Shown here: in pieces, positions 1 to 64,000 of the stretch
Layout: the number at the start of each line of letters is the position of its first letter
Numbering within the stretch: the first letter of the stretch is position 1
Source of the DNA: an uncultured Planctomycetia bacterium
Lineage (GTDB): Bacteria > Omnitrophota > Gorgyraeia > 2-02-FULL-51-18
Reading direction: 5' to 3'
DNA length: 64,000 nt
Assembly: GCA_964606485.1 (NCBI GenBank)
Contig: CAZSGP010000004.1
Location: forward strand, 166,376-230,375
The notes under the pieces: model-generated
Databases searched by the model: none
What the model was told of the DNA's origin: nothing
What the model saw: only the letters and a program-made list of their open reading frames with translations
Program-made: the position numbers and the translations under genes

Positions 1-1
1 A

Positions 2-142
2 AAAATGATGGCGGTCATGATGCCGATCATTTTTGGTTTTGTTTTTTATTCGATGCCCTCAGGACTGGTTCTCTACTGGTTGACGAACACCGTGATTATG
101 ACGCTGTATCAGCTGAGTCTTAAGAAAGTGACGCTAGCGTAA
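2..142 (+). CDS. yidC: membrane protein insertase YidC, C-terminal fragment (5' part outside window)
   Basis: Frame-2 translation ...MPSGLVLYWLTNTVIMTLYQLSLKKVTLA* matches the conserved YidC C-terminal PSGL.LYW..N motif; stop TAA at 140-142; yidC upstream of mnmG is the usual origin-region order. Confidence 0.55.
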   Translation, partial: KMMAVMMPIIFGFVFYSMPSGLVLYWLTNTVIMTLYQLSLKKVTLA

Positions 143-144
143 AT

Positions 145-214
145 CTCGTAGGGGCGTGATTTATCACGCCCAGTACACCGCGTGATGCAAGTGGGCGCAA
201 TGAATTGCGCCCCT
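145..214. terminator. nested perfect palindromes between yidC and mnmG (terminator-like, no U-tract)
   Basis: gggcgtgat-tt-atcacgccc and gggcgcaat-ga-attgcgccc enclosed by an outer gtagggg...cccctac stem. Confidence 0.35.
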
Positions 215-227
215 ACAAAATTTTAAA

Positions 228-2045
228 ATGCCTATCCCCTCAGAAAAAAAATACGACGTAATTGTGATTGGTGCAGGCCACGCCGGTTGCGAAGCCGCGC
301 TTTCCTCTGCTCGCATGGGCGCAAAAACTTTGCTGCTCACCATGAATATCGATTCGGTGGCGCAGATGTCCTGCAATCCCGCGATTGGTGGAATTGCTAA
401 GGGCCACATTGTCCGCGAGATTGATGCGCTTGGTGGCGAAATGGCTAAAGTTACGGATCAAACCGGAATTCAATTTCGAATGCTCAACACCGGAAAAGGT
501 CCTGCCGTGTGGGCGCCGCGTGCGCAGTGTGACAAAAAAATGTATCAGTGGACGATGAAAAATATTATCGAGTCACAGAAAAATTTAGATTTAAAACAAG
601 GCGAAGTGAAGGAAATAGTTGTGAATGGAAATGCGATCGAAGGAGTCATCACTTCAATCGAAACATTTTACTCTGCCCATTCCGTGATCGTGACGACCGG
701 AACTTTTTTAAATGGTCTTATTCATATCGGTGAAGTGACTTTTGGCGGTGGACGAATTGGTGACAAAGCATCAACCGGTTTATCCGGCTGTCTTGAAAAA
801 TTGGGATTTGAAATAAAGCGTTTAAAAACCGGCACTCCCCCACGCTTGAACGCGCAGTCAATCGATTTTAGTCAGATGGCTGTCCAGCCAGGCGATGAAA
901 ATCCAATCCCATTTAGTTATCAGACTCAAAAAATTTCACAAAGCCAAATCCCCTGCTACCTTACTTTTACGAATGAAGAGACGCACCGGATGATTCGCGA
1001 AAATTTACACCGCTCCCCTCTCTACTCCGGTAAAATTAAAAGCCGAGGACCGCGGTATTGCCCTTCCATTGAAGATAAGGTTCAGAAATTTACTGATAAG
1101 GATAAGCACCAAATCTTTTTAGAACCGGAAGGACGATTCACCCAAGAGATTTATGTTAACGGTTTCTCCACAAGTTTTCCACAGGACGTTCAAATAAGAC
1201 TTATTAGAAGTATTAAAGGCCTTGAAAATGCTGAACTTATGAGATTTGGTTATGCTGTGGAATACGATTTCTGTCCGCCAACCCAGGTCAAATCCACACT
1301 TGAAACGAAAACCGTTGAAAACCTGTATTTGGCTGGACAAATCAATGGAACCTCCGGTTATGAGGAGGCGGCCTGCCAAGGGTTGATGGCGGGCATTAAC
1401 GCAGCGCTTAAAATTCAAAATAAAAAATCCCTGGTTCTGGGACGGGAAGAGGCGTATATCGGGGTTTTAATTGACGATTTGGTCACGAATGGCACCGAAG
1501 AGCCTTATCGAATGTTCACCTCAAGAGCCGAGCACCGCTTGCTACTCAGACAAGACAATGCGGATCAACGGCTTCTCAAGCACGGTCGAGAATTAGGGCT
1601 GATCACAGAAGAGCAGTACACGAAATTTGAAAAGAAAAGCCGTCAGATTGCGGATTGGGTCGAAAAAATTAGTAAAAAGAGACATTTGCAAGTCCCAATG
1701 GATCAGTATCTTAGAAGAACAGAAGTTCGCCTAAAAGACGTGCTGGGGATTATGAATGAAACCATTGAAGACCCTCAGGTAGAGACCCAGGTGGAGATTG
1801 AAGTGAAGTATTCTGGGTACGTCGAGCGCGAAAAGGGAATGGTAAACCGTTTGCGTCAGTACGACGACAAAAAGATTCCTGAGGACTTCTCGTTTGACTC
1901 TATTAAAGGATTGGGCAGGGAAGCGCGAGAAAAATTAAATAAAGTCAAGCCGTCCTCGATAGGTCAAGCGTCGCGAATTTCCGGGATCACGCCCTGTGAT
2001 CTGTCGCTGCTGGCGATTCACATCGAGAAAAAAAAGAAGAAATAG
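228..2045 (+). CDS. mnmG: tRNA uridine-5-carboxymethylaminomethyl modification enzyme MnmG (GidA)
   Basis: 605-aa ORF; N-terminal FAD fold motif VIVIGAGHAGCEAA; full-length MnmG-like sequence. Confidence 0.93.
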   Translation: MPIPSEKKYDVIVIGAGHAGCEAALSSARMGAKTLLLTMNIDSVAQMSCNPAIGGIAKGHIVREIDALGGEMAKVTDQTGIQFRMLNTGKGPAVWAPRAQCDKKMYQWTMKNIIESQKNLDLKQGEVKEIVVNGNAIEGVITSIETFYSAHSVIVTTGTFLNGLIHIGEVTFGGGRIGDKASTGLSGCLEKLGFEIKRLKTGTPPRLNAQSIDFSQMAVQPGDENPIPFSYQTQKISQSQIPCYLTFTNEETHRMIRENLHRSPLYSGKIKSRGPRYCPSIEDKVQKFTDKDKHQIFLEPEGRFTQEIYVNGFSTSFPQDVQIRLIRSIKGLENAELMRFGYAVEYDFCPPTQVKSTLETKTVENLYLAGQINGTSGYEEAACQGLMAGINAALKIQNKKSLVLGREEAYIGVLIDDLVTNGTEEPYRMFTSRAEHRLLLRQDNADQRLLKHGRELGLITEEQYTKFEKKSRQIADWVEKISKKRHLQVPMDQYLRRTEVRLKDVLGIMNETIEDPQVETQVEIEVKYSGYVEREKGMVNRLRQYDDKKIPEDFSFDSIKGLGREAREKLNKVKPSSIGQASRISGITPCDLSLLAIHIEKKKKK

Positions 2046-2089
2046 CTGGCCCGCCAAAAAGCGCGGCGGACTCGTCCGCTTCGCGGCGA
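2046..2089. repeat. GC-rich palindromic intergenic element (member of CGCCAAARA-CGC hairpin family)
   Basis: ggcccgccaaaaagcgcggcgg-actcgtccgc resembles the elements at 7538-7595 (reverse orientation) and 7858-7910. Confidence 0.4.
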
Positions 2090-2105
2090 GTTTCCACGTG
2101 GAAAC
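2090..2105. promoter_or_regulatory. parS-like 16-bp perfect palindrome GTTTCCACGTGGAAAC upstream of parAB
   Basis: Perfect palindrome centred on CACGTG, resembling the parS consensus tGTTtCACGTGaAACa; sits about 25 bp upstream of the candidate parA promoter. Confidence 0.4.
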
Positions 2106-2129
2106 TGACCATTTCGCTTCGATTATTTA

Positions 2130-2158
2130 TTGACAGTGGTAAGAATCTCTTTTAGTAT
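2130..2158 (+). promoter_or_regulatory. candidate sigma70-type promoter for parAB (-35 TTGACA, 17-bp spacer, -10 TAGTAT)
   Basis: TTGACA at 2130-2135 and TAGTAT at 2153-2158; ATG of parA at 2169 implies a very short or absent leader. Confidence 0.35.
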
Positions 2159-2168
2159 GATCTCACCC

Positions 2169-3041
2169 ATGAAAATCATTTCAATTTGTAATCAAAAAGG
2201 CGGCGTAGGGAAGACAAGCACGGCTATTTCTTTGGCTTCAGCGCTTGCCCTCGAGGGGAAAAAGGTCCTTTTGGTGGATCTTGATCCGCAGGGGAATGCC
2301 ACGAGTGGAATTGGTATTGATAAAAAATCCATCGAAAGATCCGTCTACCATTCCTTATTAGACCGCATTCCTCTTTCCGAAATTATTCTTGAAACTGCAG
2401 TCAAAAATTTATGGCTTGCGCCTTCCAACGAAAATCTTTCTGGCGCGGAAGTGGAACTGGTCAGTGAAATGGGCCGCGAGGGAAGATTAAAAAAAGCGCT
2501 GGGTCTGATTGATCCTTCTTTTGATTTTATCGTGGTCGATTGCCCGCCGTCCTTCGGTTTGCTGACTCTGAATGCTTTATCAGCTTCAAAGTCGGTTCTC
2601 ATTCCTATTCAGTGCGAATATTATGCTTTAGAAGGATTGTCGCAACTCATTAAAACTATTAATCTTATAAAAGAAAATTTGAATGAATCCCTACAAATCG
2701 AGGGGATTTTGATGACGATGGCGGATTTCCGGACTAAGCTTACTCAGGAAGTTATCGACGAAGTGCGCAAGCATTTTGGAGAGAAAGTTTACAAGGCAGT
2801 GATCACGCGGAATATTCGTTTAAGCGAAGCGCCGGGATTTGGGAAACCCATCTTCTTATATGACAAGGACTCCGAAGGCGCTAAGCGGTACAAAGAATTT
2901 GCACACGAATTTTTAAAGCAGCAGCACGGAACGGTTTCCCCTCCTTACCAAGGAGGGGTGCCCGCCGCAGCGGGTGGGGAGGTGGAGTTCTCACAATCAC
3001 CCCTCCGTCCGTCAGAAAACATGACGGACACCTCCCCTTAG
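2169..3041 (+). CDS. parA: chromosome partitioning ATPase ParA/Soj
   Basis: Deviant Walker A KGGVGKTSTAISLA; the ORF track starts at TTG 2130 but ATG 2169 (MKIISICNQKGGVGKT) is the likely start; C-terminal low-complexity tail; stop TAG lies inside the palindrome cctcccctta-g-taaggggagg. Confidence 0.88.
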   Translation: MKIISICNQKGGVGKTSTAISLASALALEGKKVLLVDLDPQGNATSGIGIDKKSIERSVYHSLLDRIPLSEIILETAVKNLWLAPSNENLSGAEVELVSEMGREGRLKKALGLIDPSFDFIVVDCPPSFGLLTLNALSASKSVLIPIQCEYYALEGLSQLIKTINLIKENLNESLQIEGILMTMADFRTKLTQEVIDEVRKHFGEKVYKAVITRNIRLSEAPGFGKPIFLYDKDSEGAKRYKEFAHEFLKQQHGTVSPPYQGGVPAAAGGEVEFSQSPLRPSENMTDTSP

Positions 3042-3074
3042 TAAGGGGAGGAAAAGTTAAATAGGAGCTATTTC

Positions 3075-3932
3075 ATGGACAAGCGAGTTTTGGGAAGAGG
3101 ATTGGACGCTTTAATTACTCCAACTACACAGGACACCAATACCTCCAAAGAAAGAGTTCAAACTTTAAGAATTTCTCAGATCGTCGCGAGCAAATTCCAA
3201 CCGCGCCAGACGTTTTCTCAAGCGAAAATCGAAGAACTCGCACAATCCATTCGAGAAAAGGGATTGATTCAGCCGATTATCGTGCGTCAAACCGAAGGGG
3301 AACGATTTGAACTCATCGCCGGAGAACGACGCTTTCGCGCGGCTAAGTTTTTAGGCTTAGCAGAGCTTCCGGCCATTGTGCGGCGCGTCACGGATGCCGA
3401 CGTGCTTGAGATGTCGATTATTGAAAATATTCAGCGCGAAGAATTGAATGCGCTCGAAGAAGCGAAAGCCTACCGGAGACTGGCCAGCGAGTTCGGCTTG
3501 TCACAAGATCTGATTGCCCAACGGGTAGGGAAAGACAAGACATCCATATCTAACCTATTGAGAGTATTAAACTTACCAGAAAAAATTCAGAACTTCTTAT
3601 CCGAGAATCAAATTTCATTTGGTCACGCCAAAGCGCTTTTATCGATTGGTGATGAAAAGAGGCAATCTAAAATTTGTGACCAGATTATTCAAAAAGGTCT
3701 TTCGGTGCGTCAGGCCGAAGCGCTCGCCGGTCCTAAAGGAAAACCAAAACGCTCGGCGGCGAGAATGCTCGACTCCAATATTCGCCATCTCGAAGAAAAA
3801 TTACAGCATTCGCTCGGCACAAAAGTCCGGATTCAGATGGGACATAAGCGCGGCAGGATTGAAATTGATTATTACTCGCTTGAGGATTTGGAGCGAGTTT
3901 TAAAAATACTTGGAGTTAAGGAGTTATCCTAG
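3075..3932 (+). CDS. parB: chromosome partitioning protein ParB/Spo0J
   Basis: 285 aa; ParB box GERRFRAAK; HTH region; follows parA by 33 nt. Confidence 0.9.
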   Translation: MDKRVLGRGLDALITPTTQDTNTSKERVQTLRISQIVASKFQPRQTFSQAKIEELAQSIREKGLIQPIIVRQTEGERFELIAGERRFRAAKFLGLAELPAIVRRVTDADVLEMSIIENIQREELNALEEAKAYRRLASEFGLSQDLIAQRVGKDKTSISNLLRVLNLPEKIQNFLSENQISFGHAKALLSIGDEKRQSKICDQIIQKGLSVRQAEALAGPKGKPKRSAARMLDSNIRHLEEKLQHSLGTKVRIQMGHKRGRIEIDYYSLEDLERVLKILGVKELS

Positions 3933-3937
3933 CGAGT

Positions 3938-4026
3938 GCCGGGTGACGGCGGTGGGCGCCCAGATCCGCGCGCAGGCTGCCGTAGGACGCCGAGCACGGG
4001 CTGGGCAACCGCCGGCAGGACCCGGC
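3938..4026. repeat. ~90-nt GC-rich hairpin element, copy 1 (second copy at 12862-12950)
   Basis: 40-nt run gggtgacggcggtgggcgcccagatccgcgcgcaggctgc identical at 3941-3980 and 12865-12904; long stem gccgggtgacggcggt...accgccggcaggacccggc. Confidence 0.55.
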
Positions 4027-4084
4027 AATCGCATAGTACATTCTTGACAATACTGGTCACATTTCCTAGACTAACCACTTAAAT

Positions 4085-4588
4085 ATGGAACAACCCACAC
4101 TCGTTATCATTAAGCCAGACGGCTTACAGAAGTCCTTAACCGGCAATATCTTGACGCGTCTTTCGGAAACGAAACTTGTCATCATCGCTACAAAAATCAA
4201 ATCCGTCGATCGGCCGCTTGCCGAGGAGCACTATCGTCACATGAAGGACAAGCCGTTTTTTGAACAGATCGTAAAATATTTGGTCGGAGATTATCACACG
4301 CGGCGCGTGATGGCGCTCGTGTACCACGGTGAAGATGCGATCGCAAAAATTAGAAAAGTGTGCGGCGCTACGAACCCAGAAGAAGCCGATCCAAGCAGCA
4401 TTCGCGGGGCTTTTGGCCGCATCACCACGCAGGGTATTTTCGAAAATGTGATTCATGCGTCCGGGAATACCGAAGACGCCGAGCGCGAAATTAAATTATG
4501 GTTTGATCCCGATGAAATTGTTTTTGATAATTTATATCCTTCCAAAGAGACCACGATTTCTCAATTTAAGAAAAAAGTTTGGGCGTAA
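4085..4588 (+). CDS. ndk: nucleoside diphosphate kinase
   Basis: LVIIKPDG..., GATNP, NVIHASGNTEDAEREIKLWF motifs typical of NDK; ~20-aa C-terminal extension. Confidence 0.85.
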   Translation: MEQPTLVIIKPDGLQKSLTGNILTRLSETKLVIIATKIKSVDRPLAEEHYRHMKDKPFFEQIVKYLVGDYHTRRVMALVYHGEDAIAKIRKVCGATNPEEADPSSIRGAFGRITTQGIFENVIHASGNTEDAEREIKLWFDPDEIVFDNLYPSKETTISQFKKKVWA

Positions 4589-5484
4589 GCGTGGTTAAGA
4601 GCATGACGGGTTTCGGACGCGCCGAAACAAAATCCGCGCACGGCGGATCCATCCGCGTTGAAATTAAAACGGTGAATCATAAATTTGTAGAAATTTCCTC
4701 TCGGCTCCCTGGTCATTTGATGGAATTTGAAGACACCATTCGCAAAATGGTCGGGGCGCATTTAAAACGCGGTAAGGTGAGTTTGTTTGTGCAAAGCCCT
4801 GATCCGGCGAGTTACACCACGCGTCTTGTGCTCAACGAAAATTTAGCCAAAGAAGTGCATCACAAAATTGTGCGTTTAAAAGCAGTGTTAAAAATTAGCG
4901 AAAAATTAAACGACGCCGTGGTCTTACGCGAAGTGCTTCACTACCCGGATGTGCTCTCAAAAGATAGCTCTCAAAATTCGCGGGCGGTTTTATTTCATGA
5001 AGTGGAAAAAGCGATCAAATTAGCGCTTGAGAATTTAAAAAAATCGCGTCTTCAAGAAGGAGCTTCACTCAAAAAAGACTTTTTAAGACGGCTTTCCGAA
5101 ATGGACAAAGCGCTTAAAAAAATAGAGAAGGCAATCCCAATAGCGGCCAAAGCCTACCGAAAAAATTTGGAAACAAGAATGAAGGATTTCATCAAGGACG
5201 GCGAAATTCAAAAAGACCGCCTGACGCAGGACGTAGCTCAATTTTTAAAGAGCGGGGATATCTCCGAGGAAGTCACGCGCTTTCGTACGCACATTGATGC
5301 GATGAAGAAAACGCTTTCCGAAAACGGTGAGATCGGGCGTAAAATAGATTTTATCGGTCAAGAGATGACGCGCGAGGCGAACACCATGGGCGCCAAGTCT
5401 AGCGACACCGTCATTGCAGGGGCCGTGATTGAAATTAAGAGCACGATTGAAAAAGTTAGAGAGCAGTCACAAAATGTTGAGTAA
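4579..5484 (+). CDS. yicC: YicC/YloC family stress-induced protein (endoribonuclease family)
   Basis: MTGFGRAE N-terminus characteristic of the YicC_N family; ~300 aa; alternative start at 4603. Confidence 0.75.
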   Translation: MGVSVVKSMTGFGRAETKSAHGGSIRVEIKTVNHKFVEISSRLPGHLMEFEDTIRKMVGAHLKRGKVSLFVQSPDPASYTTRLVLNENLAKEVHHKIVRLKAVLKISEKLNDAVVLREVLHYPDVLSKDSSQNSRAVLFHEVEKAIKLALENLKKSRLQEGASLKKDFLRRLSEMDKALKKIEKAIPIAAKAYRKNLETRMKDFIKDGEIQKDRLTQDVAQFLKSGDISEEVTRFRTHIDAMKKTLSENGEIGRKIDFIGQEMTREANTMGAKSSDTVIAGAVIEIKSTIEKVREQSQNVE

Positions 5485-6106
5485 ACGCAAGGCGTTTACG
5501 AAGGCCGCCGGGCATTTTGGCGGATCGAAGAAACGCACTGGAAGATTGTTTGTTATCTCTGCTTCGTCCGGAACGGGGAAGACGACGCTTGCGCGCGAAC
5601 TCTTAAAAGAAGATAAAAATCTCGTCGCGTCTATTTCGTATACCACGCGCGCGCCGCGCGGCAATGAACGCAATGGCGAGGACTACTTTTTCGTCGGCCG
5701 CAAAGAATTTGTGGATATTCAAAAAAAGCGCGGATTTCTGGAGTGGGCGAATGTATTTGGAAATTATTATGGCACGCCAAAAAAAGAAGTCGAAGAACAC
5801 TTAAAGCGCGGTCGCGATGCGCTTCTTTTAATTGATGTTCAGGGCGCAAAAAAAGTAAAGCATATGAAGCCCGACGCTGTGTTTATTTTCTTAGCACCGC
5901 CTTCGAAGGAAGAGTTGAAACGCCGCTTAGAAAAGCGCGGCACCGAATCCCGTCAGGAAATCAATAAACGCTACACGGTGGCCACACGCGAGCTTGAAGA
6001 ATTAAACGACTTAAGTTTATGTGATTACAGGATTGTAAATCGATACATTCCGCGAGCACTCGAAGTTTTGAAATCCATTATCAAGGCCGAGCGGATGGTA
6101 TTTTGA
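5474..6106 (+). CDS. gmk: guanylate kinase
   Basis: P-loop SASSGTGKTTLA and YTTRAPRGNE..G.DY.FV motifs; the track ORF starts at 5429 inside yicC, ATG 5474 is more plausible. Confidence 0.85.
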   Translation: MLSKRKAFTKAAGHFGGSKKRTGRLFVISASSGTGKTTLARELLKEDKNLVASISYTTRAPRGNERNGEDYFFVGRKEFVDIQKKRGFLEWANVFGNYYGTPKKEVEEHLKRGRDALLLIDVQGAKKVKHMKPDAVFIFLAPPSKEELKRRLEKRGTESRQEINKRYTVATRELEELNDLSLCDYRIVNRYIPRALEVLKSIIKAERMVF

Positions 6107-6636
6107 AAACAATTCTCTTAGGGGTTAGCGCATCGATCGCCGCGTATAAAGCCTGCGATCTGATCACTGAACTGCGCGAAGCCGGTTTCGGCGTGCGAGT
6201 CGTGATGACCAAAGACGCGCAGCAGTTTATTACACCGCTGGCGCTGCAAAGTTTTTCAGCGACGGAAGTGGTGACCGATTTTTTTGCTTTGCCTGGACGC
6301 GTGAAGCCCGTTCACATTGAACTCGCGAAGAGTGCGGATCTTATTTTAGTGGCACCCGCTTCTGCGGACGTGATTGCAAAACTTTCCTACGGAATGGCGG
6401 ACGATGTTTTAACCTGTGCCGCTCTCGCATCTAAAGCGCCGCTTCTCATCGCACCCGCTATGAACGAAAATATGTGGAGCCATCCGGCCACACAAGAAAA
6501 CATTGAGCGTCTCAAAAAACGCGGCGTTAAAATTATTTCTCCCATCGAAGGCCACTTGGTCTGCATGGACCGTGGAATGGGACACTTGGCCGAAATCGAA
6601 ACAATCGTTAAAGCTGTACAGGAAAGATTAAAATAA
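6103..6636 (+). CDS. coaC: phosphopantothenoylcysteine decarboxylase (flavoprotein, CoaC domain only)
   Basis: 177 aa; Rossmann-like flavoprotein fold GVSASIAAYKA...PAMN..MW; start ATGA overlaps the gmk stop. Confidence 0.75.
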   Translation: MKTILLGVSASIAAYKACDLITELREAGFGVRVVMTKDAQQFITPLALQSFSATEVVTDFFALPGRVKPVHIELAKSADLILVAPASADVIAKLSYGMADDVLTCAALASKAPLLIAPAMNENMWSHPATQENIERLKKRGVKIISPIEGHLVCMDRGMGHLAEIETIVKAVQERLK

Positions 6637-6637
6637 A

Positions 6638-6716
6638 ATCAGCGGGTGGCCGAGGTGGGATGATCTCGTGCGCAACTGCACACGAGATCGCCCGCCGAAG
6701 GACAGGACCCGCTGAT
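6638..6716. repeat. nested GC-rich palindromic element between coaC and coaB
   Basis: Outer 10-bp stem atcagcgggt...acccgctgat; inner gatctcgtgcgca-ac-tgcacacgagatc; contains ccgccgaagg shared with the element at 7885-7908. Confidence 0.45.
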
Positions 6717-6727
6717 TTGCTATAGAT

Positions 6728-7333
6728 ATGAAAAAATTAAAATTTTTAATTGTGTATGGCCCGACGCAGGAACCGATTGACCCGGTACGGTATCTTTCAA
6801 ATTATTCAACCGGAACGATGGGTCGGTGCTTGGTGGAAGCCGCGAAATCTAGAAATCATTTGGTGACAGCGGTGGAGTGTCCGAAGGATGTGCAGACCGC
6901 GCGCGAGCTTTTGGAGACGCTTAAAAAATTAATTTCACGTGCAGATATTTTAATCATGGCCGCTGCGGTGTGCGACATGCGACCTAAGACGCTCTCTTCT
7001 AAAAAAATAAAAAAAGAAAATCTAAACAAAATCGAACTCATTAAAAACCCCGATATTTTAGCCGAGCTTTCAAAGCTTAAGAAAAAAGCTCAAGTTTTTG
7101 TCGGATTTGCGTTAGAATCCTCCAACGTTTTAAAGAATAGCGTTAATAAACTAAAGAAAAAGAGTTTAGATTGGATAGTGGCGCAGGAAGTCGGAGCGAA
7201 GACGAAGCCGTTTGGAGATAGCAAGGTCTGTTATTGGATCATCAATAGCGACGCGAAGATCGAAAAAACCACAGCGCTGACTAAAGAGTCGTTGGCCAGA
7301 ATATTGATTGCCAGATGCGAAGGGATTCTTTAA
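6728..7333 (+). CDS. coaB: phosphopantothenate--cysteine ligase (CoaB domain only)
   Basis: 201 aa; matches the C-terminal half of bifunctional Dfp/CoaBC (YSTGTMG...AAAV.D..P); encoded separately from coaC. Confidence 0.7.
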   Translation: MKKLKFLIVYGPTQEPIDPVRYLSNYSTGTMGRCLVEAAKSRNHLVTAVECPKDVQTARELLETLKKLISRADILIMAAAVCDMRPKTLSSKKIKKENLNKIELIKNPDILAELSKLKKKAQVFVGFALESSNVLKNSVNKLKKKSLDWIVAQEVGAKTKPFGDSKVCYWIINSDAKIEKTTALTKESLARILIARCEGIL

Positions 7334-7348
7334 AATCCTAGGTCTTTG

Positions 7349-7419
7349 GCGCGATGGCCGAGTGGTTAGGCAGCGGTCTGCAAAACCGCGTACACCAGTT
7401 CAACTCTGGTTCGCGCCTC
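7349..7419 (+). tRNA. tRNA-Cys (anticodon GCA)
   Basis: 7-bp acceptor ggcgcga/tcgcgcc; anticodon stem gcggt/accgc with loop cuGCAaa; T-arm accag-ttcaact-ctggt; short D-region. Confidence 0.6.
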
Positions 7420-7437
7420 GAGGTTTACTCCGCTCTC

Positions 7438-7520
7438 GGGCGAGTGGTGGAATGGCATACACGACAGACTTAAAATCTGTTGGGCTTCGGCTCATGAGAG
7501 TTCGACTCTCTCCTCGCCCA
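7438..7520 (+). tRNA. tRNA-Leu (anticodon UAA), class II with long variable arm
   Basis: Acceptor gggcgag/ctcgccc; anticodon stem acaga/tctgt with loop cuUAAaa; variable arm tgggcttcggctcatg; T-arm gagag-ttcgact-ctctc. Confidence 0.72.
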
Positions 7521-7537
7521 GGGTGGTTTCAAATTTT

Positions 7538-7595
7538 TCGGGCAATTCGCGCCGCTTTTTGGCGCGTCCGCCGCGATCTTTGGCGGAAGCTGAAG
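7538..7595. repeat. GC-rich hairpin element in inverted orientation, left flank of GIY-YIG gene; begins with 10-bp direct repeat tcgggcaatt
   Basis: cgcgcc-gcttttt-ggcgcg and tccgcc-gcgatctttg-gcgga hairpins; reverse complement shares ccgccaaagatcgcRgcgg with 7866-7885. Confidence 0.45.
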
Positions 7596-7598
7596 GAT

Positions 7599-7856
7599 AT
7601 GTTTACAGTCTACGTTTTAAAGAGTCTGAAGAATGGCCGGACTTATGTCGGATGTACTTCGAAACCAATAGAACAGAGATTGGTTTGGCATAGACAAGGC
7701 CTGACATCATGGACGCGGAATAATAATCCGTTCAAGTTGGTGCACTCAGAAGAATTTTTAGAGAAGAGTTTGGCGTTAAAGCGCGAGAGATATTTTAAGA
7801 CGGGACAAGGGCGCAAGACATTGGATATAATTTTGCGCTCGTCAGAAAAGTTATAG
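7599..7856 (+). CDS. small GIY-YIG nuclease superfamily protein (85 aa)
   Basis: MFTVYVLKSLKNGRTYVGCTS...RLVWHRQG...ERYFKTGQGRK matches the GIY-YIG/UPF0213-type motifs (YVL..GR.YVG, R...H, E..K); RBS gaagga 5 nt upstream; the track ORF 7308-7856 has a spurious N-terminal extension across two tRNA genes. Confidence 0.75.
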   Translation: MFTVYVLKSLKNGRTYVGCTSKPIEQRLVWHRQGLTSWTRNNNPFKLVHSEEFLEKSLALKRERYFKTGQGRKTLDIILRSSEKL

Positions 7857-7857
7857 A

Positions 7858-7910
7858 GTTTTGGCCCCGCCAAAGATCGCAGCGGGGCCCTCGTCCGCCG
7901 AAGGCGGACT
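7858..7910. repeat. GC-rich double-hairpin element, right flank of GIY-YIG gene
   Basis: ggccccgc-caaagatcgca-gcggggcc (8-bp perfect stem) followed by gtccgcc-gaa-ggcggac; followed by the tcgggcaatt direct repeat that overlaps the tRNA-Val 5' end. Confidence 0.45.
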
Positions 7911-7911
7911 C

Positions 7912-7988
7912 GGGCAATTAGCTCAGTTGGTTAGAGCGTTTCCTTGACATGGAAAAGGTCAGAGGTTCGAGTCCTCTATTGCCCACCA
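7912..7988 (+). tRNA. tRNA-Val (anticodon GAC), CCA encoded
   Basis: gggcaat acceptor, gctc/gagc D-stem, anticodon stem tttcc/ggaaa with loop uuGACau, T-arm agagg-ttcgagt-cctct, attgccc-a-cca. Confidence 0.88.
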
Positions 7989-8063
7989 TTTTTTCTTAGT
8001 TGACCGTTATCGCTCACTTCTCTCCGCTATCTGAGCTATAATATCAAAGGAGGAGGACTCTCT

Positions 8064-8507
8064 ATGGAAACAACCGAATTACTTCTTTCACGCCATCCGT
8101 TTTTCAAGGGTGTTCACGAATGGTACATAGAGCAGTTGGCTCGTTATGCCAGTTTTGCAGAATATAAAGATCAGGACCATCTCATCCGAGAAGGGGAAGA
8201 GGCGTCCAAGTTCTTCCTTATATTAGAAGGCAAGGTTAAGGTGGGCACGATGGTCGGAAAAAAATTTATACCCATTCAAAATTTTTCAGCGAATGACATT
8301 GTCGGTTGGTCTTGGCTGCTTAACCCCCACGTGTGGAATTTTGATGCGGTCGCCGAGGGTCCCGTTAAAGTGATCGTGCTTGACGGAAAATATCTGCGCG
8401 CGAAGTGCGAAGAAGATCCAGTTCTAGGTTATGAATTGTTGAAACGGCTGACTCAGCATGTTGTGGATCGGTTAAAAGCGCTGCGCTTGAAGGTCATCGG
8501 CGGCTGA
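8064..8507 (+). CDS. cyclic nucleotide-binding domain protein (no DNA-binding domain)
   Basis: 147 aa; cNMP-binding beta-barrel signature (FLILEGKVKV ... lid helix); RBS aaggaggag upstream. Confidence 0.65.
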   Translation: METTELLLSRHPFFKGVHEWYIEQLARYASFAEYKDQDHLIREGEEASKFFLILEGKVKVGTMVGKKFIPIQNFSANDIVGWSWLLNPHVWNFDAVAEGPVKVIVLDGKYLRAKCEEDPVLGYELLKRLTQHVVDRLKALRLKVIGG

Positions 8508-8512
8508 GAAGT

Positions 8513-8737
8513 ATGGGCGTGTTGCCGGTGCCGTTCGTCGAAAAAATTGCCAAGTCCCTTCAAGACGAAGAAGTGGATGTCTATTTACTGTCTCTTTATT
8601 CACTCAATAGCAAGGACCTTGAATTTTTCTCTCCGAAGGACCGCCAGAGAATCAAAAAAATTTTTAATGTGCTTCTCAAAGACACAAAACGCCATGCCGA
8701 GATTTTAAAACTGATCATTAATTTGGGAACCCGCTAG
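8513..8737 (+). CDS. small helical protein (74 aa), first of a coupled pair
   Basis: Helix-pair with acidic residues and a KDTKRH motif; its stop TAG overlaps the GTG start of the next ORF (taGTG). Confidence 0.4.
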   Translation: MGVLPVPFVEKIAKSLQDEEVDVYLLSLYSLNSKDLEFFSPKDRQRIKKIFNVLLKDTKRHAEILKLIINLGTR

Positions 8738-8961
8738 TGGAGCGCCGATTTTATAAAGAACTTTGGCAAATCCGCTTCCAAAAAATGTTAAAACTCGAGG
8801 AAGATAGCGTAAAGGCCTACGAAAAACTCTCGAAAGAAGCGCAAAAAATAACTGGGTCGGAAGCGGTTCGTCCGCATTTGGAGCGACTCATTGCAGATGA
8901 GAAACGCCACTCTCTTTTAGTGAACGAACTCCTCAAAATTTTAAACAAGCAGCCAGCTTAA
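8737..8961 (+). CDS. small helical protein (74 aa), second of a coupled pair; ferritin-like ExxH motif
   Basis: EEDSVKAYEKL...ADEKRHSLL resembles a half ferritin/rubrerythrin-like four-helix bundle. Confidence 0.4.
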   Translation: MERRFYKELWQIRFQKMLKLEEDSVKAYEKLSKEAQKITGSEAVRPHLERLIADEKRHSLLVNELLKILNKQPA

Positions 8962-9035
8962 ATTATGCATCTAGGGCCCGACTCCCATTTCAGGATGGGT
9001 ATGGTAGAATGGCGACCTAAAATTTAGGATTTAGA

Positions 9036-10787
9036 ATGTCCAAAATAGCCGAACAATACACAGATCTCGATAAGCTCCGCCACTCCTGCTCGCATGTGCT
9101 AGCACAGGCGGTGAAGCGTCTTCATCCGACGGCCAAGCTTGGCTTTGGGCCTCCGGTAGAAGACGGCTTCTATTATGATATCGAATTGCCGCAGGCGCTG
9201 ACCGAGGCGGACTTGCGCGCGCTCGAAGATGAAATGGCAAACATTGTCAAAGCGAATTACACCTTCGAAAAGAAAATGGTGTCCGCTGACGAGGCTCATA
9301 AAATTTTTTCCGCGAAAAACGAGACGTTTAAAGTCGAAACTGTCGAACAATTAAAGTCTCTTGGTGAAGACATGTCGATTGTGGTCGATGGGGATTTCAC
9401 CGATTTGTGCAAGTACCCACACGCGCACTCGACGGGGCTCATCAAAGCGTTTAAGCTCACCTCCATTGCCGGCGCTTATTGGAAGGGGATTGAAACGAAT
9501 CCCGTCATGCAGCGCATTTACGGAACGGCGTTCTTTTCGAAAAAAGAACTCGATGATTATTTCAAGATGCTCGAGGAAGCCAAAAAACGCGATCACCGCA
9601 AACTCGGCAAGGAACTCAATCTGTTTATGTTTACGCCGCTTGCGCCAGCCTCTCCGATTTTTAAACCCAAAGGGACAATTATTTACAATCTCTTGCAGGA
9701 CTACATTCGAGAAATCTACCGGCGCGAAGGTTATGATGAGGTGATCACGCCGCAAGTTTTTGATGTGGAGCTTTGGAAAAAGTCGGGGCATTACGACAAA
9801 TACAAAGACAATATGTATTTTACGAAGATTGAAAAAACAGAGTGTGCGGTCAAGCCCATGAATTGCCCAAGCCACACGCTGATTTATTCCTCCGAGCTGC
9901 GTTCCTATCGTGACCTTCCGATTCGAATCGCAGATTTTGGACGTCTCCACCGCTATGAGCGCTCTGGTGTGATTGCAGGCTTGACGCGTGTTCGTACATT
10001 TTCGCAGGATGACGCGCATATTTTTTGCCGCGAAGACCAGATTGGTCCGGAAATTGCGGGCGTTTGCCGGATGATCCGCGAAGTTTACGCGACATTTGGG
10101 TTTCCGCAGTGCAAAGTATTTTTATCCACCCGCCCGGAACGAAAGGTGGGGTCCGATGAAGTTTGGGACAAGGCCGAGAAGGCTTTGGAAGAAGCGGTGA
10201 AGGCCAATGGTCTCGAATTTACCGTGAATGCGGGAGATGGCGCCTTTTATGGACCCAAAATTGACTTTGTCGTGAAGGACGTGCTGATGCGGGACTGGCA
10301 ACTGGGCACGATTCAGCTTGATTTCAACATGCCGGAGCGTTTTGAACTAGAATATCGCAACCCCGAAGGCGGCGTTTCACGTCCCGTGATGATTCACCGC
10401 GCGGTACTTGGGTCGCTTGAGCGCTTTTTAGGCATCCTGATCGAGCATTATGGGGGTGCTTTTCCGCTCTGGATTTCTCCGGCACAAGTTAGTATAATCC
10501 CCGTTACCCAGGCCCATGAGGCTTATGCCGAAAGTGTGCTTTTGTCTCTCAAGGCCAAAGGCTTTAGAGCCGAGATCCAGGGTCCGTCCGAAACATTGGG
10601 GGCGAGAATTCGTCTGGCGCAGACGGAGAAAATCCCTTATATGGTTGTCGTCGGAGACAGGGAAATCGAAGCCAAAAAATTAGCTGTGCGCTCCCGATCC
10701 AAAGGGGATCAGGGAGTGCTTTCGCTCTTGGAATTTGAAGAGCGCTTGACTAACGAAGTGAGAAACAAAGGAGCCGTTCATCTCTAA
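9036..10787 (+). CDS. thrS: threonine--tRNA ligase (lacks N-terminal TGS/N1 domain)
   Basis: 583 aa; starts at the editing-domain HSCSHVLAQA motif; class II motifs and the FRAE...anticodon-binding domain are present. Confidence 0.9.
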   Translation: MSKIAEQYTDLDKLRHSCSHVLAQAVKRLHPTAKLGFGPPVEDGFYYDIELPQALTEADLRALEDEMANIVKANYTFEKKMVSADEAHKIFSAKNETFKVETVEQLKSLGEDMSIVVDGDFTDLCKYPHAHSTGLIKAFKLTSIAGAYWKGIETNPVMQRIYGTAFFSKKELDDYFKMLEEAKKRDHRKLGKELNLFMFTPLAPASPIFKPKGTIIYNLLQDYIREIYRREGYDEVITPQVFDVELWKKSGHYDKYKDNMYFTKIEKTECAVKPMNCPSHTLIYSSELRSYRDLPIRIADFGRLHRYERSGVIAGLTRVRTFSQDDAHIFCREDQIGPEIAGVCRMIREVYATFGFPQCKVFLSTRPERKVGSDEVWDKAEKALEEAVKANGLEFTVNAGDGAFYGPKIDFVVKDVLMRDWQLGTIQLDFNMPERFELEYRNPEGGVSRPVMIHRAVLGSLERFLGILIEHYGGAFPLWISPAQVSIIPVTQAHEAYAESVLLSLKAKGFRAEIQGPSETLGARIRLAQTEKIPYMVVVGDREIEAKKLAVRSRSKGDQGVLSLLEFEERLTNEVRNKGAVHL

Positions 10788-10809
10788 AAGTAAAACTCGG
10801 ATCAATGAA

Positions 10810-11289
10810 ATGATCCGGACACCGCAAGTTCGTCTGATTGATCAAGATGGAAATCAAGCCGGCGTGGTTACGATTCAACAAGCGCTGAAAATGTCCAAAG
10901 ATGCGGAACTAGATCTCGTGGAAGTGGCTCCCCTGGCGGTACCTCCAGTTTGCCGAATCATTGATTTCAGCAAATTCAAGTACGACCAGGAAAAGAAAGA
11001 AAAAGAAGCGCGCAAGAAGCAAAAAGTCATTCATTTAAAGGAAGTGAAGTTTCATCCTTTTATCGATGACAATGATTACGGAGTGAAGCTCCGCGCCATC
11101 GAAAAATTTTTGAAGCAAGGCGACAAGGCTAAGGTCACGATGTTTTTCCGGGGACGGGAAATGAATTACGTGGAAACCGGACGCAAACTTTTCGCGCGTC
11201 TGTCGCAGGACGTGGCAGCACTCGGCGAAGTCGAGAAAATGCCGTATATGGAAGGCAAGATGATGACGATGATCGTCATGCCCAAGTAA
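10810..11289 (+). CDS. infC: translation initiation factor IF-3
   Basis: IRTPQVRLIDQDGNQAGVV N-domain, C-domain KEVKF...VTMFFRGRE; canonical thrS-infC-rpmI-rplT order; the true start may be a non-ATG codon just upstream. Confidence 0.85.
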   Translation: MIRTPQVRLIDQDGNQAGVVTIQQALKMSKDAELDLVEVAPLAVPPVCRIIDFSKFKYDQEKKEKEARKKQKVIHLKEVKFHPFIDDNDYGVKLRAIEKFLKQGDKAKVTMFFRGREMNYVETGRKLFARLSQDVAALGEVEKMPYMEGKMMTMIVMPK

Positions 11290-11317
11290 AGAAAGAAAAC
11301 AAAGAACAGAGGATGAT

Positions 11318-11524
11318 ATGAGCAAGGGTGGAAAATTAAAGACCAATAAATCGGTCGCCAAAAGAATCCGGAAAACGAAATCCGGGAAATTCAAAAAAAT
11401 GAGAGCCGGTAAGCGCCATCTTTTGAATTTGAAAAGCGCCAAACGGAAGAGCCAGCTGCGCAAAGGCGATTTGGTTTTCAAAGGAATGGAAAAAACGATG
11501 AGGAGACTTTTGCCGTATGCCTAA
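11318..11524 (+). CDS. rpmI: 50S ribosomal protein L35
   Basis: 68 aa, highly basic MSKGGKLKTNKSVAKRIRKT... Confidence 0.9.
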   Translation: MSKGGKLKTNKSVAKRIRKTKSGKFKKMRAGKRHLLNLKSAKRKSQLRKGDLVFKGMEKTMRRLLPYA

Positions 11525-11867
11525 AGCTAACACGGTTCCAGCCGGCCGCAGACGCCGGAAGAAATTTTTAAAACGCGCCAAAGGGTTTTTTGGCGGACGC
11601 CGCAAGCTTTACCGCTCGGCCCGCGAAACCGTTCAGCGCGCGATGGCATTTGCCACACGTGACCGCAGAGATTCGAAATCCGTGATCCGCAAATTGTGGA
11701 TCACCCGTATTTCCGCGGGTGCTGTGGACAACGGCATCACCTACAGCCGTTTGATTGGTGGCTTAAAGCGCGCCAAGATCGTCATTGATCGTAAGATCCT
11801 GGCGGATTTAGCCCACACCGAGAAAAAAGTATTCACCGAGCTTGCGTCCATCGCAAAGCAGGCGTGA
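11517..11867 (+). CDS. rplT: 50S ribosomal protein L20
   Basis: MPKANTVPAGRRRRKKFLKRAKGFFG... typical bL20; overlaps rpmI by 8 nt. Confidence 0.9.
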   Translation: MPKANTVPAGRRRRKKFLKRAKGFFGGRRKLYRSARETVQRAMAFATRDRRDSKSVIRKLWITRISAGAVDNGITYSRLIGGLKRAKIVIDRKILADLAHTEKKVFTELASIAKQA

Positions 11868-12847
11868 ATTTCGTAGAAGAACTCCAAAATCTTGAAGCCC
11901 AGGCCCGGAATGAAGTCGACGCCCTTACAGATGCGAAAGCACTGGAAGAGTTAAAGAATAAATTCCTGGGCCGTAAGGGCGCTTTCGCTCTTCTCACCCC
12001 CCGCATTGCTCAAGTTCCACCCGAACAAAAAGCCGAAGCCGGCCAAGCCTTAAACCGCGTGAAGCAGGCGCTCGAAGCGCTGTTTCAGGAAAAATCAAAA
12101 TCTTTTTCGACTGCAAGCCAAGGGTCTGACGCGTCATTTGATTCGACAATGCCCGGAACGTTTTACTCAGCCGGACATTTGCACCCGCTCACACAGGTGA
12201 TGATGGACGTAACGACTATTTTTAAGCGGCTTGGGTTCTCGGTGGTGGATGGGCCAGAGGCCGAAACCGAATATTATAATTTTGAAGCGCTGAATATTCC
12301 GCTCGATCACCCCGCGCGCGACGGATTCGACACCTTTTATTTATCGAGCGGCAAATTACTCAGAAGTCAGACTTCACCGGTGCAAATCCGCGTGATGGAA
12401 AAAACGAAACCACCACTTGCCATTGTCGCTCCTGGAAAAGTATACCGGCCCGACGCGGTTGACGCGACGCACTCGTTCATGTTTCATCAAATTGAAGGTT
12501 TAATGGTCGACGAAGGCATTCAATTTTCTCATTTAAAAGGGGTGCTACTTTCATTTGCTAAACAATTTTTTGGGCCCGAAGCTAAGCTGCAATTTCGTCC
12601 GCATTTTTTCCCATTCACCGAGCCAAGTGCGGAGATTGACGTTTGGCATCCGACCAAAGGCTGGCTTGAAATTTTAGGAGCAGGAATGGTGCATCCGCGT
12701 GTTTTGAAAGCAGGGAAAATAGATCCAAAAAAATATTCCGGATTCGCATTTGGGATGGGTGTTGAGCGCATGGCCATGCTGAAGTACGGTGTGCAAGACA
12801 TTCGGCAATTTTTCGAAAACGATATTCGATTTTTAAATCAGTTTTAG
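11864..12847 (+). CDS. pheS: phenylalanine--tRNA ligase alpha subunit
   Basis: 327 aa; class II core motifs (FRPHFFPFTEPSAE, GAGMVHP, GFAFGMGVERMAM); overlaps rplT by 4 nt. Confidence 0.9.
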   Translation: MNFVEELQNLEAQARNEVDALTDAKALEELKNKFLGRKGAFALLTPRIAQVPPEQKAEAGQALNRVKQALEALFQEKSKSFSTASQGSDASFDSTMPGTFYSAGHLHPLTQVMMDVTTIFKRLGFSVVDGPEAETEYYNFEALNIPLDHPARDGFDTFYLSSGKLLRSQTSPVQIRVMEKTKPPLAIVAPGKVYRPDAVDATHSFMFHQIEGLMVDEGIQFSHLKGVLLSFAKQFFGPEAKLQFRPHFFPFTEPSAEIDVWHPTKGWLEILGAGMVHPRVLKAGKIDPKKYSGFAFGMGVERMAMLKYGVQDIRQFFENDIRFLNQF

Positions 12848-12861
12848 CGGAAACTAAGTGT

Positions 12862-12950
12862 CGCGGGTGACGGCGGTGGGCGCCCAGATCCGCGCGCAGG
12901 CTGCTGAAAGACGGCGAGCACGGGCTGTGGGCAACCGCCGGCAGGACCTG
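12862..12950. repeat. ~90-nt GC-rich hairpin element, copy 2 (copy 1 at 3938-4026)
   Basis: Shares a 40-nt identical run plus gagcacgggctg-gggcaaccgccggcaggacc with copy 1; lies between pheS and pheT. Confidence 0.55.
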
Positions 12951-12974
12951 CGATGATAGGATGTTAAAGGAAAA

Positions 12975-14936
12975 ATGAAGTTACCGATTCTCTGGTTAAA
13001 AGACTATATTCAGCTTTCCCAATCGCCTGAAAAATTGGCGGAGTCCCTTACGCTTTCCGGGAATAAGGTCGAAGCACTCGCCAAAAAAGACGGTGAAGAC
13101 GTGATTGAAATTGAAGTCACGACGAATCGTCCGGATACGCTCAGCATTTTAGGATTAGCGCGTGAGGTTTCGGCGATTACGGGTAAATCCGTCACCGCGC
13201 CAAAAATTTCTAAAGAACCCACATCCGGTTTAACCGATAAAAAATCGGTCTCGATTACGATTCAAGATTCCAAGGCCTGTCCGCTTTACACCGCGCGGCT
13301 TATTCGCAATGTTTTGATTCAAACCTCACCCGTCGACATTCAAAAAAAATTATCACTCGTTGATTTACGTCCCATTAACAGTGCGGTCGACGTGACGAAT
13401 TTTGTGCTCTTTGAAATGGGCCAGCCCTTACATGCATTTGATTTTGATAAAATTGTAGGCGGAAAAATCATTGTTCGTTTTGCGAAATTGGGTGAAAAAT
13501 TTTTAGCGCTCGACGGCGTCGAATACACACTTGATGAAAAAACGCTCGTGATCGCCGACGCTGAAAAGCCCATCGCAATGGCCGGTGTGATCGGCGGAAA
13601 ACTCACGGAAGTCACGAGCCTTACCAAGAATATTCTTTTAGAGTCGGCGCTGTTTGACCCGGCTCTCGTGCGCCGCGCGTCTAAGCGCACCAAAATTTCG
13701 ACAGACTCGAGCTACCGTTTTGAAAGAGGCGTGGATCGCGAGGCCGTGTCACGCGCGAGTCGCCGCGCGATGGATCTCATTCTAAAACTAGCGGGTGGAA
13801 CCGAAACGAGCGGACTGCTCGTCAAAGAATCTAAAAATAGTAACAAGCCTGCGCCCATCCAATTCTCAACCGAATGGCTCAAAAATTTCTTAGGACTTGA
13901 AGTCAAAGAAGCGCGTGCCTCCCAAATTTTAAAATCACTCGGGTTTGGGGTTCAATCGGCTAAAAAAGGCACGCTGAAAGTACTAGCTCCTTCATGGAGA
14001 CGCGATTGTCAGATCCCGGAAGATTTGGCTGAGGAAATATTGCGCATTGAAGGCTTCGACAAAGTGCCTGTAAAGATAGCGCCGATGCGTCACGCCATCG
14101 AACCCTTTATTGACCGCAAAGCCGAGCAGATTTTCGAACTCAAAAAATATTTGGCGTCACTAGGCCTTTCCGAAATTGTGACTTACAGTCTTTTATCGGA
14201 GAAAATGATCAAAGAAAGTGGTGTTGAAAATTCGACGCCTCAAAAAATTAAAAATGCACTGAGCGCTGACATTGAATATTTTCGTCCTCATCTGAAGGTT
14301 GGAGCACTCAATGCCGTGGCGTTTAATCTAAATCGCAAAGCAAGCTCACTTAAATTATTTGAAGTGGGCCGCGTTATTTTTCAAGGCGCTGAAAAAATTT
14401 CACTGGGCATTACACTCTGTGGAAATTTCGAGGAAAACTGGCGCCGCCGGTATGAGGCGGGATTTTTTGAGTTAAAAGGCATCTTAAAAAATGTCGAACA
14501 TCACCTCGGCGCTGCCATACCCGTCTCTCCGGAAGCCCTGAGTGCAGGTGTGCGTCTAGCGTGGGGGATTGAAAAGCCTGTTTATTATGCGGAGATTTTT
14601 CTGGATGAGATTCTGGGCGCGCCTCAAGAAGTGCGACGGCTTAAACCCATTGCCAAATACCCTTCGGTCAAGCGGGACATCGCGTTTTTAATCGATCGGA
14701 AAATTGAGGCGCTTGAGATTGAAAAGATCATTCTTGAAAATGGTGGAAGCGTTTTAAAAGGTGCTCAGCTCTTTGATGAGTACGCCGGGAAAAATATTCC
14801 CTCAGGAAAGCGGAGTCTCGCATTTTCATTGGAATACCAAAAAGAGAGCGGTACTTTTACGGATGATGAGATTCAAGCACTCCAACAAAAAGTGGGCGAG
14901 GCTTTGAAAACAAAATTTGGAGTGGAATTTCGTTGA
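12975..14936 (+). CDS. pheT: phenylalanine--tRNA ligase beta subunit (compact form, 653 aa)
   Basis: N-terminal tRNA-binding MKLPILWLKDYI...TTNRPDTLSILGLAREV; B3/4, B5 and C-terminal FDEY domains recognisable. Confidence 0.88.
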   Translation: MKLPILWLKDYIQLSQSPEKLAESLTLSGNKVEALAKKDGEDVIEIEVTTNRPDTLSILGLAREVSAITGKSVTAPKISKEPTSGLTDKKSVSITIQDSKACPLYTARLIRNVLIQTSPVDIQKKLSLVDLRPINSAVDVTNFVLFEMGQPLHAFDFDKIVGGKIIVRFAKLGEKFLALDGVEYTLDEKTLVIADAEKPIAMAGVIGGKLTEVTSLTKNILLESALFDPALVRRASKRTKISTDSSYRFERGVDREAVSRASRRAMDLILKLAGGTETSGLLVKESKNSNKPAPIQFSTEWLKNFLGLEVKEARASQILKSLGFGVQSAKKGTLKVLAPSWRRDCQIPEDLAEEILRIEGFDKVPVKIAPMRHAIEPFIDRKAEQIFELKKYLASLGLSEIVTYSLLSEKMIKESGVENSTPQKIKNALSADIEYFRPHLKVGALNAVAFNLNRKASSLKLFEVGRVIFQGAEKISLGITLCGNFEENWRRRYEAGFFELKGILKNVEHHLGAAIPVSPEALSAGVRLAWGIEKPVYYAEIFLDEILGAPQEVRRLKPIAKYPSVKRDIAFLIDRKIEALEIEKIILENGGSVLKGAQLFDEYAGKNIPSGKRSLAFSLEYQKESGTFTDDEIQALQQKVGEALKTKFGVEFR

Positions 14937-15214
14937 GCCTAGACAAGTGGATTCAGATCGTGGCCCTCGTTGCGGGGATCGCTTTACCGCTTTTTAATAT
15001 TCCGCTGATTATGCGGATCATTCAGCGCAAAACATCGAATGATTTCAGTTTATCTTGGGCTATCGGTGTGTGGGTGTGCATCGTTCTCATGACGCCACAG
15101 GCGATACGGTCGCAGGATTTATCTTTCAAGGTCTATGGCTATGTGAATATTATTTTCTTTACTGCGGTTGTGTTTTTTATCTTAAAATACCGATCAAGGA
15201 GCAAAAGTTCATGA
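14933..15214 (+). CDS. small integral membrane protein (about 3 TM helices; weak PQ-loop-like TPQAIRS motif)
   Basis: 93 aa, hydrophobic; TTG start overlapping the pheT stop (cgTTGAgc). Confidence 0.45.
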   Translation: MSLDKWIQIVALVAGIALPLFNIPLIMRIIQRKTSNDFSLSWAIGVWVCIVLMTPQAIRSQDLSFKVYGYVNIIFFTAVVFFILKYRSRSKSS

Positions 15215-16053
15215 AAAAATATCTCGCACTTTTTTTAGGCGGCCTCTGTTTAGTTTTATCGACGGGTGTTTTGCGAGCGGAAGAAGAAAATGTTGCAGCG
15301 CTTTCCGAGCGTGATCAAAATTTACTTCAAATCTGGAAAGACCACGCCAAGATGCTGACCCGCGAGCGAGACGAAGCGTTGAAGCAAATAGAAGCGCTAA
15401 AAGCTGCGGGTTCTGCAAATGCCGCACAAAGCCAAATGCCTTCGGCTGAGCAAACGCAGATCATGGATGATTTAAAAACTCAAATAGCCAGTCTGCAATC
15501 GGAGAACGCGCATCTGGAAGAAGCCCAACAAGCACTTCAGTCCAAATTAGATGCTATCCAAAACGCGCCCGCTCCGGTCAGTGAGCCTGTAGCGTCAAAC
15601 GGGGAGTTGGAGAATCTTAAAATTGAGCTGGAAGCTTCCCAAAAATCAATTGAGGCTCTAAAAGAAAAAAATGAGGACATTCGCAGAGCTGGTGAAGCGG
15701 TCCTTCAAGACCGTGACAAAGCCTTGACGAGAATAGCAGAACTAGAGAATCAAACAAAACCAGATTCAATCTCAGAAGAGCTAAAAATCCAAATTGCGAA
15801 ATTAGAGGCTGAAAAGTCGCATCTTCAAGAATCACTCAACACGGCTCAAAAAAGCATAGATTCTTTAAAGGCCAAGAACCAAGAACTGCAAAGTGGCGCC
15901 GCCGTACAGAATGTGGGTAATGAAGAAATTCAAAAACTGCGATCCGACATTGAGGTGTGGCAGAAGAAATACCAAATTTTGGAAGATAACTCGCTTTTGC
16001 AACAATCTCGCATCAAAGATCTGACAAAAAAGATCGGCACCGCAAAAAAATAG
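15211..16053 (+). CDS. secreted coiled-coil protein with internal heptad-rich repeats
   Basis: Signal peptide MKKYLALFLGGLCLVLSTGVLRA; the remainder is E/K/Q/L-rich with a repeated I..L.AEKSHLQESL / IEALKEKNEDI pattern; RBS aaggag 8 nt upstream; the track ORF from 15055 is an artefactual extension. Confidence 0.6.
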   Translation: MKKYLALFLGGLCLVLSTGVLRAEEENVAALSERDQNLLQIWKDHAKMLTRERDEALKQIEALKAAGSANAAQSQMPSAEQTQIMDDLKTQIASLQSENAHLEEAQQALQSKLDAIQNAPAPVSEPVASNGELENLKIELEASQKSIEALKEKNEDIRRAGEAVLQDRDKALTRIAELENQTKPDSISEELKIQIAKLEAEKSHLQESLNTAQKSIDSLKAKNQELQSGAAVQNVGNEEIQKLRSDIEVWQKKYQILEDNSLLQQSRIKDLTKKIGTAKK

Positions 16054-16057
16054 CGTT

Positions 16058-16087
16058 TTGACGAACGCCACGAGCGGGGACTATAAT
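16058..16087 (+). promoter_or_regulatory. near-consensus sigma70 promoter (TTGACG - 18 bp - TATAAT)
   Basis: ttgacg at 16058-16063 and tataat at 16082-16087, immediately after the upstream stop codon. Confidence 0.5.
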
Positions 16088-16094
16088 GAAAGTA

Positions 16095-16287
16095 CCCTGC
16101 GGTGCGCGTGGATCACGGGCGACTATTTTCGGATCCAATACATATCAACTTGGGGGCTAACGTTTAAAGCCTGTGTGCGGCCTGCTCTTCGGAGTAGGAT
16201 TCTAGCCTAATGGCTCTGACAGGTCCCCACCCTTATTCATAGGGTTCAGAAAAATCGCTACGGCACGGCACAGGCGGGGCTTTTTAA
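16095..16287 (+). ncRNA. candidate small structured RNA or long structured 5' leader of rarA
   Basis: ~190-nt GC-rich non-coding stretch downstream of a strong promoter; contains a UUCG-capped hairpin (ctgctc-ttcg-gagtag) and imperfectly complementary ends (ccctgcggtgcgcgtgg / ccacggcacaggcgggg); no match by eye to tmRNA, RNase P or tRNA. Confidence 0.25.
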
Positions 16288-17442
16288 ATGGATTTGTTCG
16301 AAGGCAAAAATCAAACCTCCTCCAAAACCCACGAACCCCTCGCGGTTCGGATGCGACCCAAGCGTTTAAGTGAATTTGCCGGCCAGGAACACATTTTAGG
16401 AGAGGGAAAGCTTCTTCGCCGCGCCATCGAGTCCGATAATTTTAGCTCCATAATTTTGTACGGCCCGCCAGGCACCGGTAAAACCACACTCGCATTTGTG
16501 ATTTCCAATGAAACCAAATCTTATTTTGAGCCGCTCAACGCCGTGACAAGCAATGTTGCTGAGCTAAGAAAAGTCATTGAACAATCCAAAAAACGGTTTG
16601 AACTTAAAAAGCAAAAAACCATTCTGTTTATTGATGAGATTCACCGTTTTAATAAAGCCCAACAAGACGTGCTGATGCCCGATGTTGAAAAAGGAAACCC
16701 CGTGCTCGTTGGAGCAACGACAGAAAATCCTTTTTTCTCGATCGTGGCACCACTTCTTTCGCGGTCGCTCGTTTTTGAACTTAAACCCTTAAGCGAACAA
16801 GGAATTTTGATTTTACTAAAGCGCGCATTAACGGATGTTCCGGAGGGACTAGCAGCTTACCGCGTGAAAGCGGACGAAGAGGCGCTCTTATTTTTAGCGA
16901 AAATCTCCGAAGGGGATGCGCGGCGAGCACTCAGCGCGCTGGAACTGGCTGTTAAAACGACCAAGCCTCAAGCGGATGGGGTTCATTTGACTCGGGGTAT
17001 TGTCGAAGAATCCGTTCAGAAGAAATCCGTGCTATACGACACACATGGCGACCAGCACTACGACACAATTTCAGCGTTTATCAAATCCATGCGCGCGTCG
17101 GATGCTGATTCGGCGGTTTATTATCTCGCAAAGATGATTTATGCGGGGGAAGACCCCCGGTTTATTGCGAGGCGTATGACGATTTTTGCGTCTGAGGACG
17201 TAGGAAATGCCGACCCACAGGCGCTCATGGTCGCTGTTTCTGCGTTTCAGGCGCTTGAATTTGTGGGGCTTCCGGAAGCGCGGATTATTTTGTCTCAAGC
17301 TGTGCTTTATTTGTCGAAAGCGCCCAAGTCCAAGGAAGCCTACGAACAAATCGAATCTGCGCTAAAAGATGTTGAAACCAATAGAGTTCGGACAATTCCA
17401 GAAACGCTTAAAAACCTCAAATTTAGATTCAAAACCCCGTAG
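16288..17442 (+). CDS. rarA: replication-associated recombination protein A (AAA+ ATPase RarA/MgsA)
   Basis: Walker A GPPGTGKTTLA, Walker B/sensor FIDEIHRFNKAQQD, MgsA C-terminal helical domain. Confidence 0.85.
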   Translation: MDLFEGKNQTSSKTHEPLAVRMRPKRLSEFAGQEHILGEGKLLRRAIESDNFSSIILYGPPGTGKTTLAFVISNETKSYFEPLNAVTSNVAELRKVIEQSKKRFELKKQKTILFIDEIHRFNKAQQDVLMPDVEKGNPVLVGATTENPFFSIVAPLLSRSLVFELKPLSEQGILILLKRALTDVPEGLAAYRVKADEEALLFLAKISEGDARRALSALELAVKTTKPQADGVHLTRGIVEESVQKKSVLYDTHGDQHYDTISAFIKSMRASDADSAVYYLAKMIYAGEDPRFIARRMTIFASEDVGNADPQALMVAVSAFQALEFVGLPEARIILSQAVLYLSKAPKSKEAYEQIESALKDVETNRVRTIPETLKNLKFRFKTP

Positions 17443-17470
17443 TTTCCTGTTATCCTATCATCGGTATTTT

Positions 17471-19300
17471 ATGACTCATTTAAGGCTTTTTAAAAAAGCT
17501 TTCCTAGGTGCAATGGCACTGCTTTCTCTGCTTTTTATAACAATTTCTGGTTATCCAGAAGATGGCCTGTCTTCGCTTGAAAACGATATTTTAGCCGCCA
17601 AGGCCAAGCAAGCCGCGATCAACGAAAAATTAAGCTCAGTGCAGCTGGCATTCGACCAGGAAAAATCAAAATTACTCCAAAGCGAAGCCGACCGTTTGAT
17701 GCAGGAACTCGCCACCGAAGAAAAACCAAAAGAAAATATTAAAGAAAAGATCGAAAAAGAAATAGCCATTCAGGCGCCACTGCCGCAAATTCAAAAGAAA
17801 AATCAGGATTTTTGGAAGGGGTATAAGATCAACAATCAAAAGGTCGACTTAAGCGAGAGTGAGTTGCTTTACAGAGTGGCTGTTTCGGACAATATTTTGG
17901 ATTTAAAAGAGGCGGTGAAGGTTGGATTGGCAAGCCGCATGGAGCTCAAAGCATACGCTCAAAAGGTGGAAGTGGCGAAGTCGAAACTCACTGAAGCGCG
18001 GCGCGCTCTTTTTCCGACGGTTCAAGGCGTATTTGAAAATTACACCGGTCTTTCGGGGCAGGTGGGCGCTCGCACGACGGGCGCCGACGCTGGAAATTTT
18101 GACGAACATGGGCGTCTGTTTAGAGGACGAAGCTACAAGCTCAATATGAGCCAGCCTATTTTCTACGACGGGGAATTGATTTTTACGATGCGTCAGGCGG
18201 AAGCAAATTTAAAGGCTGCGAAGGCGGAGTATGAAAAAACACGCTCGGAATACATCCATCAGGTCAAAGTTGATTACTACGGCGTTGTGAAATCCGAATA
18301 CAACGTGCAGTACCAACGCACACTTTACGAAAAGGTGCACGATTTGTATCAAAAAGCACGGCAAGTCCGCGAACAAAAATTAATCGCAGAGATCGACTAT
18401 CTCAACGTGGAGTCTCTTTACCAACAAATTCGTTTTCAAACCGAGGCGTCTGAAAATGATTTAATGTCCGCCATTCTGACACTGTCTCAGGTGATGGGCG
18501 TAGATGACAAAACCGACATTCCCGTGGATTTAAAACTAAAACTCCTTGGGTTCCATTCCTCACTTTCAGAAGTGGTGGGGATTGCGCTCGAGCGAAACCC
18601 CGACATGCAGCTTAAAAATTTTGGATTTGAGGCGGCGATGTATGGCGTCAAAATTTATCAGTCGAAGAAAAAACCAAAAATTGATTTACGGGGCTCGATG
18701 GGGATGCTCGGCGAAACGTTTATCGACAACAAAGCGTTATTTGATGACGGAAATGCGGACTTGGATTTAGAAAAAGAATGGTTCTTAGGAGTGGAGTCGA
18801 GTATGCCGATCGGGCCGAACTCGGTCGAGGTGAGTCAGAATAAGCGCGTGTTTGGACCGACGGTGATTCAGCTCACGGGTTCCGAGGATCGCAAAACCCG
18901 TGTCGCATTTAACTTGTTGGATAAACTTTCAGAAATTACTGATGAAAAAAGCGCGCAAGCGGCACTCTTGGAAGCACAAAGTGATTTGGACAAAGCAAAA
19001 GCAGATGTGACTGCCAAAATTCGGGAAAATTATTACGCGCTTCAAAAGCAAATGGTGCAGGTGGACTCCACCTCTGCCAAAATCCGTTACCAAGAAAAAC
19101 AAAATTCTATCTCCGAGTACATGCTCGGCATGCAGGAAGTTACCACGGCCAATTACATCGAAGGATTGATCAGCTCGGCGGAGGGCCGGTTTGCTTTTAT
19201 CCAGGCTGTCACCGATTACAATTTAGCGATTTCCAATCTCGGACTTTCAATGGGAGATCCGGATTATTTTGAAAACGAAACCGTTCACGCCAAAGACTAG
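17471..19300 (+). CDS. TolC-family outer membrane efflux protein
   Basis: Signal peptide MTHLRLFKKAFLGAMALLSLLF; two tandem OEP-like halves with coiled-coil/beta segments; first gene of the efflux operon; the track start 17369 overlaps rarA. Confidence 0.7.
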   Translation: MTHLRLFKKAFLGAMALLSLLFITISGYPEDGLSSLENDILAAKAKQAAINEKLSSVQLAFDQEKSKLLQSEADRLMQELATEEKPKENIKEKIEKEIAIQAPLPQIQKKNQDFWKGYKINNQKVDLSESELLYRVAVSDNILDLKEAVKVGLASRMELKAYAQKVEVAKSKLTEARRALFPTVQGVFENYTGLSGQVGARTTGADAGNFDEHGRLFRGRSYKLNMSQPIFYDGELIFTMRQAEANLKAAKAEYEKTRSEYIHQVKVDYYGVVKSEYNVQYQRTLYEKVHDLYQKARQVREQKLIAEIDYLNVESLYQQIRFQTEASENDLMSAILTLSQVMGVDDKTDIPVDLKLKLLGFHSSLSEVVGIALERNPDMQLKNFGFEAAMYGVKIYQSKKKPKIDLRGSMGMLGETFIDNKALFDDGNADLDLEKEWFLGVESSMPIGPNSVEVSQNKRVFGPTVIQLTGSEDRKTRVAFNLLDKLSEITDEKSAQAALLEAQSDLDKAKADVTAKIRENYYALQKQMVQVDSTSAKIRYQEKQNSISEYMLGMQEVTTANYIEGLISSAEGRFAFIQAVTDYNLAISNLGLSMGDPDYFENETVHAKD

Positions 19301-19308
19301 AGGGGTTT

Positions 19309-20508
19309 ATGGACAATAAAGGTGCTTTGAATCGAAAAGCCTTAATACCAATTTTTGCAGTGTTCATCGCGCTTTTCTTTTTAATTTCGTTCATTAAAGA
19401 TCATGTGAGTTTTGTCGGTGGTTTCCCCGTTTACAAAAAAAATAAACATGAAATAGCGCCCAAAGCCGCCGAAGCACTGCCGACGCCCGTAAAAATTTAC
19501 AAAGTGGCGCCGGTGAGTTTCCGTGACACGCTACCAGGCCTCGGGACGATCAAAGGATTCCGTGAATTTGATTTGAAATTTCCGGTGAACGGCACGATCG
19601 AATACGTGAATTTTAAGGAAGGCGAAAAAATCACTCAAGGAGACATTATCGCAAGTCTCGATCAAAAAGAAGCGCTGTTGAAATTGGAATATTCCAAAAT
19701 CGAACTTGAAAAACAGACGAAACTATTTGAACTTGGGTCGATTGTTGAAACAAAGCTCAAACAAAGCCAGCTCGAATACCAATCCGCTAAAGCGGAACTG
19801 GATAAAACAAATCTGATTGCCCCAAGCGATGGCTACGTGGGTGCGCTTGAGCTTGACCGCGGTGCATTTATCTCTCCGCAGGATAAAGTAGGGACATTTG
19901 TCGACCTGAAAGACGTTTATGTGGAATTTGGCGTCATTGAAAAAGACGTGGCCAAAGTCAAAGATGGTCAGAACGTGGAGCTTGTGGTGGATTCTTTCCC
20001 GGATCAGATTTTTAAGGGCCAGATTGATTCTATTTCGCCACTTGTTGAGGGCCGCTCACGCACGCTCAAAGTCCGCGCCAAGATTTCAAATCCCGATGAG
20101 AAAATTAAACCCGGTATGTTTGGCCGTGTGAACGTGCTGGTGTACGAAAAAGACCAGGCGCTTGTGATTCCTGCTTCGGCTTTCAAGAAAAAGGAAGATC
20201 AGTACTACGTCTTTTTGGTTCATCCGAACGAGGCAGATCCTGCCATTGAAGAATCGGCGGCACCGGTTCAAAAGGTTTCTAAGCGAAGGAAAAACTCCGA
20301 AGAAGCAGTCGCTGAAATTCCGGAAGAACCCAAAAACGCTTTTGCAACTCTTGAAATGCGAACAATCGAAATTCAGTACGCCACGCCGGACGCAGTGGAA
20401 ATTAAAGAAGGATTGGAAGAAGGAGATTCGGTGGTGGTCGACATCGAACAGGATTTAAAAGATAAGGATAAAGTCGAAATCACGGAAACCCAGGAAGGAA
20501 TTTTTTGA
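19309..20508 (+). CDS. efflux RND transporter periplasmic adaptor subunit (MFP/HlyD family)
   Basis: N-terminal TM anchor, biotinyl-lipoyl-like hairpin (GTIEYVNFKEGEKITQGDIIASLD), alpha-hairpin, beta-barrel; overlaps the downstream RND gene by 4 nt. Confidence 0.8.
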   Translation: MDNKGALNRKALIPIFAVFIALFFLISFIKDHVSFVGGFPVYKKNKHEIAPKAAEALPTPVKIYKVAPVSFRDTLPGLGTIKGFREFDLKFPVNGTIEYVNFKEGEKITQGDIIASLDQKEALLKLEYSKIELEKQTKLFELGSIVETKLKQSQLEYQSAKAELDKTNLIAPSDGYVGALELDRGAFISPQDKVGTFVDLKDVYVEFGVIEKDVAKVKDGQNVELVVDSFPDQIFKGQIDSISPLVEGRSRTLKVRAKISNPDEKIKPGMFGRVNVLVYEKDQALVIPASAFKKKEDQYYVFLVHPNEADPAIEESAAPVQKVSKRRKNSEEAVAEIPEEPKNAFATLEMRTIEIQYATPDAVEIKEGLEEGDSVVVDIEQDLKDKDKVEITETQEGIF

Positions 20509-23500
20509 GCTTACCCTCTTTATCGATCAAACGCCCGATCACCACGATGATGGTGTACGTGGGCGTTTTTTTATTCGGTATTATTTCCCTGAACTTACTC
20601 AGTCAGGAGCTTTTTCCGCCGATTTCCTATCCTCAGCTATCAATTGTAACGCCGTACGAAAATGCCGCCCCCGAAGAAATAGAAACCCTGATCACCAAGC
20701 CCATTGAAGAAGCGGTGGGCGGGATTTCGGGCTTGCGCAAAATTACGTCAAACTCCAAAGAAGGTTTGTCGCTTGTGGTGGTGGAGTTCGGATGGAATCA
20801 AAATATGGATTTTGCGTCACTCTCCATCCGCGAAAAAATTGATCTCATCAAAGAACGCTTGCCGCGAGACGCACAAGAACCCGTGGTCGTGAAATTTAAT
20901 CCGTTTGATTTGCCGGTGATGAGTCTGAGTATTGCAAGTTCTGAGCGCACGCCGGTCGAATTGCGGGAACTCGCACGGCGCTGGTTTAAAGATGAAATCG
21001 AAAAACTGCATGGCGTCGCATCGGCTAGCATTTCGGGCGGCGCGGAAGAACAAATCTTAGTCGATGTGGATCAATCCAAATTACGCGGCGCGGGCGTTTC
21101 AATTGTGCAGGTCTCGGACGCGATTGGCGCGGCAAATCTTAATTTCCCCGGCGGCACCATCAAAGAAAATTTTTATGAGTATCTCGTACGTACACTCGGA
21201 GAGTTTAAGCATGTCGACGAAATCGGACAAATTCCTCTTCGGAGCGAACAGTCTAAATCCAGTGAAGATCCGCGCTTAGCGCAACTTCGGGCCAAAGAAC
21301 CCTCCAACCGTCTAGTGCTTTTGCGGGATGTCGCTCAGATTAACCGCACGGTAAAAGACCGAACGAGTTTTTCACGTTTTAATGCGGTTGAAAACGTAAC
21401 GCTTGCTGTGCAGAAGCAAGCGCAGGCCAACACGATTCACGTAAGCCAGGCGATCCGTAAAAAATTAAAAGAACTCGAGACCCGGCTTCCCAAAGACATC
21501 AAAGTTGACGTGGTTTACGACCAATCCAAATTTATCAACGACGCGTTAAATGGCGTGAAGGACGCGGCGCTTCAAGGGGGACTGCTCGCATTTCTAGTGC
21601 TTGTCCTTTTCTTGCGTGATTTTAAAAATTCGGCGCTGGTCGTGACGATTACGCCGGTGACGGTGCTCGCCACTTACACGCTGATGTATTTTATGGGAAT
21701 TTCGCTGAACGTGATCTCACTCGGAGGCGTGGCGCTCGGCGTCGGGATGCTCCTCGACAATGCCGTGGTCGTTATTGAAAACGTTTACCGGAAATTCCGC
21801 GAAAATCCAAAAGACGGCATGCAACAAGCGGCCATTGTCGGATCCGAAGAAGTGATGGCGCCGATGTGGGCGTCGACCCTAACCACGGTCTCGGTATTTT
21901 TGCCGATCGTTTTCGTAACGGGAATTGCAGGACAAATTTTCAAAGAGCTCGCCTGGGTCGTCGTGGTCACTCAGGTGATTTCAGCCATCATTGCGTTTAC
22001 GCTTTTACCGATGTTGATTGCAAAGGTGGGTGAGAAGTCATCTCTATCGAAGCGTGATATTCACGAACAGGGTGGCGCAATCGTCGGAAAAAGCGCACTT
22101 GAAAATACACTGGAAACACTGTCGGCACCGATTCGCTGGATTGAATCCGCCTATGCAAAAATTCTTCCCGGATTTATCGAGCGGAAATGGTTTTATTTAT
22201 TAATTGTTTTTGGGATGTTTGTCGTCAGTCTGTTCGTGCTTATTAACACCGACAAGGTCTTGCTTCCCAAAGTCGACCAGGGGCAGTTTATGTTGAAACT
22301 CGACATGCCGGTTGGCACACGCGTGGAGCACACGAACGCCATCACCCAAAAAGTTGAAAAATTTCTTTTAGCGTTTCCTGAAGTGCATAGCGTTTCGGCG
22401 GTGGTTGGCTCAAGCCGGGGTGACGCGACGAAAGAAGTGCTCGAGCGTCTTGGCGCGCACCAATCACAGGTGGTAGTGAGTCTCAAAGAAAAACGGGAAC
22501 GGCCAACCGATGAGATTGTCCAAGAGGTGAGAAAGCATTTCGAACTCTCTCAAGGCCGTGCGGATATTTTCCCCGGCCGTTTAAGTTACGTGCTGTATGA
22601 CAGCGCTTTTAAAGTGGGAGGCGATAGCGACGCGCCGCTGGTTGTGGACATTAAAGGTCCGCGACTGGACGAGCTTCAACGCTTGTCCGTGTTAACCCAG
22701 CAAAAAATTGAGGCCATTGAGGGCGTATACGGCGTCACCAACAGCATTGCCGAATCATTTCCGGAAACCAAAATTATTATCGACAAGGACCGCGCGTCTT
22801 ATTATCAGCTTTCGGTGGTGACGATTGCGCAGGCAGCGAATATCGCCATCAAAGGAATCACGGCGAGCAAATTTAAAGAAGAAGGCCGGGAAATCGACAT
22901 TCGTGTCCAGCTTCACGAAAGCGACCGCGACAAGTTTGAAAAATTGGGAAATTTGGTGGTTCGCTCGCCGCTTGATCTCGACGTGCCGTTGTCGGACTTT
23001 GTGAAATTCAAACGCGGCAAGGGACCGAGTGAAATTAAGCGCGTGTCACAAGAGCGAACCGTGCAGATTTATGCCAAAGTTTATGGGCGCGGCCTCGAAG
23101 AGGCGGTGGCGGAAACGCAAAAAGTGATTAACTCTTTAAAAGTTCCGGACCGTTACTCAGTGAAGATTGCCGGTGAAAGCGAAGAAGTAAAAGAATCCTT
23201 CGCGAGCCTTCAATTTGCATTCACGCTCTCAGTGATTTTGGTGTACATGATTATGGCGGCACAGTTTGAGTCGCTCTGGCAGCCGTTTCTCATCATGTTT
23301 TGTTTGCCGTTGTCGCTGATCGGAGTGGCGATTGCGCTCGCCATTTCTCACACGCCGATGAGCGTCGTTGTTATCCTTGGAATCATTTTGCTCGCGGGTA
23401 TCGTGGTGAATAACGGGATTATTCTCATCGATTTTGTGAATAGTTTGCGTGCGCAAGGAATGCCTTTGAAAGACGCCGCGATTCTTGCCGGAAAAACAAG

Positions 23501-23708
23501 ACTCCGTCCGATTCTCATGACGGCGTTTTCGTCGGCCATTGGTCTTGCGCCGCTGGCACTCGGGATCGGCGAGGGTGCCGAGCTTCAAGCTCCGATGGCT
23601 GTTGCGGTGATGGGTGGAATTTTAATGGCGACGTTTTTAACTCTAGTCGTGACACCGGCGCTTTATATCGGAACCGAAGAGATCGCAGCAAAATTTAGGA
23701 AAAAGTGA
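20505..23708 (+). CDS. RND efflux permease (AcrB/HAE1-like), 1067 aa
   Basis: 12-TM RND architecture with two large periplasmic loops; conserved TM4 region GVGMLLDNAVVVIENVYR. Confidence 0.9.
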   Translation: MSLPSLSIKRPITTMMVYVGVFLFGIISLNLLSQELFPPISYPQLSIVTPYENAAPEEIETLITKPIEEAVGGISGLRKITSNSKEGLSLVVVEFGWNQNMDFASLSIREKIDLIKERLPRDAQEPVVVKFNPFDLPVMSLSIASSERTPVELRELARRWFKDEIEKLHGVASASISGGAEEQILVDVDQSKLRGAGVSIVQVSDAIGAANLNFPGGTIKENFYEYLVRTLGEFKHVDEIGQIPLRSEQSKSSEDPRLAQLRAKEPSNRLVLLRDVAQINRTVKDRTSFSRFNAVENVTLAVQKQAQANTIHVSQAIRKKLKELETRLPKDIKVDVVYDQSKFINDALNGVKDAALQGGLLAFLVLVLFLRDFKNSALVVTITPVTVLATYTLMYFMGISLNVISLGGVALGVGMLLDNAVVVIENVYRKFRENPKDGMQQAAIVGSEEVMAPMWASTLTTVSVFLPIVFVTGIAGQIFKELAWVVVVTQVISAIIAFTLLPMLIAKVGEKSSLSKRDIHEQGGAIVGKSALENTLETLSAPIRWIESAYAKILPGFIERKWFYLLIVFGMFVVSLFVLINTDKVLLPKVDQGQFMLKLDMPVGTRVEHTNAITQKVEKFLLAFPEVHSVSAVVGSSRGDATKEVLERLGAHQSQVVVSLKEKRERPTDEIVQEVRKHFELSQGRADIFPGRLSYVLYDSAFKVGGDSDAPLVVDIKGPRLDELQRLSVLTQQKIEAIEGVYGVTNSIAESFPETKIIIDKDRASYYQLSVVTIAQAANIAIKGITASKFKEEGREIDIRVQLHESDRDKFEKLGNLVVRSPLDLDVPLSDFVKFKRGKGPSEIKRVSQERTVQIYAKVYGRGLEEAVAETQKVINSLKVPDRYSVKIAGESEEVKESFASLQFAFTLSVILVYMIMAAQFESLWQPFLIMFCLPLSLIGVAIALAISHTPMSVVVILGIILLAGIVVNNGIILIDFVNSLRAQGMPLKDAAILAGKTRLRPILMTAFSSAIGLAPLALGIGEGAELQAPMAVAVMGGILMATFLTLVVTPALYIGTEEIAAKFRKK

Positions 23709-26700
23709 ATCTTCCCGAAATTTCGATAAGAAAACCCGTCACGGTTCTTATGGTGACGCTGATCGTTATTCTCTTTGGGCTTGTGAGTTTAAGCAAGCTC
23801 CCCGTCGAGCTTTACCCCAACACGTCTTTCGGTGAAATCAGCATTATTATCCAAGCCCGTGGCGGCATTCCTCCGACTGAAGTCGAAAGTTTAATTTCCA
23901 AGCCCGTCGAGGAAGCGGTTTCCACGGTGAGTAATTTGGAACAGCTCATGTCGATTTCTAAAGAAGGTGAATCGACCGTCGTCCTCAGTTTTAAATCTGG
24001 AACCGACATGGATTTTGCCGCACTCGAAGTGCGCGAAAAATTCGCCAAAATTAAAAATAAACTTCCCAAAGAAATTGAAAAGCCGGTGATCGCGCAATTT
24101 CAACAGGGTGACGTGCCGGTTTACATTTTAGCGATGACAAGTGAAAAGCGCACCACTGAAGACTTGCGCAAAATCGTGGACGACTCGTTCAAAGAAGTTT
24201 TAAAACGTGTTCCAGGCGTGGCAAACGTAGAAGTTGCCGGTGGACGTGAGCGAAAAATTTTAGTCGACGTGGATCAGACGAAGCTTGCGTCATACGGCAT
24301 TCCAATTGATCAAGTGACAGGCGTTTTGGGGTCAAACAATTTAAATCTGCTGTCAGGTGAGGTGGAACAGAAAGAAGACCGGTACTTGATCCGCGTGATG
24401 GGCGAATTTGAATCGGTGGATCAAATTAAAAATATGGGAATCCAACGCGATGCGTCGGGTTCGATTATCCGCGTGAAGGACGTAGCCGCGGTGAAAGACT
24501 CGTATCTGGAACCGCAGGAGTACTCACGGCTCAACACGAAGCCGGTCGTGACGATTTACGTGCAAAAAGAAAGCACGAAAAATACGATCACCGTGACGCA
24601 CGATCTGACGCGGGCGATTGACGAATATAAAGTGAAGCTACCGGCGGATATTCAACTTGTGGTCACGTCGAACCAGTCCGAGTCCATCGTGAAGGCCATT
24701 GATAATTTAAAAGAGACTCTTCTTCAGGGCGTGGCGCTTATTATCCTCACGTTCTTTTTATTTTTATTTCGCTTAAAGCCCGCGCAATACGTAGGGATCG
24801 GGCTACTCATCATATTCGCAATTTTTGCAAAGGGGATTTTGCTCGACGTTTTATTTTTTGGGCTACTCGCGTCCCTGCTACTCGTGAAGCGCTTTCGCTC
24901 CATCATTATCGTGACCTTGCCGATTCCGGTGTCGGTCATCGCAACGTTTATTTTCATGCGCTTTCAAGGACTCACCGTAAACGTCATGACGCTGTTTGGA
25001 CTGGTGCTCGGCATGGTGATCTTGGTCGATAATTCCATTGTGGTATTTGAAAATATTTTGAAGAAGCGGGAAGACGGAAACGAAATTGTGTTGAGCGCTG
25101 TAAAAGGCAGTAACGAAATGTTTATGGTGATTCTCGCGTCAACGGTGGTGATTGTCATTGTGTTTATTCCTCTCATGTTCATGGGACAGGAATTGCAAAA
25201 ATTGTATTCCGGCATGGCCGCGACCATTGTGATTTCGCTCTTGGCGTCATCGGTTTGTGCGCTGTCGCTTGTCCCGATGATGTGTTCAAAACCCGCTTTT
25301 TCGAAGTACTTGCTTGAAGAAGAAAGAAAAGATCCTTCGGCCCATCAAAAAGATGATGAACCTCAGGATGGCAAATGGTCCGTCATTCTGAGCGCAGCGA
25401 AGAATCTTTTCTCAAAAATAAGACTGCTCTCGAAGGCTAAATGGGTTGAGCGTCTACGAGCTTCTCGAGCGTATGTGGTTATAACTGGGCTTACGCCTGA
25501 GCGCTTTGTGCACTACGAGCGGCGCTTTCTTTTTAAGACCATCCGCTTTCGAAAAATGGCAATTTGGGTGTGTGCCGGGATTGTGCTGCTGCCGATTTTT
25601 TTTCTGTCTCGCATGGGTCAGGAATACTTAGGAAGCACCGAGCAGAATAAATTCACTGCGTTTGTCGAGCTTCCCACCGGTGCCAAGCTTGACGCTTCCG
25701 ACAAAGTGGTCAAAAAAGTGGAAGCCGTTATTAAAAAAGTCCCGGAGGTAAAAACCGTCACGTCGCGCATTGAGCCGTGGTCATCCAAAGTGTATGTCGA
25801 GCTTGTTGAAGCCAGAAAACGTCGCCGGTCTGCCAATGACATTATCGAATCGCTTCGCAAAGAAACCGACAAACTTCACCCCGCCTTTATTTACTTTCAA
25901 CAAGAAGAGCAGGTTGGAACCAAAGAAGTCATCCTCGAAATTTTTGGGTTTGATTATGAAAAATTAAGAGAGCTCGCCATCGCCATCGCGAACCGCCTTC
26001 AGTCAGTGAAGGGGTTGTCCGACACGAAAATTCGCATGCGCGAAGGTCGTCCCGAAATGCAGCTACTCATTCAAAAGAAAAAAGCGGGTTTAAGCGAGCT
26101 GACCGTCAGCGAAGTGGCCAATCAAGTGCACGGGCAAATGCGAGGTTTACGCGCGACTGTGTTTCACACCGAGGGAAAAGAAGTTGAAACCATTTCAAGA
26201 CTCGACGAAAAATACCGCAAAACATTTAAGGACTTGCACCGACTCATTATTACTTCTAAAGAGGGTGATTTTGTTTTGCTGGATCAAGTCAGTGATTTTA
26301 AATTTGGTCTAGGACCCAGCGAAATATGGCGTAAAGATAAAAATCGCGTGATTCAAGTGAGTGCCAATATTGGAAAAGTAGCGCTGAGTAAAGTTGTCCA
26401 AGATATCACGAAGAGTTTAAAATCAGTCCCATTCCCAGAAAATTATTTTTGGCGTGTCGCAGGAGATTACCCGACGCTTATTCGCACAAGCCGGCAAATG
26501 CGGCTCATGATTGCCTTTGTGCTCATTCTTGTTTTCTTGGTGCTCGCCTCGCTTTTTGAATCACTGTATCAACCCTTTCTTATTATGATTGCCGTTCCAC
26601 TTGCTTTGTGTGGCGCTACCGCGGCGCTGTACTTTGGTCCAAAGTCGATAGGCGTGGGGGCCTTGTTTGGAATGATGATGCTCGTGGGGATTGTGGTCAA

Positions 26701-27058
26701 CCACTCCATCATGCTGATTGACCGCATTAATTTTTATGTTAATGAGAAAAAATACTCAGCTATAAAAGCGGCCGTACTCGCCAACAAGGACCGATTGAGA
26801 CCCATCTTAATGACGCTTTTTTGCTCGGTTTTAGGGCTCATTCCTATGGCCATTGATAAGTCAGAAGGCGCTAACCTATGGTCACCACTGGCCTTAACAG
26901 TGATTGGAGGGGTAGTTAGTTCAACTTTGCTTACACTGATGGTGACACCCGCATTTTATGTGCTGTTTCAGGACATGATTCACACTAAATGGTCGATAAA
27001 GGGTGCCATAAGAAAAATTGTTAGTGCACAAAAAACTAAGAATAATGTTAGCTTATAA
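23705..27058 (+). CDS. second RND efflux permease (1117 aa) with extended TM6-TM7 cytoplasmic linker
   Basis: Paralogue of the upstream gene (LVLGMVILVDNSIVVFENI); ~100-aa charged linker between TM6 and TM7; start overlaps the upstream stop (aaGTGAat). Confidence 0.88.
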   Translation: MNLPEISIRKPVTVLMVTLIVILFGLVSLSKLPVELYPNTSFGEISIIIQARGGIPPTEVESLISKPVEEAVSTVSNLEQLMSISKEGESTVVLSFKSGTDMDFAALEVREKFAKIKNKLPKEIEKPVIAQFQQGDVPVYILAMTSEKRTTEDLRKIVDDSFKEVLKRVPGVANVEVAGGRERKILVDVDQTKLASYGIPIDQVTGVLGSNNLNLLSGEVEQKEDRYLIRVMGEFESVDQIKNMGIQRDASGSIIRVKDVAAVKDSYLEPQEYSRLNTKPVVTIYVQKESTKNTITVTHDLTRAIDEYKVKLPADIQLVVTSNQSESIVKAIDNLKETLLQGVALIILTFFLFLFRLKPAQYVGIGLLIIFAIFAKGILLDVLFFGLLASLLLVKRFRSIIIVTLPIPVSVIATFIFMRFQGLTVNVMTLFGLVLGMVILVDNSIVVFENILKKREDGNEIVLSAVKGSNEMFMVILASTVVIVIVFIPLMFMGQELQKLYSGMAATIVISLLASSVCALSLVPMMCSKPAFSKYLLEEERKDPSAHQKDDEPQDGKWSVILSAAKNLFSKIRLLSKAKWVERLRASRAYVVITGLTPERFVHYERRFLFKTIRFRKMAIWVCAGIVLLPIFFLSRMGQEYLGSTEQNKFTAFVELPTGAKLDASDKVVKKVEAVIKKVPEVKTVTSRIEPWSSKVYVELVEARKRRRSANDIIESLRKETDKLHPAFIYFQQEEQVGTKEVILEIFGFDYEKLRELAIAIANRLQSVKGLSDTKIRMREGRPEMQLLIQKKKAGLSELTVSEVANQVHGQMRGLRATVFHTEGKEVETISRLDEKYRKTFKDLHRLIITSKEGDFVLLDQVSDFKFGLGPSEIWRKDKNRVIQVSANIGKVALSKVVQDITKSLKSVPFPENYFWRVAGDYPTLIRTSRQMRLMIAFVLILVFLVLASLFESLYQPFLIMIAVPLALCGATAALYFGPKSIGVGALFGMMMLVGIVVNHSIMLIDRINFYVNEKKYSAIKAAVLANKDRLRPILMTLFCSVLGLIPMAIDKSEGANLWSPLALTVIGGVVSSTLLTLMVTPAFYVLFQDMIHTKWSIKGAIRKIVSAQKTKNNVSL

Positions 27059-27242
27059 AATATTTAGTTATGAGATTTGAAACTTGATCATTTGCATGCC
27101 ATACTTTAATCAGGAATCCGAATGAAAGAGGCGTTATTTTTCTATAATTAAGGAAAATAAAAAAGGATTTAATAACTTACTTAAGATGTGCTAAAATAAC
27201 ACTTAAATTTCACGGAGACTTTATAAGAGATTCATCTCTAAA

Positions 27243-30200
27243 ATGCAAAATGAGTCCATGAAATTAAAACCGTACAAAAGCCGCTGGTCGTGGCAGTTCA
27301 AATCAGTATCCGTACTGATCATCGGCACTTTTTTACTCCATGACTTAGCCTGGGGCGTGGATTCTGATTATTTAAGAAAAAATAAAGAACGCGATTCCGG
27401 CAATCTCTTCCTTCCTTCCTATCTTCAGAAAGCCAATAACGATCAACTTGAACGCATGAAAGCGCGCGAAGATTTGAACTTACTCTTCCAGTCCCTGCGC
27501 AGTGACGAATTCACCAAACAGCTTCGCTCGAAATCGCCCAAGTTTGAATCTCACGGCGAGGAAGATCGCAAGCCCGCGGCAGGCGGCAGCGGTAAGGGCG
27601 GCGGCGCATTCAATTATATGGTCACCTTCAATGAAGGCCGTCAGCCGGCCGAGCTTCAAGTTTTTGACCGCGCGAGTGACGGCTCTATCAATGCGACTTA
27701 TGTTTATCAGATTAATGGAAAAGACATCTCAAGTTTAACGCGTGATGCGGTGACTCAAACCACCAAAGATGGCGCGACCATTCGCGGTGGAAGCAAGAAA
27801 ATTGATCCGAAAGGCGCGGCAAGCCAATTGGAACTTGCAACCGTCATTCACTACGCTCAAGGAAAAAATTCGAAGGGCGAACGCTTTGTCGATTATGTGG
27901 AAAGCGCATTTGAAAATGGGAAATCCACGATGGTGCAAATGCATGAGCGTAGTAGCTCCGGGTTTTTAACCGGCGTTCAAACGTTTGATGTGAAAGATTC
28001 CGGGCTCGACACCGCGACAAATGCGTTTAAGACTCAGCTCTCCACCAATAACCTGATTCGCAGCGAAGTTTATGACGGCTCGGAAAAAGAACATTTACTG
28101 TATGCGTTTAGCGATTATGCGCTAGATGCGAACAACGTTGTGCGTCCCAATTCGTTTGAAGTGGCAAATTACGACGCGGCAGGAGTGCTTGAGTCCAAAA
28201 AAAGTTATGACATCAGTAGCTACGATCCCTCCAGTGCCGCGTGGACACAAATTCAAGCGGACTTGAGAGCGGGCGGTGTGGGCTATGAAAAAGATCTGCG
28301 TTCGGAGACCACGTTTACGGGTGCCGAAGATAACCGCGTTGAAGATCAAGTCTTTACTTATAAGGATGGCGAGATAATCGAGCGGCAGGATTTTGAATAC
28401 CGTAGTTTCAAAGATGCCAATACGGGCAAGACTCGCCTGGCGCTGGTCTCTAGCTTTTCGTTTGATGTCGATGACGCGACGCTTTCCGTAGGCGACCGCC
28501 GCAAGAAATCGTCCGGCCAAATTTTAGATCCCAATGGAGACCCAATCCCTGCCAATTTCACCGGCACGTTAAAAACGCAGAATGTTTTTGAGAACGGACA
28601 AGTGTCGCAGGTGTTTAGTTTTGGAATCGATGACAGCGGAAAATATTTTGTCGAAAGCCGCACGGATCATATCGTGGATTCGCTGGGCGCAAGAAAATCC
28701 TACATCTTTGATACGACTGGTTTATCGACGCGTGATGCTCGCCAAAAAATGAGCGGCGATCTTGTGATGGACGCTGCGGGAAATGTGATCAAAGGAATCT
28801 TTACCGGCGAATTGGTGAACGAAACGGTTTTAGAAATCTCTCGTGGTCAAGAGCGGGCCGCACTGCAATTGCTTTATGAGAAAGACGCGGCCGGCCGCTA
28901 CAGCCAAACTGAGCGACTCGATTTTAGTTACAGTCCGAGCGGCAAACTACTCGATACGGTTTCATACGACATCTCAGACTTATCCTTGGCTGACGGACGC
29001 CTTCGCGGAACGGGCGAGCAGGTGTCGCGTTCATTTTTTTCAGGGGTTGATCAGCAAATTCAGCGCATCGATTCGACGGGAGATATTGCGGTGGCGGACT
29101 TAGGGTCTAACACGCCGGTCGATCCGCGGGACATGGCAAGCGACCCCGGCGCGGTGGTGGTGTACGAAACCGGACATACGGGTGATCGGAATTTCATTAA
29201 ATCCATTTCTTTTACAGGCGGAATCAATTATCAATTTGAATACGACGCGGCTCACAACTTAGCCAGTGTTTATTTTTCTAGAAGCGGCGTTGCGTCAAAC
29301 GCCAACCACTTGGTGCGTTATGCGTACAGTGCCCTAAGCGGACAGTCGGTTTTAGATTTGGTGGCGACGACGAATCATTTAACCGTGCGCTACGCCTACC
29401 AAAATGGCCGCGTGATTTCGACCTCACAATTTGAAGACGCCAACGCCGACGGTATTTTAGACCCGACCGAAAGTGTGCGAAACGTCACCTACTACGATCT
29501 GAACGACTCGAGCGGCCGCAAAGTGTTGTTGTCGCGGCAGTATGTGGGCGGAACCACTTTTGCGCAAGTGCAAGGGGATCTACTGGCCACGATAACGGAT
29601 GCGACGAAGGTGAAGACGGAGAGTGTGTTTACGTATCAGGCGGCAGAGCCGGACCGCATCAATTTTATTACAACCTTTATGGGAGTAGCGTCGAGCGGAT
29701 TTGAGTTGTCTCGCAGTTTTAATTCAAATGACACTCAAAATCATGTGATGTACACCGAGCAATATGCGGGAGGGGACCCTAACCAAGTTCGGATGACGAG
29801 CTTCAACAATTATTCAGGCGGACGGGTGGAGTCGACGGTACAGATTCAGGGGAAAGTGGATTTTAGTAATGCGGTTGTCTCGGCGGCTCTTCAAGGAGAC
29901 CGCGTCATTAATGAGCAGGAAATCTTGGGAATTGCTGGGGCAGTTTCCTTTACGCAAAACTCTGGGATCAAGGGTTCTGAAAAAACAGATTTTGTTAGAA
30001 ACATTTCCGCGGGGCATTACACGACGCGCCAAACGTACCGCTACGATGTAGATTTGGACAGCGGACTTGATGAAATTACGACGCTCCGGGAAGACGGTTC
30101 GGTCGCGCTTAAAAATTTCTTTGTGGGATTTAGCGGAGAAGAAACGGCGGACTATTCTTATGCATACGCCAATGACGGCGTGACGGTTCGCAGTGTATCG

Positions 30201-33200
30201 GTTAATTTTTATGGGGGCAATCTTCGCGCGCAGAACGCGGCGTCAAAAGATGCCATGGTTCGCTCTGAGAGTTACGAGGTTTCGGAACTTTCTTTGATTT
30301 CAACAGCCGTTCGCCGAAGTGCAACCGTTTTTGCAGGAGCTCGCGGCGAGGAAGTGGCTGATTATTCCACGAGCTTCGCGCAAGACGGCACCACCGTTCG
30401 CAATATCAGCGTCAACTTTTACCAGGGCAATCTACGCGCTGCTAACGCTTCAACGAGTGACGCGCTGTCCCGTTCGGATTCTCATGACGCGAGTGACATT
30501 TCGCAAGTGACAACGGCCAATCGCAGAGCGTCCACTTTTTTTGCCGGGGAACGTGGAGAGGAAATTCCCGACTATACTTATGGTTATGCGCCGGACGGCA
30601 CCACGGTCCGAAATGTTTCCGTTAATTTTTACGATGGAAATGTGAGAGCGCAAAACGCCACGACACGCCAAGCACTGGTCCGCTCCGACAGTCACCAAAC
30701 TACGGATATTAGTCAGATAACGGCGACGAACCGTAAAAGTTCCACTTTCTTTGTGGGAGACAAGTCCGAAGAGATCGCAGATTACTCCACAAGTTTTGCC
30801 GCAGACGGTGTCACAGTACGAAATATTTCGGTGAATTATTACGAGGGAAATGTCCGTGCAGCGAATGCTTCCACCGATGATGCCATGGTCCGCTCCGACA
30901 GCCATGAAACAACGGATATCGCGCAAGTATCCATCGCCAATCGCCGCAACTCTACCTTCTTTGTAGGCAAAAAGGGTGACGAGATTGCAGACTATTCCTA
31001 CGGCTATGCGAATGACGGAAACGCTGTGCGCAATGTGTCAGTCAATTTTTATACCGGAAATGTTCGTGCGACAAATGCAACGCCTAATGATGCCATGGTT
31101 CGCTCGGAAAGTTACCGGACTACCGACATTGCGCAAATCGCCACAGGAAATAGAAGTGCGGCCACTTTCTTTGTGGGCGAAAAGGGAAATGAAATCGCCG
31201 ACTATTCGTACTCGTACGCTATCGATGGCAGCACGGTTCGAAATGTCAGCGTAAATTTTTATGCTGGCGGCGTTCGGGCATCGAGCGCTTCTGTAGATGA
31301 CGCCCTGCTTCGTTCCGATAGCCATGACACTGCAGACATTGCGGCGATCACGACGGCGAATCGTAGAAGTTCTACTTTCTTTGCCGGCAATCGTGGGGAC
31401 GAGATTTCGGACTACTCTGCATCTTACGCTTCGGACGGGACTACCGTTCGAAATATCTCAGTGAATTTTTACGAGGGTGATCGTCGCGCCATTAACGCTT
31501 CAGCCGAGGACGCTCTTATTCGTTCCGATGTGCACATGGCTAACACTATTGGTCAGGTTTCACAAACTAATCGTCGCAGTTCCACTTTTTTTGCGGGAAC
31601 CCGTGGAAGCGAAATCGCTGACTACTCTTATTCGTATGCTCCAGATGGTATAGCTATAAATAGCGTCTCGATCAATTTTTATCAAGGAGATCTTCGAGCG
31701 CAAGATGCATCTGTAAATGACGCGCTAGTTCGTTCGGATGCGCACGAGACTTCCGATATTGTTCAAGCGCGTCCTGCCAATCGTAAGAGTTCTACTTTCT
31801 TTGCTGGAGCGCGAGGGGAAGAGATCGCCGATTACTCTTATAGCTATGCTCCGGATGGAGTCACTATTCGAAATGTGTCGGTAAATTTTTACGAAGGCAA
31901 TCTCAGAGCTAGTGACGCTTCTACAAATGACGCATTGGTGCAGTCGGATAGCCATGAAACCACGGACATTCTTCAAGTGGGCACCGCAAACCGCCGCAGT
32001 TCCACTTTTTTTGCGGGTGCGCAAGGGGAAGAGATCGCCGATTACTCATACGGGTATGGTGCTAACGGTACCGCGGTTCGAAATGTTTCCATTAATTTTT
32101 ACGAAGGTGACCGCCGCGCAATTGATGCTTCTTCAGAAGATAAGCTTGTTCGCTCGGATAGTCATCAAACAAGCACATTGGCTCAATCAACTCAAGCCAA
32201 CCGCCGCAGTTCCACCTTTTTTGCGGGTGCCCGGGGCCAAGAGATCGCCGATTATTCTACTTCTTATGCCAATGATGGCACTACGGTTCGGAATGTTTCG
32301 ATTAATTTTTATGAAGGCGAGCTTCGTGCGAGTGTTGCCGCATCTTCCAGCGCTCTGATTCGCTCCGACAGTTACGAAACGACGGCGGTAGGTGTGGCCT
32401 CTCTGTTTGTCCAGGATCGCCGTAGTTCCACGTTTTTTGTTGGGACTCGTGGTGAAGAAATTGCTGATTACTCCATGAGTTACGCTCCGGACGGAACCAC
32501 GGTTCGCAATGTGTCGGTAAATTTTTACGAAGGCGATGTGCGAGCGGCTAATGCTTCGGTGAATGACGCGCTGGTTCGCTCCGACAGTCATCAGGCGGCG
32601 GGGATTGGCCAAATCACGCAAGGAAATCGTAAGAGTTCTACTTTCTTCGACGGCGACCGCGGTGAAGAGATCGCAGACTATTCTTACAGCTACGCCACCG
32701 ATGGAACCACTGTGAGAAACGTCTCGGTGAATTTTTATCAAGGGGATGTGAGGGCAGATGCCGCCTCTGTTAATGATGCGCTTGTGCGTTCCGACTCGCA
32801 TCAAACGACGACTATTGCGCAAGTGTCGGGTACAAATCGCCGCGGATCGACTTTCTTTATTGGGGATAGAGGCAGTGAAATCGCCGATTACTCTTATGGA
32901 TACGCCGCTAACGGCACTACGGTTCGGAATGTTTCCGTTAATTTTTATGAGGGTGATCGTCGCGCTATTGACGCCTCGCCGGATCATGCGCTCGTTCAAT
33001 CCGATTCCCATGAAGCCTCCGACATTCTTCAGATTGCAACGGCCAATCGCCGCAGTTCGACTTTCTTTGCCGGCGACCAGGGAAGTGAAATCGCCGATTA
33101 TTCTTATAGCTACGCGAGCAATGGTTCTACAGTTCGCAATGTCTCAGTCAATTTTTACGAAGGCAATCAGCGCGCCACCAATGCCGATGTGGAGGATGCG

Positions 33201-36200
33201 CTCATTCGCTCTGACAGCCACCAAGCTTCTGTGATTGGCCAAGTGACTCAAGCTAACCGCAAGAGTTCAACTTTCTTCGCCGGCGTTCGCGGCGAAGAAA
33301 TCGCCGACTATTCTTATAGTTATGCAAATGATGGAAATACTGTTCGCAATGTGTCTGTCAATTTTTACGAAGGCGACGTGAGAGCAGCCAACGCATTGAT
33401 TAGCAATGCGCTCGCTCGGTCGGATTCTCATCAAGTAAGCAACATCGCTCAAATTTCAACGCTCAACCGGAAGAGCTCTACCTTCTTTTCAGGTACACGC
33501 GGCGAAGAAATCGCCGACTATTCCTATAGCTATGCACCCGACGGCACTACCGTTCGCAATGTGTCAGTGAATATTTACCAGGGCGATGTTCGTGCCACCA
33601 ACGCTTCGGTGAACGACGCGCTTCTTCGCTCCGACAGCCACCAGGCGACAGACATTGCACAGATTACAGATGCCAATCGCAAGACCTCAACATTCTTTAC
33701 CGGAACCCGCGGCGAAGAAATAGCCAACTACTCCTACGCTTATGGAAATGACGGCACCACCATCCGCACGGTATCGGTTAATTTTTACAATGGCAATCTT
33801 CGTGCTACCGATGCTTCCCCGGACGATGCCCTCGTCCGCTCCGACAGCCACCAAGCCACTGGCATTGGTCAGATTACTCAAGCAAACCGCAAGAGCTCGA
33901 CTTTCTTTGCGGGTGACCGTGGCGATGAGATCGCAGATTATTCTTATTCGTATGCTACAGATGGAATCACTGTCCGTAACGTCTCGGTGAATATTTATCA
34001 GGGCAATATTCGTGCAACGAATGCCTCAGCCGACGACGCACTGATTCGCTCAGACAGTCACGACGCTACCGATATGAGTGGAGCGACTCAAGCGAACCGC
34101 AGAAGCAGTACATTTTTTGCTGGTCTTCGCGGCGACGAGATTGCGGATTATTCCTACAGTTATGCTACGGATGGAACGACGGTGAACAGCGTCTCTATCA
34201 ATTTTTATCAAGGTGGAGTAAGGGCCGCGGCAGCTTCGGTCAATGACGCTCTGATCCGCTCCGACAGCCATCAAGCCACCGCGATTGGCCAAGTTACTCA
34301 GGGCAATCGCCGCAGCTCCACTTTCTTTACCGGAACGCGTGGAGATGAGATCGCCGATTATTCTTATAGTTATGCTACTGACGGCATCACCGTTCGCAAC
34401 GTCTCGATTAATTTTTATGAAGGCGATGTTCGGGCTATCAACGCTTCGGTGAACGACGCCCTCATCCGCTCCGACAGCCATGAAGCCACCGCCATTGGTC
34501 AAATCACCCAAGCTAACCGCCGCAGCTCCACCTTTTTTGTAGGTGTGCGCGGCGACGAGATTGCGGATTATTCCAAATCCTATGGCAATGACGGCGTCAC
34601 GGTTCGCGGAGTGTCAGTTAATTTTTACAGCGGAAATCAAAGAGCAGCAAAGGCGGCTTCCAATGACGCTCTCGTTCGCACGGACAGCCATCAAGTAACC
34701 GACATTTTACAAGTCGATCTATTAAACCGAAAAAACTCCACCTTCTTTGCCGGCATCCGCGGCGAAGAGATTGCGGACTATTCCACGAGTTACGCTCCTA
34801 ACGGCGTCACGATCCGTAATATCTCCATCAATTTTTACGAAGGCGATGTGCGAGCGGCCGATGCCTCGGTCAACAACGCGCTCATCCGTTCCGACTCACA
34901 CTTGGCAGATGCGATTGGTCAAGTCAATCAAGCTAATCGCCGCAGTTCTACATTTTTTAAAGGGGTGCGCGGCGAAGAGATTGCCGATATTTCTACTAAT
35001 TACGCACCCGACGGCATCACCGTTCGCAATGTGTCGATTAATATTTACGAAGGAGAACTTCGCGCTGAAAATGCATCCGTCAGTGACGCCTTAATTCGTT
35101 CGGATAGTTATGAAACGACGGCAGCAGGTGTGGTTTCTCTGTTTGTCACGGATCGCCGCAGTTCAACTTTCTTTACCGGAACCCGCGGCGAAGAGATTGC
35201 GAACTATTCTTATAGTTACGCCACCGACGGCGTCACGGTCCGTAACGTTTCGATTAATTTTTATCAAGGGGATGTGAGAGCGGTCGATGCCACGGTCAAC
35301 GACGCGCTTGTCCGTTCCGACAGCCACGAAACAACGGCCATTGGTGCGGTTACCGCTCAAAATAGAAGAAGCTCCACTTTCTTTGCGGGTGTGCGCGGTG
35401 AGGAAATTGCGGACTATTCTTATGGCTATGCTTCCGACGGCACGACCGTTCGCAATGTGTCGATTAATTTTTATCAAGGTTCTCTAAGAGCGGCGGTTGC
35501 CTCTGTCAATGATGCTCTGATTTATTCGGACAGCCACCAAGCGGATGGAATTTCAGCAGCGAACACTCAAAATCGAAAGAACACCACCTTTTTTGCCGGC
35601 CCTCGCGGCGAAGAAATCGCCGACTATTCCACGAGCTACGCCACGGATGGTACGACGGTTAAAAATATTTCCGTTAATTTCTATCAGGGCAATGTTCGCG
35701 CTTTGAATGCGGCTCCTAAAGATTCGCTCATTCGTTCGGACTCTCATGAGGCGGGGAGTCTTGGCGCGGTAAATATTCAAAACCGCACAAGCTCCACTTT
35801 TTTCGCCGGCATTCGCGGCGAAGAGATTGCCGATTATTCCACGAGCTACGCTCCGGACGGCACTACGATTCGCACGGTCTCCGTCAACATTTATCGAGGT
35901 GATCTGCGTGCCAAGGATGCCTCTGTGAGCGACGCGCTGATTCGTTCAGACAGTCATCAGACTACGGATATTCTTCAAATTTCAAATAGCAATCGCAAGA
36001 GTTCGACCTTTTTCGCCGGCTCTCGTGGCGAAGAAATCGCGGATTATTCCTACAGTTACGCTGCGAATGGCACCACGGTTCGCAATGTTTCAATCAACTT
36101 TTATCAAGGCGATCTGAGAGCGGCGGCGGCTTCGGTGAATGATGCGCTGATCCGCTCGGATAGCCATGAAACGTCGGCTATAGGCGCGGCTACTACTCAA

Positions 36201-39200
36201 AATAGAAGAAGCTCCACCTTTTTTGCCGGTGTCCGTGGAGAGGAAATTGCCGATTACTCCTATTCTTATGCCACCGACGGAATTACTATTCGCAACGTCT
36301 CGGTGAATATTTACGAGGGAGACTTGCGCGCGGAGGATGCTTCCACCACCACCACGCTTGTTCGCTCCGATAGCCATCAAACAGACGATATTCTAAAGGT
36401 TGCGACAACAAACCGCCGCAGCTCAACTTTTTTTGCGGGAGACCGGGGAAATGAAATTGCGGATTATTCCACTAGCTATGCTGCCAATGGAACGACGGTC
36501 CGCAATGTCTCCATTAATTTTTATCAAGGCGACCGGAGAGCCAATCTTGCTTCGTTAGACGACGCTTTGGTCCGCTCCGATTCGCACGAAGTTTCGGATA
36601 TTGCTCAGATTGCGGTTACGAATCGTAAAAGTTCCACTTTCTTTGCGGGTCTTCGCGGCGAAGAAATCGCCGATTATTCCTACAGTTATGCTAAAGATGG
36701 AGCCACGGTTAAAAATGTCTCCGTCAATTTTTACCAAGGGGATGTTCGCGCATCCAACGCTTCGGTCAACGACGTTCTTCTTCGCTCCGATAGTCACGAA
36801 GCAGGCTCTATCCAAGCTGTTGGAGTCCAAAACCGCAAAAGTTCCACATTCTTTACCGGAAACAGGGGAGACGAAATTGCAAACTACTCTACAAGTTTTG
36901 CCGCCGACGGCGTCACCGTTCGAAATATCTCCGTTAATTTTTATCAAGGCAATGTTCGATCCGCTCAAGCCACTTCGAACGATGCGCTGATCCGCTCCGA
37001 TTCGCACGAAGTTTCGGATATTGCTCAAATTACCCCAGCTAATCGCAAGAGCGCTACGTTTTTTGCAGGCAAGCGTGGTGAAGAGATTGCGGACTACTCT
37101 TATAGTTATGCTCCGGACGGAACGACGGTTCGCAATGTCTCAGTGAATATTTATCAAGGCGATCTCCGCGCCAAAGACGCTTCGGTGAACGACGCCCTCA
37201 TCCGCTCCGACAGCCATCAAGTCACTGACATTGGCCAAATCGCTCAAGCTAACCGTCGTAATTCCACGTTCTTTTTCGGTTCCCGCGGCGAAGAAATCGC
37301 CGACTACTCTTACGCTTATGGAAACGACGGAGTTATTGTTCGAAATGTAAGCGTAAATATCTATCAGGGGAATGTTCGCGCAATGAACGCATCTTCCAGT
37401 GACGCGCTCCTTCGCTCTGACTCTCACGAAGCTGGCGAAATTCTTCAAGTGAGTGACGCGAATCGTAAAAGTTCAACGTTCTTTACCGGCTCTCGCGGCG
37501 AAGAAATCGCCGACTATTCCTATGGATACGCCAAGGACGGCTTGACGGTCAAAAATGTTTCCGTGAACTTCTACCAAGGCGACAAGCGCGCCATTGATGC
37601 TTCCGTAAACGACGCGCTTCTTCGCTCCGACAGCCACCAAGCGAAGAGCTTAGGCGAAGCGATTCAAGCTAACCGCAAAAGCTCCACCTTCTTTGTGGGC
37701 GCTCGCGGCGAAGAAATCGCCGACACGAGTGTCAGTTACGCCAAAGACGGTGTTACAAGCCGCAGCATATCCATTAATTACTATCAAGGTGATATTCGTG
37801 CTGTGAATGCTTCGGTTAATGATGCTCTCGTACGTTCAGATAATTTTGAAGCATCCGGAACAGGGGCTATTTCACTACTTCTACAGAATCGCCGCAGTTC
37901 TACTTTCTTTACCGGCACCCGCGGTGAAGAAATCGCCGACTATTCCTATAGCTATGCACCCGACGGCACTACCGTTCGCAATGTGTCAGTGAATATTTAC
38001 CAGGGCGATGTTCGTGCCACCAACGCTTCGGTGAACGACGCGCTTCTTCGCTCCGACAGCCACCAGGCCACTGCCATTGGTCAAGTCACTCAAGCCAATC
38101 GCCGCAATTCCACCTTCTTCGTAGGAGGTCGCGGCGCAGAAATTTCGGATTATAGTGCTAGTTACGGAAGTGACGGGGTTACGATTCGTTCGATTGCACT
38201 CAATTTCTATGAAGGAAACCATCGCGCTATGGATGCGACATCGGATGATGCACTGGTTCGCTCGGACAACCACGAAGCAACCGCTATCGGACTCGTGTCA
38301 CAAGCCAATCGTCGCGGTAGCACCTATTTTGCCGGCGTCCGTGGCGAAGAAATCGCCGATTTTTCTTATGGTTACGGGTCGGATGGTAACACGGTCAAAA
38401 ATGTCTCGGTTAATTTTTACCAGGGCTCTTTGAGGGCGGCAGACGCTTCAGCGAATGATGCCCTAATTTACTCGGATTCTCACGAAGCAGCCGATATTTC
38501 TAGAGTTGGCACTTCGAATCGCAAAAGCTCCACTTTTTTTGCAGGGCCTCGCGGGGATGAAATCGCTGATTATTCGTATTCATATGATAAAGACGGCACC
38601 ACGGTAAAAAATGTTTCGATCAATTTTTATCAAGGCGATCTTCGAGCCCAAGACGCTTCGTCTAACGACGCGCTGATTCGTTCAGACAGTCACGAGACTA
38701 CTAGCGTTACTTCGGTCAACATGTCGAATCGCAAAAGCTCCACGTATTTCGCCGGTTCCCGCAGTCAGGAAATCGCTGACTATTCCTATAGCTATGCCAC
38801 TGACGGCACCACGGTAAAAAATGTTTCCATCAACTTCTACCAAGGCGACAAGCGCGCCATTGATGCTTCCGTAAACGACGCGCTCCTTCGCTCCGACAGC
38901 CATCAAACAACGGATTATACTTTGGCGGCGTTTTCCAACCGCCGTAGCTCCACTTTTTTTGCCGGAGACCGTGGAAATGAAATTGCAGATTATTCTTATA
39001 GCTACGCTGGCAATGGCACCACCGTTCGCAATGTCTCTATCAACTTCTACCTTGGAGGTTTGCGCGCGGTCGATGCCTCTTTTGACGAAGCCCTCATCCG
39101 CTCCGACAGCCACCAAGCGACGGATATTACCCAAATAACCCAAGCCACCCGCCGGAGTTCTACTTTCTTTAGGGGAAATCACGGCGACGAGATCGCCGAT

Positions 39201-42200
39201 TATTCTTATGCGTACGGCAATGATGGCACTACGGTTCGCAATGTGAGCGTCAATTATTACACCGGAAATCTTCGCGCCGCAAACGCTTCAGCGAACGATG
39301 CTTTGCTTCGTTCGGATTCGCATCAGGTCACTGACATTGCGCAGGTGGATGTGACTAATCGAAAATCCTCAACCTTTTTTGTGGGAGCAAAGGGCGACGA
39401 GATCGCCGATTACTCCGTAAGTTTTGCTAAGGATGGGACCACCGCTAAAAATGTTTCTCTTAATTTTTATGAAGGAAATGTTCGCGCTTCGAATGCTTCG
39501 GTGAATGACGCGCTCATTCGCTCTGATAGCTACGAAACGACAGCGACGGGAGTGGCATCACTTCTCATTACGAGCCGGCGCAGTTCAACCTTTTTTACCG
39601 GCACCCGTGGAGACGAAGTCGCGGATTATTCTTATTCGTATAACAATGACGGCGTGACGGTTCGAAATGTAAGCGTAAATTTCTATACGGGCAATGCTCG
39701 TGCGTCTAACGCGGCCGCGAGCGACGCACTGCTTCGCTCGGATAGCCATCAAACTACCGATATTTCACAAATTGCGACGACCAATCGAAAAAATTCGACA
39801 TTTTTTGCAGGTCCACGCGGGGAGGAAATCGCGGATTATTCTTACTCCTATGCTACAGACGGAAGCACGGTTAAAAATGTCTCAGTCAATTTTTACCAAG
39901 GTGATATTCGCGCCTCAAACGCTTCGGTGAACGACGCACTCGTCCGCTCCGACAGCCACCAAGCCACTGCTATTGGCCAAATCACTCAGGCCAATCGCCG
40001 CAATTCCACATTCTTTTTCGGTGTCCGCGGCGACGAAATCGCAGACTATTCGTATGGTTACGGTTCCGATGGCAGTTCTGTTCGCAATGTTTCAATAAAT
40101 TTTTATCAGGGGAATCTGAGGGCCGCTTTAGCTTCGTCTACGGATGCAATGGTTCACACGGATAGTCACCAAACCACTGACATTACGTTGGCGGCGCTCG
40201 CCAATCGCAAGAGCACGACGTTCTTTGCCGGCGCCCGCGGCGACGAAACCGCAGATTATTCTTATGCGTACGGAACCGACGGCACCACGGTCCGCAACGT
40301 TTCAGTCAATTTCTACGAAGGCGACGTCCGCGCATCCAACGCCTCTGCCAACGATGCCCTGCTCCGCTCGGACTCTCACCAAACAACAGATATTTCTCTA
40401 ATCACCACTACCAATCGCAAAAGCTCCAATTATTTTGTGGGCTCTCGCGGCGATGAAATTGCGGATTATGCCTACAGTTATGCGGCCGATGGTATCACGG
40501 TTAAAAATGTTTCTGTGAATTTCTACCAAGGAAATGTGAGAGCGGCAGTCGCCTCTGCCAATGCCGGCATGAACCGCAATGACGCCATGATCCGCTCCGA
40601 TAGTCACGAAACTACGGCGATCGCTTCGGTTTCTGTCGCCAATCGTCGCTCGTCTACCTTTTTTGCCGGACCCCGCAGTGAGGAAATCGCCGACTACTCT
40701 TATTCGTACGCCACCGACGGAGCCACTGTTAAAAACGTGTCCGTAAATTATTATCAGGGAAATGTGCGGGCGACCGTCGCATCCACCAATGATGCCTTAA
40801 TGCGTTCGGATTCGCACCAAGCGACGGATATCGCTCAGATTGCGCAGTTAAACCGAAAAAGCTCTACATTCTTTGCGGGCTCTCGCGGCGATGAGATTGC
40901 AGATTATTCCTACGCTTATGGAAATGATGGCGCCACCGTCAAAAATGTTTCCGTGAATTTCTACGAAGGTAATCTCCGCGCGACAAACGCTACGCCTAAT
41001 GACGCCATGATCCGTTCGGATTCTCACCAAACCACTGACATCGCTCAAATCGCCGTAGGAAACCGCCGCAGCTCGACCTTCTTCGTGGGCTCTCGCGGTG
41101 ATGAAATTGCGGATTACAGTTATGCATACGGCACTAACGGTACGACGGTACGGAATGTTTCCATTAATTTTTATACCGGAAACGTTCGCGCGGTAAATGC
41201 GTCTATAAACAATGCGATGGTCCGCACCGACAGTCATCAGACCGCTAGCCTTGCTCAAGTGGCCACGGCCAACCGCAGAAACTCAACCTTTTTTGTGGGT
41301 CCTCGCGGCGACGAGATCGCCGATTATTCCTATAGCTATGCCAAGGATGGCGCCACGGTTCGAAACGTTTCGGTGAACACTTATCAGGGCAATGTGAGAG
41401 CCAGCGTCGCTTCTTCGAATGACGCGCTTGTTCGCTCCGACAGCCATCAAACCACAAGCATTTCTCAGATTTCTACCGCGAACCGCCGCTCAACCACTTT
41501 CTTTACCGGTACGCGGGGTGACGAGCTTTCGGATTATTCGCATTCGTACGGAACAGATGGCACAACGGTAGTGGCCTCAACCCTATTTATCCGCGATGCG
41601 GCCAACGCATTGGTCGAATCGGTGAATTATTCGAACAAGATTACGAGGGATATTTCAAAAAATGTAGTGGATGCCCTTAATTCCGCAACCGCTCTGATTG
41701 AAACTAGCCGCGACTATTGGAAAGGCTCTCAGGGTTTTGAAGTCCGCGATCTCTCCGCTTTTTATTCTTACGATGATTCTGGAAATAAATCCATCGATCG
41801 CACGCAAATTTATTATTATTTCATCGATGACAATGACAATAATCAGATTGATGCCACCGATGGCAACGGGCAATTAGACGCAGGCGAGCCGTCAGGCAAG
41901 CGCGCACATGAAGTCACGCCCGACGATCTTGAAATGGGTTCGCGGACTTATGTCGGTGATCTGACGTATTTCCAAACCGTACGCACCATTTTAGGGCGCG
42001 ATACTCTGGGTCGCGTAACCAGTTACCGTGAAGAAGGCCGCGACCAGAGCGGAACATTCTTTTCAGAAAACCGTTCGGACATTACTTATATCGGCGACAC
42101 CGAAAATACGTTTAGCTTTAAAGCGACTCGCCGCGACGGGGAAATCACTTCCCATTTTGAAATGCGCAACATGGTTTACGATGAGCGCAACCGTTTGCGT

Positions 42201-45200
42201 TCTTCCGAGCGCGTGGACGTGGAACCGGCGACCGGTTCGGCAGATACAATGCTCGACCGCGTGATGGTGACAAAGACAATCAACGATTATGATTCGCAAC
42301 CGGGCTTTGTGGTGGTGACTTCGAACTCCTACGGAATTTCCGCGCAAGGAACGCTTTCAACTTCTAATTCGCAAACGAAATTCAAGCTCACCGGTGACGC
42401 GTTTACTCAGCCGTTATTTATTTCAGGTTCCAATACCGATTATCATTTAGTAGAAGATAACGGAAACGTCTTCAACCTAAGAAGCTTGCTCACCTCCGGA
42501 AGCCAAAACTCTCCAGCGCTCAGCGACGGGTTTGGATTGCTCGACGGCTACGACACAGCGGCTGCAAACGGCGGCAACTGGTTTGGATTTTTAACCGCTG
42601 ACCCCAATCCCGGCACACGCAATTTAACGCTGAACGGATTAACAATCCGCGTGGGCTCGGTGAGCGGGGTTGAAACTGTTTCTCAAACGTATAGCGCCGA
42701 TGGAAATCCGGATCGACAGGTCGAGCGCTTCTTCACAGGAACAGGTGCCGGAAAAATTGTGAACACCACTCGTGAAACGGTGAATCACTACGTCTCACCG
42801 CAACCGGCAAGCCGCCTGACGCAACTCGGGTTGCCATCTGGGTTTAAAATTATCGGTGATCGCATGACGACGGATTTTTATGATTCGAGCGCACAGGCCA
42901 AGTCCGTGAACACGGTGGTGTTTAAAACCACTGGCATTGATAATCCCGTTACGGCGCCGTCTCTCATGGAATCCAATCGCACGGTAACGTTCTTAACAGA
43001 CGGCACGACGCAATCCACCGAAAATCATACTTACACTTATAAAGCCTACGCCAATCGTGGCGCCGCTGTTTCCACCGACGCCGATTTAAAACCTTTTGAT
43101 GTGCACCATGAAATTACACAGGAAATCATCGAACGTTCACCGACGGGGGCTGTGTTTAACGCCGGTGACCAGGCTAATCAAAAACAAACTATAAATTACG
43201 CACGCGACGCGATTGGAAACTTAATGTTCACCGATCGCATGAATGACAACGACCCCTCGTCGCGCAGTGTGGAATTTGCAGGGATGGACGCGGATATTAT
43301 GAATGCCGCCTCGGAAATTTTAGACGCTCAGCATGTGCAGATCAGCGGCAATGGCGGCACGCAATCCATCACCGATGCTTTTGGAAATCGTATGGAGTAT
43401 GACGCGCAAGGCGCGCCAAATCAGTACATTGAAGCCAGCGGCAACGTACTCTTAACCGCCAATCTTTCTGCAGTGATGACGGACACCGATCCGCTGTTTC
43501 AAAATTACCGCTACACCATCACTGAAAATTTAGGAAATGGCCTCACGCGTTCGTTTTCGTACGGATTAAATAATCCTTCCGAAGCACAAGCGGTTTTCGA
43601 GCGTTACGCGCAGTTTGCGGCGAATTGGAAATGGAATAACGCAAGCACGTCGAGAGTTTATTCCGGAGCGGATACGAGTCTTTCGGGTTATTCGATTCAT
43701 TACAATCCCTCTGGTTTTCCGGATAAAATTCTCAATGGGTCCAATGCGATCAATACGGTTCAATTTCTTGCCGGAACCGGAACTGAAACTACGGCGTTTG
43801 CAACACCTCTATCCGCCACTCCCGCATCTTCGTTATCTCCCGGAGCATTTCGATTAGTGGTGAATAACAGAACTTTACTTTATGGAACGCTACCCATGGT
43901 GAGTGTGAATACGTCTAATAACGTCACAAGCCGAGTGGTCACTGACCCCGGTTTCGATTGGGAAGTGGAATTCATGATGATGGCGCAGTTCACGATTAAA
44001 AATTTTGGTTTTAGCACAGGCAGCTTTGCCGGAAATGGTGTGGGAGCCGCCGTGAGTCTTACGGGTGTAACGCAAAACGGAACAAATATTATTCAGGGTA
44101 CTTTCTTAAATTCTCAAAATCAATTACAGGTGACAGATTCACGAAGTGGGGAGACGTTTACGGTTTCAACGGCGAGTGTGAACGGACAAGCGGATCTTGC
44201 ACGGCAACTGGCCATGGCCGCACTTGGTTCCGGAACTCAAACCACGTGGAACGGTTCGCGGGCCACCGGCCGCGCTGGAAATATTTATTACGCTGCGGAT
44301 TTTGACACGGCTTCCGCAATTCCATCCAATCTCGCCACCACGATTTATCGCACGGACGCGTCGCGCACACAAAATCAGGGAGCTTTGTTTAATATTGAGC
44401 GCATCAACACTGCCGGTGCAGACCCCACCAAAACTTTGGTGAAACTCACGAGTCTCGCAGATCACACAGTCACCTACATTTCTTACGATCAATTTGGTCA
44501 GCGGGAAATGATTCTGCGGCTTAAAAATGGAACGAATATTTCCCAGTTTGTGGCAAATGGAGAGGCATCCCTCAGCCAAGCTTCGGTTCAGGATTCGCTT
44601 AAGACACTCGCAACTTCCAATACTTTCGAAAGTGTCGAGTTTAATCAAAATATTCGCCATGACAATGGATTTGCGCAAATCATTCGCCAAGGATTCCAGA
44701 GCGCGCTCGATTCCAACATCACGCGGCTCGATTCGAACGGCAATGCGCTGACGGGTGTCACGACTTATTCGGAAAACCAAATGTTTGGGCCGTCGGGTCG
44801 CATTCTGTCATCAAGCTCCACTCGTCATGAAGTCGGAAGTGGCGTGGATTTGACGACGGTAAACAAGAGTCAGTTTTCGTACGACGCGCAGGGCAATCTG
44901 ATGGCGCAAAGCGCCCGCGAAACGCAAAACGGAACCAATGTTGGAAATAATATGTCAAATCCTTCGAACCCGACTTTTGCCATCAACAACGTTTCAAAAA
45001 TAACGGTGCTCAAAGGCGTGAAGCTCGACAGTCTCGGCCAACGCGTGACCATGGATTTTTCATCGCGTCAATCCGGACAAGGAATGCTTTCTTCGGGGCA
45101 GATGGATCCGCGTTCTTTTGGAGGCTCATTCGATCATGATCAGACCCTGATCCAAACGCTCGGAACAGTGACTCAGCCGAATGGTTTGGACGCATTTGGA

Positions 45201-48200
45201 AGACTCGTTTCGTCCACCACTCAAGAGAGAGAATTTTTTGGAGATCGCAATGGCTCGCGTACTGTGGGCGAGACGAAGACTGAAATGAATGGAATCGCTT
45301 ACGATACACTCAATCAAATGGCGGCCTTCCAAAAAACGGTGGCCAAAAACGGTCAGTGGGTGGACATTGTGCTCGACGCGGCGGGGAGTTTGTTGCCGGT
45401 AATGAATTTCTTAAGCAATGTCGAGCAAACCGATCAAGTTTCAACACCGGATTCGCGCGGAAGAATATCCACACGCACCACGATGACGACTAGAGACAAC
45501 GCGATTTTAATTCCAAATCGCGATTGGAACAATTCCACGGCTGTAGCGGGTGGTGGAGATTTGCTGGACTCGACTCACGGCGTGATGATTGGCGGAAAAC
45601 ATTATTTCGTATTTGCTTACGGCGGCGGTAGTTTGGAATTGTACAGCGGCGAAGGAATTCGCACGATAGCGCCTCGTCAACTTTCAGGAGCTTTGGCCTT
45701 GGGTCAGCATCAGACCATTCAATTGGCCGATGCGGGTATTTATTACGATGTTTACAACCAGGGGGATTATTTTGTTCTAACTCCCAAGGGCAATTTCGGT
45801 TCGCAAGCAGAAGCCAATGCCGCCGCCGCTTTGCGTTACACAACCACCACTGAAACGCGCGCCGGACCTTTGGCGCTCAGCGCGAACAGCACGTTTAATT
45901 CTCAGTACGCCGTGACTCCCAGCGGCGGAATTTCATACGACAATTTCTCCCGCCTCCAAGGTTTTGCCGATACAACAACCGTTACTCTTTTTGGAAATTT
46001 TGCGACCTACAACGACCACGCTTTTTCAGCCAATCACGCACAAATGACGTATGCGCATTTGTCGGGCTCCATGACTCAGCCGCACTGGACGAATCCTTTC
46101 TGGGCCGATGGAGCTACCGGTGAAACGGCAAGCAGCGGTCCGCCGTCTGTGACGCGCATTCATTCGACGCAGGACATTCGCTATGACGCGGCCGGACGCC
46201 AGCTCAGTCTCACGGACATCAATATTGAAAACGGATCGCGTCTTGTGAATGGGACTTCGCAAACCTACCGCACCGAATCGGTGACGCGCCGCACCGATAT
46301 GCGTTATGACTCGCAGGGCAGACTCGATTCTTACCGCGACACGCGAAGCTCCAACACTGACAAGTCCATCACCGTGACGGATCGTACCAGCACGCAGTAC
46401 GACTCGAGTGGTCAAGTCTCAGGATTTGAAGAAGTAAACCACACGACTGGATTTGATGCCGCCGGGCGACTTTTAAATCCCGCCGACACGACGAAGACGA
46501 GTGCGCTCGCCATGAATTTCACGAGCACGGTCCGCCAGTCGAATCTGCGCTACGACACGCTCGGTCGTCTCATCAGCTCGCTTCGCACGGTGGCAAGCCA
46601 AGGCCAAATGGCGTTTTCGGAATTTACGCGCTACATCGTTTATGACTTAAACTCCAACGCCGTGGACACGATTACAAGTTCCACACAGCTTGTGGCCGTG
46701 CCTGCTTCCGATCCTCAAGCCTACGCACAATTCTTAAGCACGCTTCCTAACGGCAGCGGTCAGCAGTACACCGATGGTATATTTGCGGCGGACAATGGCC
46801 AGCAAGGATATTTTGGCGCGCTCACTGCGGCACCGGTCATAACCGGCAGTGTGGCTACGCTGTCATTCAACGTTAATCTTTACCAGGGCGGAACAGCTTC
46901 AATTACGAACCGCCGGTTTTCCACGCTTTACCGCGCCGTCGGAACCAATCGCACTCAGTCTATCTTTGATACCTTCGGAAATGCCGTAAAGCAGATAACG
47001 TCAGTCCAGCAAGTGGTGCAAACTAGCGCCGGATTCGCAGGGTGTGACGGCTACGGTCAATTGGTGTATCACGCCCCCACTTATGCCACGACGTATCAGA
47101 CGGTGAGCATTATTCAGACCACGTTTAATTCGCTGAACCAAATTGTCACGCGAGTCATTCAACAATTTTCGAAAGCATTTAATAATTTTGTGAAGCTCGT
47201 GGTCGACATCATTCATCAGTCCGGTTTTGTGTACGACAGCTACAACCGCATTGTGAATTATTCGACGTATCAATTCATCAACACCCCCGGCACGCGCGGG
47301 ACCAATGTCTGGACACGGGTCACCCAAAGCTACAACGCGTTTAATCAGCAAATTTTCGAAAGCACGAGTGCTACGCAAATTACAAAGAGTAAAAAAGGAA
47401 GTTTCCGAATTACGCAGACGACGAACACTCAGACCAACACCGCGACCGTGTTTAATTCGTACGGTCAAGTTGCAAACACTCTTTCGAGAGAAGTGTTCCG
47501 GCAGGAATTTATAAAATCGAAGGGGACGGGGTTTGCCAAGCTTTATTCCAACAGCACGTTCGCGGCCGTTGTTTCGATTGTTGCCGTTCTGGCTGTTGTT
47601 GTGTCGTATGGCGCCGCATCCGCCGCATTGGGAGCTCTTTCAGCGCTCTCGAGCGCTTCCGGAGCTAGCGCCGTCGGCATAACAGCCGGTGTGGGAACTT
47701 CTGCTGGGAGCTCAGCGGCTGCTTCGGGTACTTTTGCAGGGTCCTCCTCTTTTGCAGCCGGTCAAAGCATCAACCCCTTAATGACGTATTATTCCTCATT
47801 CACATACTTTTCTATTTTTGATGATCAAAGAACCTCGATTGCTCAGCTCATAGAACTTGCTCCGCGAGATGGCGATGAGATGAGCCGTTTCGGACAAATT
47901 TGGAATTATACGATTATTGCGGCGACGGTCATTTCAGGTGTTGTGCTGAGTGTGGTCACTTTCGGCGCAGGAACGCCGTTGGCTATAGTGCTTAACGCGT
48001 TGGTTGCAGCTGCTGTGACAGCGGTGATTCAATCCGCCAACGCCGTGGTTCAAACTGAAGTTATGGGGCAATCCTCTAAAGGGGTTTGGGGTAAGGTGGC
48101 GGTGCAGGTTGCTACCAGTTTTGCTGCCGCATTTTTCGCGAGCGCTATTCAGTGGGTTGGGCTGGGAGCAAACGTGGCGGGGGGCGAAGGAATTGTAGCG

Positions 48201-51200
48201 AGCATGATTAATGAAGGGGCCACTGTCGCAGCGACGACCCTTGTAGGCGGTACAGCGAATTACCTTTATTTAAAACACGAGGGAGAAAGCAATCAAAAGA
48301 TTTTGAGGCAACTGAGCACGGGTTTCGCCATTTCGCTCGCGGTTACGGTTTTGATGGCGGGTCTGACAGGAGCGTTGGGTGGAGACCTCGCTAAAAAAGA
48401 CGTGTTACAGCCGGGTCTTTATATTGATAATAATAAACTTTCCGCTGTAGGTGGCCAATTTTATACCCGGCTTGGGAACGCCCTTTTTACCAATGAGATG
48501 TTTTTAAAGAGCATTGGCATGAATGAAGATTTTGGACGGGCCTTTTCGGCGGCCACCGAAGCTGTGATGGCCGTTGCCAATAGCCTAATTCCAAACGAAA
48601 AAGACCCAACTAGCGAAGACTGGTCTAAAGCTCTCGCGAACGCTCCATCTGGCGCATTCGATTTCGCAGCTCAATTTATGAAAGGATTTCTCGCGCGTTT
48701 AGCCGGAAGTTTCGCTGATAAAATCGTTGAAAATAATACCAAGCTGATCATTGGCGGTATTTTTAGCATTGCGAGTGCCGTGACCCAATTCGCGACGGTG
48801 TTTTTGAATATGATCGAACAGATGAGTAAGCTCATCGCATCCGACGGTAAAAATCAAGACGCTGATAAGACCGGTCGAGGAAACGAGCAAGAGAAAAATG
48901 CCGGTAAGAAAGCGCTTGATCCCTCTTCGACTGTGTTAAAGGCGTTTGAGGAAGCCGCTCAGTTCATTGAAGACTTTTTCGGGAATATTCCGGTGATCAC
49001 TCCAATCTTGCAGACCGTGATGATGGCCGCGGGAGCGGCGGCGGCCACCTTTACGAGTGCGGTCATGGCGGCTGTCGCAGTAGGACAGAAATTAGTAGAT
49101 ACGGCTATCTCCTTTGGCAGTGTCTTTGTATTTGCGGCAAAGGCCATTTTTGGTGATAAAGAGAAGAAGGAAGCCAACTGGAAAGAAGCGGGCGATGCCC
49201 TTCAAGGCGTCTTCAGTGGAATTTTAAATACGGTGATCGCCGCTATTCAGTTCCCGTTCAAAGTATTGAGTGATGCCATCACCGGGCTTGCCGAGACACT
49301 GGTGAAATTTATTTCGATTTTCGGAAAAGATTTTGCCAAAGATCTAAAAATTAATATTAATAAAATCGCAGGCGGCGCGGTGACCACTTTAACCGTTCTT
49401 CTCATCAATACTTCTCAGAATTCAGATGATGCCAACGACAACGCGCAGAGCGGTCTCAATAAACTCCAGTCACTTTCTAAGAATCTGGCGGACGATTTTA
49501 ATTCCTCCGATGGTTCACATGGCGCAGAGACGGTTGAAGCCATCCAAATCCGTGCGGGCAATGTGACTAAAATTTTAGGAGCGCTTCGCGACAAAGGTTG
49601 GCTGAGAGCCGATACAGTTTCATCAGCTTTGGATGTTTTGAACGCGCTCAATAAAATCAATTACGCCAAACTGAGCGTAGAAAATGCTATCAAACTTTCC
49701 GGAATACTAATTCAGACGCGGCTTGAGATGTATGGCATGGCGCTCGCTGCTGGAATTATGACGCCAGGTCTTTTAGGGGACTTTATCCAAAGCACGCTTG
49801 AACAGATGGGTGCGCTGTTTAGCACGGATAGAATGGATTGGGAGACTTATAATAAATTAAAGGGCGAGATCGTCAATTATATCCAAACGGCCGATCCTAA
49901 AATGGTTGCCGAGCAAAAAGGCCGCATCAATCAATTCTTCAATAACGCAGTAGCCGGCTTGGTCGCACTGCAAAAAAGTGGTAAACAAATGAAGACGCTT
50001 TCATTGGGCACCGATGAATCGGAATTAGAAGACGCTATTTTCAACACCGAAGGGATGGCCGCCCTTGTTTTAAAATCAGACCTTTCGGCAAACGGTGATT
50101 TTATTAAAAAATTTGCGGAAACGCTCAAAGATCCCAACAACAAGCTTGATGCCAAAGTTTTATTATCCGCCGTATTGTCGACGCTAGGGCCCGCACGGGA
50201 GATGTTGAAATTGGCACTGATCGATGGAAATATTTCTCAGGAAGAGTCGCTTGAAATCATCAACATGGTGGCCGATGGGTTAAATGGACTCGCTCCTTTA
50301 TTTGAAAATAAAAATGAAGCCATTCAAAAAGCGGCTGAAACCGTTCTCGGCCAGGCTAATGCACTGCTTGAAAAAGTAAATCCCGAATATCTCAAAACCA
50401 CTCAAGGCCAAAGACTGCTTACGGTAATTGCCACTGTGGAAAGAGCCTCTGGCAAGGCGGTGCTGACAAGCGAGGCATCGAGCGCCGAATCTCTACGCCC
50501 GACAGCCATGAGCCTGAGCGAAAAATTCTTAAAGAACCACTCAGAAATGAAGTCCATTCTCGCTATTTCAAGAGGCCGCTTTGAAACCGTCGAAGTAAAA
50601 GATCAAACATTGAAAGACGCGCGCGGCAACGTGATCAAGGACTCTGAAGGAAATGAGAAAAAATTCAGCGGCATTGCTTTAAAAGACCGCAAAACCGGCG
50701 AACTTCTACGCGATAACAACGGAAATTTAAAAATGGCCGTGCGTTCTATTGCCGGTGACAGTTTTGTGGTTGAAGTTAGAACCGCTCAAGGCGCCGAAGG
50801 TCGTTCTGGAGCAGGTTCCTCGAACGACGACCTGAGCGAGCTGGCGTCCAAAGGTTTCCGGCTAACGAAAATCGGCGAAGAAAACGGAGTGGTCCGTTAC
50901 CAGGCTTTTGCATTGGTCGATGGCGCGCAAATGCTTCATGACGGCGCTCAGTTCAATCCTTTTACTGCCGGCTCTGATCTGGAAGTCCAAAGTGGAATAA
51001 TGGTGAACGGAGATTTGATCGAATCAACCACGTCGACTGATTATGTGCACATTCAAATCGGAAAAAATGGTCGCGCTGAAATTTTGAACTCAGGATTTAT
51101 CACCGTGGCTACGGAGTTTAATGGCCAGCAAGCAAATCTGCGTATTTCATACGAAAAAGGCGGAAAAATTAGCGGCGGCCAAGCGTTGATTTTTGGCGAT

Positions 51201-54200
51201 GACAAACCGGTAGATCTAACGGCCATTGCCGGCGGTAAAGAATTTGTCATTGCGCGCGGATCCACACCGCTTCTATCTCTCGATAACCGCGAAACCACGT
51301 TTATGGATTCACTGGGTCTGTCGGTGACCCGTTCGCTGCATTCGGATTTGGTCGGATTCACCCGCGAAGGAAAGTCACTTGAACTTTTGAGCAGCAAAGG
51401 TGAAGTAGAAACGCGTTTAGGATTCCAGGTCGGAGGAGAGGGAAGCTCCTCTGCAGAAGTTCCGGTGTTTCGTCCCGAGCTCGGACTCGGGAATTATAAC
51501 GTTTATGTCCAAGGTAAAAATTATTACGAAGTTTCGTTAAATAAAGATTCCAGAATGCTCGCTGTTGGCGGAGAGCTCAAACCTACCGCGCTCGGCGCGG
51601 GCGGACAGGGTAGCCCTATAAATATTTTTGCTAAAAACGCTGCAGGTAGTCTTGTTCCGGTCGGCCATTCTGAAGTAGATGTGCAAGCCAACGGATTCCC
51701 GGTTGGCGGTGAAAACTTCACCCGCGTGGCGCAGCGCATTCAGTTCAATGACGACGTCGACGACGCAACCAAATCGCTTTGCCGCGACACGCTGAAAATG
51801 GATTCGGAAATATTGGTGAGTTCAAAAGGCGTTTCCACTTTCCGCGTGGATCGCAATTCGCAGGGTGCGATTTCGATGCTCAGTTATTTTGGAGAGGTTA
51901 GTGCCGATACCATGGCCTCATCCGCGGCGGGATTAGCTGATATGGGCATTCGTCTAAAAGGTGTCAACGCCGATGGCCAAACCATGATTTCGCAGATTGA
52001 CGAAAAAGGTTATGCGGGCACAATGACGATTTTAAATTCGAAATTTATTTCCGAAAATCCTGGCGCGCCGATTGACGCTAAAATTCTCATGCCCGATGGA
52101 ACATCCAAAAATATTTCAATCAACTCTCAGACGCTGATTCGCTCGACGGGTGCTGTGAATTATATTCCCGACAACGACGACGGTAGGCCGTTTGAATACC
52201 GCACGGGCGATGTATTTTCAAGTTACGAGGTTGCGGGAGTAAATGCTGATCAAGCAAAAGTGGTGAAGAGCAGTTTGGCAACGCTCGGCTTGAGGCAGAC
52301 TGAAAACACAGCCGCGATTGTCCGCACCGGCGCACCAGACGAAACTGGAAAAGTTTCGGACATTATCGTTGGCACCGGCCGCTTCGACGCGCAGGGAAAT
52401 CTTTCTTGGGTATTGCCGGCGGGTCAACAAGACCGCATTGAAAAAATTAGTGCAAATGGAGCCGCTGTTAGTTTTATTGCGGGAGCCAATGAAGTTCGTG
52501 AAATAGACGCGGCCACCCATACGGATCGGATAGATTTTGAAATGAACGCAGTGACGGCGCAAAAAGTCACCGAAGCGGATTTCAACGAAGCTAAACAAAT
52601 GGCCATTCAATTCGGCTTACGCGCACCGCCGGACGATATCGCCGATGGAGCGCCACGAGTTTTATTCTCTGCCAATGGCGCTCAAATCACCGCCACTTAT
52701 CACGCTTCCTTTAATGAATTAGACGGTCGACCCACCGGTTTCATGCTCGATAAGGGCCAAGATGGCCAAGTGGCGAAGTTCTTGGGTCTCACGGAATACA
52801 CATTCCCATTTTCAACTAGCGCAAACACTCTGCTTCCGGCCGAACAAAACGAACTGACTTCTATTTTGAGTCTCGCGCACGACGCGATGACCGGGAAAAA
52901 CCAAAACTTAAAACTTGTTTATAACGACGATCACACGGCTCTGACCATTGAAAACAAGCGTGAAAATGGTTTGACCGTGTTCACGACACTGGATAGTCAA
53001 AATCCACAACCCGTTTATGAATTATCGGCGGGCGGTGAGAAGCATACCTTAAGCCGCGAAACAGATGGCTTCCTTTATATAACAGCCCAGGACGGCCAGC
53101 GGATGGTGCTGGATCTCGGAAAGCAGATTATTCCAAACCAAGCCCGTGAAAAAATCACGGTCGACAATCTCCGTGTGGATGGCATGACGCTGGACGGCGC
53201 ATTCTTTGGCGCGTATACGGTGAGAGGCGACAAGAACCGCGTGGTTCAAATCTTGGGTGGAGCAGGCGGCGCAGCTGGCACGTCTCCGCAGGGATTGGCG
53301 TCTAAAGGAGAAGTATTCAATAGCGACGTCGAAGATCAAAACGGAAACCTTCACACGGCTCTAATCGGAATTAACGGCACGTTCGCTTATCTTGGCAATG
53401 AAGTGAAGTTTAAAGAGCCCGGCAGTGAACTGCTCGTTAGATATAACGACGCCGGTGTGGAAGGACTGTTCTCCGACAATCGCCGCGTTTACGAAGGCAC
53501 TGTCGGATTCAGTCAATCGGGTATGGATTTTTCTGTGGATACGATTGCCGATATTATTCGTGAGGGAGACACGATTATTTTCGGCTCGTACGTGAATTCT
53601 GACGGCGTCAAAGGTTTTGCTTTGGAGCCAGGACAGGAAAAAGCGATAGCTAGTTTCTTGAATATTACGGAAGAAAAATTAAGCGAAAAATTAAAAGAAC
53701 AACCCGCAACGCTCGCCGGCCGCGTGGCCATGGCGCAAACCCTTGGCAATGTCCAACTGCTTCACGCCGCTGTGGGAATGAAAGAAAAAATTGGCGTTAA
53801 AGATATTCCGCTCGTTTCCGATGAAGCTGCGCTCAACACCGCCATTGAAAATTTGGATCACAAAGCGCTAGCCGGAATGGTGGGAAATATTTCTGCAATC
53901 AAGGCCATATCTGCGCGTCAAAACGATGTGCTTGGGTTTGGAGAATTTAAAATCACCGTTGCTCAACTAGCGAGCGACCCTGCTCTTGCCAAAGATGCAG
54001 ATTTCCTGAGTTTTGCTTCGAATGTGTTGGCGCTTTCCGACAACCAAGTGAAGGTGGTCAAAGTTGGCGGCGTTGACCGAAGCGTGGTGCCGCAATCAGC
54101 ATGGACGCTTGCAGAAATGGTGCGTACTGCTGATCTCGAAGGCGTTACTGCTGCCGTAAGCTACGCAAGTCTTGTGCTTGCCGCCGCGGGTCATCAAAAA

Positions 54201-57200
54201 TTTATTGAGTCCCAGGGTCTTGGTGGAATGAATGCAACTTTGAATGGACTGCTCGATCTTGCCCGATTTGGACTCATTGGCGGCGACTACGCCTTTATGA
54301 GTGCCGCCGCTCAAACGATTCAAGCGGGCCTTGGTGCTTTGGATCAAAAACAAAACGAAGACGCGACTCGCAGCCGGTTTAACGCTCTTGAAGATCCGAA
54401 GATGAAATTGAATGCCTCAGTCTATTCGTTTCATCTAGATGAAGCGCTCGCCGCGTTCGAGAAGGGAGATCTTGCCGCATTTTCTCAAAAATTCCAGATC
54501 GCCCAACAAGGCCTTGGGCTTTTAGCGGCGATCGAAAATAAACAAGTCTCTATTGCCGCATTCGATCAAGCGGGCCTGCACGACATGACGATTAATTTTG
54601 GATATTTGTTGGATGACGCAAAAGTTGCCTACGGTCAGGGAAATTTTGAAAGTTTTGCCAAAAAATTTGAAATGATTCAAGGCGGGTTTGCTCTGCTCGA
54701 GATGAAGAAAAACGAAGCCAAAGTGAACGGGCGTTTTGACACGCAAGGTCTCTCAAGCGCTAAAGACGTTTACAACCGCGAAACCGCGCTGGCCATCAAG
54801 GCCTATGCGCAAGATGATGAAGAGGCATTTGCAAATCACTTTGGAAAATCTCAAGCAGGTTTAAGCTTGCTGGCTATTGCCGAAGCCCGCGTTCAAGCTC
54901 CGGACAATTTGAAGAAGGCAGGTCTCGGAGCTTTAGAGTCAGCGTGGAAAAAATCATTTAGTAGCGCTTCCGACGCGTACGGCAAGCCGGACGCCACTGA
55001 ATTTGAAAAAGCCATGGGTGAACTCAACGTGATTGGATTGGGTGTTGCGGCAGTGCTCACCAAAAAAGTTCCTGCAGCGACCGCTCAAAAAGCAGTCGAA
55101 GATTATTTGAATACCGGTCTTACCAAAGAAGTCCGCGGGGCGGCACTGAATTTCTTGCAAGATGTGACACAAGCCTCTCATCAGGTGAGTGTCGATAGCG
55201 TAACAGGATCTGTTTCAGTCTTAGCACGTTCCGACGCCAATAAATCTGTCAGCCGTCAGTATGATTCGAGCGGCAAGCGTCAGGGCTCATCGGTGATTTT
55301 CACACCCGATCCCGCTACCACCGAAAAAGGCATCACACTTTCATTCGATAAAGAGGACAATCTCGTCGGCCCAATCGAGCCGCACTCGCTCACGCTTTAT
55401 GGACGCTCTGTCACCATCGAAAGCCGTGAAAGTACTGTAAACGGAGCCAAACAATTCCGCGCCGTTCTTCACATGGACGTCACGAGTGAAAATCCGCTGG
55501 AAACAAATTTGAAGAATCTTCCTGCGGGCATGGATTCTCTTAAATTCACAGGCCCTATGGCGCTCGTCGTCAACGCAAACGGCAGTTTTACCGTCGAAAG
55601 CAAATTCATCACCGCTAAGATTGAAAATGGGGAGTACCAGCTCTGCCAAACGGCCATTGTGAACTGGCAGGGCGATTCGCTCTCTATTGAACGCGGCCGC
55701 ATGAATGTCACCGACGGCGCAACGTTTGAAATTGGAGCGACCGGCTTAGCTCATTACACCGACCCGACTGGCGGCAGCGGCCCTACATCCAACGCCAAAC
55801 TTCCGGACAAATCGATTCACGCATCTCAATCAGCCGATGGAACTGTCACTTTAAGCAAGGGCGCGATTGAAATTCGAAATAATGCGGTGGTGGTCACCGA
55901 AGGCCAGCAGTTCATTGTGGATGGACTGATTAAAAATTTCAAAATTGGAAATTCGCTTATTGGCGATAAGGGCGAGCAGGGTTCTTTGATCTACACTTCG
56001 GTCAACGGAGTTGCCCGTTTGGTTCAGTGGGGTCAAGTCATGGGAGCTCTGACTGGTCAGGAAAATGATCTGTTAGCGGCTGTCGAAAAAGTGGCGTCAG
56101 AACTATCTTCTCCAGTGGGACGCATCTATCACGCTAGCGTAGACAAACAAGCCAGTGCTCTCAAAGAAAAAATTTCAGGACTTAAAGAGTCGCTGAAAAA
56201 TCAGAGTGCTGAAACTAGAAAAACTTTGGTTATTCAGTTCCTACGAGGAGTAGAAAACATTGAAATTTCGGCATACACCAATTTTTTTGAAACCAGCGCC
56301 GGTTCCCGTGAAATCAAGGAGGGTGCCAGCACTGTCGGCGTGCGCATTTTGGATATTTTAAATTATGACAAGAAAGATTCTAAAATTTGGGGCTATGAGG
56401 CAACTCATGCCCTGGATAAAGATAAAAATTTCGAAGCTTCGCTAAGAAAAACCGGGGATGTTGTTTCTGAGGAGACAAAAATATTTTTAAGCGTGGCATT
56501 GGGGAATGCGGATGAGGCTGATAAGTTTCTCAATACCGATTCTGCTTCGAAAGTTAAAATTTTTGAAAAGATGGCCGATCAAGCTTGGAATGATGCCAAT
56601 AAAATGGTTGAGCGCTTTATGGGTCATCCTAAAGAGAGTGCTTATCATGCGGCCTACGAATATGCGCTAGAGTTACGAGCGGATGCGGGAGATTTCAAAA
56701 ACGCGATTGGAAAGTATAAATCTGGTGAATCATCTCTATTTGAATTGATGCATCAAGCATCATCTTTAAAAGGTGAGGGCGATGCTTCGATTATTGGCGC
56801 TGGGGACAAGCTGAGATTAGAAAAGAAAGAGAAGACCTTTGCGGCTCTGCTGGGAGACGCTTTACCTATTCCACATACCAATGCTGAAATTGCTGGTATT
56901 TTTAGTAAGGCTTTTCGAACGGGTAACCTTCAGGGCATTGAAACGGCACTTACCTTGCAAGGAATTTGGAGCACTTCAGGGCAATTGGTCGAGCTGATTA
57001 AAAAAGGAGGAACTAAAGAACAGAAAGCCGCTATTGCGGCTAATCGATGGAGAGACGCTGATATTGGGGCCGATGAGACAGTTGCTTCTGAGACTGCTGT
57101 GTTGCGTGACAAATTTTCTGCACATAAAGATAAGAATTTTAATCGAACCGATACGATTCAAACTGTTTACGAAGTGTTAGTGGCCGACCCTTCTTTATAT

Positions 57201-60200
57201 AAGGAAGCGTCGTTCGAAGTTTCGCAATCAAATATTTTTGAAACTGCCCATCATACTGCACTCCAGTCATATTTTGAGTCACGAGGAACTTGGGGCGCTT
57301 ATCAATATTCCTCGGGTTGGTTTGGAAAGCCATTAGACCAGATGACTAGCAGTGATTACGAATGGGGATTTGGTAAAGGAGTTGCGGTAGTTGGCCTTTC
57401 TGTAGTCACCTTGGGCGCTTCACTCGCGGGAAATGTTGCTTATGCAACCGCATTTCTAAAAGCGGGGGTATCTGGAGCAGGCTTCAGCGCTTTTGGGGCA
57501 CTTGGGTCGAATGCAATTTCGTACTATAGAACCGGCCAATCCAATTTTAATGGCTATGATCTTTTAGGTTCTATGTTAAGCGGCTATGGCACCGGCGTTT
57601 TAATGGCCGGCGGTACGGCAGGAGCCGCCAAAGTTCTCGGAAATACTAGGATTGGTAATTATTTGTTCGCTTCCAATAGTAGTTCCGCCGCTCAAGCAGG
57701 AAGAAGCCAAGCAGGAGTTCTTGGAATGGCCTGGAGAGCCCGCACCGGCGTGGTCTACGGTTTATCCGGCGGCGGCATGAACGTCGCTCGTCACTATTTG
57801 AATTCCGCTGATGAAAAAGACTATAAACTAATTAGTTTTACAACGCTGGCGGATTTTGGAGTGGGCGCTGTTATTGGAGCTATTTTCGGCGCGGCAGTGG
57901 AACGATTCGGATTACTAAGCGGTACTCTTCGATCTGGAAATAGCGGAGTTGCTGTGGCAGTAAACAGGAGCGTGTCTTATGGCACCTTCATGCTGATGGG
58001 TTCCGTGGTAGGTATCGGCGGTGGAGTTTTCAATAACTTCATCAACAATGACGATCTTTCAAAAAATCTAGTTTCCAATATTTTGATTGGCGCGGTGCTT
58101 GGTGGCATTACACGGGCCTTGTTTGTGAATGTTGCTCCGAGTGCTGCCGCAGAAGCTGGAAACGGCCCACTGTCTGTTTACTCGAGCTCACGTTTTGCAC
58201 GCTTTAACCAGTGGATGAGCGAAAAAGCACTTTCCGCGTCTCCTTCCGGAAATGCCGCCGCGCAAAAATTCTGGCCTACCAATTTGAGAGAGGTTTGGAG
58301 CCAGTCAATGCAAATTCCGAGTCGTGCCTGGTCGAGTGTTGGCGGAATCTGGGGTATGGTTAGGGCCGGTTCTTATGGAGTGGTCGGTGCAACCGTCAAT
58401 GTCATTCGAGATTTCAGCTCTCTTAGAGAAAAAGATGGAACGATCAATTGGTCTAATGTATGGGTCTCGGCGGCGAGTGGTGCCTTAGCGGGAATTGTGT
58501 TGGGCTATGCACTGAGCGCAGTAGGCCGAAGCATGCAGAGCAATGCCTTAAACAAAGTGGAAAAATTAGCCAATTCGAACGAAGCAAAGATTTTCGATGT
58601 GGAAGCCCGCTTCACTACTACTGGGTTCAATCGTCTGAATTCTGTGCTCAATCGTCTAAATAAAGTAGAAGGCCCATTAGCACAGCTAAGGGCGGATATG
58701 GTTCATGGAGCCATTGAATGGATGGCCGTGTCGCCGGCGTTTACTGTCGCAGGTAAATTCTGGAGTTTCATGTTCGACGCGGTTCGCGCTCGCTTCGGCT
58801 CCACCGAAGAGTCCCGAACAGAAGCCGCAGATCGATTCTGGCAAACATGGGACTCTCTTTCTCTTAAGGAAACGTGGGTTAATCTCGGTTATGAATTAGC
58901 CGAAAGCGTGGTCACCGGGCCACAGCATGGATTTTATCTCAAGCCGGTTATCAATTTATTTACACCCAACGCGCCCAAAATAAACGCCGCACAAAACGCG
59001 GAATCGAAAACATGGTTTGAAAGAGTGTCGGACAGGCCGGTGTTGGGACGCGCCGTTAAAGCAACCGCATGGATGGGGCAACAATTCACCATGGCCTTAA
59101 CGGTGCAAGGCTTTGACATTGCCCTCAAGTCCATGTCGGATGATAAAGCCAATCTTGGATTCTCCGAAAGATCACGCGAGGTTTTGAGTTGGGCTTTGCT
59201 CTTTATCAAAGATTACACGCCCGGCCCTGAATTCAACGCAGCCTTTCTTGAAGGCTGGAGCCCGACCGCGCGCATGGCGTACCGCTATGCGGTGCTTGGC
59301 CGTTCCTCCGAAGCTTTGGATAAAGCCAATGAAGCCTTGAGTGGCCCGCTCGATGTTACAAGTGCCGTATGGCTTAATACCTACACCGGCGCTCGTTCCG
59401 AAGAGGCGGGTCGTTTTAAAATGACGGTTGAAGCGAGCTCGCTGGAAGCTGTGTCTACCGGAGATGCTTTTGAGCGGTTGTCTCAAGCTCAACAAGCCCT
59501 GAGTTCGGTGCCGCGGACGGATATTCATTCATTTAATAAAACGCTCGAGGCATTCTCGAAAGCTATTGAAAGCGCGGAAGCTGGATTGGGCGCCCAAGAT
59601 TCACGCGTTCAGGCGGCTAAATCTCAATTAGCCAAAGAAGCTAATTTCCTTTTAGGCTCAGCACTTCAGCGCTTAAGTACAGTGGGTCAACAGGATCTAG
59701 GTGGAGCTAAAACGATGGATGCTGCGCGCGCATCCTCTGAAGCTATTCGCGTGGGCGAATCCATTCTTGGGGCCAGTGACGCAAAAGTTAAAGAAGCTAA
59801 AGCCCGTTTTTCAGAGTTTGCAGTTCGCATTGCTCAAGACGCTGCGGGCGGCATCAACAATATCCGCAGTATGGCCGGCGCCAATATTTCCGATCTAGTC
59901 TTGTTGGCACGTTCGTTTTTTGGAGCCGCAGAGATTGCAACGACTCCGGAATCTGCAACCACTATTTTAAGAGCTATCTTTAATATGGGTCGGCATCTTT
60001 TAAGTTCATCGGTGTTGAACGAGATTGCAAAGCATCCGGACTTCGCAAATTCCATGGCCCAAATATTTTCTTCCATGTCTCAAAGTTTATTGGCGGCCAA
60101 TTTAACGGGTGTGGATCGCGCAACTTTATCGCAAGCGACCAATCAAATAGGGCTTCTTATTATTGGCGCTTCAAAGAGTGGTGTGCCGACATCCTTTACT

Positions 60201-63200
60201 CGCAAGAGCTTTAAAGATTTCCGCCAAGCCTACTCAGAAATGGCGACAGCCTTGAATACCATTGAGCAAATGGGCGCTTCTGCCGGGACGGTGAGAAGAG
60301 CCGCTTCAGAGCTTGGACGCTCGTATGAACGTTTTGTGGCAGTGGCTCAAGATAGCATTGTCTCAAACTTCAAAGACGTTGCATCGGTGTCCGAGCTTAC
60401 GGAGGGTTTAAGAGAAACCACCGAAGCCATGAGTTCAGTGTTCAAATTCATGAACCCCGAAACTGTCCGACGCGTCATGGCGTCTGATCGCGTGGATGTG
60501 ATCATGCACCAAGTTGAAATCGTGATGACTGAACAACTTGAGCAGGCCGTTAAAGGTCTTTCTAGTAAAAATGCCGATGAAGTTCAGGCCTCTCGGCAAG
60601 AACTGGGACGGATTGTGAAAGCTTTGGAAAATGCGCGGCTCTTTTTTGAGGGAGCCGGAACTTCAGGGCTTGTCGGCGACCGCAGAGGTGCCGCTGAAAC
60701 GGCGGAACGCATCACCGCGACGTTAAAATCCGTTTCGCGGAGAAATCCGGCGGCTAAAGACATGATTGCGGCTGAACGGGCCAAAATATCTCCAACGCAG
60801 TTGAATGTCGAGGCCATTTCTACACATGCGGTGGTTCGTCAAATCAATTCGGACATGGCAGTGGCCCAGGCGATTGCCGCAGGCTCCGGTGGAACAGAAA
60901 TGCTCCGCGGGTTAATCGGTAAGAGTCAGGCGAACTACATTCGCGGGGAACAGAATGGAACACGTTTTTCGCTAGAGCGTATCGCGGTTGTGCGAGCGAT
61001 TGAAAATAGAGTTCGCAGAGCCACCGAAGCTCGTGAGAAAGTTTCGAAGCGGCTTCAGGGAATGACCCGTGATCTAGGTAAATTAAACAAACAAATCGAA
61101 GAGCTCCGCTCCAAAAATTCCAGTGATCCTAAAGAGTTGGATAAACTGCGGAATCTGGAAAATTCCCGGGCGCAATTATTACTGCACGAGCTTTCCGTCA
61201 AGCATCGCGTGGCGGATTTGGAATACCGCGAGTCCATGGCCTTAGGACTGACGCCAAGCTTAACTGAAAAAATTGCGGAACGAGATGGGGTTGAACTCAA
61301 AAAAAATGCCCAGGAATATTTTGAACTCGCCGAAAAATTCTTAAAATCCGGTGATCTTGGACAACCCTTCACGCTAAAGGCCCTGAAAAAAGCGCATGAG
61401 CTTTTCGAAAAAAGCAGTGAGCGTTTTTCAGATACGACTAAACTTTACGAAGCCCAGTTCAATGACCCGGCGAATAAAGACGATGCGGCCCGTAAAACCA
61501 ATTTGATCGATGCGATGGCTAAATTTTCTCAGGAAGCTGTGAAATCGCTTCAATCCGCCGCTTCCGTTTTTGCATCAGCAAAAACGCTGGCGCGTTCCAT
61601 GCGCCTTCTCGCCCGCGCGGCAGCTTCCGAAGCCAAAAAAGCTAGAGTTGAAATCGATACTCTTTCAAAGGATGTAACCGCCGCACGCCGAGAAGAAACA
61701 CAGCTCGCGCAAGCTCGTATCAAAGTCGCGGAAGCAAAAATCGCGGCTCTCTCCGATAGAATTTCACGCACCGGCGCCTCGCTTAAAGAAGGGAGCGCAG
61801 ATCTAAAAGTAACCAAAGACAGAGTGACTCGTCAAAATCTAGAAGCGACCCTCAACAAAATTTCAAAAGATTTATTAAGCGACAGAATGGAACTTAAAAA
61901 AGTACAAGCCTCTATGGCGAAAGACAAAGAATTAATTTCTAAGCAACCGGAGGCGGTGTCTGCTATTGCATCCCTGACAAAAAGTGCCCGCGCTGCGGAT
62001 ATGAAATCAAAATCCTTAAAAGTCGGCATTAATTCTATAAATAAACAAGCCAAAGCGTTTATTGCCCAAAAATCAAAAGTCACCCAGGCGAAATTAAGCG
62101 TAGCGCTGCGCGCACAAAAAGCCGCGGACACATTGGCGGTCGCCGCAGGACGTCATTACACTCCAGAAGTGATGCAAGCCATCAAACAGCTTTGGCTCTC
62201 TCGCGCCGAGCAATCCATGTCACACGATGAAGCGCTACGCATTGCTTCCTCCGACATGGCCCCCACGGACTTAATTAGCATAGACGCCATTGGCGGAAAA
62301 ATTGAATTCCGCGCGGGTGATTTGAAAGCCGCCGCCACCGAAAAAGCATTGGCTAAAGAAATGCGAGATGCACATGGCGAAAATCCGATTGCCGCAGGAC
62401 TTCAGGCGCTCAAGCGCTATCGCAACGCTCCGGACTCGATCACAGTTCGCGACTCCCAGGGCCAGTTGCGCACTTTGGAATGGAGCGAAAATTTAGCCGA
62501 AGCCAATCAAAGGCTTTTGGCGCGCAATTTCTCTGCCAAAGCAGCTAATGCGACGAGTTTCCTTTTCGCAAGACCTGGAGACAAAATTGATCTCGTTGAT
62601 GGAAACGGTGCAGTCATAGAATCGGTGGATGTGACACGGACGATGAAAGACGCCGCCAATAAAACGTGGCAAGAACTCGTCTCCACAAGCCGTGGCTATC
62701 GCAATGTATTTAAAGCGGAAGCGGTGAAAGCGGCTGATAAAGAGCAAGCCGGTATCGAGCTACAAATTGCGTCGAGCGTTGGCACGGTCACCATCGATAA
62801 TTTTAATCGAATGATTGAAGTTTTTGACCGAATCGATCATCTGGAGAACTCAGGCCTGCTTCCTTCTTCAAGAAAAAATGAGTGGAATCTTAAAAAAGAC
62901 AATTTGATGATGCAGCTCGTCAGATTTCTGGATGCAGGAACCGGAAAAGAGCGCTCTTCACAGTCCCCCAAAGACGTCCTGCGTCAGAGTTTTGTAGATT
63001 TTATAAATCGCAATTCAATCACGGATCAAGAAACGGCGTTCTTTACAGTAATGGTGTCGATTGACCGCATGACGGGCGGGGATTTGATGAACAAACTCGG
63101 GGATGGCGCAGAAAGTTTTGAGAAGAAATTCGCAGACATTCAAAATCACGTAGTCACGGACGCGAAGGCTCAATTAGAAAGCAGCTCTTTGGCCCAGCGC

Positions 63201-64000
63201 CAGCAAGCCGTTCAACGCCTGGCCGATGTTCTTCGGTTTGATTCCACCGTCAAAGCCATTGGCGAATCGTTGCGTGCGGTGCTTCAGTCGGCGAGCCGCA
63301 CGAGCGACGTTAGTCTTGTGAGGAGTTTTGTTGAACGAGTTCGCTCTATTGAGCTTGAGACACAAGGTGAATTTATCAATGTGAAGGCCCAGATTTTGAA
63401 CGTACTGATCGGGCTTGCTTCTAATCAGCTGGATAAAGTGAAAGTTGACGTGTTTGGTTCAGATGCCAAACATGCCGATCAAAGCACTCTCGATTTCTTA
63501 AACAGTCTTCCCGACGGCTTCCGCAAAGAAGCAGCCTACGCAGCGTTTGAGGCAAAGATTGCCATGTCCGACCGCGCGGCTGAAATTCATAACACCAATG
63601 CTTGGATCAACGAGGCGGTCCGGGAATTTGATGCCATAAATTTAAAACGGGTCAACGCGGGCATTGAGAAAAATAGCGAAGCCAAACTTAATGAAAAATT
63701 ACAAGCTGGAATAGATATCGAAACCGCTATTAAAGAGTTGCAGGGTAGCTCTCTGACCCCGGAACAAGCGAACGATCTTTCACAAAAACTCACAGCAGCC
63801 CGTTTAAAGAAAGCGAGCCTGGATCAGGATGCCGAGCTTCGTGCAATGGAAGCGACCGTCACTGCGCGATCAGAAAGCATTTATGGATGGAAAGGGCGCT
63901 TGGCGCTTTGGTTGTCAAAAGGCTCGCGCTTTGAACGGATTGAACGGTTGATGTTGAGCCTAGCGGGACGGTTTGCCGGAGCGCGTGTTATTGAAATAAA
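27243..64000 (+). CDS. giant multidomain repeat protein (>12,250 aa; 3' end beyond window)
   Basis: No stop in frame 0 from ATG 27243 to 64000 (no plus-strand frame-0 ORF boundaries in the supplied track; spot translations at 27.2, 30-41.6, 47.5-60 kb read as continuous sensible protein); N-terminal signal-anchor MQNESMKLKPYKSRWSWQFKSVSVLIIGTFLLHDLAWG; preceded by a 184-bp AT-rich spacer. Confidence 0.8.
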   Translation, partial: MQNESMKLKPYKSRWSWQFKSVSVLIIGTFLLHDLAWGVDSDYLRKNKERDSGNLFLPSYLQKANNDQLERMKAREDLNLLFQSLRSDEFTKQLRSKSPKFESHGEEDRKPAAGGSGKGGGAFNYMVTFNEGRQPAELQVFDRASDGSINATYVYQINGKDISSLTRDAVTQTTKDGATIRGGSKKIDPKGAASQLELATVIHYAQGKNSKGERFVDYVESAFENGKSTMVQMHERSSSGFLTGVQTFDVKDSGLDTATNAFKTQLSTNNLIRSEVYDGSEKEHLLYAFSDYALDANNVVRPNSFEVANYDAAGVLESKKSYDISSYDPSSAAWTQIQADLRAGGVGYEKDLRSETTFTGAEDNRVEDQVFTYKDGEIIERQDFEYRSFKDANTGKTRLALVSSFSFDVDDATLSVGDRRKKSSGQILDPNGDPIPANFTGTLKTQNVFENGQVSQVFSFGIDDSGKYFVESRTDHIVDSLGARKSYIFDTTGLSTRDARQKMSGDLVMDAAGNVIKGIFTGELVNETVLEISRGQERAALQLLYEKDAAGRYSQTERLDFSYSPSGKLLDTVSYDISDLSLADGRLRGTGEQVSRSFFSGVDQQIQRIDSTGDIAVADLGSNTPVDPRDMASDPGAVVVYETGHTGDRNFIKSISFTGGINYQFEYDAAHNLASVYFSRSGVASNANHLVRYAYSALSGQSVLDLVATTNHLTVRYAYQNGRVISTSQFEDANADGILDPTESVRNVTYYDLNDSSGRKVLLSRQYVGGTTFAQVQGDLLATITDATKVKTESVFTYQAAEPDRINFITTFMGVASSGFELSRSFNSNDTQNHVMYTEQYAGGDPNQVRMTSFNNYSGGRVESTVQIQGKVDFSNAVVSAALQGDRVINEQEILGIAGAVSFTQNSGIKGSEKTDFVRNISAGHYTTRQTYRYDVDLDSGLDEITTLREDGSVALKNFFVGFSGEETADYSYAYANDGVTVRSVSVNFYGGNLRAQNAASKDAMVRSESYEVSELSLISTAVRRSATVFAGARGEEVADYSTSFAQDGTTVRNISVNFYQGNLRAANASTSDALSRSDSHDASDISQVTTANRRASTFFAGERGEEIPDYTYGYAPDGTTVRNVSVNFYDGNVRAQNATTRQALVRSDSHQTTDISQITATNRKSSTFFVGDKSEEIADYSTSFAADGVTVRNISVNYYEGNVRAANASTDDAMVRSDSHETTDIAQVSIANRRNSTFFVGKKGDEIADYSYGYANDGNAVRNVSVNFYTGNVRATNATPNDAMVRSESYRTTDIAQIATGNRSAATFFVGEKGNEIADYSYSYAIDGSTVRNVSVNFYAGGVRASSASVDDALLRSDSHDTADIAAITTANRRSSTFFAGNRGDEISDYSASYASDGTTVRNISVNFYEGDRRAINASAEDALIRSDVHMANTIGQVSQTNRRSSTFFAGTRGSEIADYSYSYAPDGIAINSVSINFYQGDLRAQDASVNDALVRSDAHETSDIVQARPANRKSSTFFAGARGEEIADYSYSYAPDGVTIRNVSVNFYEGNLRASDASTNDALVQSDSHETTDILQVGTANRRSSTFFAGAQGEEIADYSYGYGANGTAVRNVSINFYEGDRRAIDASSEDKLVRSDSHQTSTLAQSTQANRRSSTFFAGARGQEIADYSTSYANDGTTVRNVSINFYEGELRASVAASSSALIRSDSYETTAVGVASLFVQDRRSSTFFVGTRGEEIADYSMSYAPDGTTVRNVSVNFYEGDVRAANASVNDALVRSDSHQAAGIGQITQGNRKSSTFFDGDRGEEIADYSYSYATDGTTVRNVSVNFYQGDVRADAASVNDALVRSDSHQTTTIAQVSGTNRRGSTFFIGDRGSEIADYSYGYAANGTTVRNVSVNFYEGDRRAIDASPDHALVQSDSHEASDILQIATANRRSSTFFAGDQGSEIADYSYSYASNGSTVRNVSVNFYEGNQRATNADVEDALIRSDSHQASVIGQVTQANRKSSTFFAGVRGEEIADYSYSYANDGNTVRNVSVNFYEGDVRAANALISNALARSDSHQVSNIAQISTLNRKSSTFFSGTRGEEIADYSYSYAPDGTTVRNVSVNIYQGDVRATNASVNDALLRSDSHQATDIAQITDANRKTSTFFTGTRGEEIANYSYAYGNDGTTIRTVSVNFYNGNLRATDASPDDALVRSDSHQATGIGQITQANRKSSTFFAGDRGDEIADYSYSYATDGITVRNVSVNIYQGNIRATNASADDALIRSDSHDATDMSGATQANRRSSTFFAGLRGDEIADYSYSYATDGTTVNSVSINFYQGGVRAAAASVNDALIRSDSHQATAIGQVTQGNRRSSTFFTGTRGDEIADYSYSYATDGITVRNVSINFYEGDVRAINASVNDALIRSDSHEATAIGQITQANRRSSTFFVGVRGDEIADYSKSYGNDGVTVRGVSVNFYSGNQRAAKAASNDALVRTDSHQVTDILQVDLLNRKNSTFFAGIRGEEIADYSTSYAPNGVTIRNISINFYEGDVRAADASVNNALIRSDSHLADAIGQVNQANRRSSTFFKGVRGEEIADISTNYAPDGITVRNVSINIYEGELRAENASVSDALIRSDSYETTAAGVVSLFVTDRRSSTFFTGTRGEEIANYSYSYATDGVTVRNVSINFYQGDVRAVDATVNDALVRSDSHETTAIGAVTAQNRRSSTFFAGVRGEEIADYSYGYASDGTTVRNVSINFYQGSLRAAVASVNDALIYSDSHQADGISAANTQNRKNTTFFAGPRGEEIADYSTSYATDGTTVKNISVNFYQGNVRALNAAPKDSLIRSDSHEAGSLGAVNIQNRTSSTFFAGIRGEEIADYSTSYAPDGTTIRTVSVNIYRGDLRAKDASVSDALIRSDSHQTTDILQISNSNRKSSTFFAGSRGEEIADYSYSYAANGTTVRNVSINFYQGDLRAAAASVNDALIRSDSHETSAIGAATTQNRRSSTFFAGVRGEEIADYSYSYATDGITIRNVSVNIYEGDLRAEDASTTTTLVRSDSHQTDDILKVATTNRRSSTFFAGDRGNEIADYSTSYAANGTTVRNVSINFYQGDRRANLASLDDALVRSDSHEVSDIAQIAVTNRKSSTFFAGLRGEEIADYSYSYAKDGATVKNVSVNFYQGDVRASNASVNDVLLRSDSHEAGSIQAVGVQNRKSSTFFTGNRGDEIANYSTSFAADGVTVRNISVNFYQGNVRSAQATSNDALIRSDSHEVSDIAQITPANRKSATFFAGKRGEEIADYSYSYAPDGTTVRNVSVNIYQGDLRAKDASVNDALIRSDSHQVTDIGQIAQANRRNSTFFFGSRGEEIADYSYAYGNDGVIVRNVSVNIYQGNVRAMNASSSDALLRSDSHEAGEILQVSDANRKSSTFFTGSRGEEIADYSYGYAKDGLTVKNVSVNFYQGDKRAIDASVNDALLRSDSHQAKSLGEAIQANRKSSTFFVGARGEEIADTSVSYAKDGVTSRSISINYYQGDIRAVNASVNDALVRSDNFEASGTGAISLLLQNRRSSTFFTGTRGEEIADYSYSYAPDGTTVRNVSVNIYQGDVRATNASVNDALLRSDSHQATAIGQVTQANRRNSTFFVGGRGAEISDYSASYGSDGVTIRSIALNFYEGNHRAMDATSDDALVRSDNHEATAIGLVSQANRRGSTYFAGVRGEEIADFSYGYGSDGNTVKNVSVNFYQGSLRAADASANDALIYSDSHEAADISRVGTSNRKSSTFFAGPRGDEIADYSYSYDKDGTTVKNVSINFYQGDLRAQDASSNDALIRSDSHETTSVTSVNMSNRKSSTYFAGSRSQEIADYSYSYATDGTTVKNVSINFYQGDKRAIDASVNDALLRSDSHQTTDYTLAAFSNRRSSTFFAGDRGNEIADYSYSYAGNGTTVRNVSINFYLGGLRAVDASFDEALIRSDSHQATDITQITQATRRSSTFFRGNHGDEIADYSYAYGNDGTTVRNVSVNYYTGNLRAANASANDALLRSDSHQVTDIAQVDVTNRKSSTFFVGAKGDEIADYSVSFAKDGTTAKNVSLNFYEGNVRASNASVNDALIRSDSYETTATGVASLLITSRRSSTFFTGTRGDEVADYSYSYNNDGVTVRNVSVNFYTGNARASNAAASDALLRSDSHQTTDISQIATTNRKNSTFFAGPRGEEIADYSYSYATDGSTVKNVSVNFYQGDIRASNASVNDALVRSDSHQATAIGQITQANRRNSTFFFGVRGDEIADYSYGYGSDGSSVRNVSINFYQGNLRAALASSTDAMVHTDSHQTTDITLAALANRKSTTFFAGARGDETADYSYAYGTDGTTVRNVSVNFYEGDVRASNASANDALLRSDSHQTTDISLITTTNRKSSNYFVGSRGDEIADYAYSYAADGITVKNVSVNFYQGNVRAAVASANAGMNRNDAMIRSDSHETTAIASVSVANRRSSTFFAGPRSEEIADYSYSYATDGATVKNVSVNYYQGNVRATVASTNDALMRSDSHQATDIAQIAQLNRKSSTFFAGSRGDEIADYSYAYGNDGATVKNVSVNFYEGNLRATNATPNDAMIRSDSHQTTDIAQIAVGNRRSSTFFVGSRGDEIADYSYAYGTNGTTVRNVSINFYTGNVRAVNASINNAMVRTDSHQTASLAQVATANRRNSTFFVGPRGDEIADYSYSYAKDGATVRNVSVNTYQGNVRASVASSNDALVRSDSHQTTSISQISTANRRSTTFFTGTRGDELSDYSHSYGTDGTTVVASTLFIRDAANALVESVNYSNKITRDISKNVVDALNSATALIETSRDYWKGSQGFEVRDLSAFYSYDDSGNKSIDRTQIYYYFIDDNDNNQIDATDGNGQLDAGEPSGKRAHEVTPDDLEMGSRTYVGDLTYFQTVRTILGRDTLGRVTSYREEGRDQSGTFFSENRSDITYIGDTENTFSFKATRRDGEITSHFEMRNMVYDERNRLRSSERVDVEPATGSADTMLDRVMVTKTINDYDSQPGFVVVTSNSYGISAQGTLSTSNSQTKFKLTGDAFTQPLFISGSNTDYHLVEDNGNVFNLRSLLTSGSQNSPALSDGFGLLDGYDTAAANGGNWFGFLTADPNPGTRNLTLNGLTIRVGSVSGVETVSQTYSADGNPDRQVERFFTGTGAGKIVNTTRETVNHYVSPQPASRLTQLGLPSGFKIIGDRMTTDFYDSSAQAKSVNTVVFKTTGIDNPVTAPSLMESNRTVTFLTDGTTQSTENHTYTYKAYANRGAAVSTDADLKPFDVHHEITQEIIERSPTGAVFNAGDQANQKQTINYARDAIGNLMFTDRMNDNDPSSRSVEFAGMDADIMNAASEILDAQHVQISGNGGTQSITDAFGNRMEYDAQGAPNQYIEASGNVLLTANLSAVMTDTDPLFQNYRYTITENLGNGLTRSFSYGLNNPSEAQAVFERYAQFAANWKWNNASTSRVYSGADTSLSGYSIHYNPSGFPDKILNGSNAINTVQFLAGTGTETTAFATPLSATPASSLSPGAFRLVVNNRTLLYGTLPMVSVNTSNNVTSRVVTDPGFDWEVEFMMMAQFTIKNFGFSTGSFAGNGVGAAVSLTGVTQNGTNIIQGTFLNSQNQLQVTDSRSGETFTVSTASVNGQADLARQLAMAALGSGTQTTWNGSRATGRAGNIYYAADFDTASAIPSNLATTIYRTDASRTQNQGALFNIERINTAGADPTKTLVKLTSLADHTVTYISYDQFGQREMILRLKNGTNISQFVANGEASLSQASVQDSLKTLATSNTFESVEFNQNIRHDNGFAQIIRQGFQSALDSNITRLDSNGNALTGVTTYSENQMFGPSGRILSSSSTRHEVGSGVDLTTVNKSQFSYDAQGNLMAQSARETQNGTNVGNNMSNPSNPTFAINNVSKITVLKGVKLDSLGQRVTMDFSSRQSGQGMLSSGQMDPRSFGGSFDHDQTLIQTLGTVTQPNGLDAFGRLVSSTTQEREFFGDRNGSRTVGETKTEMNGIAYDTLNQMAAFQKTVAKNGQWVDIVLDAAGSLLPVMNFLSNVEQTDQVSTPDSRGRISTRTTMTTRDNAILIPNRDWNNSTAVAGGGDLLDSTHGVMIGGKHYFVFAYGGGSLELYSGEGIRTIAPRQLSGALALGQHQTIQLADAGIYYDVYNQGDYFVLTPKGNFGSQAEANAAAALRYTTTTETRAGPLALSANSTFNSQYAVTPSGGISYDNFSRLQGFADTTTVTLFGNFATYNDHAFSANHAQMTYAHLSGSMTQPHWTNPFWADGATGETASSGPPSVTRIHSTQDIRYDAAGRQLSLTDINIENGSRLVNGTSQTYRTESVTRRTDMRYDSQGRLDSYRDTRSSNTDKSITVTDRTSTQYDSSGQVSGFEEVNHTTGFDAAGRLLNPADTTKTSALAMNFTSTVRQSNLRYDTLGRLISSLRTVASQGQMAFSEFTRYIVYDLNSNAVDTITSSTQLVAVPASDPQAYAQFLSTLPNGSGQQYTDGIFAADNGQQGYFGALTAAPVITGSVATLSFNVNLYQGGTASITNRRFSTLYRAVGTNRTQSIFDTFGNAVKQITSVQQVVQTSAGFAGCDGYGQLVYHAPTYATTYQTVSIIQTTFNSLNQIVTRVIQQFSKAFNNFVKLVVDIIHQSGFVYDSYNRIVNYSTYQFINTPGTRGTNVWTRVTQSYNAFNQQIFESTSATQITKSKKGSFRITQTTNTQTNTATVFNSYGQVANTLSREVFRQEFIKSKGTGFAKLYSNSTFAAVVSIVAVLAVVVSYGAASAALGALSALSSASGASAVGITAGVGTSAGSSAAASGTFAGSSSFAAGQSINPLMTYYSSFTYFSIFDDQRTSIAQLIELAPRDGDEMSRFGQIWNYTIIAATVISGVVLSVVTFGAGTPLAIVLNALVAAAVTAVIQSANAVVQTEVMGQSSKGVWGKVAVQVATSFAAAFFASAIQWVGLGANVAGGEGIVASMINEGATVAATTLVGGTANYLYLKHEGESNQKILRQLSTGFAISLAVTVLMAGLTGALGGDLAKKDVLQPGLYIDNNKLSAVGGQFYTRLGNALFTNEMFLKSIGMNEDFGRAFSAATEAVMAVANSLIPNEKDPTSEDWSKALANAPSGAFDFAAQFMKGFLARLAGSFADKIVENNTKLIIGGIFSIASAVTQFATVFLNMIEQMSKLIASDGKNQDADKTGRGNEQEKNAGKKALDPSSTVLKAFEEAAQFIEDFFGNIPVITPILQTVMMAAGAAAATFTSAVMAAVAVGQKLVDTAISFGSVFVFAAKAIFGDKEKKEANWKEAGDALQGVFSGILNTVIAAIQFPFKVLSDAITGLAETLVKFISIFGKDFAKDLKININKIAGGAVTTLTVLLINTSQNSDDANDNAQSGLNKLQSLSKNLADDFNSSDGSHGAETVEAIQIRAGNVTKILGALRDKGWLRADTVSSALDVLNALNKINYAKLSVENAIKLSGILIQTRLEMYGMALAAGIMTPGLLGDFIQSTLEQMGALFSTDRMDWETYNKLKGEIVNYIQTADPKMVAEQKGRINQFFNNAVAGLVALQKSGKQMKTLSLGTDESELEDAIFNTEGMAALVLKSDLSANGDFIKKFAETLKDPNNKLDAKVLLSAVLSTLGPAREMLKLALIDGNISQEESLEIINMVADGLNGLAPLFENKNEAIQKAAETVLGQANALLEKVNPEYLKTTQGQRLLTVIATVERASGKAVLTSEASSAESLRPTAMSLSEKFLKNHSEMKSILAISRGRFETVEVKDQTLKDARGNVIKDSEGNEKKFSGIALKDRKTGELLRDNNGNLKMAVRSIAGDSFVVEVRTAQGAEGRSGAGSSNDDLSELASKGFRLTKIGEENGVVRYQAFALVDGAQMLHDGAQFNPFTAGSDLEVQSGIMVNGDLIESTTSTDYVHIQIGKNGRAEILNSGFITVATEFNGQQANLRISYEKGGKISGGQALIFGDDKPVDLTAIAGGKEFVIARGSTPLLSLDNRETTFMDSLGLSVTRSLHSDLVGFTREGKSLELLSSKGEVETRLGFQVGGEGSSSAEVPVFRPELGLGNYNVYVQGKNYYEVSLNKDSRMLAVGGELKPTALGAGGQGSPINIFAKNAAGSLVPVGHSEVDVQANGFPVGGENFTRVAQRIQFNDDVDDATKSLCRDTLKMDSEILVSSKGVSTFRVDRNSQGAISMLSYFGEVSADTMASSAAGLADMGIRLKGVNADGQTMISQIDEKGYAGTMTILNSKFISENPGAPIDAKILMPDGTSKNISINSQTLIRSTGAVNYIPDNDDGRPFEYRTGDVFSSYEVAGVNADQAKVVKSSLATLGLRQTENTAAIVRTGAPDETGKVSDIIVGTGRFDAQGNLSWVLPAGQQDRIEKISANGAAVSFIAGANEVREIDAATHTDRIDFEMNAVTAQKVTEADFNEAKQMAIQFGLRAPPDDIADGAPRVLFSANGAQITATYHASFNELDGRPTGFMLDKGQDGQVAKFLGLTEYTFPFSTSANTLLPAEQNELTSILSLAHDAMTGKNQNLKLVYNDDHTALTIENKRENGLTVFTTLDSQNPQPVYELSAGGEKHTLSRETDGFLYITAQDGQRMVLDLGKQIIPNQAREKITVDNLRVDGMTLDGAFFGAYTVRGDKNRVVQILGGAGGAAGTSPQGLASKGEVFNSDVEDQNGNLHTALIGINGTFAYLGNEVKFKEPGSELLVRYNDAGVEGLFSDNRRVYEGTVGFSQSGMDFSVDTIADIIREGDTIIFGSYVNSDGVKGFALEPGQEKAIASFLNITEEKLSEKLKEQPATLAGRVAMAQTLGNVQLLHAAVGMKEKIGVKDIPLVSDEAALNTAIENLDHKALAGMVGNISAIKAISARQNDVLGFGEFKITVAQLASDPALAKDADFLSFASNVLALSDNQVKVVKVGGVDRSVVPQSAWTLAEMVRTADLEGVTAAVSYASLVLAAAGHQKFIESQGLGGMNATLNGLLDLARFGLIGGDYAFMSAAAQTIQAGLGALDQKQNEDATRSRFNALEDPKMKLNASVYSFHLDEALAAFEKGDLAAFSQKFQIAQQGLGLLAAIENKQVSIAAFDQAGLHDMTINFGYLLDDAKVAYGQGNFESFAKKFEMIQGGFALLEMKKNEAKVNGRFDTQGLSSAKDVYNRETALAIKAYAQDDEEAFANHFGKSQAGLSLLAIAEARVQAPDNLKKAGLGALESAWKKSFSSASDAYGKPDATEFEKAMGELNVIGLGVAAVLTKKVPAATAQKAVEDYLNTGLTKEVRGAALNFLQDVTQASHQVSVDSVTGSVSVLARSDANKSVSRQYDSSGKRQGSSVIFTPDPATTEKGITLSFDKEDNLVGPIEPHSLTLYGRSVTIESRESTVNGAKQFRAVLHMDVTSENPLETNLKNLPAGMDSLKFTGPMALVVNANGSFTVESKFITAKIENGEYQLCQTAIVNWQGDSLSIERGRMNVTDGATFEIGATGLAHYTDPTGGSGPTSNAKLPDKSIHASQSADGTVTLSKGAIEIRNNAVVVTEGQQFIVDGLIKNFKIGNSLIGDKGEQGSLIYTSVNGVARLVQWGQVMGALTGQENDLLAAVEKVASELSSPVGRIYHASVDKQASALKEKISGLKESLKNQSAETRKTLVIQFLRGVENIEISAYTNFFETSAGSREIKEGASTVGVRILDILNYDKKDSKIWGYEATHALDKDKNFEASLRKTGDVVSEETKIFLSVALGNADEADKFLNTDSASKVKIFEKMADQAWNDANKMVERFMGHPKESAYHAAYEYALELRADAGDFKNAIGKYKSGESSLFELMHQASSLKGEGDASIIGAGDKLRLEKKEKTFAALLGDALPIPHTNAEIAGIFSKAFRTGNLQGIETALTLQGIWSTSGQLVELIKKGGTKEQKAAIAANRWRDADIGADETVASETAVLRDKFSAHKDKNFNRTDTIQTVYEVLVADPSLYKEASFEVSQSNIFETAHHTALQSYFESRGTWGAYQYSSGWFGKPLDQMTSSDYEWGFGKGVAVVGLSVVTLGASLAGNVAYATAFLKAGVSGAGFSAFGALGSNAISYYRTGQSNFNGYDLLGSMLSGYGTGVLMAGGTAGAAKVLGNTRIGNYLFASNSSSAAQAGRSQAGVLGMAWRARTGVVYGLSGGGMNVARHYLNSADEKDYKLISFTTLADFGVGAVIGAIFGAAVERFGLLSGTLRSGNSGVAVAVNRSVSYGTFMLMGSVVGIGGGVFNNFINNDDLSKNLVSNILIGAVLGGITRALFVNVAPSAAAEAGNGPLSVYSSSRFARFNQWMSEKALSASPSGNAAAQKFWPTNLREVWSQSMQIPSRAWSSVGGIWGMVRAGSYGVVGATVNVIRDFSSLREKDGTINWSNVWVSAASGALAGIVLGYALSAVGRSMQSNALNKVEKLANSNEAKIFDVEARFTTTGFNRLNSVLNRLNKVEGPLAQLRADMVHGAIEWMAVSPAFTVAGKFWSFMFDAVRARFGSTEESRTEAADRFWQTWDSLSLKETWVNLGYELAESVVTGPQHGFYLKPVINLFTPNAPKINAAQNAESKTWFERVSDRPVLGRAVKATAWMGQQFTMALTVQGFDIALKSMSDDKANLGFSERSREVLSWALLFIKDYTPGPEFNAAFLEGWSPTARMAYRYAVLGRSSEALDKANEALSGPLDVTSAVWLNTYTGARSEEAGRFKMTVEASSLEAVSTGDAFERLSQAQQALSSVPRTDIHSFNKTLEAFSKAIESAEAGLGAQDSRVQAAKSQLAKEANFLLGSALQRLSTVGQQDLGGAKTMDAARASSEAIRVGESILGASDAKVKEAKARFSEFAVRIAQDAAGGINNIRSMAGANISDLVLLARSFFGAAEIATTPESATTILRAIFNMGRHLLSSSVLNEIAKHPDFANSMAQIFSSMSQSLLAANLTGVDRATLSQATNQIGLLIIGASKSGVPTSFTRKSFKDFRQAYSEMATALNTIEQMGASAGTVRRAASELGRSYERFVAVAQDSIVSNFKDVASVSELTEGLRETTEAMSSVFKFMNPETVRRVMASDRVDVIMHQVEIVMTEQLEQAVKGLSSKNADEVQASRQELGRIVKALENARLFFEGAGTSGLVGDRRGAAETAERITATLKSVSRRNPAAKDMIAAERAKISPTQLNVEAISTHAVVRQINSDMAVAQAIAAGSGGTEMLRGLIGKSQANYIRGEQNGTRFSLERIAVVRAIENRVRRATEAREKVSKRLQGMTRDLGKLNKQIEELRSKNSSDPKELDKLRNLENSRAQLLLHELSVKHRVADLEYRESMALGLTPSLTEKIAERDGVELKKNAQEYFELAEKFLKSGDLGQPFTLKALKKAHELFEKSSERFSDTTKLYEAQFNDPANKDDAARKTNLIDAMAKFSQEAVKSLQSAASVFASAKTLARSMRLLARAAASEAKKARVEIDTLSKDVTAARREETQLAQARIKVAEAKIAALSDRISRTGASLKEGSADLKVTKDRVTRQNLEATLNKISKDLLSDRMELKKVQASMAKDKELISKQPEAVSAIASLTKSARAADMKSKSLKVGINSINKQAKAFIAQKSKVTQAKLSVALRAQKAADTLAVAAGRHYTPEVMQAIKQLWLSRAEQSMSHDEALRIASSDMAPTDLISIDAIGGKIEFRAGDLKAAATEKALAKEMRDAHGENPIAAGLQALKRYRNAPDSITVRDSQGQLRTLEWSENLAEANQRLLARNFSAKAANATSFLFARPGDKIDLVDGNGAVIESVDVTRTMKDAANKTWQELVSTSRGYRNVFKAEAVKAADKEQAGIELQIASSVGTVTIDNFNRMIEVFDRIDHLENSGLLPSSRKNEWNLKKDNLMMQLVRFLDAGTGKERSSQSPKDVLRQSFVDFINRNSITDQETAFFTVMVSIDRMTGGDLMNKLGDGAESFEKKFADIQNHVVTDAKAQLESSSLAQRQQAVQRLADVLRFDSTVKAIGESLRAVLQSASRTSDVSLVRSFVERVRSIELETQGEFINVKAQILNVLIGLASNQLDKVKVDVFGSDAKHADQSTLDFLNSLPDGFRKEAAYAAFEAKIAMSDRAAEIHNTNAWINEAVREFDAINLKRVNAGIEKNSEAKLNEKLQAGIDIETAIKELQGSSLTPEQANDLSQKLTAARLKKASLDQDAELRAMEATVTARSESIYGWKGRLALWLSKGSRFERIERLMLSLAGRFAGARVIEI
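30090..41570 (+). repeat. in-frame tandem array of about 55 units of 210 nt (70 aa) inside the giant CDS
   Basis: Consensus unit SDSHxTTDIAQIxxANRRSSTFFAGxRGEEIADYSYSYAxDGTTVRNVSVNFYxGxVRAxNASVNDALIR; the NFY codon recurs every 210 nt (30201, 30411, 30621, 30831, 31041 ...), with occasional 72-aa units. Confidence 0.92.
46170..46590 (+). other. cluster of RHS/YD-type repeats within the giant protein
   Basis: IRYDAAGRQLSL, MRYDSQGRLDSY, TQYDSSGQVSGF, LRYDTLGRLISS spaced ~20-40 aa apart (YDxxGRL consensus). Confidence 0.6.
47559..48385 (+). other. Gly/Ala/Ser-rich hydrophobic block 1 of giant protein (predicted multiple TM or membrane-inserting helices)
   Basis: FAAVVSIVAVLAVVVSYGAASAALGALSALS..., IIAATVISGVVLSVVTFGAGTPLAIVLNALVAAAVTAVI, VAVQVATSFAAAFFASAIQWVGLGANVAGG, FAISLAVTVLMAGLTGALGG. 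Confidence 0.55.
57361..58165 (+). other. Gly-rich hydrophobic block 2 of giant protein (GxxxG/glycine-zipper-like helices)
   Basis: GVAVVGLSVVTLGASLAGNVAYATAFLKAGVSGAGFSAFGALG..., FGVGAVIGAIFGAAV, GTFMLMGSVVGIGGGVF, ILIGAVLGGITRALFV. Confidence 0.55.

Follow-up and report, generated by a model that had tools for sequence, protein, structure and literature searches.

Giant genes are well documented in Candidatus Omnitrophota, where most of them are unique in sequence and functionally unexplained. Proteins of at least 10,000 amino acids (aa) are encoded in 94% of the complete genomes and can reach 147,155 aa; Velamenicoccus archaeovorus provides the type example, a protein of 39,678 aa. An earlier sequence-only reading of the locus described here called genes of this size very rare, which is true in general and does not hold within Omnitrophota, given their presence in 94% of complete genomes. 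The giant open reading frames (ORFs) of the phylum have many transmembrane (TM) helices and large extracellular parts, and their products have been proposed to be adhesins or coats that degrade the prey surface (PMC10066038). In V. archaeovorus, peptides of the giant protein are 3-fold enriched in attached cells (PMC10066038). The combination of a signal peptide with TM helices (SP+TM) accounts for 39% of 916 Omnitrophota proteins with 10,000 aa or more (Nielsen & Lui 2026, bioRxiv 10.64898/2026.06.07.730766). Hollow tubules of about 1,500 aa, folded as an RHS-like antiparallel beta-helix, have been predicted in other Omnitrophota giants (West-Roberts et al. 2023, bioRxiv 10.1101/2023.11.21.568195). 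Here we analyze a 64-kb stretch of DNA (the window) that ends inside such a gene.

Host and gene neighborhood

The 27 kb upstream of the giant ORF encode MnmG, ParAB, Ndk, YicC, Gmk, CoaBC, tRNAs, ThrRS, IF3, PheST, 6S RNA, MgsA and an RND efflux operon. All genes of the window, the giant one included, have the same orientation, and the giant gene is ~27 kb away from the MnmG-ParA-ParB region. The tripartite operon (17369..27058, + strand) has an MdtABC-like layout and was found directly upstream, as first read from the sequence. It consists of an OEP/TolC-like gene (17369, or 17513, to 19300; Pfam OEP), an HlyD-type MFP (19309-20508; Pfam HlyD_D23) and two AcrB-type RND permeases (20505-23708 and 23705-27058; Pfam ACR_tran, E 1e-204 to 1e-240), all on the + strand. 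A gap of 184 nt separates it from the giant ORF; a promoter and terminator scan of this gap returned sites no more frequently than in shuffled sequences. The 27 kb upstream of the giant ORF contain neither type II secretion nor pilus genes, and T6SS genes are absent nearby.

The RND pump next to the giant gene shares 65-71% identity with pumps of Omnitrophota metagenome-assembled genomes (MAGs). Among GTDB species genomes it has 25 relatives with 32-71% identity, all in MAGs labeled Candidatus Omnitrophota or "uncultured Planctomycetia", and the sole further relative is a Saprospiraceae locus at 27% identity. The order PheS-PheT-MgsA-OEP-MFP-RND-RND-giant is common to this locus and Omnitrophota MAGs. 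On the basis of pump identity and shared gene order, we assign the host to Candidatus Omnitrophota. We considered adjacency to the RND operon as a sign of functional coupling and set it aside, because the entire order from PheS to the giant gene is conserved and the RND linkage alone is thus no indication of coupling.

A search for syntenic giant genes in related MAGs, as the sequence-only reading had suggested, found the order of RND operon and giant ORF in at least 12 Omnitrophota MAGs, with a long ORF at the equivalent place. The leader, the head or the repeats described below recur in most of these ORFs, and mostly the ORFs run off the contig end. The ORFs at two loci (L004 and L025) share only the leader motif; that of L025 is an unrelated giant with SecA_DEAD, SecA_PP_bind and P-loop_SecA domains. 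Among the homologues, the repeats of one (L013) are followed by a Matrixin protease and an Ig-like domain, and another (L020) carries bacterial TSP3 repeats (TSP3_bac). Matrixin or TSP3 modules thus occur on the same stalk in relatives, which suggests a stalk whose tip or cargo is interchangeable. Judged by sequence, a conserved leader and head and a fixed place after the MdtABC-like RND operon, close to the origin of the chromosome, make a subfamily recognizable, and this subfamily can be followed through many MAGs despite the truncation of the giant genes.

A reading frame of 12,252 codons

The visible 5' part of the giant ORF (27243..64000, + strand) is stop-free and runs off the window end. 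Frame 0 extends from the ATG at 27243 to base 63998, giving 12,252 codons with zero stops, and the closest in-frame stop 5' of the start is at 27204. The proposal of a single ORF of >36.7 kb (>12,250 aa) thus holds, as does the proposal that the gene exceeds the window, since the frame is still open at its end. For the continuation, the last 1,200 aa returned no match in a 5.8-billion protein index, in genome contigs or in metagenome contigs.

Given the base composition of the window, the probability of such a stop-free run by chance is ~1e-281. When codon usage was compared with that of the upstream housekeeping genes, frame 0 was best in 12 out of 12 tiles of 3 kb. In-frame stops, one sign of a broken frame that the sequence-only reading had named, were not seen anywhere across the 12,252 codons. 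The giant gene is real.

A Logan short-read contig from SRR12487046 corresponds to positions 12884-33533 with 0 mismatches over 20,650 nt. Residues 1-2097 of the product are therefore backed by a second, independent assembly, and this is the extent that such support covers; in exact look-ups of the giant-gene region this 20.6-kb contig was the sole return. It ends at 33533, 30 nt inside the first copy (33504..33646, + strand) of a 143-nt exact DNA repeat, a concrete case of how short-read MAGs lose giant genes. The second copy (37926-38068) lies 4,422 nt downstream, in frame and 21 protein repeats apart, and the pair is the only exact DNA repeat of at least 60 nt within the giant gene. The 143-nt repeat could be a site of an in-frame mis-join in short-read assembly, which would alter the number of protein repeats. 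Such a mis-join would keep the frame and would not have created the ORF.

One may still ask whether the gene is an assembly artefact or a decaying pseudogene, in which repeats were mis-joined or collapsed or from which no single product is expressed. We regard this as very unlikely. It would draw on the exact, in-frame repeat of 143 nt (copies at 33504 and 37926), which splits the short-read assembly and could support a mis-join that alters the repeat number, on the end of independent assembly support at residue 2,097, and on frame breaks in the homologous gene of three relatives (L006, L014 and L016). Against it stand the length of the stop-free run, the host codon usage of frame 0 in every tile, protein repeats that have diverged at synonymous sites yet are conserved at the protein level, and 7,400 non-repetitive residues downstream of the array.

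Leader and head

The product begins with a family-specific leader (aa 1-39; 27243..27359, + strand) that consists of KPYKSRWSW, a 12-residue hydrophobic core and LAWG|VD, with a hydropathy peak at aa 21-39. The motif KP[FY]KSRW, followed by the hydrophobic region and AxA, is kept in 12 syntenic relatives, including the non-homologous giants of L004 and L025. A secretion signal had been predicted at the N-terminus, and the hydrophobic region with an AxA-type site agrees with this. The short hydrophobic region, the AxA/AWG-type site and its conservation in relatives make a cleavable Sec signal peptide more probable than the signal-anchor first proposed.

The leader is followed by a conserved head (aa 40-950; 27360..30092, + strand), which includes an FLPxYL motif and is 25-38% identical to relatives (E 1e-20 to 1e-116). 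It has no match in Pfam, NCBIfam, PHROGs or PDB. Residues 1-1370 and 5800-6770 had no homologue among the 8,000 candidates listed, although homologues of the N-terminus exist in the MAG loci. YD-like motifs had been reported in the first ~940 aa; in aa 40-950 we counted one canonical YD motif against 0.4 expected, which is no enrichment.

An array of 55 repeats

A hidden Markov model (HMM) of the repeat recovered 55 tandem units of ~70 aa, YD-like beta-hairpin repeats that span residues 951-4795 (3,845 aa; 30093..41627, + strand) with the consensus TANRRSSTFFAGERGEEIADYSYSYAKDGTTVRNVSVNFYEGDVRAANASVNDALVRSDSHEATDIAQ. This matches the ~55 tandem 70-aa repeats noted by eye, with the caveat of the 143-nt repeat pair. 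BLAST found no internal repeats outside the array. Units are on average 63% identical in DNA, with values of 73, 81 and 40% for codon positions 1, 2 and 3, and third positions are near saturation. This pattern of divergence argues for purifying selection and against recent collapse and indicates, from sequence comparison, that the array is old. As to the repeat collapse raised in the sequence-only reading, the diverged units speak against a recent event, and the 143-nt repeat is a possible mis-join site.

We modeled four repeats with AF2, using an in-register multiple sequence alignment. The model has a pLDDT of 94.1 and shows four antiparallel strands per repeat with short helical turns; the structural check that had been suggested for segments of the protein thus gave a confident, strand-rich model that spans four repeats. 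Its best structural matches in the PDB are T6SS Rhs effectors (Tse5, 8cp6; S. bongori Rhs, 8qjc) and teneurins. MORN-repeat and other single-layer beta-hairpin proteins are the top matches in a viral structure library and account for several PDB matches. By sequence, three segments had no match in the PDB and the repeat profile had one weak, spurious match (E 0.12). Matches of the repeats to EpmC, RVT_N, REV3_N and other Pfam, NCBIfam and PHROGs entries were rejected as spurious and cumulative, with 0 significant stretches each. As the array is strictly periodic, it probably forms an extended ribbon or tube, with the model covering four repeats, and on sequence grounds 55 strictly periodic units would be easier to reconcile with an extended, open sheet or tube than with a cocoon that closes on itself.

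YD region, hydrophobic clusters and tail

After the array comes a region (aa 4796-6760; 41628..47522, + strand) that lacks a period, leans to beta structure and carries divergent canonical YD/RHS-type repeats. It contains 13 strict YD motifs against 0.7 expected, an 18-fold enrichment, and canonical xYDxxGR[LI] motifs are present; a long beta-rich part with YD-like repeats had been anticipated here. Matches to Pfam RHS_repeat (22.0, 20.1 and 16.8 bits) and TIGR01643 (16.9 bits) are all at or below threshold. An exhaustive HMMER search of aa 6300-7499 against 1.84 billion representative proteins returned two matches, both YD-repeat proteins that align in the YD region.

Two glycine-rich hydrophobic blocks had been proposed, and both are seen in the Kyte-Doolittle profile, which has 11 strong and 3-4 weaker peaks in two clusters. 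Cluster 1 (aa 6761-7400; 47523..49442, + strand) comprises 7 strong and 2-3 weaker Gly/Ala-rich predicted TM helices at aa 6773-7337, with peaks of 1.5-2.4 in a 19-residue window, and a Ser/Ala/Gly linker; it had zero homologues in the same exhaustive search. Cluster 2 (aa 10041-10430; 57363..58532, + strand) comprises 4 strong and 1 weaker Gly-rich predicted TM helices. Between them lies a Lys/Glu-rich region with no known domain (aa 7401-10040; 49443..57362, + strand). This had been described as a ~3,000-aa alpha-helical region, but its composition is mixed, passing from helical (7400-7780) to beta-leaning (7780-8800), helical (8800-9300), beta-leaning (9300-9600) and again helical (9600-10040). 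The helix-leaning tail (aa 10431-12252; 58533..63998, + strand) is rich in Ala, Leu, Lys, Glu and Arg and continues past the window; its sole NCBIfam match is a weak one to a "helix-rich protein". The searches we ran detected no homologue for anything C-terminal of the YD region.

The N-terminal ~6,700 residues are lysine-poor, acidic and rich in Ser, Thr and Asn. The ratio K/(K+R) is 0.1-0.3 before cluster 1 and ~0.7 after it, and the switch sits exactly at cluster 1. Lys and Arg are abundant just ahead of the first TM helix, a poor fit to a simple stop-transfer sequence. The whole 12,252-aa product contains 3 Cys. The topology discussed below is predicted from hydropathy and composition only.

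Domain and motif searches

Tiled searches against Pfam, NCBIfam and PHROGs, a check that the sequence-only reading had proposed, gave weak RHS/YD matches and spurious ones, which leaves the gene largely unannotatable. In the visible 12,252 aa, the Pfam and NCBIfam tiles revealed no enzyme, toxin, Rhs-core, SecA, adhesion, lectin, hydrolase or secretion domain. No tile of aa 1-12252 matched SecA_DEAD or the SecA preprotein-binding domain in Pfam, and the visible protein has zero matches to RTX (HemolysinCabind). It also has no glycosyl transferase, glycosyl hydrolase, methyltransferase, peptidase or NUDIX domain of the "Archaeovorin" type, and no PF00404, PF18884 or DxDxDG of the "Dockerin-type" giants (dockerin/TSP3). 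HExxH, LPXTG and TSP3 motifs are likewise absent from the visible 12,252 aa, and Walker A and DEAD occur only as isolated chance matches. The view that no catalytic motif is recognizable was therefore borne out for the visible part by both the motif scan and the domain libraries. For features of Rhs and Tc systems, we found no DPxG[LWIV] or PxxxxDPxG motif in the 12,252 aa and no Rhs core domain in NCBIfam or Pfam, and neither the visible ORF nor the upstream genes encode toxin, PAAR, VgrG or TcA/TcB-type partner domains.

Proposed function

With no functional domain in the visible 12,252 residues, function can be proposed by analogy. On balance we favor the reading that the visible protein is a membrane-anchored contact fibre, by which an ultra-small epibiotic or predatory cell may hold on to a larger cell, its host or prey. 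The literature favors surface fibres or attachment for such Omnitrophota proteins (PMC10066038; bioRxiv 10.1101/2023.11.21.568195), and the sequence-only reading had considered the same. In this model, which we infer from the sequence, the conserved Sec-type leader would export the N-terminal ~6,700 residues, namely the ~900-aa head, followed by the 55 units of 70 aa and by ~2,000 aa of divergent YD repeats. Stacked one on another, the units of the array would make one continuous antiparallel beta-sheet of ~220 strands, like the wall of an Rhs/teneurin shell. The cluster of ~8 TM helices would stop transfer and anchor the fibre in the cytoplasmic membrane of the producer. A base on the cell side, continuing past the window, would then be made up of the lysine-rich 2,640-aa middle, the 4-5 helices of cluster 2 and the helical tail, which has 1,800 aa or more. 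In some relatives a hydrolytic or calcium-binding module sits on the same stalk.

The fibre could instead be a passive envelope coat or spacer that binds no specific partner cell, as proposed for the "velamen" of Velamenicoccus. The visible part is indeed repetitive and rigid-looking, and binding or catalytic domains were not found in it. We nevertheless hold such a coat to be unlikely, as the distal end has a conserved head, 900 aa without repeats, that points to a specific role of the tip, as do the protease and TSP3 modules of relatives, and expression of the V. archaeovorus giant protein is up in attached cells. A role beyond attachment would follow if the ~6,700-aa exported part, and chiefly its array of 55 units, were a hollow RHS-like beta-tube of about cell length. 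The periodic sheet would be wound into a tube whose lumen opens on its root of ~8 TM helices, possibly passing the outer membrane with the help of TolC, MFP and RND proteins, and would link the epibiont with its host. The KP[FY]KSRW-leader subfamily would then provide a single-polypeptide intercellular conduit, more than an adhesin. The ~1,500-aa hollow tubules predicted for other giants by West-Roberts et al. give this idea some footing, and the 3,845-aa array here is built of the same kind of strand-rich repeats with short helical turns. The part containing the array also abuts a multi-helix membrane cluster, and the OEP-MFP-RND-RND-giant order is conserved. Even so we consider a conduit improbable: the structural model is limited to four repeats, the RND linkage lies inside the wider conserved PheS-to-giant order, and transport through such a tube has no known precedent.

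Hollow structures of another kind underlie the suggestion, made from the sequence at the outset, that the protein is a delivery device of the Rhs/Tc type, with a YD shell enclosing a C-terminal effector and Gly-rich blocks that insert into the target membrane. The YD enrichment at aa 4796-6760 with its weak RHS_repeat and TIGR01643 matches, the resemblance of the repeat model to T6SS Rhs effectors and teneurins in the PDB, and a hydrophobic cluster directly after the YD region would all suit such a device. Its hallmarks are missing from the visible protein, which has no Rhs core, no DPxGL-type autoprotease motif and no toxin, PAAR, VgrG or TcB-like domain, and T6SS genes are absent nearby. Moreover, 55 units plus ~2,000 aa of YD repeats amount to several times the sheet of Rhs effectors of ~1,000-1,400 aa, and they are followed by ~5,500 more residues with a second TM cluster, unlike any Rhs effector. 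We therefore think it quite improbable that the protein is a delivery device of this type, and a toxin-enclosing shell finds no counterpart in the visible part. The hydrophobic blocks, rather than inserting into a target membrane, are more simply read as the anchors of the producer itself, given the SP+TM architecture and the Lys/Arg switch at the first block.

Comparison with known systems

With Rhs/YD proteins (Tse5 8cp6, S. bongori Rhs 8qjc, Tc toxin TcB-TcC and teneurins), the protein appears to share YD-type beta-hairpins and, as modeled, a continuous antiparallel sheet. It differs in its visible part, where an Rhs core autoprotease, an N-terminal plug, a PAAR/VgrG link and a toxin are all lacking, and in its repeats, which are strictly periodic, several-fold more numerous, and followed by membrane helices and thousands of residues. 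The local hairpin-sheet geometry also resembles that of MORN-repeat and OspA-type single-layer beta-hairpin proteins, with no sequence relationship. Compared with MORN, the unit here has 70 aa and four strands rather than ~23 aa, and TM-scores are low (~0.2). Type-I-secreted adhesins of the LapA/RTX type are similar in that a gene for a very long repetitive protein lies beside an outer-membrane factor and an MFP. The inner-membrane partners here are, however, RND permeases (ACR_tran) and not an ABC transporter. The protein also starts with a Sec-type leader and contains TM clusters within its chain, and RTX or Ig-like repeats were not detected in it.

The closest likeness is to the SP+TM giants of Omnitrophota (Seymour et al. 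2023, PMC10066038, and others), which also exceed 10,000 aa and combine a signal peptide with clusters of TM helices. Like the present gene, they are mostly unannotatable and poorly conserved, have a long RHS-like beta region and are truncated at short-read contig ends. The differences lie in content and setting: the visible 12,252 aa are without SecA_DEAD, C39/S8 peptidase, glycosyl-hydrolase/-transferase, dockerin or TSP3 domains, and upstream lie housekeeping genes and the RND efflux operon, whereas T2SS, pilus or glycoside-hydrolase genes frequently, though not universally, flank the other giants. A divergent SecA_DEAD or SecA preprotein-binding domain occurs in most of those giants, though not in all. 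The array of 55 x 70 aa exceeds the ~1,500-aa tubule of other Omnitrophota giants. The locus belongs to an Omnitrophota genome, has an ORF of at least 10,000 codons, and encodes a signal peptide and TM helices by hydropathy. The giant protein is a further example of a kind already catalogued in Omnitrophota and not a new type; it overturns nothing and is consistent with the membrane-anchored surface giants of host-dependent nanobacteria. Among the things it adds is a cleanly periodic module, modeled with high confidence, of four antiparallel strands per 70 aa in 55 copies.

The open reading frame

The giant ORF starts at the ATG at 27243 and runs without a stop for 12,252 codons in frame 0 of the plus strand, through to the final complete codon of the window. 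On its 5' side the closest in-frame stop lies at 27204. None of the other frames across 27-64 kb contains anything comparable. At the base composition of the window, the probability of a stop-free run over 12,252 codons is ~1e-281. Using nine upstream housekeeping and efflux genes as the codon-usage reference, we found frame 0 to be the best in all 12 tiles of 3 kb, with a log-likelihood per codon of -3.93 to -4.08 versus -4.25 to -4.64 for the other frames. A Logan contig (run SRR12487046) matches window 12884-33533 with 0 mismatches in 20,650 nt; on it the giant gene is truncated by the contig end and yields a called product of 2,097 residues. It is very unlikely that the ORF is a mis-assembly or a decayed gene, because the stop-free frame, the coding signal and this independent assembly all contradict it. 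The single giant frame proposed in the sequence-only reading of this DNA thus stands.

The k-mer-based Logan contig stops exactly 30 nt inside the first copy of an exact 143-nt word at 33504-33646, which recurs 4,422 nt further 3' at 37926-38068 and is the only exact repeat of at least 60 nt within the gene. Short-read assemblies break at 33.5 kb because this repeat begins there. The two copies are in frame and lie 21 repeat units apart (units 17 and 38). This is the one place that could be open to repeat-number mis-assembly, and a mis-join there leaves the open frame unaffected. Within an array whose copies are ~63% identical, the duplicate may be a recent gene-conversion tract.

Leader and architecture of the visible protein

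The leader (aa 1-39) consists of KPYKSRWSW, a hydrophobic core of 12 residues and then LAWG|VD. The pattern KP[FY]KSRW...h-region...AxA, followed by (K)FLPRYL, is kept in 12 genes at syntenic loci of related MAGs, two of which (loci L004, 8318-17992, and L025, 13531-18618) are giants otherwise unrelated to this one. The fuller motif (window 27243-27450 and loci L002-L025) is KP[FY]KSRW(S/P)x(W/L)xK-h-region-(D/E)xxxAA(D/E), then (K)FLPRYLxEQQxKHE. With its h-region and conserved AxA-type site, the leader looks like a Sec signal peptide of the cleavable type rather than the signal-anchor first suggested; as a whole the first description is largely accurate. It bears a faint likeness to the Gram-positive KxYKxGKxW signal peptide of accessory-Sec adhesins; NCBIfam gave no match of that type for the leader.

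The head (aa 40-950) has no known domain and is the most widely conserved part among relatives. It is followed by the repeat array (aa 951-4795) and by a beta-leaning, non-periodic region with divergent YD repeats (aa 4796-6760). The YD repeats expected there were recovered as 13 strict motifs versus 0.7 expected (for instance, MRYDSQGRL and LRYDTLGRLI), and matches to YD-type Pfam and NCBIfam models were at or under threshold. Only two matches came out of an exhaustive search across 1.84 billion proteins, and both are YD-repeat proteins aligning to this region. Motif and domain searches of the ORF found neither an Rhs core nor a DPxGL motif.

The two Gly-rich hydrophobic blocks correspond to clusters of predicted transmembrane helices. 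Cluster 1 (aa 6761-7400) is Gly/Ala-rich, with seven strong helices and a further two or three weaker ones; cluster 2 (aa 10041-10430) has four strong and one weaker. Between them lies a Lys/Glu-rich region (aa 7401-10040), previously described as part of ~3,000 alpha-helical residues, which by composition mixes helical with beta-leaning stretches. We noticed by eye about five helical repeats of ~58 aa at 54285-55112 (aa ~9015-9290), such as '...FEKGDLAAFSQKFQIAQQGLGLLAAIENK' and '...GNFESFAKKFEMIQGGFALLEMKKNE'; they give a weak lag-57/58 autocorrelation and are too divergent to be recovered by BLAST self-comparison. The helix-leaning tail (aa 10431-12252), abundant in Ala, Leu, Lys, Glu and Arg, continues past the window end. 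From cluster 1 onwards no part matched Pfam, NCBIfam, PHROGs or the PDB. The exhaustive HMMER query found no homologue of aa 6761-7499, and protein index and contig collections yielded none for the last 1,200 aa.

The whole visible product contains only 3 Cys. Its basic residues switch sharply at 47.5 kb (aa ~6760-7000). Before cluster 1, in the ~6,000 putatively exported residues, Arg (~7-8%) is almost the sole basic residue, with Lys at 0.6-2.8%; directly after it Lys dominates, and K/(K+R) rises from ~0.1-0.3 to ~0.7. This switch fits a change of cellular compartment at cluster 1.

The repeat array

An HMM built from the sequence delimits exactly 55 units of ~70 aa, spaced 68-77 aa apart (210 nt at the DNA level), in agreement with the number first estimated. 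DNA identity between copies averages 63% (maximum 89%), and is 73/81/40% at codon positions 1/2/3. The protein remains ~66% identical while synonymous sites are near saturation, which rules out recent expansion or collapse of the array and indicates selection on its protein.

For four repeats, with an alignment of 25 in-register rows, AF2 gave a pLDDT of 94.1 and a pTM of 0.86; ten repeats with a mis-registered alignment gave a pLDDT of 30. In the model each repeat forms four beta-strands and a short helical turn. The only two Foldseek matches in the PDB with E <1e-3 were Tse5 and teneurin-4, and MORN-repeat proteins ranked at the top of a viral structure library. Given the four-strand repeats and these matches, the array is predicted to fold as one uninterrupted sheet of beta-hairpins, of the YD/MORN kind, amounting to ~220 strands over the 55 units.

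The only minus-strand open stretch of at least 300 codons in the window (32190-33143, 318 codons) falls within the array, and is most likely a by-product of the biased codon composition of the repeats and not a gene. GC skew is negative only within 32-47 kb (array and YD region), presumably an effect of amino-acid composition.

Genomic position and upstream genes

All credible genes of the window, the giant ORF included, are on the plus strand. The window starts with MnmG(GidA)-ParA-ParB (228-3932), the usual trio near the origin. The origin is therefore probably ~27 kb away from the giant gene, which would be transcribed in the direction of replication. Next come Ndk, YicC, Gmk, CoaC/CoaB, three tRNAs (7348-7419, 7438-7520 and 7912-7988), ThrRS, IF3, PheS/PheT, 6S RNA and MgsA. 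The CoaC-like (Flavoprotein, 6103-6636) and CoaB-like (DFP, 6728-7333) ORFs are separated by ~90 nt in place of one coaBC gene, an arrangement that may reflect either a natural split or a frameshift. A mechanical ORF at 7308-7856 overlaps tRNA-Cys and tRNA-Leu and its GIY-YIG match is confined to C-terminal aa 99-167, so the real gene probably starts 3' of 7520. The 6S (SsrS) RNA gene (16091-16284; Rfam RF00013, 58.9 bits versus a gathering score of 46.4) is flanked by a conserved coiled-coil ORF (15055-16053) and the MgsA-type AAA+ ATPase gene (from 16288). An outer-membrane factor (OEP), an HlyD-type adaptor (MFP) and two AcrB-type RND permeases then lead directly to the giant ORF, which confirms its position behind an efflux operon.

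Relatives at the same locus

Among GTDB species genomes, 25 relatives of the second RND permease were found at 32-71% identity, all from MAGs labelled Candidatus Omnitrophota or 'uncultured Planctomycetia'; the sole further relative is a Saprospiraceae locus at 27%. These MAGs share the gene order PheS-PheT-coiled-coil protein-MgsA-OEP-MFP-RND-RND. Syntenic giants, for which a search was recommended earlier, do occur: in at least 12 of the MAGs a long ORF comes next after the RND genes, and in almost every case it is cut by the end of the contig. The majority show homology to the head (at 25-38% identity, with E as low as 1e-116), to the repeats or to both, and different Omnitrophota species carry different giant genes in this slot. 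Two homologues suggest a stalk with exchangeable functional modules. In one (L013, 14727-23108) a matrixin (Peptidase_M10, E 4e-19) and an Ig-like domain (He_PIG) come after the stalk; in the other (L020, 13335-20051; 2,239 aa), which apparently stops 200 nt short of the contig end, bacterial TSP3 repeats (E 1.5e-34) do so.

Proposed function and alternatives

The data show a leader, a periodic beta-sheet module modelled at high confidence, a region of YD type, two hydrophobic clusters and a switch in composition, and from them we infer how the protein may work. The leader would export ~6,700 residues. Folded into beta-sheet, these would make up a long, rigid fibre that carries the conserved head at its distal tip, with cluster 1 as its anchor in the producer's membrane; the Lys-rich remainder would serve as a base on the cell side. 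By analogy with the role already proposed for this protein class, contact with a larger host or prey cell is the most likely function, and the two modular homologues lend it modest backing.

The attachment role first envisaged is therefore reasonable. The accompanying idea, that an Rhs-style shell encapsulates and delivers a toxin, draws on the YD repeats and is not supported: no core protease, toxin, PAAR/VgrG or T6SS context was found, the sheet is too large and too periodic, and the YD region is followed by thousands more residues. The sheet could instead be a tube, a hollow conduit possibly linked to the TolC/RND genes; we consider this improbable, as the RND adjacency is part of a broadly conserved gene order. 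A passive coat is a possible function.

Comparison with known Omnitrophota giants

Giant ORFs are an already documented hallmark of Omnitrophota, and a specialist would not be surprised by this one. In several classes, most genomes carry ORFs >20 kb that are poorly conserved, with little domain annotation, numerous TM helices and extensive extracellular parts (Seymour et al. 2023, PMC10066038). In Velamenicoccus archaeovorus the giant protein is 39,678 aa long with 42 TM helices, and attached cells were 3-fold enriched in its peptides (PMC10066038). West-Roberts et al. 2023 (bioRxiv 10.1101/2023.11.21.568195) describe genes completed up to 85,804 aa, with many TM regions and divergent SecA_DEAD domains, define the classes 'Archaeovorin' and 'Dockerin-type', and predict a hollow antiparallel beta-helix 'tubule' of ~1,500 aa that is RHS-like. 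According to Nielsen & Lui 2026 (bioRxiv 10.64898/2026.06.07.730766), 93.8% of 176 complete genomes encode proteins of at least 10,000 aa, the largest being 147,155 aa. Of the 916 proteins in their catalogue, 15% are 'Pfam-dark' and 39% combine a signal peptide with TM helices (SP+TM), with a mean of 22 TM helices at >=10,000 aa; 80% of the clusters of 5,761 proteins of that size are singletons. RND, efflux or TolC neighbours go unmentioned in these three reports. The unrelated giant at L025 carries the SecA_DEAD/SecA_PP_bind/P-loop_SecA trio (aa 867-1359) typical of published giants, whereas the 12,252 visible residues of the giant ORF contain none. The giant ORF is a sequence-orphan new member of the Omnitrophota SP+TM giants, and its value lies in a clean structural module, a subfamily traceable by leader, head and fixed locus, and a link to protease- and TSP3-bearing relatives.

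Follow-up and report, generated by a model that had tools for sequence, protein, structure and literature searches.

A giant Omnitrophota protein with 54 tandem 70-residue repeats that may form an RHS-like antiparallel beta stalk

Background

The known systems closest to the locus analyzed here include the giant proteins of Omnitrophota, which are graded by length as "long" (>=10,000 aa) or "giant" (>=30,000 aa). In the Archaeovorin and Dockerin types, tubules of ~1500 aa, termed "antiparallel beta helix" and described as RHS-like, have been predicted, and roles in prey attachment as well as carbohydrate binding have been proposed (West-Roberts et al. 2023, bioRxiv 10.1101/2023.11.21.568195). 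Among the long Omnitrophota proteins, 39% have a signal peptide and transmembrane helices, and 15% are without any Pfam match (10.64898/2026.06.07.730766).

Here we characterize an array of tandem 70-aa repeats located in a window of 64,000 nucleotides, the whole stretch of DNA that was analyzed. We give an about even chance to the explanation that this array is an RHS-like antiparallel beta stalk, located centrally in the exported portion of a giant Omnitrophota surface protein.

Layout and genomic context of the giant ORF

The array is encoded by a giant ORF on the forward strand (27243..63998; six-frame scan, translation and inspection of the start region). The stop-free frame opens at 27207, has its first ATG at 27243 and continues beyond the 3' end of the window, where the end of the gene falls, so that the length of at least 12,252 aa from the first ATG is a lower bound; the visible frame comprises 12,264 aa and remains open across 36.8 kb. 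Searches of Pfam and NCBIfam yielded no family anywhere in the visible ORF. Pfam listings of EpmC, DUF3666 and XPG_N were rejected as repeat-summed noise, with no significant individual stretch.

The protein starts with a probable Sec signal peptide (MQNESMKLKPYKSRWSWQFKSVSVLIIGTFLLHDLAWG; 27243..27356, +), recognized by sequence reading and a hydrophobicity scan. Its n-region is basic, its hydrophobic core spans 12 residues, and cleavage would occur at an A-W-G motif that resembles a cleavage site. The following ~920 aa (27357..30116, +) are free of transmembrane segments in the hydropathy scan and constitute an orphan region: a search of 5.8 billion proteins returned no homologue at E<=1e-3, Pfam gave no match, and the repeat-unit HMM matched only at chance level. 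Scattered through this N-terminal region, which we propose to be a distal "head", are YD-like motifs (for example, FEYDAAHNL and YRYD). The array comes next, followed by a post-array region of ~1,990 aa (41574..47546, +), rich in Thr, Ser, Gly and Asn and likewise devoid of transmembrane segments, in which HMM and regex scans detected a degenerate unit (...FYSYDDSGN...; 41715-41858; family HMM, E 0.006) and a few YD-like motifs (MRYDSQGRL, RYDTLGRLISS and FSYDAQGNL). Hydrophobic segments reappear as two transmembrane-like clusters, the first with ~7 segments (aa 6785-7314; 47559..49148, +) and the second, rich in Gly, Ala and Ser, with ~5 segments (aa 10055-10436; 57369..58514, +), as called by Kyte-Doolittle hydropathy alone (19-residue window, mean >=1.6). 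Thus, the visible topology consists of an N-terminal signal-like segment, no hydrophobic segment before aa 6785, and then ~12 transmembrane-like segments in two clusters.

Upstream, Pfam identifies an outer-membrane factor (OEP), an HlyD-type adaptor and two AcrB-type RND pumps (17369..27058, +), which we report as genomic context and not as putative functional partners. The neighborhood is syntenic with GCA_022072175.1, which has the same thrS...mgsA-OEP order, and the threonyl-tRNA synthetase (ThrRS) encoded in the window shares 77-79% identity with proteins named Candidatus Omnitrophica. Together with the named relatives of the repeat described below, these similarities identify the genome carrying the giant protein as one of Omnitrophota.

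Composition of the repeat array

A search of the translated frame with a unit HMM located the array at 30117-41573, in frame, and bore out the tandem ~70-aa repeats of the original prediction as 54 full units and one partial unit. The full units (30117..41492, +; aa 971-4762 of the frame) score 90-132 bits each in hmmsearch and range from 68 to 76 aa in the alignment: 48 are exactly 70 aa long, the first has 68 aa, four have 72 aa and one has 76 aa. The partial 55th unit (41493..41573, +) comprises the first 27 residues, STTFFTGTRGDELSDYSHSYGTDGTTV (hmmsearch domain at aa 4764-4789, 28 bits). The four 72-aa variants, u11 (32211..32426), u24 (34947-35162), u37 (37683-37898) and u45 (39369-39584), all on the forward strand and taken from the alignment and unit listing, end in a common tail, ...SDS(Y/F)E...G..SL(F/L)..., and follow one another at intervals of 13, 13 and 8 units.

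The consensus of the unit is STFFAGxRGEEIADYSYSYAxDGTTVRNVSVNFYxGxxRAxxASxNDALxRSDSHQxTxIxQxxxxNRRS, with invariant F4, G6, E11, G23, N32, Y34, G36, R39, A43 and R68. Positions 22-23 read D/N-G, the classic turn of tight hairpins, in all 54 units. Variability concentrates at positions 5, 7, 21, 24, 35, 38, 41, 42, 45 and 59-66, which would lie in turns and loops, whereas the strands are conserved. The motifs quoted in the original prediction hold at the consensus level, but as literal strings they are rarer than it implied, with STFF[AV]G present in 31 of the 54 units, G.EIADYSYSYA in 18, RA.NAS.NDAL in 9 and DGTTVRNVSVNFY.G in 4.

The same applies to the two N-x-S/T sequons said to occur in nearly every unit, a description that fits the first sequon (N[VI]S, 46/54) and fails for the second, given that NA[ST] is found in only 20/54. 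The 54 units contain 79 sequons in total, compared with 59 +/- 6.6 in shuffled units, and N-x-S/T occupies the equivalent positions in just 10% and 1.5% of the units of other arrays, so that these tripeptides are not a trait of the family. Most simply, N28-V-S30-V-N32 would reflect the polar/apolar alternation of a single beta strand.

Age, selection and integrity of the array

Units are on average no better conserved in protein than in DNA when raw identities are compared (64% and 63%, respectively), so the claim of far greater conservation at the protein level does not hold in that form. In substance, it does: synonymous sites are saturated (pS 0.77) and pN is 0.25, with a median dN/dS of ~0.14. 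The saturation of synonymous sites combined with low pN shows that the array is old, protein-coding and under purifying selection, with no recent slippage expansion, in agreement with the original prediction. Because the unit DNA has diverged, TRF picks up the 210-nt period in patches only.

An exact k-mer scan with extension detected one large exact repeat within the array, a 143-nt tract in unit 17 (33504..33646, +) that is identical to its copy in unit 38 (37926..38068, +). These two units are also the closest pair in the array (89.5% nt identity), and the tract looks like the product of gene conversion.

Public relatives of the array are nearly all fragments on short contigs, which shows that such arrays break assemblies and, along with the 143-nt repeat, raises the question of whether the number or continuity of the units was produced by mis-assembly. 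We consider this extremely improbable. The unit DNA is only 63% identical, there is no second exact repeat of assembly-relevant length, and the frame is open over 36.8 kb, with every unit unique and consistent with selection. The flanks of the 143-nt repeat are distinct on all four sides, so that a single linear path uses all the sequence. Furthermore, an independent MAG holds a similar array with 60 or more units, each 72 aa long.

Relatives of the repeat

Comparison of the unit with Pfam, NCBIfam and PDB sequence profiles produced no meaningful match. In line with the original prediction, which recognized no BIg, cadherin, RTX, PKD or FG-GAP signature, none of these is reported by Pfam for the visible ORF, and the unit remains without a match in any Pfam or NCBIfam model. 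A profile-HMM search of large protein sets, proposed at the outset as a check, was carried out exhaustively and recovered 203 relatives among 1.84 billion cluster representatives. Ten of these were looked up; nine bear a name, and all nine are partial proteins from Omnitrophota MAGs, some of which also carry TSP3 or ILEI domains. By these sequence searches, the family is restricted to Omnitrophota. Accordingly, "undescribed" is apt insofar as no curated family covers the repeat, but not in full, given that RHS-like regions have already been predicted for Omnitrophota giant proteins (10.1101/2023.11.21.568195).

Predicted fold of the array

Structural modeling with AlphaFold2 (AF2), which the original prediction had suggested along with a Foldseek search, was performed for six consecutive units. 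The resulting model has a pLDDT of 94 and a pTM of 0.84 (five of five models at 92-94), built on an alignment of paralogous units of one protein. Each unit is predicted to form four antiparallel strands, with short helical turns within the loops, and the strands join into one continuous meander that crosses the unit borders. The antiparallel four-strand meander is thus modeled with confidence as the local fold, and it speaks against the discrete small beta-sandwich considered originally. All five best Foldseek matches of this model belong to the Rhs, teneurin or Tc shells (E 1.8e-7 to 1.9e-5), at low global TM-scores of 0.13-0.16; OspA, TCP and MORN chains are weaker neighbors. Covariation analysis, underpowered at Neff 135-324, did not confirm the hairpin registers.

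A run with 17 units failed to reproduce the fold seen with six, which counts against the meander. One of its five models reached a pLDDT of 73, with a nearly all-beta structure of about six strands per unit, a strand pattern unlike the six-unit meander, and the other four collapsed (pLDDT 25-46). The only PDB neighbors of the best model are right-handed parallel beta-helices, including PL6 alginate lyases, Ag43, SepA and tailspikes. Such a structure would make the array a parallel beta-solenoid fibre, in which each 70-aa unit contributes one rung in register and Tyr, Asn and Ser ladders run along a rod of ~26 nm; ladders of this kind would fit the fixed positions of the invariant Asn, Tyr and Gly. 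This reading is close to the rung idea of the original prediction. We consider it unlikely, given that the solenoid-like form appears solely in the unreliable 17-unit run and its structural matches are non-significant (E 0.2-4, probability <=0.02), whereas all five six-unit models are antiparallel. Moreover, stacking in register would align the invariant E11, D14, R39 and R68 as like-charge ladders, and AF2 is documented to over-predict regular folds for repeat proteins, yielding confident yet unrealistic beta-solenoids (PMC11795689); the over-prediction of regular folds is a caution for the six-unit meander as well. The fibre length of 100-200 nm that was initially estimated equals or exceeds the maximum expected, with ~103 nm for a flat ribbon and a few tens of nm for a coiled tubule or solenoid.

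A proposed beta stalk

Under the antiparallel stalk explanation, an N-terminal part of ~6,700 aa, from the signal peptide to the first transmembrane cluster, would be exported, with the array as its central module. The four strands of each unit (..RRS-STFFA, IADYSYSY, VRNVSVNFY and LVRSDSH) would be connected through two tight turns (G-x-R-G-E and x-D/N-G-x) and a pair of longer loops, which vary in sequence and include short helical turns. The sheet and its turns would be formed by the conserved Tyr, Phe, Val, Glu, Asp, Arg and Gly, with the variable loop positions at the exposed edges. Pairing is predicted between strand 4 of one unit and strand 1 of its successor, which would make the 54 units one uninterrupted sheet of ~216 strands instead of separate domains. 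The resulting ribbon is probably wound into a rigid rod or hollow tubule, as has been predicted for other giant proteins of the phylum. It would serve a structural role, that of a stalk or spacer that keeps the ~920-aa N-terminal region off the membrane anchor and may point to a host or prey cell.

The conservation pattern could also be read as that of a multivalent adhesin, in which the array itself, beyond being a spacer, would bind a polymer of the host cell, such as a cell-wall glycan or S-layer, along its length, through a repeated Tyr15/17/19 face or a Ser/Asn-rich face. The strictly conserved D-Y-x-Y-x-Y triplet, the alternation of Ser and Asn in strands 2-4, and the retention of D14, Y15, Y19 and Y34 across the family are compatible with such a surface, as are the attachment and carbohydrate-binding roles proposed for these giant proteins. 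However, searches of Pfam, NCBIfam and PDB profiles revealed no resemblance to any carbohydrate-binding module or lectin family, the conserved aromatics may equally form a buried sheet face beneath the loops, and variability sits in the loops, as would be expected of a scaffold. An adhesive function of the array itself therefore appears quite unlikely, somewhat more so than the solenoid.

Comparison with known systems

The top Foldseek neighbors of the six-unit model are RHS/YD shells, including the Tc toxin TcB-TcC shell YenB-YenC2 (4igl), T6SS Rhs effectors (8qjd, 8cp6 and 7pq5) and teneurins (7ban and 6fay). Like these shells, the array in that model forms a continuous antiparallel sheet of tandem beta-hairpins with an aromatic-x-aromatic...D/N-G turn motif, and the degenerate flanking unit reads FYSYDDSGN. 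Unlike them, it is built of 70-aa units with four strands and two long loops in place of a ~21-aa hairpin, its 54 copies are near-perfectly periodic, and the visible part has no plug, Rhs core, autoprotease or toxin; the global shapes fail to superpose, and no profile match is significant.

These similarities, together with the few YD-like motifs flanking the array, raise the possibility of a genuine RHS/YD cocoon, a closed shell enclosing a C-terminal toxin for delivery, like those of Tc toxins and T6SS Rhs effectors. Sequence tests for membership in the YD/RHS family failed for the array. Neither RHS_repeat (PF05593) nor YD_repeat_2x (TIGR01643) matched the array or its flanks at Pfam E<=0.1 or NCBIfam E<=1, the YD profile sought being GxxxRYxYDxxGRL[IT] over ~21 aa. 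A YD HMM derived from E. coli RhsA gave zero matches inside the array and two weak matches after it, with none in shuffled controls, and hhalign of the unit against the YD profile, which aligned DYSYSYAPDGTTVR on EIRYRYDSDGRVTE, returned a probability of 1.9% (P=0.025). The Rhs-associated core motif (PxxxxDPxGL) was looked for as well; no DPxG[LWIV] and no NCBIfam Rhs-core model was found in the visible 12,264 aa, with the 3' end of the gene outside the window. In addition, the array extends over ~3,800 aa in near-perfect periodicity, whereas the repeats of known shells are irregular and cover roughly 700-1,500 aa, and it is followed by transmembrane clusters, not by a toxin. We thus regard the cocoon as very improbable.

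Other long beta structures made of repeats and serving as rigid spacers include the OspA central sheet, the CPAP/TCP domain, MORN repeats and the stalks of fibrillar adhesins, and the tip-stalk-anchor layout of the latter matches the one proposed here. OspA, TCP and MORN differ in that they show no sequence relation to the array and their sheets are short (tens to ~200 residues), and classical adhesin stalks consist of folded domains arranged as beads on a string, unlike the six-unit model. Parallel beta-solenoid passengers (Ag43, SepA and Fap2) and pectate-lyase-like beta-helices likewise form long beta rods on bacterial surfaces, but they are the nearest neighbors, non-significant ones, of the 17-unit model, whereas the confident six-unit model is antiparallel; no autotransporter barrel, Pfam passenger or pectate-lyase repeat was detected in the visible ORF.

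On sequence grounds, we assign the host protein to the giant proteins of Omnitrophota: it comes from the same phylum, is mostly unannotated, has a predicted signal peptide and many transmembrane-like segments (by hydropathy scan only), as is characteristic of giant proteins, and reaches the >=10,000-aa tier with its visible length, a lower bound as the ORF exits the window. Going by their published description, the tubules resemble the six-unit model in combining a long antiparallel beta-sheet region with small helices, but they are reported at ~1,500 aa, compared with ~3,800 aa for the array. Pfam detects none of SecA DEAD (Archaeovorin type), dockerin, EF-hand or TSP3 (Dockerin type) in the visible 12,264 aa. 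Some other Omnitrophota carriers of the 70-aa repeat do have TSP3 or ILEI, hallmarks of the Dockerin type. By analogy with these proteins, the 70-aa repeats, which lie outside any curated family, most likely build a long stalk of RHS-like beta sheet, a type of structure previously predicted for giant proteins of this phylum.

A repeat array within a giant open reading frame

A six-frame scan identified a stop-free frame of 12,264 codons that opens at position 27207 and is still open where the window stops; its first ATG lies at 27243 and is preceded by an AT-rich 185-nt spacer. The 28 ORFs of at least 150 aa located within 30–47 kb are all short by-products of this giant frame, most of them on the opposite strand. 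We built a hidden Markov model from eight units and searched it against the translation of the giant ORF (27243–63998, + strand), recovering 54 full units at aa 971–4762 of the stop-free frame (nt 30117–41492), with scores of 90–132 bits apiece, and a truncated 55th unit ending at nt 41573. The original prediction of about 55 tandem units at 30090–41570 is thus confirmed over a nearly identical interval.

Most units (48 of 54) are 70 aa long, the exceptions being the first unit (68 aa), four units of 72 aa and one of 76 aa. The 72-aa variants (32211–32426, 34947–35162, 37683–37898 and 39369–39584, all on the + strand) share a common tail, SDS[YF]E...G..SL[FL].., and are spaced 13, 13 and 8 units apart; judging from the sequence, this spacing may represent a candidate structural super-period, for example, one helix turn. 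A unit with a 6-aa insertion (ANAGMNRND) is located at 40425–40652 (+).

Across the alignment of the 54 units, F4, G6, E11, G23, N32, Y34, G36, R39, A43 and R68 are invariant, and 18 further positions are at least 90% conserved; the core retained family-wide consists of G9, E11, D14, Y15, Y19, Y34, R39, A40 and A43. The consensus behind the motif set initially reported is correct, but fewer units carry its exact strings than the description suggested. Similarly, of the two N-x-S/T sequons claimed for nearly every unit, N-[VI]-S occurs in 46 of the 54 units, but N-A-[ST] in only 20. Glycosylation, or an Asn ladder, is unsupported as a defining feature of the family, given that sequons occupy the two positions in only 10% and 1.5% of 471 units from other family proteins. 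The segment N28-V-S30-V-N32 falls in predicted strand 3 of the six-unit structural model described below and would most simply reflect the alternation of polar and apolar faces of that strand.

Age and evolution of the array

In pairwise comparison, the units share on average 64% of their residues and 63% of their nucleotides. Synonymous sites differ at a proportion of 0.77, which amounts to saturation, and non-synonymous sites at 0.25, with a median dN/dS of ~0.14 for pairs with finite dS, and adjacent units are not more similar to each other than units located far apart. These observations bear out the central claim that this is an old array evolving under purifying selection. The only traces of higher-order periodicity are weak, at lags 4, 2 and 13 (z 4.0, 2.6 and 2.2, respectively).

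The sole long exact repeat in the array is a 143-nt tract common to units 17 and 38 (33504–33646 and 37926–38068, 4.4 kb apart), surrounded by units that are ~63% identical. This tract looks like the product of gene conversion and would be the only sign of recent exchange. As no two units have the same DNA sequence, the array is very unlikely to be a product of misassembly. Identity among units within the array (64%) exceeds that to units of the best other array (47%), own-array units always being closer, and certain other arrays of the family are far more homogeneous (84–89%); therefore, the family expands or homogenises within lineages.

Predicted fold

AlphaFold2 modeling of six consecutive units, with an input alignment composed of the array's other windows of that size, yielded a pLDDT of 94.0 and a pTM of 0.84, with all five models at 92–94. 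Each unit in this model comprises four strands (positions 68–5, 12–19, 26–34 and 49–55) connected by tight turns at 6–11 and 20–25 and by two longer loops containing three-residue helical turns. The strands run across the unit borders, so the units do not form separate domains. All 54 units carry a D/N-G dipeptide at positions 22–23, consistent with a tight hairpin, and it is mainly in their turns and loops that the units vary in sequence.

A second prediction, for 17 units (1,192 aa), was unreliable: the five models had pLDDTs of 73, 46, 46, 28 and 25. The best of them divides each unit in another way, into about six strands, and its only neighbors in the PDB are non-significant matches to parallel beta-helices. 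We weight the six-unit result above this one because the 17-unit models are mutually inconsistent, the underlying alignment was partly staggered (MAFFT placed 13 of 38 rows on identical residues), and AlphaFold2 is known to produce unrealistic beta-solenoids for repeat proteins (PMC11795689). Mean-field direct coupling analysis of 406 and 181 family units, aimed at distinguishing contacts of a hairpin from those of a solenoid, gave no anti-diagonal signal, with few independent sequences and with gaps and conserved columns dominating the result. From geometry, the array would extend ~103 nm as a flat ribbon (216 strands × 0.48 nm), a few tens of nm as a coiled tubule, depending on radius and pitch, or ~26 nm as a solenoid (54 rungs × 0.48 nm).

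Organization and genomic context of the giant protein

The giant protein begins with a typical signal-peptide-like segment, in which basic residues are followed by SVSVLIIGTFLL and then by HDLAWG. A hydropathy scan detected no hydrophobic segment over the next ~6,730 residues, which consist of an orphan region (920 aa), the array (3,820 aa), and a region rich in Thr, Ser and Gly (1,990 aa). Next come a transmembrane-like cluster of about seven segments, a soluble part of 2,700 aa, and a second transmembrane-like cluster of about five segments. Beyond the second cluster, within 57369–63998 (+), the protein extends as a long region with a composition dominated by Ala, Ser, Leu, Glu, Arg and Lys; it matches no family and is truncated at the window boundary. 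For the N-terminal region (27357–30116, ~920 aa; 953-aa query), no homologue was detectable among 5.8 billion proteins, and blastp comparison of the non-repeat parts with the giant ORFs of five loci from other MAGs that carry the same repeat (L001–L005) produced no matches. By these comparisons, the repeat array behaves as a module common to otherwise unrelated giant proteins.

The window belongs to Omnitrophota, judging from its threonyl-tRNA synthetase, which is 77–79% identical to named Omnitrophica proteins, and from a gene order (from mnmG via thrS and pheST to mgsA and OEP) that agrees with that in the related Omnitrophota MAG GCA_022072175.1. A housekeeping block (228–16053) carries mnmG, parA, parB, ndk, yicC, gmk, coaBC (split in two ORFs), thrS, infC, pheS and pheT, all on the + strand. 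This block is origin-proximal, with rpmH-rnpA-yidD-yidC located just upstream of it in the related MAG, and a distance of ~27 kb therefore separates the giant gene from the region likely to hold the replication origin. Within the block, genes for tRNA-Cys(GCA), tRNA-Leu(TAA) and tRNA-Val(GAC) occupy 7348–7988 (+). An ORF at 7308–7856, with a GIY-YIG domain in its C-terminal half, overlaps the first two of these tRNAs, so its true start is downstream of 7520. A 6S (SsrS) RNA gene (16091–16284, +; Rfam RF00013, 58.9 bits) is located between a coiled-coil-like ORF (15055–16053) and an mgsA-like AAA+ gene.

Directly upstream of the giant gene is an efflux cluster (17369–27058, +) encoding an OEP, an HlyD-type adaptor and two AcrB proteins; in the second, three distinct stretches match the Pfam model. 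GCA_022072175.1 shows the same order, and the stretch examined there likewise closes with an mgsA-like gene and, after it, an OEP gene. The RND efflux genes are conserved neighbors of the giant gene, with no functional link to it indicated.

Known families and relatives

Neither Pfam-A nor NCBIfam gave a credible match in the scanned parts of the 12,264 aa, namely the signal and N-terminal region, ten sampled units of the array, and the entire visible protein from the last unit onwards. The 54-unit profile retrieved no chain among PDB sequences, the lone chance match spanning 22 residues (E 0.17). A word-indexed search of 5.8 billion proteins returned six short fragments, and an exhaustive HMM search of 1.84 billion representatives returned 203 proteins at E≤1e-3, including 38 at E≤1e-30, with a unit spacing of ~56–92 aa in the relatives. 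Among ten relatives that we looked up, nine carry a name; these nine are Candidatus Omnitrophota MAG proteins, labelled 'hypothetical protein, partial' or proteins with TSP3 or ILEI.

On the 261-kb contig CAZNEE010000003.1 of a second MAG (L001/L004, grouped with L010, Ga0180432_10000025), a fragmentary ORF of 6,559 aa or more holds an array of 60 or more 72-aa units. Some 43 kb upstream on the same strand is another 12-kb frame, open throughout, in which the units are weaker, and the two frames may belong to one ORF of >25,000 aa or to two adjacent giant genes. This MAG is labelled Planctomycetia, yet nearly all named carriers of the repeat are Omnitrophota. A metagenome scan for further units yielded only two loci, one of which is apparently the array of L001 again, with equal locus length and match position and 54% identity.

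The repeats had been presented as an apparently undescribed family. This is true insofar as the databases have no curated family for the repeats, which are confined to Omnitrophota, but an object of this kind, an RHS-like antiparallel beta region in an Omnitrophota giant protein, had already been predicted.

Proposed role and comparison with known systems

Omnitrophota are ultra-small bacteria that are host-dependent or predatory, and their giant genes, mostly unannotated, are suspected mediators of contact with other cells. In the reading that we favor, with moderate confidence, the array would form a rigid beta-ribbon or tubule stalk, spacing the N-terminal region from the membrane anchor. 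A far bolder reading, which we consider very improbable, is that the 54 units make up a single uninterrupted antiparallel sheet of ~216 strands, which would be the longest regular beta-ribbon known, wound as a hollow nanotube; far from being a passive spacer, it would then act as a conduit or piercing device linking the ultra-small Omnitrophota cell with its host. If true, a single polypeptide would encode a cell-cell contact organelle of a new class.

The array alone reveals no new mechanism. It exemplifies, in clean, well-delimited and very regular form, the 'dark' beta-repeat material of Omnitrophota giant proteins, with a confident predicted local fold and clear phyletic restriction. The family profile it supplies, with the core G-x-E-x-A-D-Y-x-x-x-Y ... 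Y-x-x-x-x-R-A-x-x-A, could seed a curated model for annotation of hundreds of fragmentary metagenomic proteins, and constructs of 6–12 units, which could be expressed, offer a tractable target for the question of RHS-like tubules.

Functionally and architecturally, the array looks like the RHS/YD repeats (the beta-hairpin repeats of Rhs, Tc toxins and teneurins), but it fails to qualify by sequence. The YD and Rhs models of Pfam and NCBIfam had no match in the scanned parts, a YD-repeat HMM made from E. coli K-12 RhsA found nothing in the array, and the Rhs core motif DPxGL is absent from the visible giant protein. The hhalign comparison of the unit profile with the YD profile was not significant, though it superposed DYSYSYAPDGTTVR on EIRYRYDSDGRVTE. 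The flanks of the array contain a handful of YD-like strings (for example, FEYDAAHNL, FYSYDDSGN, MRYDSQGRL, RYDTLGRLISS and FSYDAQGNL). A distant common origin of the array and the RHS/YD repeats is plausible. The predicted model suggests that the likeness to RHS proteins is local (hairpin meander, twisted sheet) rather than global, and the array illustrates an RHS-like hairpin architecture regularised to a 70-aa super-repeat and amplified >50-fold.

Among long Omnitrophota proteins, 39% have a signal peptide and transmembrane layout and 15% have no Pfam match (10.64898/2026.06.07.730766); the giant protein described here has the same layout and is likewise without a Pfam match in the parts scanned. 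West-Roberts et al. predicted, in the Omnitrophota giant proteins of both subtypes, a tubule-like 'antiparallel beta helix' of ~1500 aa that is RHS-like, with external helices and a hollow interior, and the roles proposed for these proteins are prey attachment and cell-wall attack (10.1101/2023.11.21.568195). The array would be one of these 'antiparallel beta helix' regions.

Follow-up and report, generated by a model that had tools for sequence, protein, structure and literature searches.

Four YD motifs lie close together in the translation of a very long open reading frame (ORF) of an uncultured Omnitrophota bacterium. They raise the questions of whether they are true repeats of the YD (Rhs) type, and whether they tie the protein to polymorphic-toxin and contact-dependent systems, as the original prediction proposed. 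In the window, the stretch of 64,000 nucleotides analyzed here, the frame stays open from position 27207 to the window end, so that the label of a giant protein given to it earlier is correct. Only three cysteines are found in the 12,252 aa that lie in the window, and the ORF has no credible Pfam or NCBIfam match besides borderline YD/RHS signals and repeat artefacts. The last 1000 aa in the window gave no match among the genome contigs searched. It is noted that a 20.6-kb Logan contig carries the same locus; it ends inside the repeats and cuts the giant at 2097 aa.

Positions 46101-46700, translated in the reading frame of the giant, confirmed the four motifs that had been reported, RYDAAGRQL, RYDSQGRLD, QYDSSGQVS and RYDTLGRLI. 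As [RQ]YDxxG[RQ] motifs they span nt 46179-46575 on the + strand. Their YD dipeptides begin at nt 46182, 46305, 46398 and 46551, corresponding to aa 6314, 6355, 6386 and 6437 when counted from the ATG at 27243. The same translation shows an extra motif, GFDAAGRLL, between the third and fourth YD motif, and with this FD position counted, successive motifs of the cluster lie 41, 31, 18 and 33 aa apart. The features of this region are:

27243..64000, + strand: giant ORF, more than 12,252 aa; first ATG at 27243 in a frame that has no stop from 27207 onward, ORF cut by the window end
46110..46712, + strand: YD-like cluster, aa 6290-6490 (AlphaFold2, PF05593, TIGR01643)
46143..46226, + strand: repeat unit 1, PSVTRIHSTQDIRYDAAGRQLSLTDINI (unit HMM, 6.8 bits)
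46269..46352, + strand: repeat unit 2, RTESVTRRTDMRYDSQGRLDSYRDTRSS (unit HMM, 17.7 bits)
46368..46451, + strand: repeat unit 3, ITVTDRTSTQYDSSGQVSGFEEVNHTTG, followed by the short FDAAGRLL turn (unit HMM, 24.5 bits)
46521..46592, + strand: repeat unit 4, TSTVRQSNLRYDTLGRLISSLRTV (unit HMM, 8.2 bits)
46713..47540, + strand: weaker continuation of the array, with IFDTFGNAV, CDGYGQLV, TFNSLNQIV, VYDSYNRIV, YNAFNQQIF and VFNSYGQVA (sequence, AlphaFold2)

The simplest explanation to be weighed is that the motifs do not stem from any repeat family and are Y-D dipeptides brought together by chance in a β-rich, S/T/G-rich sequence. The plain YD dipeptide is indeed not enriched (30 observed versus 27.5 expected), and the giant is compositionally biased. 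The longer motifs behave differently over the same 12,252 aa: YDxxG was observed 12 times versus 2.3 expected, YDxxG[RQKN] 8 times versus 0.42, and [RQKT]YDxxG[RQ][LVI] 3 times versus 0.015. Four YDxxG motifs within 140 aa occurred in none of 2000 shuffles, where the maximum was three, reached in three shuffles. A unit HMM trained solely on two homologous proteins, P0001 and P0007, with the giant left out, matched exactly the four units listed above and had no match in 20 shuffled giants. These results, along with the in-register homologues, the confident structure model and the reversed-sequence controls presented below, refute fortuitous dipeptides, an explanation that we consider extremely improbable. 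Judged by sequence comparison, the four motifs are true repeats and members of a wider homologous family. No repeat among the YD-like units was found at the DNA level, indicating that these repeats are old and conserved at the protein level only.

AlphaFold2 modeling of aa 6290-6490, with an in-register alignment of 18 rows (A3) as input, resulted in a mean pLDDT of 86.1 and a pTM of 0.79. The model predicts eleven strands of 7-18 residues in an antiparallel meander without helices. The segments YDAAG, YDSQG, YDSSG, FDAAG, YDTLG and YDLNS each form one hairpin turn in the model, with the strands predicted to end at the Y or F and DxxG(R/Q) making up each 5-residue turn. For the weaker continuation of the array, β hairpins with strands throughout are predicted at low confidence (pLDDT 24-66). 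A larger model of 534 aa, built from a 10-row alignment, was poor (pLDDT 43.6).

Homologues of the cluster and other repeats in the giant

Word-indexed searches with aa 5350-6780 and with an alignment (A1) returned no matches. These negatives reflect the limits of the word index, since an exhaustive search of 1.84 billion representatives found six relatives, among them P0001 with 16 stretches (E 1.3e-27) and P0005 with 13. In both of these proteins every stretch maps on aa 6239-6479 of the giant, and P0003, P0004 and P0006 match aa 5626-6041. The homologous arrays have the unit T..R(S/T)...Y(D/N)..G(Q/R)L..Y.E at a median spacing of 32-35 aa, and they align in register with the cluster.

P0001 (MBI4397317.1, 'Elusimicrobia bacterium', partial), P0007 and the proteins of two further loci, L007 and L008, are uncharacterised proteins from groundwater MAGs with YD/YN repeats of 30-35 aa. 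The cluster is directly homologous to them (E 1.3e-27 and 1e-5) and has the same unit consensus, and all their stretches map within aa 6239-6479. These proteins differ from the giant in having 40-47 regular units, compared to 5-6 good units plus degenerate ones in the giant, and in being labelled as another phylum than the giant's host. The complete P0007 (2795 aa) has an N-terminal membrane anchor, and its C-terminal part consists of ~120-aa repeats where the giant has a membrane block.

A second complete homologue, P0002 (1865 aa; GCA_004196255.1, SDBU01021829.1), combines a Laminin_G_3 domain, a YD-like array and a multi-helix membrane block. It is collinear with the giant over aa 5866-6761, including the cluster (69.8 bits, i-E 4.5e-23), and a hydrophobic block follows the array in both proteins. 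Aa 5866-6130, 6343-6484 and 6659-6761 of the giant correspond to aa 199-478, 907-1049 and 1134-1228 of P0002, which gives one further feature:

44838..47525, + strand: module collinear with P0002, three blocks aligned

P0002 differs from the giant in standing alone and in its lectin-like domain at the N-terminus, none having been detected in the giant, and the membrane and C-terminal parts of the two can barely be aligned.

YD-like sites also occur in the giant outside the cluster. The weaker N-terminal motifs of the original prediction sit where they were claimed to be, with FSYSPSGKLLDTVSYD beginning around nt 28926 and NYQFEYDAAHNLASVYF around nt 29223. The sites upstream of the cluster and the long tandem repeat between them are:

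29202..29270, + strand: N-terminal YD-like motif, INYQFEYDAAHNLASVYF (22.7 bits against RHS_repeat in the tile 29043-29645, stretch 54-76)
29967..41558, + strand: 70-aa tandem repeat, 55 copies, aa 909-4772, 65-73% identical (self-BLAST; unit count and spacing by phmmer; 210-bp period by TRF)
43362..43445, + strand: isolated YD-like unit with MEYDAQGAPNQ, aa ~5386 (RHS_repeat 17.1 bits, below threshold)
44868..44906, + strand: YD-like unit FSYDAQGNLMAQS, aa ~5880 (RHS_repeat 20.2-20.3 bits)

The score of the motif at 29.2 kb depends on the piece that is searched, being 17.6 bits in the neighbouring tile 28743-29345 and 15.5 bits on a 500-aa piece. A motif in the 70-aa repeat, DYSYSYDKDGTTV, suggested that this repeat could be a YD repeat as well. 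This was rejected, as hhalign gave a probability of 0.2% against the YD-like and RhsA units; at the level of its sequence, the 70-aa repeat is a separate family unrelated to the YD-like units. It should be mentioned that matches of the giant to TIGR03035 (172 bits) and EpmC (31 bits) are summed artefacts of the same tandem repeat and not enzyme domains.

Relation to canonical YD/RHS repeats

The original prediction called for a search with the YD and RHS profiles. On a 201-aa cut-out of the cluster the outcome was positive though borderline, with both profiles above their cut-offs: PF05593 (RHS_repeat) scored 23.5 bits (cut-off 22, E 7.4e-5) and TIGR01643 scored 17.5 bits (cut-off 15.8, E 0.0045). 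However, no single YD-like repeat in the giant passes a profile cut-off alone, and the signal fades in longer queries. The PF05593 score falls to 19 bits in 333 aa and 7.6 bits in 534 aa, with no match in pieces of ~4900 aa, and TIGR01643 is silent on the 333-aa piece. In an unbiased tiling of the whole protein, RHS_repeat matched 7 of 121 tiles at E <= 0.01, compared to 0 of 10 re-tested tiles in a reversed-sequence control. These matches recur at four separate places in the giant. RHS_repeat is also the Pfam family matched most often among windows of the repeat family (8/18).

Unanchored hhalign comparison with E. coli RhsA gave a score of 32, versus 10-18 for the controls (P = 0.0016, probability 16%), and four alternative alignments to RhsA each scored above every control. 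A higher hhalign probability of 90.9% between regex-anchored unit stacks was dropped as evidence, because the same motif had picked both stacks. Foldseek comparison of the aa 6290-6490 model with 350,542 chains placed YD-shell proteins at the top of the list, with teneurin-4 at rank 1 and TcdB2-TccC3 at rank 4, and had no match at E <= 0.001. In the predicted structure, the likeness to canonical YD/RHS repeats would lie in an aromatic-Asp-x-x-Gly-(Arg/Gln)-(Leu/Val) segment placed at the β-hairpin turn. Being true repeats with a YD-type hairpin-turn signature, the units are fairly described as a divergent YD region, one of the two labels offered before. The links to canonical YD repeats are weak but consistent, and would suggest common ancestry.

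With a probability of about 60%, we favor the interpretation that the YD (Rhs-type) hairpin occurs in the cluster as a divergent variant with long strands, repeated in a short array that serves as a structural scaffold in a giant surface protein. The main competitor is a convergent family of 32-aa hairpins that arrived at the YDxxG turn for structural reasons, with no Rhs or teneurin ancestry and with the same sheet-forming scaffold function. The period and strand length make such convergence possible, since the period is ~32 aa in the family of the cluster compared to ~20-21 aa in E. coli RhsA runs, and the strands, of 10-18 residues, are unlike those of the canonical repeats. Convergence would also fit the failure of the giant segment and P0001 (phmmer) and of the A3 profile to match any solved Rhs, Tc or teneurin chain at E <= 10, where RhsA alone as a positive control finds 18 chains among solved structures. 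P0007 likewise matched no Rhs, Tc or teneurin chain among solved structures, its match being an unrelated cyclophilin at E 0.27. As whole proteins P0001, P0005 and P0007 have no Pfam match, the RHS_repeat match in the giant covers only ~13 profile positions around the YDxxGRL turn, and the hhalign probability is low. On the other side stand the two independently curated YD profiles that exceed their cut-offs on the cluster, the recurrence of RHS_repeat in the family windows and at four places in the giant, the four RhsA alignments that outscore every control, and the YD-shell proteins leading the Foldseek list. Weighing these, we regard convergence as rather unlikely, though a serious contender to the divergent YD-type array.

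Topology, gene neighbourhood and toxin delivery

The surroundings of the cluster bear on its role. A hydropathy scan, which is the sole basis for the topology of the giant, found ~11 distinct hydrophobic segments in two blocks, in addition to the one at the N-terminus. These features and the operon upstream of the giant are:

17369..27058, + strand: RND-type efflux operon with OEP, an HlyD-like adaptor and two ACR_tran paralogues (Pfam)
27303..27362, + strand: N-terminal hydrophobic segment, aa 21-40, after a K/R-rich start; sequence MQNESMKLKPYKSRWSWQFKSVSVLIIGTFLLHDLAWGVDS (hydropathy scan)
47541..49151, + strand: membrane-helix-like block of ~6 hydrophobic segments, aa 6767-7303, directly behind the YD-like array (hydropathy scan)
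57369..58529, + strand: second membrane-helix-like block, aa 10043-10429 (hydropathy scan)

The segment at aa 21-40 may be either a signal anchor or a Sec signal peptide; in both cases the ~6,700 aa after it would be extracytoplasmic. The RND operon lies directly upstream of the giant on the same strand and ends 185 bp before its ATG. According to Pfam, the 27 kb upstream hold only MnmG, ThrRS, PheST, an MgsA-type (RarA-like) AAA+ ATPase and this operon. An RND paralogue pair adjoins P0007 as well, in locus L001, and its members are reciprocal best matches to the pair upstream of the giant, with 38-40% identity.

Another explanation is that the cluster belongs to a true Rhs/teneurin-type toxin container, with the Rhs core, cleavage site and toxin lying further downstream, past the window. 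Teneurins are also membrane-anchored, with the YD shell on the outside. The YD-type signature above curated cut-offs, the top Foldseek matches to teneurin-4 and to a TcB-TcC, and the location of the 3' end of the giant outside the window would all agree with a container. However, the original prediction pointed to an Rhs-core DPxGL motif and a toxin domain as what to look for, and the 12,252 aa in the window contain neither DPxG[LWIVM] nor PxxxxDPxG, and no toxin domain was detected in them by Pfam and NCBIfam scans. Within ~300 aa after the cluster there are membrane helices instead of a core or toxin, a feature in which the giant differs from canonical Rhs, Tc and teneurin systems. Rhs and TcB-TcC shells consist of several hundred residues of YD hairpins, and only ~200 aa fold confidently as YD-like hairpins in the giant. 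The 27 kb upstream contain no T6SS, PAAR, VgrG, TcA/TcB or CdiB/CDI genes. In the homologues P0002 and P0007, both complete, a DPxGL or Rhs-core motif is likewise missing, and neither an Rhs-core domain nor a toxin domain reaches the Pfam threshold; P0002 has the same layout of an array followed by a membrane block. Nothing in the window links the YD-like cluster to toxin delivery, leaving the proposed tie to polymorphic-toxin and contact-dependent systems unsupported, and we consider a toxin container improbable.

Returning to the divergent YD-type scaffold, the array would consist of 5-6 well-formed units in aa 6300-6490 and ~6 weaker ones on to aa 6770, with isolated units upstream. In each unit of ~32 aa, a strand ending with an aromatic residue would lead into the tight D-x-x-G turn and a return strand starting with a hydrophobic residue, and a wide antiparallel sheet may result from the stacking of the units. 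The array would be located in the presumed extracytoplasmic part, between the putative N-terminal signal anchor and the multi-helix membrane block, as part of a module that also occurs as the stand-alone membrane protein P0002. Within a giant on the cell surface, it most likely would serve as a rigid β-sheet scaffold or as part of a stalk. It probably does not form a closed Rhs cocoon around a toxin, given the absence of DPxGL, the membrane block directly after the array, and the lack of an Rhs core motif or toxin domain in P0002 and P0007.

The giant among Omnitrophota giant proteins

An Omnitrophota genome, an ORF of at least 10,000 aa and several membrane helices place this protein among the Omnitrophota giant proteins. 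The phylum is indicated by the MnmG encoded upstream, which is 100% identical to P0008 on a 366-kb contig and whose next best matches (75-79%) carry Omnitrophica or Omnitrophota names. AlphaFold models of Omnitrophota giants were reported to include Rhs-like antiparallel β-helix tubules, with the authors remarking that antiparallel β sheets resemble RHS repeat proteins (West-Roberts et al. 2023, bioRxiv 10.1101/2023.11.21.568195). The giant described here comes from the same phylum and, like those proteins, exceeds 10,000 aa, contains numerous membrane helices and is β-rich over long stretches that have no annotation. The published tubules are ~1500-aa tubes with regular outer α helices, described structurally and with no YD sequence motif (10.1101/2023.11.21.568195). 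In contrast, only a 200-aa hairpin meander, predicted to be helix-free, was modeled confidently here. Scans of the first 12,252 aa detected neither the Archaeovorin set (SecA_DEAD, glycosyltransferase, peptidase C39/S8, TPR) nor Dockerin/TSP3 repeats. In this part the giant resembles the 'Pfam-dark' long proteins, which make up 15% in a 2026 preprint (10.64898/2026.06.07.730766).

A broader proposal can be put forward tentatively, as one that we think more doubtful than convergence. The units may represent an undescribed branch of the YD superfamily which, together with a P0002-type membrane block, would form a self-contained membrane-anchored β-sheet device common to Omnitrophota giants and to large surface proteins of groundwater Elusimicrobia. 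The neighbouring RND pair, with its adaptor and outer-membrane factor, might then be a dedicated export or assembly partner and not a drug pump.

Omnitrophota giants for the most part lack annotation, and structure predictions are the main basis for the role in host-cell attack or attachment that has been proposed for them. The repeat family described here is defined by sequence, with a consensus, a ~32-aa period, homologues and a confident hairpin model, and it accounts for one of the β-rich stretches. An Rhs toxin container does not follow from a YD-type motif in this setting, so the present evidence does not justify listing the giant with the polymorphic toxins. The family could become a profile for annotating similar stretches in giant and large surface proteins, and the recurrent adjacency to a paired RND system offers a testable lead on the route by which such proteins may reach the surface.

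A giant open reading frame and its YD motifs

The frame that encodes the YD-like cluster is open on the + strand from nt 27207, has its first ATG at 27243 and meets no stop up to the end of the window. The product of this gene, which continues past the window end, is at least 12,252 residues long. Only 3 of these residues are cysteines (0.02%, compared to 0.43% in nine proteins encoded upstream). The visible sequence is likewise poor in Pro (1.6%) and Trp (0.5%) and rich in Ala, Ser, Gly and Thr. Pfam and NCBIfam scans of the protein in whole pieces gave no credible match. The following segments can be distinguished along the chain.

aa 21-40: single hydrophobic segment, following a K/R-rich N-terminus
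From there to the 70-aa repeats: beta-rich stretch
aa 909-4772 (29967-41558, +): 70-aa tandem repeat, 55 copies
aa 4800-6766: beta-rich, non-repetitive stretch
aa 6767-7303 (47541-49151, +): first hydrophobic block, about six membrane-helix-like segments
aa ~7300-7780: helix-rich, Cys-free stretch after the first hydrophobic block, with more beta-rich sequence beyond
aa 10043-10429 (57369-58529, +): second hydrophobic block of membrane-helix-like segments

It should be mentioned that, if both hydrophobic blocks are real, the chain would span the membrane several times, as has been reported of other Omnitrophota giants.

The 70-aa repeat array accounts for about one third of the protein encoded within the window. 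Its copies lie head-to-tail with a period of 70, rarely 72 or 76, and an identity of 65-73% (at the DNA level, a 210-bp period with about 67% identity), and the consensus is approximately …RRSSTFFxGxRGDEIADYSYSYxxDGTTVRNVSVNFYQGNVRAxNASxxDAxVRSDSHQTTDIAQI…. Profile comparison found no relationship between this repeat and the YD-like units. The array may form a helix-decorated beta tubule as described for Omnitrophota giants. Two database matches to this region were rejected as repeat artefacts in which many tiny matches are summed: NCBIfam TIGR03035, 'arylformamidase', on 30000-41700 of the + strand (172.6 bits, E 1e-50, best stretch just 36 aa long), and Pfam EpmC (31 bits, over the cut-off of 23.8). 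Automatic annotation could thereby give the giant protein a wrong label. The locus has also been assembled independently, as a Logan contig of 20,650 bp (SRR12487046) that stops at aa 2097, within the 70-aa repeats. The array breaks short-read assemblies, and most public copies of the giant gene are therefore truncated.

Translation of nt 46101-46700 in the frame of the giant protein gives …QDIRYDAAGRQLSL…TDMRYDSQGRLDSY…TSTQYDSSGQVSGFEEVNHTTGFDAAGRLLNP…SNLRYDTLGRLISS…. The four motifs listed in the original prediction of an RHS/YD-repeat cluster are all present, with YD at aa 6314, 6355, 6386 and 6437 (nt 46182, 46305, 46398 and 46551), and a fifth motif, FDAAGRLL, sits between the third and the fourth. 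The plain YD dipeptide is not enriched in the giant protein (30 seen vs 27.5 expected). YDxxG is seen 12 times vs 2.3 expected and YDxxG[RQKN] 8 times vs 0.42 expected, and four YDxxG inside 140 residues occurred in 0 of 2000 shuffles. The enrichment of the YD motif is real. The cluster units show no repeat at the DNA level, which indicates that they are old.

A repeat family shared with other proteins

An exhaustive HMMER search with aa 5740-6780 of the giant protein against 1.84 billion representatives returned six relatives only. P0001 (MBI4397317.1, a partial protein labelled Elusimicrobia) and P0005 are long arrays of one unit; the latter is a fragment in the same 90% cluster as the complete 2795-aa P0007. 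The P0001 and P0007 arrays contain 40-47 copies of this unit, which reads approximately L..TT.T.R(S/T)...Y(D/N)..G(Q/R)(L/V)..Y.E....SD.P and recurs at a median spacing of 32-35 aa. All matched stretches of P0001 (16) and P0005 (13) fall on aa 6239-6479 of the giant protein, which is the originally predicted cluster. When a unit HMM built from P0001 and P0007 only was scanned across the entire giant protein, five matches were found at ≥5 bits, four of them cluster units (aa 6301-6328, 6343-6370, 6376-6403 and 6427-6450) and one outside the cluster (aa 6011-6033), compared to zero in 20 block-shuffled versions. In MAFFT alignments, the turns of the giant protein are in register with those of its relatives.

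A further relative, P0002, is complete at 1865 aa. Its N-terminus carries a Laminin_G_3 domain, which is followed by a YD-like array and then by a long hydrophobic block. Three segments of the giant protein (aa 5866-6130, 6343-6484 and 6659-6761) are collinear with P0002, and from this collinearity aa ~5740-7300 of the giant looks like a module that also occurs as a stand-alone protein. It is noted that P0007 (L001, 10001-18388) carries at its C-terminus (aa ~2360-2795) four or five copies of a ~120-aa repeat, …NPxGSGYELxDxSGNxYxWxGxxFV…GYxxNxDGTYSD…, which Pfam does not match and which has no counterpart within the window.

Relationship to canonical YD repeats

On the 201-aa cluster (aa 6290-6490), both profiles named in the original prediction pass, RHS_repeat (PF05593) with 23.5 bits (cut-off 22) and TIGR01643 with 17.5 bits (cut-off 15.8), but the Pfam score drops as the query piece lengthens (19 bits, 7.6, then nothing). 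TIGR01643 does not match a 333-aa piece, and Pfam does not match P0001, P0005 or P0007 as whole proteins. In an unbiased tiling of the giant protein (121 tiles of 201 aa), RHS_repeat matched 7 tiles at E ≤ 0.01. Besides the cluster, these tiles fall on three other places: nt ~44.9 kb, nt ~43.4 kb and the weak N-terminal YD-like motif at 29.2 kb, which was also predicted originally and scores 22.7 bits. Reversal of ten re-tested tiles gave 0/10 matches. Among the 18 family windows, RHS_repeat matches 8 at E ≤ 1, and no other family matches as many. Unanchored hhalign of the family alignment to the YD region of E. coli RhsA yielded a score of 32 (P = 0.0016) and three further alignments at 22-27, compared to 10-18 for reversed and shuffled controls.

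Convergence on the same turn motif, instead of kinship with YD repeats, has to be considered a serious alternative. Against the solved Rhs, Tc and teneurin chains, phmmer and the family profile found nothing at E ≤ 10, while the RhsA control alone found 18 such chains with E down to 1e-109. No single repeat reaches a YD/RHS cut-off alone, and the period is 32 aa compared to 21 aa in RhsA. The suggestion of a divergent YD region is weakly supported.

An AlphaFold2 model of aa 6237-6770 from 10 rows was poor (pLDDT 43.6), being better only in the cluster (60-79). A second model, of aa 6290-6490 with 17 in-phase, non-overlapping windows from relatives, reached a mean pLDDT of 86.1 and a pTM of 0.79. 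It predicts eleven strands of 7-18 residues with short turns between them. The strands stop at an aromatic residue (…DIRY, …TDMRY, …TSTQY, …TTGF, …SNLRY, …YIVY), the turn is D-x-x-G-(R/Q), and the next strand opens with L, V or Q, the same pattern every time. Known YD repeats have the same arrangement, although the modelled cluster strands are about 1.5 times as long. We read the cluster as related to YD repeats but divergent, with longer hairpins; whether it arose this way or by convergence, it is no regular PF05593 member.

Genomic neighbourhood and proposed role

The 27 kb upstream of the giant gene hold housekeeping genes (MnmG, ThrRS, PheS/PheT and an MgsA-type AAA+ ATPase), followed by one operon.

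17369-27058, +: RND-type operon with outer-membrane factor, HlyD-like adaptor and two ACR_tran paralogues

This operon ends 185 bp before the giant gene on the same strand. Stop/start overlaps of 4 bp join the adaptor to the first RND gene (19309-20508 / 20505) and the RND genes to each other (20505-23708 / 23705-27058), which fits an operon with translational coupling. An RND pair also adjoins the repeat protein in L001, downstream of P0007 (18414-24530). The paralogues of the two loci are reciprocal best matches (38% and 40% identity vs 25-31% across the pair), which could be conserved linkage or merely shared synteny.

The proposed tie to polymorphic-toxin and contact-dependent systems found no support. 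The Rhs core motif (DPxGL, PxxxxDPxG), including the DPxGL aspartyl-protease motif sought originally, occurs nowhere in the 12,252 residues encoded by the window, nor in P0002 or P0007. No toxin domain reaches the Pfam threshold in the visible part, and no T6SS, Tc or CDI genes occur in the 27 kb upstream. The YD-like array is followed by membrane helices, rather than by core and toxin. A toxin encoded beyond the window end is improbable; none of the results hints at one.

Judged by hydropathy, aa ~40-6766 would lie outside the cytoplasm, between the signal-like segment of the N-terminus and the membrane block further along the chain. Stacked YD-like hairpins may build a broad and rigid antiparallel sheet beside the membrane anchor, and this sheet could act as scaffold or stalk within a giant protein of the cell surface. 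The upstream MnmG is identical to a protein on a public contig of 366 kb and is next closest, at 75-79% identity, to proteins named Candidatus Omnitrophica/Omnitrophota, which assigns the window to an Omnitrophota genome. Members of this phylum are known to encode proteins with lengths from 10,000 to more than 100,000 residues (bioRxiv 10.1101/2023.11.21.568195; 10.64898/2026.06.07.730766). Such giants, and the Rhs-like beta structures predicted in them, have been described before. What is new is a family of YD-like repeats, defined by sequence and with units of roughly 32 aa, that is only marginally visible to curated YD profiles. It also occurs in large proteins from groundwater MAGs that carry the label Elusimicrobia, and it explains one such beta stretch of the Omnitrophota giants.
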